From Deinococcales bacterium (GTDB lineage: Bacteria > Deinococcota > Deinococci > Deinococcales > JAAFIG01): a stretch of 15,436 nt of DNA. The position numbers and the translations under genes are program-made. The stretch spans positions 1 through 15,436 of the forward strand of contig JANNVX010000103.1 in NCBI GenBank assembly GCA_031414595.1, given 5' to 3'. The notes beneath the pieces are model-generated. The model worked only from the letters and a program-made list of their open reading frames with translations. It ran no database searches and was not told the origin of the DNA. Shown here in pieces: positions 1 through 15,436 of this stretch (its first letter is position 1; each line of letters opens with the position of its first letter).

Positions 1-480
1 GCAATGTCCAACAATTCCAAAGCGAAAACACATTAGCACTCGAGAATTACCAAGCAGCCCTCGAGTTATTCCGTGCAGTCGGCGATAAACTCGGCGAAGC
101 AAATACCCTACTAGCAATCGGCAATGTCCAACAATTCCGAAAAGAAAGCACATTAGCACTCGAGAATTACCAAGCAGCCCTCGAGTTATTCCGTGCAGTC
201 GGCGATAGACTCGGCGAAGCAAATACCCTAAAAGCAATCGGCAATGTCCAACAATTCCAAAGCGAAAACACATTAGCACTCGAGAATTACCAAGCAGCCC
301 TCGAGTTATTCCGTGCAGTCGGCGATAAACTCGGCGAAGCAAATACCCTACTAGCAATTGGAGATGTCCAACGATTCCGAAAAGAAAGCACATTAGCACT
401 CGAGAATTACCAAGCAGCCCTCGAGTTATTCCGTGCAGTCGGCGCTAGACTCGGCGAAGCAAATACCCTTGGCTCATTAG
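1..480 (+). repeat. Four tandem 120-bp coding repeats in A-B-A-B' order (240-bp higher-order period)
   Basis: Units 1-120, 121-240, 241-360, 361-480. Units 1 and 3 differ at one base; units 2 and 4 share ttccgaaaagaaagc and tagactc. Confidence 0.97.
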
Positions 481-725
481 CCCAAATGGGAATTTCAAAG
501 AATTTAGACCAATCCGAATTATGGCTTGAACAGGCTTTGAGCATCTGTCGTCAAATTGGGGACCGGTATGGCTTGGCTGCCCAGACAGGAAATTTTGGGA
601 TTGAACTAATAAACCTTAATCGTTTACCAGAAGCAAGACCATATTTACTCGAGGCAGCCAACTTATTTGAAGCCATAGGCTTAACCGACCATGCCAAACG
701 CCATCGGCAACTGGCAGAATCCTAG
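3..725 (+). CDS. Tetratricopeptide-repeat protein, C-terminal part (5' end outside window)
   Basis: Frame open from base 3 to TAG 723-725, in frame with track ORF 486..725. Encodes 40-aa TPR-like units (NVQQFQSENTLALENYQAALELFRAVGDKLGEANTLLAIG) followed by degenerate TPRs (LEQALSICRQIGDRYGLA, LLEAANLFEAIG). Confidence 0.9.
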   Translation, partial: NVQQFQSENTLALENYQAALELFRAVGDKLGEANTLLAIGNVQQFRKESTLALENYQAALELFRAVGDRLGEANTLKAIGNVQQFQSENTLALENYQAALELFRAVGDKLGEANTLLAIGDVQRFRKESTLALENYQAALELFRAVGARLGEANTLGSLAQMGISKNLDQSELWLEQALSICRQIGDRYGLAAQTGNFGIELINLNRLPEARPYLLEAANLFEAIGLTDHAKRHRQLAES

Positions 726-755
726 CAAGAAATAGCCCGAAAAATGGTGTCTCGA

Positions 756-884
756 GAGATTGCTGAGATTGAGATTGCTTCGCCTCGTTCTTGACCCCTA
801 CAGCAGCACCTACGGGCTTGGGTTGCTTCCTCGGCTCGCAATGACGAAGCCAAAGCCCTGTCATTGCGAGGCACGAAACAATCT
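756..884. repeat. REP-like palindromic element of the GAGATTGCTTCG...CTCGCAATGAC / GTCATTGCGAG...CAATCT type
   Basis: ctcgcaatgac (835-845) is the exact reverse complement of gtcattgcgag (860-870). agattgcttcg (772-782) pairs with cgaaacaatct (874-884) with one mismatch. Lies between convergent genes. Confidence 0.75.
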
Positions 885-955
885 AGCCCTTCCTGCACTG
901 CTATTTTGTACTTCGGGGTAGGTGCGGGGTATGCGCCGATGTGTGACTAACTGCT

Positions 956-1432
956 CTAAGCATCTCGAGTGGCAAAATCTTTAAGCACTTGGGCAATGGC
1001 TCGAGAAGCGTTCTTTTGGCTTTTGAGCCATTTGGTAATAATTTCCATATCCTCGAGCGGCGCAGTAATGCGAACTTGTTTGGTGCTGTGACCCAATGGT
1101 TTAGGTCCGGAATTGGGTCGTGCGCCGCCACGCGAAGGGTGCTTGGGATGCTCAGAATAATTTTTTTGCATTTTGAGCCAAATTTCGGCTCGGCGTGAAC
1201 CCAATCGTTCAAGGTGTTGGGCAATACTGGGGGTTACTTCGAGTTCACCACAAATCAATTGTGCGTATTGGGTTTGACTAATCTCGAGTTCCTGAGCTGC
1301 TTTTTTTGGATTTATTTTCAAGGCTTTTAAGTCTCTTTGAATTCCATAACCTGGTGGTAAGGCAATGAAGGGGATTAAATCCCCTTCTTCATAAACGGTA
1401 TATTCTTGATTTTTTATTTGCGTGGTGTACAT
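956..1432 (-). CDS. higA: HigA-family antitoxin (XRE HTH) with an extra C-terminal domain
   Basis: Directly downstream of higB with GGAGG RBS. HigA-like core: PPG..., AAQELEISQTQYAQLICGELEVTPSIAQHLER, AEIWLKMQKNY. Confidence 0.8.
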   Translation of the reverse strand: MYTTQIKNQEYTVYEEGDLIPFIALPPGYGIQRDLKALKINPKKAAQELEISQTQYAQLICGELEVTPSIAQHLERLGSRRAEIWLKMQKNYSEHPKHPSRGGARPNSGPKPLGHSTKQVRITAPLEDMEIITKWLKSQKNASRAIAQVLKDFATRDA

Positions 1433-1441
1433 TGTTACCTC

Positions 1442-1738
1442 CTAGTGGTAATCCACAATCTCGAGTATCAATATGATGTTGCCATCTTGGTCTTTTATAA
1501 TTTCAAAGCACAATCTAAACTGCTTATTCAGTCGCACGCTGTACTGTCCTTTACGCTTACCTTGTAGTCGTTCCATATGTAAACCTGGTGCTTTGTATAA
1601 ATCACGTTCATCTGTGGCTTGCTCCATCAATAGCACGGTATCAAAAAATGCTTGATAGACAGCAAGAGGAAATCTATGAGCTTTTTCTCCTTCAACCAGA
1701 AGTTCTCGAAGTTTATGGTCTTTGAAAACAACCTTCAC
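1442..1738 (-). CDS. higB: HigB / RelE-superfamily toxin (plasmid maintenance system killer type)
   Basis: MKVVFKDHKL start, LHMERLQGKRKGQYSVRLNKQFRLCF and terminal EIVDYH are typical HigB motifs; toxin-first order. Confidence 0.92.
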   Translation of the reverse strand: MKVVFKDHKLRELLVEGEKAHRFPLAVYQAFFDTVLLMEQATDERDLYKAPGLHMERLQGKRKGQYSVRLNKQFRLCFEIIKDQDGNIILILEIVDYH

Positions 1739-1744
1739 AATTAC

Positions 1745-1786
1745 ATTCTACTCAAGAATTTGAATTCTGTCAACGGCGTTCAAATT
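1745..1786 (-). promoter_or_regulatory. Sigma70-type promoter of higBA with overlapping inverted-repeat operator
   Basis: Minus strand: TTGACA (1773-1768), 17-nt spacer, TAGAAT (1750-1745), 6 nt, then GTG start. AATTTGAA (1757-1764) and TTCAAATT (1779-1786) form an inverted repeat around the -35. Confidence 0.85.
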
Positions 1787-1841
1787 TTATGGTCATTTAG
1801 CATATGGTCTTGCAAGTTCACAAAATGATAGTTTCTAGGAT

Positions 1842-4769
1842 ATGGATTCTTATACAGTTGGTCAAACCATCGGTGGCTACACCATCACTCGAGTCGAAGC
1901 CTATAAACAAGTCCAAGGCACATATCTCGAGTTACAACACCTTGCCACGGGCGCAAAGCACATGCACATTGCCTGTGCCGACGACAACAATGCCTTTACC
2001 GTAACCTTCCCAACCATTCCCCAAGATGATACCGGTGTGGCGCATATTTTAGAACATATCGTGCTGTGCGGTTCAGAAAAATTCCCAGTCCGAGACCCAT
2101 TTTTTAGCATGTTGCCACGCAGCCTAAACACCTTTATGAATGCCATGACCTCCTCGGCTTGGACAACCTACCCATTTAGTACCCGCAACCAAAAAGATTT
2201 TTTTAATCTGCTCGAGGTTTACTTGGATGCCACTTTTTTTCCTAAAATCTCCGAGGAAGCCTATAAACAAGAGGCTTGGCGTTTTGAATTTGCCGATGGT
2301 GCGAACCCTAGCACGCCGCTCGAGTACAAAGGGATTGTCTTTAACGAAATGAAAGGCGCAATGGCAAATGCTGGGGATCGGCTTCACCGTGCTTTGAGTG
2401 CTGCGATTTTTCCCGATATTACTTATGGCAATAACAGTGGTGGTGAACCAAGTGCGATTCCAAATTTAACTTGGCAAGACCTCAAGGATTTCCATGCCAC
2501 CCATTACCATCCAAGCAACAGTTATTTTTACACCTATGGCAATTTTGACCTTAAAAATACCTTAAAGATGATTGAAGATAATGTGTTATCGCGTTTTAGC
2601 AAACTCGAGAAAGACTGGTCTATTCCCAATCAACCGCGTTTTCTCAAGCCGCGTTACACCGAAATCAGTTATGCGATTGCCCCTACCGAAGCCAGTGCTA
2701 AAAAAGCCCAAGTGGTAATGGCATGGCTGACCGCGCCGATAACCGACGGTTTTTTATTGTTAAGCCTGCGAATTTTGCAACGGGTGCTGCTGGCTAATGC
2801 CTCGAGTCCTTTGCGCCGCGCCTTAATCGAATCGCAATTGGGCAGTGCTTTATCTGATTACACCGGCTTAAACGATGACCCTCGAGAAGCTATTTTTAGT
2901 GCTGGCTTAAAAGACGCTGACCTTGAAGACACCAAAAAAATCGAGCAGTTAATTCTGGGTACACTCGAGCAAATTGTGCAAAATGGTGTAGACCAAGAGG
3001 CAGTAGATGCCGCAATTCACCGTTTTGAAATCGAGGCTCGAGAAGTCAGCAATGCTGGTTTTCCATTTGCCTTTAAGCCCGGTTTTGATGCGATGGGTGC
3101 TTACTTGTACGGCGGTGATGCGTTTAGTGCTTTACAACTTGATGCTGACCTTGAAAAGCTGGCGGTGGTTCGAGCAAACGGGGCTTACTTTGAGAACTTA
3201 ATCAAAACCCAGCTACTCGAGAATTCGCATCGCGTGACCTTGGTCTTAAAACCAGACCCAGACCTGACAGCTCGAGAAGAGCTTGAGGAAAAAACTAAAT
3301 TAGAACAGATTAAAACGCAACTCTCCCCTACCCAAACAGCTCAAATTATTGCTGATGCAAAAAAACTCGAAGCCGACCAGAACAGCCAACAAAACTTTGA
3401 TTTGCTGCCAACCCTTGAACTGAGCGATGTCCCAATGAACTTTGAGGATGTACCGCACAGCTTGGAGACCATTCATGGCGCAACCGTTGGTATTTTCGCC
3501 CAACCGACCCAAGGTTTGACCTACCTTGATTACAACCTTGATTTTAGTGGTTTAAGTGCTTGGCATAAAGCCTTACTGCCATTTTTTGCTTTTGCAATTA
3601 CCAAAATGGGTGCGGGAAGCAGCAGCTACCTCGAGATGGCAAACCGCATTGAAGCACACACCGGCGGCATTAACGCAGGGATTGGATTTAGACGCGCTCC
3701 AAACGACCTAAACACTGTGCGTCAGAGCTTTGCTTTTAGTGTAAAAACCTTGCACCGTAATCTCGAGCCGACTTACGGCATCCTAAAGGATTTTCTTTGC
3801 AATACAGTCTTTGACCGCGCTCACTTAAAGAACTTGCTGGGCATGTACAAAGCCAGCCTTGACAACCGTTTAACCAGTGCTGGACACATGTACGCCGCAC
3901 GAATGGCAGAAGCCCAACTGTCTAATCTTGGCGCGTTACGTGAAACAATGGAAGGGATTACCCATGTGCGACTTGCCAGAGAACTGGCGACTCGAGACGA
4001 AGCAGGGCTGGATAATTTAATTGGGGAATTCAAAGAAATCATGACCGCGCTTTTTCGCGCCCCAAATGCCCGAATTTGCATCACCACCGATACCGAGCAA
4101 ATAGAAAACGTCAAAACCCAAATGACCGCGCTGTTGGCGGCTCTGCCAGCCCAAGCCCCAAACTCCTCAAGTGACCTGCCAGACTTGCACCCGCGTCAGG
4201 CTCGAGCCGTCAGTGTTGCCACGCCCGTCGCCTACGATGTGGCGCTGTTTACCACCGTGCCATTTACCCATGCGGATGCACCAAAGTTTATGGCGCTGTC
4301 TGAATACCTGCGTAACCGCTACTTACACAAAGAAATTCGTGAAAAAGGCGGCGCGTATGGTGGGTTTGCTGGCGCAAACCGCGAAGATGGCACATTTGCC
4401 TTGGTTTCATACCGTGACCCGCACATCAAACGCACTTTCGATGTCTTTGACGGGATTGCCGAATTTATGGCACAGCCTTTTGAAAAAGATGCGCTTAAAG
4501 AATCCATTTTGGCGGCTTGCGCCGACCTAGACCCACTTTCTAGCCCCGATACCAAAGGGCGCAGCCGCTTTTTTAACGACTTAAGTGGTTATACCCTAGA
4601 AGCTCGAGCTACTTTTAAGCAGCGCCTGCTCGAGACCAGCGAAGATGATTTACGCCGCATTGCTTTGGAGTATTTGCAGAATCCAAGCCGCGCAGTTGTC
4701 TCGAGCAAAGAAAAAATTGCGGAAGCCAATGCTTTAATGAATGAAATTTTTTCTAGCGAAGCGGTTTAG
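1842..4769 (+). CDS. M16C insulinase-family zinc metallopeptidase (presequence protease PreP/Cym1-like)
   Basis: 975 aa; inverted zinc motif HILEH in TGVAHILEHIVLCGSEKFPVRDPFF; NTFMNAMT; GIVFNEMKG; C-terminal IREKGGAYGG and SYRDP. Confidence 0.95.
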   Translation: MDSYTVGQTIGGYTITRVEAYKQVQGTYLELQHLATGAKHMHIACADDNNAFTVTFPTIPQDDTGVAHILEHIVLCGSEKFPVRDPFFSMLPRSLNTFMNAMTSSAWTTYPFSTRNQKDFFNLLEVYLDATFFPKISEEAYKQEAWRFEFADGANPSTPLEYKGIVFNEMKGAMANAGDRLHRALSAAIFPDITYGNNSGGEPSAIPNLTWQDLKDFHATHYHPSNSYFYTYGNFDLKNTLKMIEDNVLSRFSKLEKDWSIPNQPRFLKPRYTEISYAIAPTEASAKKAQVVMAWLTAPITDGFLLLSLRILQRVLLANASSPLRRALIESQLGSALSDYTGLNDDPREAIFSAGLKDADLEDTKKIEQLILGTLEQIVQNGVDQEAVDAAIHRFEIEAREVSNAGFPFAFKPGFDAMGAYLYGGDAFSALQLDADLEKLAVVRANGAYFENLIKTQLLENSHRVTLVLKPDPDLTAREELEEKTKLEQIKTQLSPTQTAQIIADAKKLEADQNSQQNFDLLPTLELSDVPMNFEDVPHSLETIHGATVGIFAQPTQGLTYLDYNLDFSGLSAWHKALLPFFAFAITKMGAGSSSYLEMANRIEAHTGGINAGIGFRRAPNDLNTVRQSFAFSVKTLHRNLEPTYGILKDFLCNTVFDRAHLKNLLGMYKASLDNRLTSAGHMYAARMAEAQLSNLGALRETMEGITHVRLARELATRDEAGLDNLIGEFKEIMTALFRAPNARICITTDTEQIENVKTQMTALLAALPAQAPNSSSDLPDLHPRQARAVSVATPVAYDVALFTTVPFTHADAPKFMALSEYLRNRYLHKEIREKGGAYGGFAGANREDGTFALVSYRDPHIKRTFDVFDGIAEFMAQPFEKDALKESILAACADLDPLSSPDTKGRSRFFNDLSGYTLEARATFKQRLLETSEDDLRRIALEYLQNPSRAVVSSKEKIAEANALMNEIFSSEAV

Positions 4770-4832
4770 AGAATAGGAATTTGCCTCGAGCAGTAGAAGA
4801 AGTGACATGAAAAAAAGTTGAAGGTTCTTGGC

Positions 4833-5492
4833 TTATTCTTCAAGCCACGGAAAACCATTGGGATTGGCTTCCACTTTTTTCCAGAGAATCTCGTTGTTGT
4901 GGGCGCGAATTGACTCGAGAAATGGAAAATCGGTTGGTTCAACTTGGACGCTAAAGAGTGGTTTGACAGGGTTTAGATTTGCCCAGTGGTGCGCTTGGTA
5001 CGAAACACCTTCACGTTCGTCTTTGGGTTGTTGCTTAAATCCTTGCTTGGGTAGCACATAAACCCTTCCAGTACGAAAAGGTTTTTGCTCGAGGGCTGTA
5101 TCTTGAACGCTAAAAAAGTAGATGTCTCGAGGCTGTGGCACTAAAATTTGTATCGCTGCGTTACTGATGCTCATGGGGATTTTTGGGCGGTCTAGGATTG
5201 CAAAAAACATTGCCCAAATACCGTCAGATGCCGCATAGACTGCGTTTTGATTGCCAAACCAATTGGCATCATCGGATTGTCTTGGTTCAAATTCTAGTAT
5301 GCTCGAGTCTCCTGTACCATGAACCAAGTAATTTTTATGGTGTGTCAGCCAGATTAAAAACGCCCATTTAGGAATCGAGGTTTTGGTTAAAAACCCCTGC
5401 TCGAGGGCTGAGCCAAAGGTCTGTTCTAAGGCTTCTTGGTTTTGGGAATAATCAAATTCTGGGCGTGTGAGCCAGTAACTGGGTAGGTTCAT
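4833..5492 (-). CDS. Hypothetical protein, possible ADP-ribosyltransferase-like fold
   Basis: Long ORF. Start placed at ATG 5492, 6 nt after TAGACT (5504-5499), rather than TTG 5498. Motifs LVHGT, AVYAAS, GRVYVL. Confidence 0.75.
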   Translation of the reverse strand: MNLPSYWLTRPEFDYSQNQEALEQTFGSALEQGFLTKTSIPKWAFLIWLTHHKNYLVHGTGDSSILEFEPRQSDDANWFGNQNAVYAASDGIWAMFFAILDRPKIPMSISNAAIQILVPQPRDIYFFSVQDTALEQKPFRTGRVYVLPKQGFKQQPKDEREGVSYQAHHWANLNPVKPLFSVQVEPTDFPFLESIRAHNNEILWKKVEANPNGFPWLEE

Positions 5493-5535
5493 GTTCAAAG
5501 TCTAGTGGTCTTCAATCACCAAAAGTTGTTTGTTT

Positions 5536-6189
5536 TCATGATTGTGGCGTAAATCCAAGATGCAGCGTGTAGGCTCGAGTGTGTTGTTGGGCTTGGCTAT
5601 TTTCTTCGAGTACCCTTGTCCATAATTGGTGCAGTTCGTTGTGCAGTTCCATCGCTTGTTGGGTACTGAGATGAATCGTTGTCCATGAATTCCAAAGTGG
5701 TTTGAGATTGTTTTGTTCGATTTCGATGTTGGGTGGTGGTGTGGCAGAAAAATCTATGCTGTGGCGGTTACTAGAAAGCGCTCGAATACACATTCCGCCT
5801 TGGCTGGCATTAGGTTGTATTAGTTGTCCAGTTCGTACAAAATCAATGCAGTATTGCTCGAGCAGTGGGGTTTGTAAGGACAGCATCATGGCTGTTAGAT
5901 TTTCTTCTTTGGTGCTGGCAAATGGAATAAAAAATTGGTCTGTGACCGCTTGAAAGTATTTGATTGGCTTGCCTTGGCGTGGTTGGGTTCGGGTTTCAAT
6001 AACCAAACCCCATTTGATGAATTTTTCTAAGTGGTATTTGAGGCTCGAGACGGGTTGATTCAGGATTTTAGCGGCTTTAGATAAACTTTGTTCTTGGAAA
6101 AAAATGGCAAAACTCTTAAGTGTTTCTGGGTCGAGCAAGGCTTGGGCGGCTTCGGCGTGGTTCACGTAATGCCAGTCTTTTTGGGTCAT
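5536..6189 (-). CDS. Winged-HTH (ArsR-like) transcriptional regulator
   Basis: ALLDPETL...SLSKAAKILNQPVSSLKYHLEKFIKWGLV...RQGKPIKYFQA is a wHTH with wing; C-terminal LSTQQAMELHNELHQL...YTLHLGFTP. Confidence 0.8.
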   Translation of the reverse strand: MTQKDWHYVNHAEAAQALLDPETLKSFAIFFQEQSLSKAAKILNQPVSSLKYHLEKFIKWGLVIETRTQPRQGKPIKYFQAVTDQFFIPFASTKEENLTAMMLSLQTPLLEQYCIDFVRTGQLIQPNASQGGMCIRALSSNRHSIDFSATPPPNIEIEQNNLKPLWNSWTTIHLSTQQAMELHNELHQLWTRVLEENSQAQQHTRAYTLHLGFTPQS

Positions 6190-6239
6190 GGGGCAGACTA
6201 TACGCTTTTATACCGACTTTTTAGGTGTAAAATCTAGGC
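6190..6239. promoter_or_regulatory. Back-to-back leaderless-type -10 boxes
   Basis: Minus: TATAGT (6202-6197) + 7 nt + ATG 6189. Plus: TAAAAT (6228-6233) + 6 nt + ATG 6240. No Shine-Dalgarno on either side. Confidence 0.7.
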
Positions 6240-6566
6240 ATGGATTTTTCTGAGGCTGTGCAAAAAATTGCGGTGGCACTTAATCCACAACAAATTATTT
6301 TGTTTGGCTCGAGAGCGCGGGGGGATTTTAGAGCCGATTCTGATTATGATTTGTTGATTGTGGTGGATGATAAAGATGAAAGTCGGTGTTTTGAATTGGC
6401 AGGTAAAGCCCATAGTGTTGTTCGTGGCAAAGATTTAGCTTTGGATGTGATTGTGTATCCTAAGTCCGAATTTGAATTCAGTTTGCGTGAACAACATGAC
6501 GTTGTTTGTTATGCAATGGATGATGGGAAGGTTTTGTATGCGCGAAGCGACACGGCGTTGGCTTGA
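6240..6566 (+). CDS. Minimal nucleotidyltransferase (MNT) antitoxin
   Basis: 108 aa; IILFGSRARGDFRADSDYDLLIVV (GS...DxD) and LDVIVY. Confidence 0.92.
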   Translation: MDFSEAVQKIAVALNPQQIILFGSRARGDFRADSDYDLLIVVDDKDESRCFELAGKAHSVVRGKDLALDVIVYPKSEFEFSLREQHDVVCYAMDDGKVLYARSDTALA

Positions 6567-6912
6567 TCGAGCCGAAGAAGACTTAAAATTACTTTCGGTG
6601 TCCAGTGTTTCTGAAACTCCAAACGCGTCTGGTGTGTTGTGTCAACAAGCAGTTGAGAAAATGCTCAAAGCCTGTTGGGTGGAACTTGGTCGTCGTCCAC
6701 CAATGACCCATTTACTCGAGGATTTGTTTTTGGGAGTAAAAGATCAACTTGGTTTTGAACTGAACGAAGATTTTCTTGAGCAACTGACTCCTTTTGGTAC
6801 TGAGGCTCGTTATCCAGCACGGCGTATCTCACCTATTCAAGCGTTATGGGCAGCCGAATTTGCTTTGGAGACTTGTACAACCTTAAAATTATGGCTCGAG
6901 TCGCGTGAATAG
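6538..6912 (+). CDS. HEPN domain protein (MNT-HEPN toxin partner)
   Basis: ATG 6538 overlaps the MNT end. WLDRAEEDL, CQQAVEKMLKA, RRPPMTHLL and ARYP match the HEPN pattern. Confidence 0.88.
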   Translation: MREATRRWLDRAEEDLKLLSVSSVSETPNASGVLCQQAVEKMLKACWVELGRRPPMTHLLEDLFLGVKDQLGFELNEDFLEQLTPFGTEARYPARRISPIQALWAAEFALETCTTLKLWLESRE

Positions 6913-7780
6913 TGCCGAGCGCCTTGGTTTAGCCGGTGCGTTGGCAGCCGTGACCTCGTGGGGCGCAAATTCGGTAATTCTAAAGTTCCTCACAGGGCAG
7001 ATGAGTGTTGAACTCTTAAACGCCTCGAGAATTCTGATTGCCAGTGTCTTTTTTATGGTTATTTTTGTCTACTTGCGCCGTGGCAAGGGTTTTCCTAAGC
7101 TCGAGGCTCGGGACTGGTTGGCGATTGCAGCACTTGGGTTTATCGGAACAAGTCTGTATCAACTGCTTTTTGCCAACGGAATCAAATTAAGTAATGCCAG
7201 CATTACAGCCCTCATCTCGAGTACCAACCCGATTTGGGTCGGGATTCTTGGGGCGTTTTTAGGGCTAGGGTTCACCCGTTGGCAATTTATTGGTGTGCCA
7301 GTCACGATGCTTGGCGTGGGTTTACTTTCGTACTCGAGTATTGTTGGTGCAAGTGTGCAACCGCTTGGGGTGGTGCTTTTAATTGCCTCAAATATGTGTT
7401 GGTCGGTCTATACAGTTTTGTCTCGAGGCTTGATGCAAAAAATCAATCCACTTGAGTTCACCTGTCTTAGTTTTGTACTTGGTGGTCTGCCTTTTGTGCT
7501 TTTGACTGTTCCAGCTTGGTCTGAAGCATCAGTTATCTCGAGTACAACTTGGCTTTGGCTGATTCTATCCGCCCTGATTGCCCAAGTGATTGGTTTTATG
7601 GGCTGGTTTCTTGGCACACAAGCCCTTGGTGCAGCAAGGGTCAGTGTCTTTTTGAACATCACGCCGCTTGTGGGTGTGGCGTTGGCGGCTGGTTTTCTTG
7701 GTGAAAAAATCACGCTCGAGAAAGTCTTGGCGGGTTTAATTATTTTGTTTGGTGTCTGGTTAGCCAATAAAAAATCATAG
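6905..7780 (+). CDS. EamA / DMT family transporter
   Basis: 291 aa, about 10 hydrophobic segments in two halves; SWGANSV, ALGAARVSVFLNITPLVGVALAAGFLGEKIT. GTG start overlaps the HEPN stop. Confidence 0.92.
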   Translation: MNSAERLGLAGALAAVTSWGANSVILKFLTGQMSVELLNASRILIASVFFMVIFVYLRRGKGFPKLEARDWLAIAALGFIGTSLYQLLFANGIKLSNASITALISSTNPIWVGILGAFLGLGFTRWQFIGVPVTMLGVGLLSYSSIVGASVQPLGVVLLIASNMCWSVYTVLSRGLMQKINPLEFTCLSFVLGGLPFVLLTVPAWSEASVISSTTWLWLILSALIAQVIGFMGWFLGTQALGAARVSVFLNITPLVGVALAAGFLGEKITLEKVLAGLIILFGVWLANKKS

Positions 7781-9592
7781 CCATTTGGCAAAATACTCGA
7801 GCTTGGCTGTCCAGTTGCGAATTTTTGCATTTAGGTCGGCTGTACCATGTCCATCATCAAAAATCATTATCTCAAAATCTTGTCCTTCTATTTTGCCGTT
7901 CTCGAGCAGTTTAGCCACAAAATTCTCGGCTTGGTTGAGTGGGCAGCGTGGGTCGTTGCGTCCGTGCAGAATCAGCATTTTGGCACTTAATTGTTGAGCA
8001 TAATGAATCGCGCTGCGTTCGCGCCACAAGGCTTGGTTGGTGTCTGGGTCGCCCATCATGGAGCGAAAGTAATAGGCAAGAGCGGGGAGTAACTCGAGGT
8101 TGTCTTTGTAAAGTTGCTCGAGGTCAGTGATGCCAATTTCGGGTATCGCCACTTTGAACAGTTCGGGGCGTTTGGTGCTTGCGATATAGGTCATGTATCC
8201 ACCAAATGAACCGCCAGTAATCGCAATTCGGTCTGGGTTTACAAAGTCTTGGCGCTGTAAATATTTTGCGCCGTAAGCCACATCTTCAAGGTCTTTTCCA
8301 CCCCAGTCGTTTAGATTTGCGTCGCGCCATACAGTGCCGTAACCCGTGCTACCGCGAATGTTGGGTTGCAGTACCACATAGCCTTGGTCGGCAAGCACTT
8401 GGGCATCGGGGTCAAAGGTATAGCGAAATTGTGAGGTCGGTCCACCGTGAATATCCATGATGGCTGGAAATTGCTGTTCTGAACTGGCTTCTCGAGGTTT
8501 ATACAAGAATGCCGAGACCATCTGCCCGTCAAAACTTGGGTAGTTTATCAATTCGAGTTGCACAAAATCACTTGGCTCGAGGTCGCCATAATCGGCGGCT
8601 AAGATGGTTTGGTAAGTGTCGGTCTCGAGGTCATACAGCACAAATTCTTCGCGTCTAGTGGGCGTTTGAAGACTGACCAAGACTTTGGTCTCTGATACCC
8701 ACTCGCCGCCGTATGCCACGCCTTTAGGAATGTACAGGACTCGAGGCTCGAGTGTACTGGTGTGGTACAAAATCGGCTGCATGGCAGCTTGATAATCGCG
8801 CAGTGCCAGTAGCCAAGTGCCGTTTGGAGAGAATTTTTGGATGTATTCGGCTGTGCCAATCTGTTCGGGGCTGAGCCAAGTTGTGATTCTCGAGTTCAGG
8901 TCAAATAAGCCAATGCGGTGTTCTCCGCTCGAGTCGCTGGCTACGGCTAATTGGCTACAATTCGGGTGAATATCGCCGATTCGGTCAAATGCGCCATCTC
9001 TAATGCTCCAAACCCGCTCTAAGTGACTGCCATCGGTCTGGATGGTGTAGCCGTCCAAGTTGCGTTTTAGGGTGCTTTGGTTGCTGTCAAAGGTGATAAA
9101 TTTTCCATTGCTCGAGACGGCTGTCAAAAAAGCTGGGGCTTCAAAATAAGTCAGTTGCTGCCACGTTTTATTTTCTAAGTTCATGGTGTAAATCTGGGAT
9201 TGTCCAGATTGGGTACTCGAGAAAAACAGGGTTTGACCATCTGGACTGATTTTTTGTGGCATTTCTTGGCTTTTTGGGTTGTCGGTCAGTTGTTGCCAAA
9301 CCCTTGTCTCGAGATGACAAGACCATAAATTATGCTGCTCGTTGCCTGCGTTATCCAGTCCTAGAATAATGGTTGCATTATCTTGCCAGACAACATTGGT
9401 TCGTGGGGTGGCTGGCAGTTGACCATCTGAAATTTGGGTATTTTGCAGCGTGGATAATTCGAGCAGCCAAAGCTCAAAACGCCCAGAGCGGTTACTAAAA
9501 TAAACCATCTGCTGTTTATTGATTGAAAGGAACATCCCAAAAGAAACATGAAGCCGAATCATTGCCTCGAGTGACAACCTTGGTTTTGACAT
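7775..9592 (-). CDS. S9 family (prolyl oligopeptidase / acylaminoacyl) peptidase
   Basis: N-terminal propeller repeats (ISPDGQ, FSPNG); IHGGP, NIRGSTGYG, nucleophile GGSFGG, Asp in HGRNDPRC, His in DDGHG. TATACT 5 nt before the ATG. Confidence 0.95.
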   Translation of the reverse strand: MSKPRLSLEAMIRLHVSFGMFLSINKQQMVYFSNRSGRFELWLLELSTLQNTQISDGQLPATPRTNVVWQDNATIILGLDNAGNEQHNLWSCHLETRVWQQLTDNPKSQEMPQKISPDGQTLFFSSTQSGQSQIYTMNLENKTWQQLTYFEAPAFLTAVSSNGKFITFDSNQSTLKRNLDGYTIQTDGSHLERVWSIRDGAFDRIGDIHPNCSQLAVASDSSGEHRIGLFDLNSRITTWLSPEQIGTAEYIQKFSPNGTWLLALRDYQAAMQPILYHTSTLEPRVLYIPKGVAYGGEWVSETKVLVSLQTPTRREEFVLYDLETDTYQTILAADYGDLEPSDFVQLELINYPSFDGQMVSAFLYKPREASSEQQFPAIMDIHGGPTSQFRYTFDPDAQVLADQGYVVLQPNIRGSTGYGTVWRDANLNDWGGKDLEDVAYGAKYLQRQDFVNPDRIAITGGSFGGYMTYIASTKRPELFKVAIPEIGITDLEQLYKDNLELLPALAYYFRSMMGDPDTNQALWRERSAIHYAQQLSAKMLILHGRNDPRCPLNQAENFVAKLLENGKIEGQDFEIMIFDDGHGTADLNAKIRNWTAKLEYFAKWL

Positions 9593-9697
9593 AGGGCAGT
9601 ATAAATCATAATTTTATATCGAATTTACTCATGTAAACTGCTCTAAAATGAGCTTTACCCGTTGGGTGTTTCATCAAAACTCGAGTAGCCTAAGTCC

Positions 9698-10597
9698 ATG
9701 AATGCCTTAGAAATTGTTTTGGACGGCTTAATGCAGCGTTACCAATCTCGAGTGCCAGATGTTGAAAAAGTGATTGCCGCAATGGTGCAAGAAAAACTCA
9801 TCTCGAGTGCCGCAGACATCGAAAATGACCATATTGCTTTTCGGACAATGGGTGTACCGCAATTGGGTATGAAATCTTTTGAAAAGATTTTTTTGCATTA
9901 CGGCTATGAACGCCGTGAAGCCTACCGTTTCGCCCATAAAAAACTCGATGCTTTTTGGTACAGCCCTCCAGACCCAAAGTATCCTAGAATTTTTGTCTCC
10001 GAGTTGCGGGTGGCTGACCTCAGTCTCGAGGCTCGAGAGATTATTACTTCTTACACCAATCAAATCCCGACCGACCCCGTGGACAACTTAGATTTAGACA
10101 ATGGTCTCGAGATGGATGCTTTTCTGCACAGCCCCTTGTGGCAACTCCCGACTTTAGCGCATTACGAAGCACTCCAAGCCGAATCTGAATACGCCGCATG
10201 GGTGATTTACAACCGCTATTACCTCAATCATTTCACGGTTTCGGTGCATAACTTGCCTACACCGCAAAACACCTGTCTTGGCTTTAACGAATTTTTGAAA
10301 GCACATGGTTTTAAGCTCAATAACGCTGGTGGTGAAATCAAACAAAGCCCTGACGGGTTCTTGCTCCAATCCAGTACGGTTGCCGAAATGATTGATGTAG
10401 AGTTTCCCTGCGGTGAGACCAAACGAATCTCGGGGTCATATGTCGAATTTGCCGAACGCCGAGTCTTACCGCAATTTGCCCATCTCGAGCCAAGCCAAAT
10501 AAACCGCCAACATCGCCGTGAAGGTTTTGAGGCTGGAAATGCTGATAAAATTTTTGAGAGTACCTTTACCACCCAAACGGCGCAAAGAAGTTCCTAG
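9698..10597 (+). CDS. DUF1338 family protein, likely 2-oxoadipate dioxygenase/decarboxylase (HglS-like)
   Basis: NDHIAFRT, PRIFVSEL, ESEYAAW, NHFTVSV, LLQSST, SYVEFAER, GFEAGNADKIFEST; candidate Fe ligands H, H, E present. Confidence 0.85.
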   Translation: MNALEIVLDGLMQRYQSRVPDVEKVIAAMVQEKLISSAADIENDHIAFRTMGVPQLGMKSFEKIFLHYGYERREAYRFAHKKLDAFWYSPPDPKYPRIFVSELRVADLSLEAREIITSYTNQIPTDPVDNLDLDNGLEMDAFLHSPLWQLPTLAHYEALQAESEYAAWVIYNRYYLNHFTVSVHNLPTPQNTCLGFNEFLKAHGFKLNNAGGEIKQSPDGFLLQSSTVAEMIDVEFPCGETKRISGSYVEFAERRVLPQFAHLEPSQINRQHRREGFEAGNADKIFESTFTTQTAQRSS

Positions 10598-10688
10598 CTC
10601 CTAGCTTCTGGTTATTAGCCAAAACCATGTCATAGATGAAATTTTTGCACACGCTGTAAAGTGAATAATAACGAAATCCCAATCAACC

Positions 10689-10715
10689 GTAGGGGCAGAC
10701 CCCCGTGTCTGCCCT
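10689..10715 (+). repeat. GTAG-type REP hairpin
   Basis: GTAG (10689-92), stem gggcagac (10693-10700), loop ccccgt, stem gtctgccc (10707-14). Confidence 0.7.
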
Positions 10716-10763
10716 GACCAAGCCAAAGCCTCGAGCCAAGGCACAACCCAAAAGGACAAAATC

Positions 10764-12320
10764 ATGAAAACCTATTCAAACATTATCGGTGGTCAAGCAG
10801 TCTCGAGCCAAAAAACCTTTCTTTCGCGTAACTCGAGTAACTTATCGGACATTCTTGGTGAATTCCCAGAATCTAGTCTCGAGCAGGTACGGGATGCCTG
10901 TATCGCGGCTAAAAAAGGCTTTGAAGTTTGGCGTAAAACCCCAGCCCCAATTCGTGGACAGATTATTGGCAATATCGGTAAAGCCATCGAACGTGAAAAA
11001 GAGGCTTTGTCGCAACTACTCTCGAGAGAAATGGGCAAGACCTTAAAAGAGGCACGCGGCGATGTTCAAGAAGCCATAGACACTTGTCATTTTTTTCAGT
11101 CCGAGGGTCGCAGGCTTTACGGGCAAACTGTGCCATCCGAGATGCACAACAAAGAACTCAGCACCTACCGCCGTCCGCTTGGTGTGGTCGGTGTGATTAC
11201 AGCCGGGAATTTTCCTGTGGCAGTGCCATCTTGGAAAATTATTCCAGCCTTGGTCACGGGGAACAGCATTGTCTGGAAGCCTTCGGAGGATGCTGCCGCA
11301 ACTTCGTATGCTTTTGCCAAACTGCTCGAGGAGGGCGGTCTGCCCGATGGTGTGCTGAATGTGGTTTTTGGTGGCGGGGCTGGAGCGGCTGGCGAGTTCT
11401 TGGTCGGCATGATGGACGAAAAACGCCTCAATAAAATTGCCTTTACAGGCAGCACCGCCGTTGGTCGTAAAATCGGTGAGGTGGCTGGGCGTAACTTAAC
11501 GCACCCGACCCTCGAGTTGGGCGGCAAGAACCCAATGATTGTGATGCGCGATGCTGACCTTGACAATGCCGTGGCTGGGGCGCTTTGGGCAGCCTTCGGC
11601 ACGGGTGGGCAGCGCTGCACCAGCCTCGGCAACTTAATTTTGGATGAACCAATTCATGATGCCTTTATCGAAAAGTTCCTCGAGAAAGTCAAATCTATTA
11701 AAATTGGCGACCCGATTCTGCACGAGGATGTCTTGTACGGACCATTTATCAATGAGCGTTTCTATGCTGCTTGGGATGCCCATTACGATATGGCGCAAAG
11801 CGACGGTGCAACACTGCTACATGGCTCGAGAAGAATTACCGATGCGAACAAAGAAAACTTTATTGGCGACCCCAGCACTGGCTTTTTTGGTTCGCCGACT
11901 GTCTGGGCGGGTGTGACCAAAGAAATGAAAATCTTCCAAACCGAGGTTTTTGGTCCTACCGTCAGCATTGTGAAAGTCAACGGCATAGATGAAGCCATTG
12001 AAACCGCCAACAGCGTAGATTATGGTCTCTCGAGTGCAATTTACACCAATAACCGCATGTGGGCATACCAATTTAAGGACACCATCCAAGCCGGTATGAG
12101 CAGCATCAACAACAGCACGACGGGTGCAGAGGCACACATGCCATTTGGTGGGGTCAAAGGCTCAGGCAATGGCACACGCGAATCGGGGATTTGGGTGATT
12201 GAAAGCTACACCTACTGGCATGGAGTCAACGATGAACTCTCGGGCAAGTTGCAACTGGCGCAGATGGATACCGAATATGGTCAGGTCAAACAGGCTTTTG
12301 AAGTCTCGAGCTTGATGTAA
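10764..12320 (+). CDS. NAD(P)-dependent aldehyde dehydrogenase, probably aminoadipate-semialdehyde/P6C type
   Basis: ITAGNFP, WKPSE, FTGST, LELGGKN, GQRCT (catalytic Cys), EVFGP, PFGGVKGSG; AAAGGA RBS. Substrate inferred from the DUF1338 neighbour. Confidence 0.92.
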   Translation: MKTYSNIIGGQAVSSQKTFLSRNSSNLSDILGEFPESSLEQVRDACIAAKKGFEVWRKTPAPIRGQIIGNIGKAIEREKEALSQLLSREMGKTLKEARGDVQEAIDTCHFFQSEGRRLYGQTVPSEMHNKELSTYRRPLGVVGVITAGNFPVAVPSWKIIPALVTGNSIVWKPSEDAAATSYAFAKLLEEGGLPDGVLNVVFGGGAGAAGEFLVGMMDEKRLNKIAFTGSTAVGRKIGEVAGRNLTHPTLELGGKNPMIVMRDADLDNAVAGALWAAFGTGGQRCTSLGNLILDEPIHDAFIEKFLEKVKSIKIGDPILHEDVLYGPFINERFYAAWDAHYDMAQSDGATLLHGSRRITDANKENFIGDPSTGFFGSPTVWAGVTKEMKIFQTEVFGPTVSIVKVNGIDEAIETANSVDYGLSSAIYTNNRMWAYQFKDTIQAGMSSINNSTTGAEAHMPFGGVKGSGNGTRESGIWVIESYTYWHGVNDELSGKLQLAQMDTEYGQVKQAFEVSSLM

Positions 12321-12337
12321 GATTAGGTTTTTATCTT

Positions 12338-12365
12338 AGGCAGCCCTTTTCGGGCTGCCTTTTTT
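12338..12365 (+). terminator. Intrinsic terminator after the ALDH gene
   Basis: aggcagccc-ttttc-gggctgcct 9-bp stem followed by a T run. Confidence 0.9.
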
Positions 12366-12495
12366 GATTTTGTAGTGCAATCCCTCACATGGCTACTGAG
12401 AAGATGATATTCTGCTGATAAGGAGCAATCCCAAAAGTTATGCAAAGTATCCCTTTCAGCCGTTTGGCTGTGAAAAATTCCCCAAAGGAGCCATC

Positions 12496-14214
12496 ATGGA
12501 TCAATTACTTATTGGTCTGCTTTTTGGCATTCTTGTCGGGGCTGGAGTCATTTACGCCGTTCTCAATGCGAATTTCAAGCGCACCCTCGAGACTCGGAGC
12601 AATGCTGACACGGAAATTCGTGAAGCCGCGCAACGTGAAGCCGAAACCATCCGACGTGAAGCCGAAGCAGTTAAATTACAAGCCACCTCGCTTAAAGCCC
12701 AAGCTGAGTCTGATGCAGTGCGAATTAAACAAGAAGTTGAATTACGCGCTCGAGACGAAGCATTGGCATTTCAGAACAAGCTAGAATCAGAACTTAGAAC
12801 TAAATTTGAACTCGAGTCTACTCGAGAGCGCGAAATCATTAAAGCAGACCGCGAAACGATTAAAGCAGATCGTGACGGCTTAAAATCCGAACGTGACGGA
12901 CTGCGTTCCGAACGTGAAGAACTCAGGCTTGAATCCGAGCGCTTATCGAGACGCGGCGAGCAAATGGATACCCGCGCCAGTAAACTCGATCAACTCGAAG
13001 AAACCCTCCATGCCGATAAGAAACGCACCAGCGAATTACAAACAAGTTTAGAACAAAAAATCCATGAATCTGAGTTAAAACTCTACGAAGTCGCCCAACT
13101 GACCCGCGAAGCCGCCGCCAAGCAAATTTTAGAAAAACTAGACGACGAACTCGAGGAAGAAAAAGTGGTGCGGATTCGCACGATGATGAACCGCGTCAAT
13201 TTGGATGTCAAACGCCAAACCCAGAGCATTATTGCCCAAGCAATTCAACGCAGCGCCTCGGAAACCACGGCTCAGATTAGTGTCAGCGTCGTGCCGATTC
13301 CGTCGGATGCGATGAAAGGCAGAATTATCGGACGTGAAGGACGCAATATCAGAGCTTTTGAGGCTTTAACGGGCGTTGACCTGATTATTGATGACACGCC
13401 AGAAGCCGTGATTTTAAGCAGCTTTAACCCAATTCGCCGTGAAGTTGCGGTCAAAGCCCTCGAGCAGTTGGTTGGCGACGGACGAATTCACCCAACCCGC
13501 ATCGAAGAAGTGGTGCAAAAAGCCCAAGACGAAATGAAAACCTATATTCTCGAGCGTGGCGAAGAAGCCGCCATCGAAGCCAATGTGGTTGGCTTAAAAC
13601 CTGGACTACTACAACTGATGGGCAGAATGCACTTTCGCACCAGTTATGCCCAGAATGTTTTGAAACACAGCATTCAAGTCGCCCACCTGACTGGTATTAT
13701 GGCAGCCGAACTTGGCTTAGATGCGGTCTTGGCACGTCGGGCTGGACTGCTGCACGACATTGGCAAAAGCATAGACCGTGAAATCGAAGGCACTCACGTA
13801 GACATTGGCATTACCCTCGCCAAGCGCTTTGGCGAACCATTTGAAGTGATTGATGCAATTGCCCACCACCACGACCCAGAAAACGGTGAAACAGTCTACA
13901 GTGTGCTGGCGGCGGCTGCCGATGCGATTAGCGCTGCCCGCCCCGGCGCGAGGCGCGAGGACTTAGAAACCTACGTTAAACGCTTGCAGCAACTCGAGAC
14001 GATAGCGGTTTCTTTTCCCGGTGTGGAAAATGCCTTTGCGATTCAAGCCGGACGCGAAGTGCGGGTGATTGTTCAGCCCGATAAGGTATCCGACAGCAAA
14101 GCCACGATGTTAGCTCGAGAAATTGCTACCCGCATTGAGCAAGACATGGAATACCCCGGGCAGGTGCAAGTGACTGTGGTACGCGAAATGCGTTCAGTCG
14201 AATACGCAAGGTAA
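12496..14214 (+). CDS. rny: Ribonuclease Y
   Basis: N-terminal TM helix, long coiled coil, KH domain ([14 protein letters not shown]), HD domain ([24 protein letters not shown]), C-terminal [22 protein letters not shown]. Confidence 0.97.
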
Positions 14215-14227
14215 AACAATTATTTCT

Positions 14228-14257
14228 AAAGTCCTCGAGCGGCCGCTCGAGGACTTT
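14228..14257. terminator. Perfect 30-bp palindrome, probable bidirectional terminator
   Basis: AAAGTCCTCGAGCGGCCGCTCGAGGACTTT between convergent rny and XRE genes, with short T runs on both strands. Confidence 0.8.
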
Positions 14258-14263
14258 TAAGTT

Positions 14264-14641
14264 TTATCGCCTAAACGTCGTTCCTAAAGTTGCTCCATCT
14301 TCTCTTGAAATCAGCGTAACTTGAACATCAAAACCAAGGGCGTTTGCCACTTCGGTAATGCTTTTTAACTCGAGATTCTGGGCTTTTTCCAAGGTACTAA
14401 TTCGCCCGTGGGTTGTGCCGAGGCTACGCGCCAATTCACGTTTACCAATATCACGGGTTTTACGGGCATCCTCGAGTAACGCCCCGATTTTAGATTCCAT
14501 GTAACCTTGTTCAACCATCTCGAGTAAATCCCGAGGGTCTTCTTCTGGGATGTTGACAGGGGTTTTAGGGATGATAATGTCATCTCGCAACTTAAGAACT
14601 CTTTGTAGAGCAGCTTTTCTAGCTTCAACATTTTTTCTCAT
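14264..14641 (-). CDS. XRE-family HTH protein
   Basis: Start placed at ATG 14641 after AGGAGG. IGALLEDARKTRDIGKRELARSLGTTHGRISTLEKAQNLELKSITEVANALG is an HTH_3 pattern. Confidence 0.85.
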   Translation of the reverse strand: MRKNVEARKAALQRVLKLRDDIIIPKTPVNIPEEDPRDLLEMVEQGYMESKIGALLEDARKTRDIGKRELARSLGTTHGRISTLEKAQNLELKSITEVANALGFDVQVTLISREDGATLGTTFRR

Positions 14642-14697
14642 TTTGTTTAACCTCCTGCAATCCAACTAAGCTACAATTTTTATTGGTCGAGAGAAGG

Positions 14698-14994
14698 TCA
14701 ACCATCTAACTTCTCAACTGTCTCAACAACATATTTCACGTCAGGTTCGGAATCTGGGTTCAACCAAGCCCGAAAGACCAGTTCTGGAGAAAAGTAATTC
14801 CGATTTTGCATGAAGACATTGACCGCAGAATCAAAGTCGGGGTTTGCTAAACCGATAGATAAAGTATGTTCTGTTTGGACAGTGGTACTATTATCTGGTA
14901 AATAATGCCCCCAAGAACGACCACATTTACAGAAACGACGTTCCGAAAAAAGCCGAACAATATCGTTACAATGACCACAAAATAATAGTTTCAT
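14698..14994 (-). CDS. Small hypothetical protein with CxxC...CxC (possible zinc binding)
   Basis: AGGAG RBS; MKLLFCGHCNDIV...RFCKCGRSWG. Confidence 0.7.
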   Translation of the reverse strand: MKLLFCGHCNDIVRLFSERRFCKCGRSWGHYLPDNSTTVQTEHTLSIGLANPDFDSAVNVFMQNRNYFSPELVFRAWLNPDSEPDVKYVVETVEKLDG

Positions 14995-15080
14995 ACGCTC
15001 CTACACTTCACTTTTCGTAAAACAAATCAAGCAAAACCAGCCTACCATAGTCAATATCTGAGTGGTATATTTGTGGTCAG

Positions 15081-15311
15081 ATGCAATCACTACTTCCACC
15101 ATTCTTCTCAAAAATATCCAGTGCTAAACGAGTTTTACTGGCTGGGGCTGGTGGCGGCTTTGACATTTATTGTGGATTGCCTTTGTACTTTGCGCTGCGA
15201 GAAGCTGGCAAAGAAGTTTTTCTGGCTAATCTTTCGTTTTCAATGTTGGATACTGTGCCGAGCATCACCACTGGTTTACATGAAGTTAAACCCACATCAT
15301 ACCAACTTTAG
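15081..15311 (+). pseudogene. 5' fragment of a DUF1152-like gene truncated by an IS insertion
   Basis: RVLLAGAGGGFDIYCGLPLYFALREAGKEVFLANLSFS resembles the N-terminus of the roughly 300-aa DUF1152 family. The frame stops after 76 aa, inside the putative IS end. Confidence 0.75.
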
Positions 15312-15436
15312 GTAGATAATAAGGAATGTCAAGATTAGGCACACCTCTAACCGCCCACCATACGACTGAAGAACTCGAGAAACACTACAAACAGTGCAAA
15401 GATGCCAAAGAAAAAACTCGTCGCCAAGTGATATGG
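15300..15436 (+). mobile_element. Left end of an IS630-family insertion sequence (partial)
   Basis: Begins at a TA (TACCAACTTT..., 15300), followed 26 nt later by a transposase-like ORF. The right end is outside the window, so the boundary is inferred. Confidence 0.7.
15326..15436 (+). CDS. IS630-family transposase, N-terminal part (runs off window; not in ORF track)
   Basis: MSRLGTPLTAHHTTEELEKHYKQCKDAKEKTRRQVIW resembles the H..EEL...Y....D..E..R.Q.IW start of IS630 transposases. Confidence 0.75.
   Translation, partial: MSRLGTPLTAHHTTEELEKHYKQCKDAKEKTRRQVIW

Follow-up and report, generated by a model that had tools for sequence, protein, structure and literature searches.

CTCGAG as a probable HIP-type highly iterated palindrome in a Deinococcales genome

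The window, the whole stretch of 15,436 bases analysed here (46.8% GC), begins with a TPR-repeat ORF that is open at its 5' end (3–725, forward strand). Eight of its nine CTCGAG sites lie, as the preliminary description had stated, in the TPR repeats; these have units of 120 bp (39–425) with two sites each, at 39/60, 159/180, 279/300 and 399/420. An M16C/PreP peptidase gene (1842–4769, forward strand) carries 18 sites in all three frames, and CTCGAG encodes 9 of its 19 Leu-Glu dipeptides, in agreement with an earlier estimate of about half. Two ORFs without a Pfam match on the reverse strand (4833–5498 and 5536–6189, together spanning 4833–6189) contain five and three sites. The remaining genes encode an EamA transporter (6905–7780, forward; seven sites), an S9 prolyl-oligopeptidase-family protein (7775–9592, reverse; 15 sites, including the pair 8740/8747, only 7 bp apart), an HGLS protein of the 2-oxoadipate dioxygenase/decarboxylase family (9698–10597, forward; six sites), an aldehyde dehydrogenase (10764–12320, forward; ten sites), RNase Y (12496–14214, forward; nine sites) and an HTH-domain protein (14264–14665, reverse; three sites). 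Orthologue site maps were made for the M16C/PreP peptidase, EamA, S9 prolyl-oligopeptidase-family, HGLS, aldehyde dehydrogenase and RNase Y genes. RNase Y was also used for a turnover tree of 15 genomes and for a comparison with 65 outgroup orthologues. Directly 3' of RNase Y lies a terminator-like element, a perfect 30-bp palindrome followed by a T run (14228–14257), with one CTCGAG in each arm (14234 and 14246). These two sites and those at 751–756, 4785, 9680 and 10730 all fall between ORFs, as had been claimed. Genome-wide, at least 3 bp of extra complementarity was found in 56 of 574 non-coding close CTCGAG pairs.

The window contains exactly 100 copies of CTCGAG (39–15379; 6.5 per kb), the first starting at 39 and the last at 15374, with 85 inside the ten ORFs and 15 outside. 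Dinucleotide-preserving shuffles of the window gave a mean of 2.19 copies and a maximum of 7, and none of 200 reached 100; the earlier hand count of about 100 is confirmed (100 versus 2.2 expected, where about three had been estimated). The 85 ORF sites are distributed over the three frames as 49/17/19, with the previously cited examples at 1926 (Leu-Glu, frame 0), 1888 (Thr-Arg-Val, frame 1) and 2801 (Ala-Ser-Ser, frame 2) all correctly read. Synonymous-codon shuffles that keep the proteins and codon usage of these ORFs yielded 8.7 sites on average in 200 runs (maximum 16) versus 85. One-off variants are rare in the window, as noted before (ATCGAG 5, TTCGAG 5, GTCGAG 2). A candidate engine gene was sought among the window genes and none was found, consistent with the earlier remark that no causal gene is visible.

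The excess is not confined to this contig; confinement to it had been named as refuting in the preliminary description. The 4.49-Mb genome contains 23,235 copies (5.2 per kb, approximately one per 190 bases), CTCGAG ranks first among all hexamers, and all 120 contigs carry it at 2.3–8.6 per kb. The observed/expected ratio (O/E) is 23.9, 43.6, 18.1 and 3.8 under Markov models of order 0, 1, 2 and 3, and the value of 1.16 at order 4, where the sub-words of CTCGAG themselves carry the excess, says nothing more. With crude gene calls (ORFs of at least 150 aa), 19,374 sites are coding and fall into the three frames as 11,570/3,749/4,055. Shuffles keeping the proteins and codon usage gave 1,814–1,912 coding sites (approximately 1,860), an approximately 10-fold excess for the genome, and codon-order shuffles gave 842–935. 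Short intergenic gaps (97.7 kb) contain 545 copies versus 15.9 expected (5.58 per kb, as dense as inside genes), with 7.5 per kb in convergent (3'-3') gaps versus 4.0 per kb in divergent gaps.

A codon, dipeptide or compositional artefact, such as a trace left by a high-GC ancestor that preferred CTC for Leu and GAG for Glu, would fit the predominance of frame 0 (Leu-Glu; 11,570 of 19,374 coding sites) and the occurrence of CTCGAG at approximately 0.6–1.6 per kb, without excess over the reversed word, in high-GC genomes of Thermus size. This explanation is nevertheless very improbable, being refuted by the codon-usage-preserving shuffles and by the intergenic density. It also conflicts with the 7,804 sites in frames 1 and 2, with a 2.2-fold inflation of Leu-Glu that Glu-Leu does not share, and with gains that continue in terminal branches of the RNase Y tree. 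The excess, which survives the codon- and dipeptide-preserving null that had been put forward as potentially refuting, is a DNA-level phenomenon.

The flanks carry almost no information, with base frequencies within 0.17–0.30 at positions −12 to +12. The sole signal is a mild shortage of C at −1/−2 and of G at +1/+2, so that the earlier description of unconstrained flanks holds nearly as stated. An origin from dispersed repeats or mobile elements, or as an artefact of assembly or binning, might be suggested by the eight window sites in tandem TPR repeats. This origin is hardly credible for a motif with nearly uninformative flanks that is present on all 120 contigs and recurs in 18 independent assemblies, a single-contig genome included. 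Dispersed repeats of the MITE or REP kind were rejected, as no conserved sequence extends beyond the core word at −12 to +12.

All 18 other genomes of this uncultured family carry CTCGAG at approximately 4.3–6.8 per kb, at 47% as well as at 59% GC, and the proposed genome- and lineage-wide enrichment is thereby confirmed. In the sample of one family member with 59% GC (G013), it is the first-ranked hexamer at 4.73 per kb, 5.2 times the shuffle value. A weaker form of the excess was found in Meiothermus/Calidithermus-like genomes. Thermus has no specific excess (in the g9 genomes, CTCGAG is about as frequent as the reversed control word), and Deinococcus nearly avoids the word. The strength of the trait forms a gradient: the uncultured low-GC family shows it strongly, Meiothermus/Calidithermus moderately and Thermus not at all, and Deinococcus shows the reverse. 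No published account of a CTCGAG excess was found in the literature searched.

Conservation of the sites was assessed in six genes, using genome pairs that are not independent of each other. The motif was retained at 318 of 797 sites (39.9%) at 60–70% nucleotide identity, 880 of 1,771 (49.7%) at 70–76% and 562 of 651 (86.3%) at 84–95%, versus 11.4%, 18.7% and 55.4% for control hexamers; in summary, sites are kept 2–3.5 times better than controls. Leu-Glu pairs written without the motif in one genome correspond to CTCGAG in the partner genome in 25–46% of cases in the four bins below 95% identity, and in 0 of 18 cases in the one pair that exceeds 95%. The RNase Y tree has 28 site columns, which require at least 58 changes; 14 of the columns need two or more, and 9 are occupied in one genome only. 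The comparison of orthologues for convergent gains, suggested earlier, thus shows sites arising repeatedly at the same positions across lineages, and recombination or tree error may contribute partly to this homoplasy on one gene tree.

The motif also comes at a cost to proteins. Leu-Glu is the most over-represented dipeptide of the genome (19,215 versus 8,650 expected; Glu-Leu 8,458), and 60% of its occurrences are written CTCGAG. At one place in RNase Y, Arg-Glu is found in 53 of 65 outgroups and Leu-Glu in 12 of 14 family members, and at another an Arg-Glu invariant in all 65 outgroups has become Leu-Glu in one family member. The driving force is strong enough to cause amino-acid replacement.

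Spacing was compared with a null in which occupancy was randomised among compatible peptide contexts. Gaps shorter than 20 bp number 728 versus 1,762 under this null, and gaps of at least 400 bp 2,412 versus 2,809. Sites avoid one another below approximately 50 bp (exclusion zone below approximately 50–75 bp), and beyond 75 bp the pair correlation is flat at approximately 1.05. Helical or longer phasing was sought up to 600 bp, and only the 3-bp codon signal was found. This spacing favours region-level models (uptake, nucleoid protein) over site-by-site repair, and the short-range exclusion could also stem from the cost of close inverted repeats.

One such region-level model is organism-level selection for the binding site of a nucleoid-associated or repair/recombination protein, for which dense and even coverage would be useful; a nucleoid-structure reading of HIP1 was given by Xu et al. 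(2018; PMC5861425). Conservation of the sites above background, a similar density (4.3–6.8 per kb) over 47–59% GC, the exclusion zone together with the scarcity of long gaps, and a palindrome suited to a dimeric protein are all consistent with it. We nevertheless consider it unlikely: pair correlation is flat, with no phasing up to 600 bp beyond the codon signal, the value expected of each site among 23,000 is minute and yet conserved residues are displaced, and no candidate protein was found.

Among all TCGA tetramers of the genome, 69% lie inside CTCGAG. The summed O/E of the one-off words is approximately 0.87 for positions 1/6, 0.63 for 2/5 and 0.59 for 3/4, a weak bias confounded by the avoidance of other words; it resembles the one-off pattern described for HIP1 in PMC4390886. 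The commonest one-off words are the transition neighbours (CTTGAG/CTCAAG, 2,325; TTCGAG/CTCGAA, 2,674). Among the 64 palindromic hexamers, 33 have an O/E below 0.1, and GGCC occurs only 152 times in the genome.

These word counts bear on methylase-linked biased repair, the model of Elhai for HIP, in which a methyltransferase would mark CTCGAG or its TCGA core and methylation-dependent mismatch correction would convert near-misses and protect existing copies. CTCGAG is a classical restriction-modification palindrome in a genome otherwise shaped by such systems, as the depleted palindromes and GGCC suggest. The genome has more than 20 methylase-family matches, there is a weak tendency for one-off variants to preserve TCGA rather than the outer letters, and most TCGA tetramers lie within the motif. 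Against this, the methyltransferase search proposed earlier found none common to the family genomes compared. At a threshold of at least 35% identity, no orthogroup of PF00145, PF01555 or PF07669 was common to the six genomes compared (G000, G006, G010, G011, G012 and G013), and none of PF02086 or PF02384 to the five compared (G000, G006, G010, G011 and G013); five of the six genomes are MAGs 87–94% complete. G010 has no C5 methylase match, the closed genome G013 has no PF01555 match, and methylases of G013 share only 26–33% identity with those of G000, whereas flanking genes share 70–89%. This negative result covers five Pfam families, and non-orthologous enzymes can share specificity. Vsr had no match in five family genomes, although the same search matched E. 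coli and two other control genomes. None of the one-off neighbour words shows specific depletion, and regular spacing is not what repair acting on each site by itself would predict. Biased repair through a methylase is accordingly a doubtful explanation. Of the earlier proposal, the HIP1-like DNA-level process is supported, whereas the orphan XhoI/PaeR7I-type methylase with biased repair is not, as the searches found no shared methylase in five Pfam families, no Vsr in five genomes and no specific depletion of neighbour words.

Two narrower candidates found no support. A repair drive of the Vsr type does not agree with the absence of Vsr matches (0/5), the lack of a C5 methylase match in G010 and the undepleted deamination-product words. 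An XhoI/PaeR7I system in every genome with the trait does not agree with the distribution of the two TaqI-class adenine methylases (Eco57I and TaqI_C domains; L081:286–1965 and L083:721–2712), each of which had matches in just 2 of the 12 family genomes covered and is strain-variable. The XhoI-family nuclease (PF04555) had no match in G000, a negative that says little because the same search matched nothing in the control genomes.

We consider it highly probable (approximately 90%) that CTCGAG belongs with the HIP-type highly iterated palindromes and reflects a process at the DNA level. The excess may parallel, in a different phylum, the unsolved puzzle that cyanobacteria pose with HIP1 (GCGATCGC) and with alternate HIPs, among them GGCGCC, a hexamer in Calothrix PCC 7103 (Elhai, 2015, PMC4390886; Xu, Lawrence and Durand, 2018, PMC5861425). 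Like HIP1, for which an over-representation of 15–300-fold is given in PMC5861425, CTCGAG is an exact GC-rich palindrome of extreme abundance (24-fold at order 0, 44-fold at order 1). It likewise occurs in every reading frame of genes as well as in intergenic DNA, with uninformative flanks, is kept between related genomes more than control words, and is lineage-wide with graded exceptions and scarce in imported DNA. Unlike HIP1, it occurs in Deinococcota, is another word, a hexamer at approximately 5 per kb, and is found in a genome that avoids about half of the other palindromic hexamers to an extreme degree. HIP1 is accompanied by the conserved orphan methylases DmtA and DmtC according to PMC13756078, whereas no counterpart to these was found in the five Pfam families of the family genomes compared. 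A periodicity of 10–90 kb has been reported for HIP1; the pair distances here cover up to 600 bp in a 120-contig assembly.

Other known systems resemble the trait in part. Known uptake sequences (Neisseria DUS, Pasteurellaceae USS) are asymmetric words of 9–12 nt at approximately one per kb. CTCGAG shares with them a genome-wide excess of a short word common to the family, occurrence within genes at the expense of protein sequence, enrichment towards the 3' ends of genes and in terminator hairpins, a distribution more even than chance, absence from foreign islands and a host phylum known for natural transformation; it differs as a symmetric hexamer at 5 per kb with uninformative flanks. Dcm/Vsr very-short-patch repair, which enriches CCWGG in E. 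coli, is comparable as a repair process that makes the target word of a methylase over-abundant at the DNA level. Here, however, Vsr had no match in five genomes, no C5 methylase was found in all six family genomes compared, T:G-derived neighbours are not depleted, and the effect is more than 10 times stronger. XhoI/PaeR7I systems recognise the same word, and TaqI-class adenine methylases occur in the genome; targets of such systems are normally avoided, whereas CTCGAG is enriched.

For the HIP-type reading, a continuing sequence-specific force on DNA would push the exact hexamer into every kind of sequence, with gains and losses of CTCGAG balancing each other. A single one among approximately 23,000 sites can be of very little importance to the cell, and any benefit seems to lie with the region rather than with the individual site; taken together, these would make the engine most likely a molecular drive rather than site-by-site selection or repair. 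Such a drive may consist of preferential uptake and/or recombination of motif-bearing kin DNA, the motif serving as a 'self watermark', and would act through a putative palindrome-recognising protein. Among the engines considered, we tentatively prefer biased uptake or recombination as a possible one. Somewhat more doubtful is a Deinococcales 'self watermark' independent of any conserved methylase, with saturation driven by a putative CTCGAG-recognising uptake, recombination or repair protein. Deinococcus and Thermus are naturally transformable. Thermus is the best-studied relative with natural transformation and is not known to discriminate between DNA sequences during uptake. It shows no specific CTCGAG excess, which argues against an uptake engine, as does the form of the motif, a symmetric hexamer at 5 per kb that would better suit recognition by a dimeric protein of the restriction-modification type. 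ComEC is present, and its presence discriminates nothing because the gene is nearly universal (10 of 14 control genomes). HIP1 itself has recently been linked to transformation, and the 'self watermark' idea is now proposed for it (PMC13756078).

If the 'self watermark' reading is true, systems resembling HIPs or uptake sequences would for the first time extend beyond cyanobacteria and the proteobacterial families with uptake sequences, and this one would be the densest known. Since the trait is also seen in cultivable relatives, it would be accessible to experiment. AT-rich, recently imported DNA is without the motif: the ten motif-free gaps longer than 2 kb that were examined have 32–44% GC inside and contain accessory or defence-like genes.

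CTCGAG occurs exactly 100 times in the window, which spans one complete contig (C103 of genome G000), compared with a mean of 2.19 and a largest count of 7 in 200 dinucleotide-preserving shuffles, so the roughly 100 copies claimed in the preliminary description are confirmed. Its details also hold. The sites at 1926, 1888 and 2801 occupy three reading frames as stated, those at 751, 4785, 9680, 10730, 14234 and 14246 lie between ORFs, CTCGAG encodes 9 of the M16 peptidase's 19 Leu-Glu dipeptides (about half had been claimed), and the one-off variants described as scarce number 0–5 copies each. The ten window ORFs contain 85 copies, while shuffles keeping protein and codon usage gave a mean of 8.7 and a maximum of 16 (n = 200). 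The source genome (G000, 4.49 Mb in 120 contigs, 47.2% GC) carries 23,235 copies, or 5.18/kb. CTCGAG is its top hexamer, about threefold above the runner-up, and ranks 2–7 are words overlapping CTCGAG itself. The observed/expected (O/E) ratios under Markov orders 0–4 are 23.9, 43.6, 18.1, 3.8 and 1.16; the order-4 value reflects that the excess is carried by CTCGAG's own sub-words and shows nothing more. A total of 33,474 TCGA tetramers were counted in G000, 69% of them inside CTCGAG.

The preliminary description had named two outcomes that would speak against it, loss of the excess under a codon- and dipeptide-preserving null and confinement to one contig. Every G000 contig carries CTCGAG, at 2.3–8.6/kb, which rules out confinement to the window contig. 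The flanks, claimed to be unconstrained, are almost without information across G000; together with the presence on all contigs, this rules out repeat-borne copies. Gene calls in G000 were crude (3,275 non-overlapping ORFs of at least 150 aa, covering 3.77 Mb) and contain 19,374 CTCGAG sites, distributed over the three frames as 11,570, 3,749 and 4,055. The excess persists against within-gene synonymous-codon shuffles (1,814–1,912 sites) and against codon-order shuffles (842–935 sites). Since uncalled DNA may conceal small genes, the intergenic recount was limited to gaps of 20–200 bp between adjacent called genes. These gaps (97.7 kb) hold 545 sites, or 5.58/kb, with 15.9 expected, and the density is 7.5/kb in convergent versus 4.0/kb in divergent gaps. 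A codon or dipeptide artefact is thus ruled out by the synonymous shuffles of window and genome and by the intergenic density. The tRNA genes of G000 contain 7 sites in 5,310 b, compared with 27.5 expected at genome density and an estimated 1 or so by composition. A single cluster on contig C56 contains five of the seven CTCGAG-bearing tRNA genes (Ser, Ser, Cys, Thr, Glu). Two 16S primer patterns had no match in the G000 assembly.

CTCGAG has a measurable protein cost here. Leu-Glu is the most over-represented dipeptide of G000 (19,215 versus 8,650 expected), and Glu-Leu is at expectation (8,458). CTCGAG accounts for 60% of Leu-Glu codings; among tripeptides that could host it, it encodes 46% of [STPA]-Arg-[VADEG] and 37% of x-Ser-[SR]. 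For RNase Y, 14 sequences of the family, a group of uncultured Deinococcus relatives that includes G000, were set against 65 outgroup orthologues. Family members average 12.3 Leu-Glu (6.0 expected) and outgroups 8.8 (6.4 expected). One column is Arg-Glu in 53 of 65 outgroups and Leu-Glu in 12 of 14 family members; another changes from Tyr-Glu, His-Ala or His-Thr to Leu-Glu in all 14, and an Arg-Glu constant in all 65 outgroups is Leu-Glu in one family member. CTCGAG also skews codon-pair and dipeptide statistics, which is relevant to gene prediction, binning and horizontal-transfer work in this lineage.

All 18 other family genomes, from five genera, carry CTCGAG at about 4.3–6.8/kb, with very few copies (0–568) of the reversed word GAGCTC. 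In a 200-kb sample (59.0% GC) of the closed family genome G013, a single-contig assembly probably made from long reads, CTCGAG ranks first at 4.73/kb, 5.2 times the synonymous shuffle, with a Leu-Glu O/E of 2.04. Family GC content spans 47% (G000) to 59% (G013 sample) with similar CTCGAG density, so the trait does not track base composition. The HIP-like, DNA-level reading of the preliminary description, which likened the motif to the highly iterated palindromes (HIPs) of cyanobacteria, is supported by the shuffles, the intergenic density and this family-wide presence.

The survey was extended to 150 high-quality genomes of the phylum outside the family. A genus with Deinococcus-like genome sizes (g7) has 26–1,010 copies, and one with Thermus-sized genomes (g9) has 1,455–2,803, near the count of the reversed control word. 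Densities are roughly 1.4–3.4/kb in genera g13, g22 and g23 and about 2.4/kb in a single family-f2 genome (g21). In samples of three Meiothermus- or Calidithermus-like genomes (G042, G103 and G130; L204–L223), CTCGAG ranks first at 2.5–3.3/kb, 3.0–3.9 times the codon-preserving shuffle, with 2.2–3.1/kb in non-coding DNA and a Leu-Glu O/E of 1.5–1.6. The trait is therefore real in these genomes but weaker than in the family. A sample of G019 (family f2) gave 1.9 times the shuffle. Named loci yielded 2.60/kb in Meiothermus, 2.90/kb in Calidithermus roseus, 1.65/kb in Trueperaceae MAGs, 1.05/kb in Thermus thalpophilus and 0.08/kb across all 30 Deinococcus loci; Deinococcus nearly avoids CTCGAG. 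Within one order, CTCGAG density naturally grades from near-avoidance up to saturation (about 0.01 to 6.8/kb across Deinococcales genomes), and the moderate form in Meiothermus- and Calidithermus-like genomes makes experiments on cultures look feasible.

To follow site turnover, six window genes were codon-aligned, each across 4–15 of the 19 family genomes (RNase Y 15, aldehyde dehydrogenase 7, M16 peptidase 6, S9 peptidase 4, HGLS 8, EamA 6), dropping matches below 70% query coverage. Among genome pairs, which are not independent, CTCGAG was retained in 39.9% of cases at 60–70% nucleotide identity (control hexamers 11.4%), 49.7% at 70–76% (18.7%), 64.6% at 76–84% (27.7%) and 86.3% at 84–95% (55.4%). 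In the same four bins, again of non-independent pairs, 25–46% of Leu-Glu codings other than CTCGAG were CTCGAG in the partner genome. On an RNase Y tree built after removal of motif columns, no fewer than 58 changes are required across the 28 site columns, and nine of these are single-genome columns, spread over six genomes from all five genera. Fourteen columns need two or more changes. Retention above controls and repeated changes on the tree indicate that CTCGAG is both preferentially kept and repeatedly gained. The sites are not a relic. Eleven CTCGAG-free gaps longer than 2 kb occur in G000, versus 0.7 expected; the ten that were fetched have 32–44% GC and encode glycosyltransferase, flippase, clostripain-family peptidase, DUF2326, NOV_C and PNP-domain proteins. 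CTCGAG density marks imported DNA in family genomes and is of practical use in this respect.

Spacing was compared with a null in which occupancy was randomly reassigned across every peptide context compatible with CTCGAG. Gaps below 20 bp (728 versus 1,762 in the null) and below 50 bp (3,661 versus 5,072) are depleted, and those of 50–200 bp are enriched (11,611 versus 10,285). Gaps of at least 400 bp are again fewer than in the null (2,412 versus 2,809), and only the very longest, the islands, exceed it. Below 25 bp the pair correlation drops to 0.45, and past 75 bp it stays level near 1.05. Up to 600 bp no helical or longer phasing was found, the sole period being 3 bp; for HIP1, a periodicity of 10–90 kb has been reported. 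This spacing suggests that the benefit accrues per region rather than per site, and it fits uptake, recombination or protein binding better than autonomous per-site repair. Our tentative best guess (probability roughly 0.35) is a region-level drive that would act on CTCGAG through biased uptake or recombination. A selected binding site would suit the same spacing, and Xu et al. (PMC5861425) read the cyanobacterial HIP1 as selection and nucleoid structure; as the cause of the CTCGAG excess we consider it rather improbable.

Methylase-linked repair has its precedent in the work of Elhai, where HIPs are tied to cognate methylases and methylation-dependent repair is proposed (PMC4390886). G000 has more than 20 methylase-family matches (Eco57I 9, C5 5, N4/N6 9, Dam-class 1, N6_Mtase 10; the families overlap), in keeping with how strongly other palindromes are avoided in it. 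Thirty-three of the 64 palindromic hexamers have an O/E below 0.1, for example GGGCCC (0 copies), TGCGCA (2), CGATCG (3) and GAGCTC (6; 0 in the window). GGCC has 152 copies, GATC an O/E of 0.14 and the RTCGAY words 237 copies in all. The terminator-like palindrome of RNase Y (window 14228–14257) carries GCGGCCGC at its centre despite this near-ban on GGCC.

Judged from sequence matches, no methylase found in G000 tracks the CTCGAG trait. The two stand-alone TaqI/PaeR7I-class methylases were rejected as the cause, since each was found in just 2 of the 12 family genomes searched. One of the two family matches of the first (locus L081) is only 31% identical, and the best solved-structure matches of its protein are adenine-specific DNA methyltransferases, including the BseCI methylase, which are uninformative on specificity. 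NCBIfam gave no specificity-level name for the candidates or their neighbours. Among the family genomes compared, no C5, N4/N6, Dam-class or gamma-class methylase proved universal; G010 lacks a C5 match and G013 a PF01555 match. Clustering of all ORFs at methylase loci gave no orthogroup that all the compared genomes share, and G013 methylases share 26–33% identity with those of G000 while adjoining genes share 70–89%. Vsr was found in none of five family genomes, with controls working; the XhoI nuclease family had no match in G000, but none in control genomes either, which makes this result uninformative. An orphan CTCGAG methylase, the engine first named in the preliminary description, is thus not supported. 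A single-position repair drive predicts specific depletion of one class of one-off neighbour words, and no class is so depleted: the transition classes are commonest (2,674, 1,930 and 2,325 copies; O/E 1.1–1.3) and the transversion classes have O/E 0.18–0.72. Methylase-linked repair seems an unlikely engine, about as improbable as the selected binding site.

Among known systems, HIP1 and its alternates are the closest analogue. Deinococcales CTCGAG shares the descriptive characters of HIPs, but no counterpart of their conserved methylase was found. Several population-level features are shared with uptake sequences, from which CTCGAG differs as a symmetric hexamer. Rodriguez-Cruz et al. (PMC13756078) proposed an uptake watermark for HIP1, citing transformation data, and profiled HIP1 density against gene content with a phylogenetic correction; a transformation preprint of this kind is available (10.1101/2024.09.10.611283). 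Full-text literature searches yielded no account of hyper-abundant CTCGAG in Deinococcota; supplementary tables (e.g., those accompanying Elhai 2015) and large-scale methylome surveys lie outside their scope and may bear on this. HIP1 has gone three decades without explanation and has been treated as a cyanobacterial peculiarity. CTCGAG, as an independent case with its own word and outside the cyanobacterial phylum, provides a second system for the ideas of methylation-linked repair, nucleoid structure and uptake watermark.

Other features were observed in the window. At 4833–6189, two neighbouring ORFs on the minus strand (221 and 217 aa) lack a Pfam match. Two short repeats between genes, one of about 38 bp (783–832) and one of about 28 bp (10665–10727), have 14 and 12 occurrences in G000 and are also present, at 88–97% identity, in several further genomes of the family; they resemble REP or MITE elements, and the second contains a hairpin. 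The last 140 b or so (15296–15436), with one CTCGAG inside (15374), recur at 97–100% identity on 18 G000 contigs including that of the window, mostly at contig ends, and at about 91% identity in the family genome G003. This segment is probably the terminal part of a multi-copy insertion sequence, which breaks the assembly.
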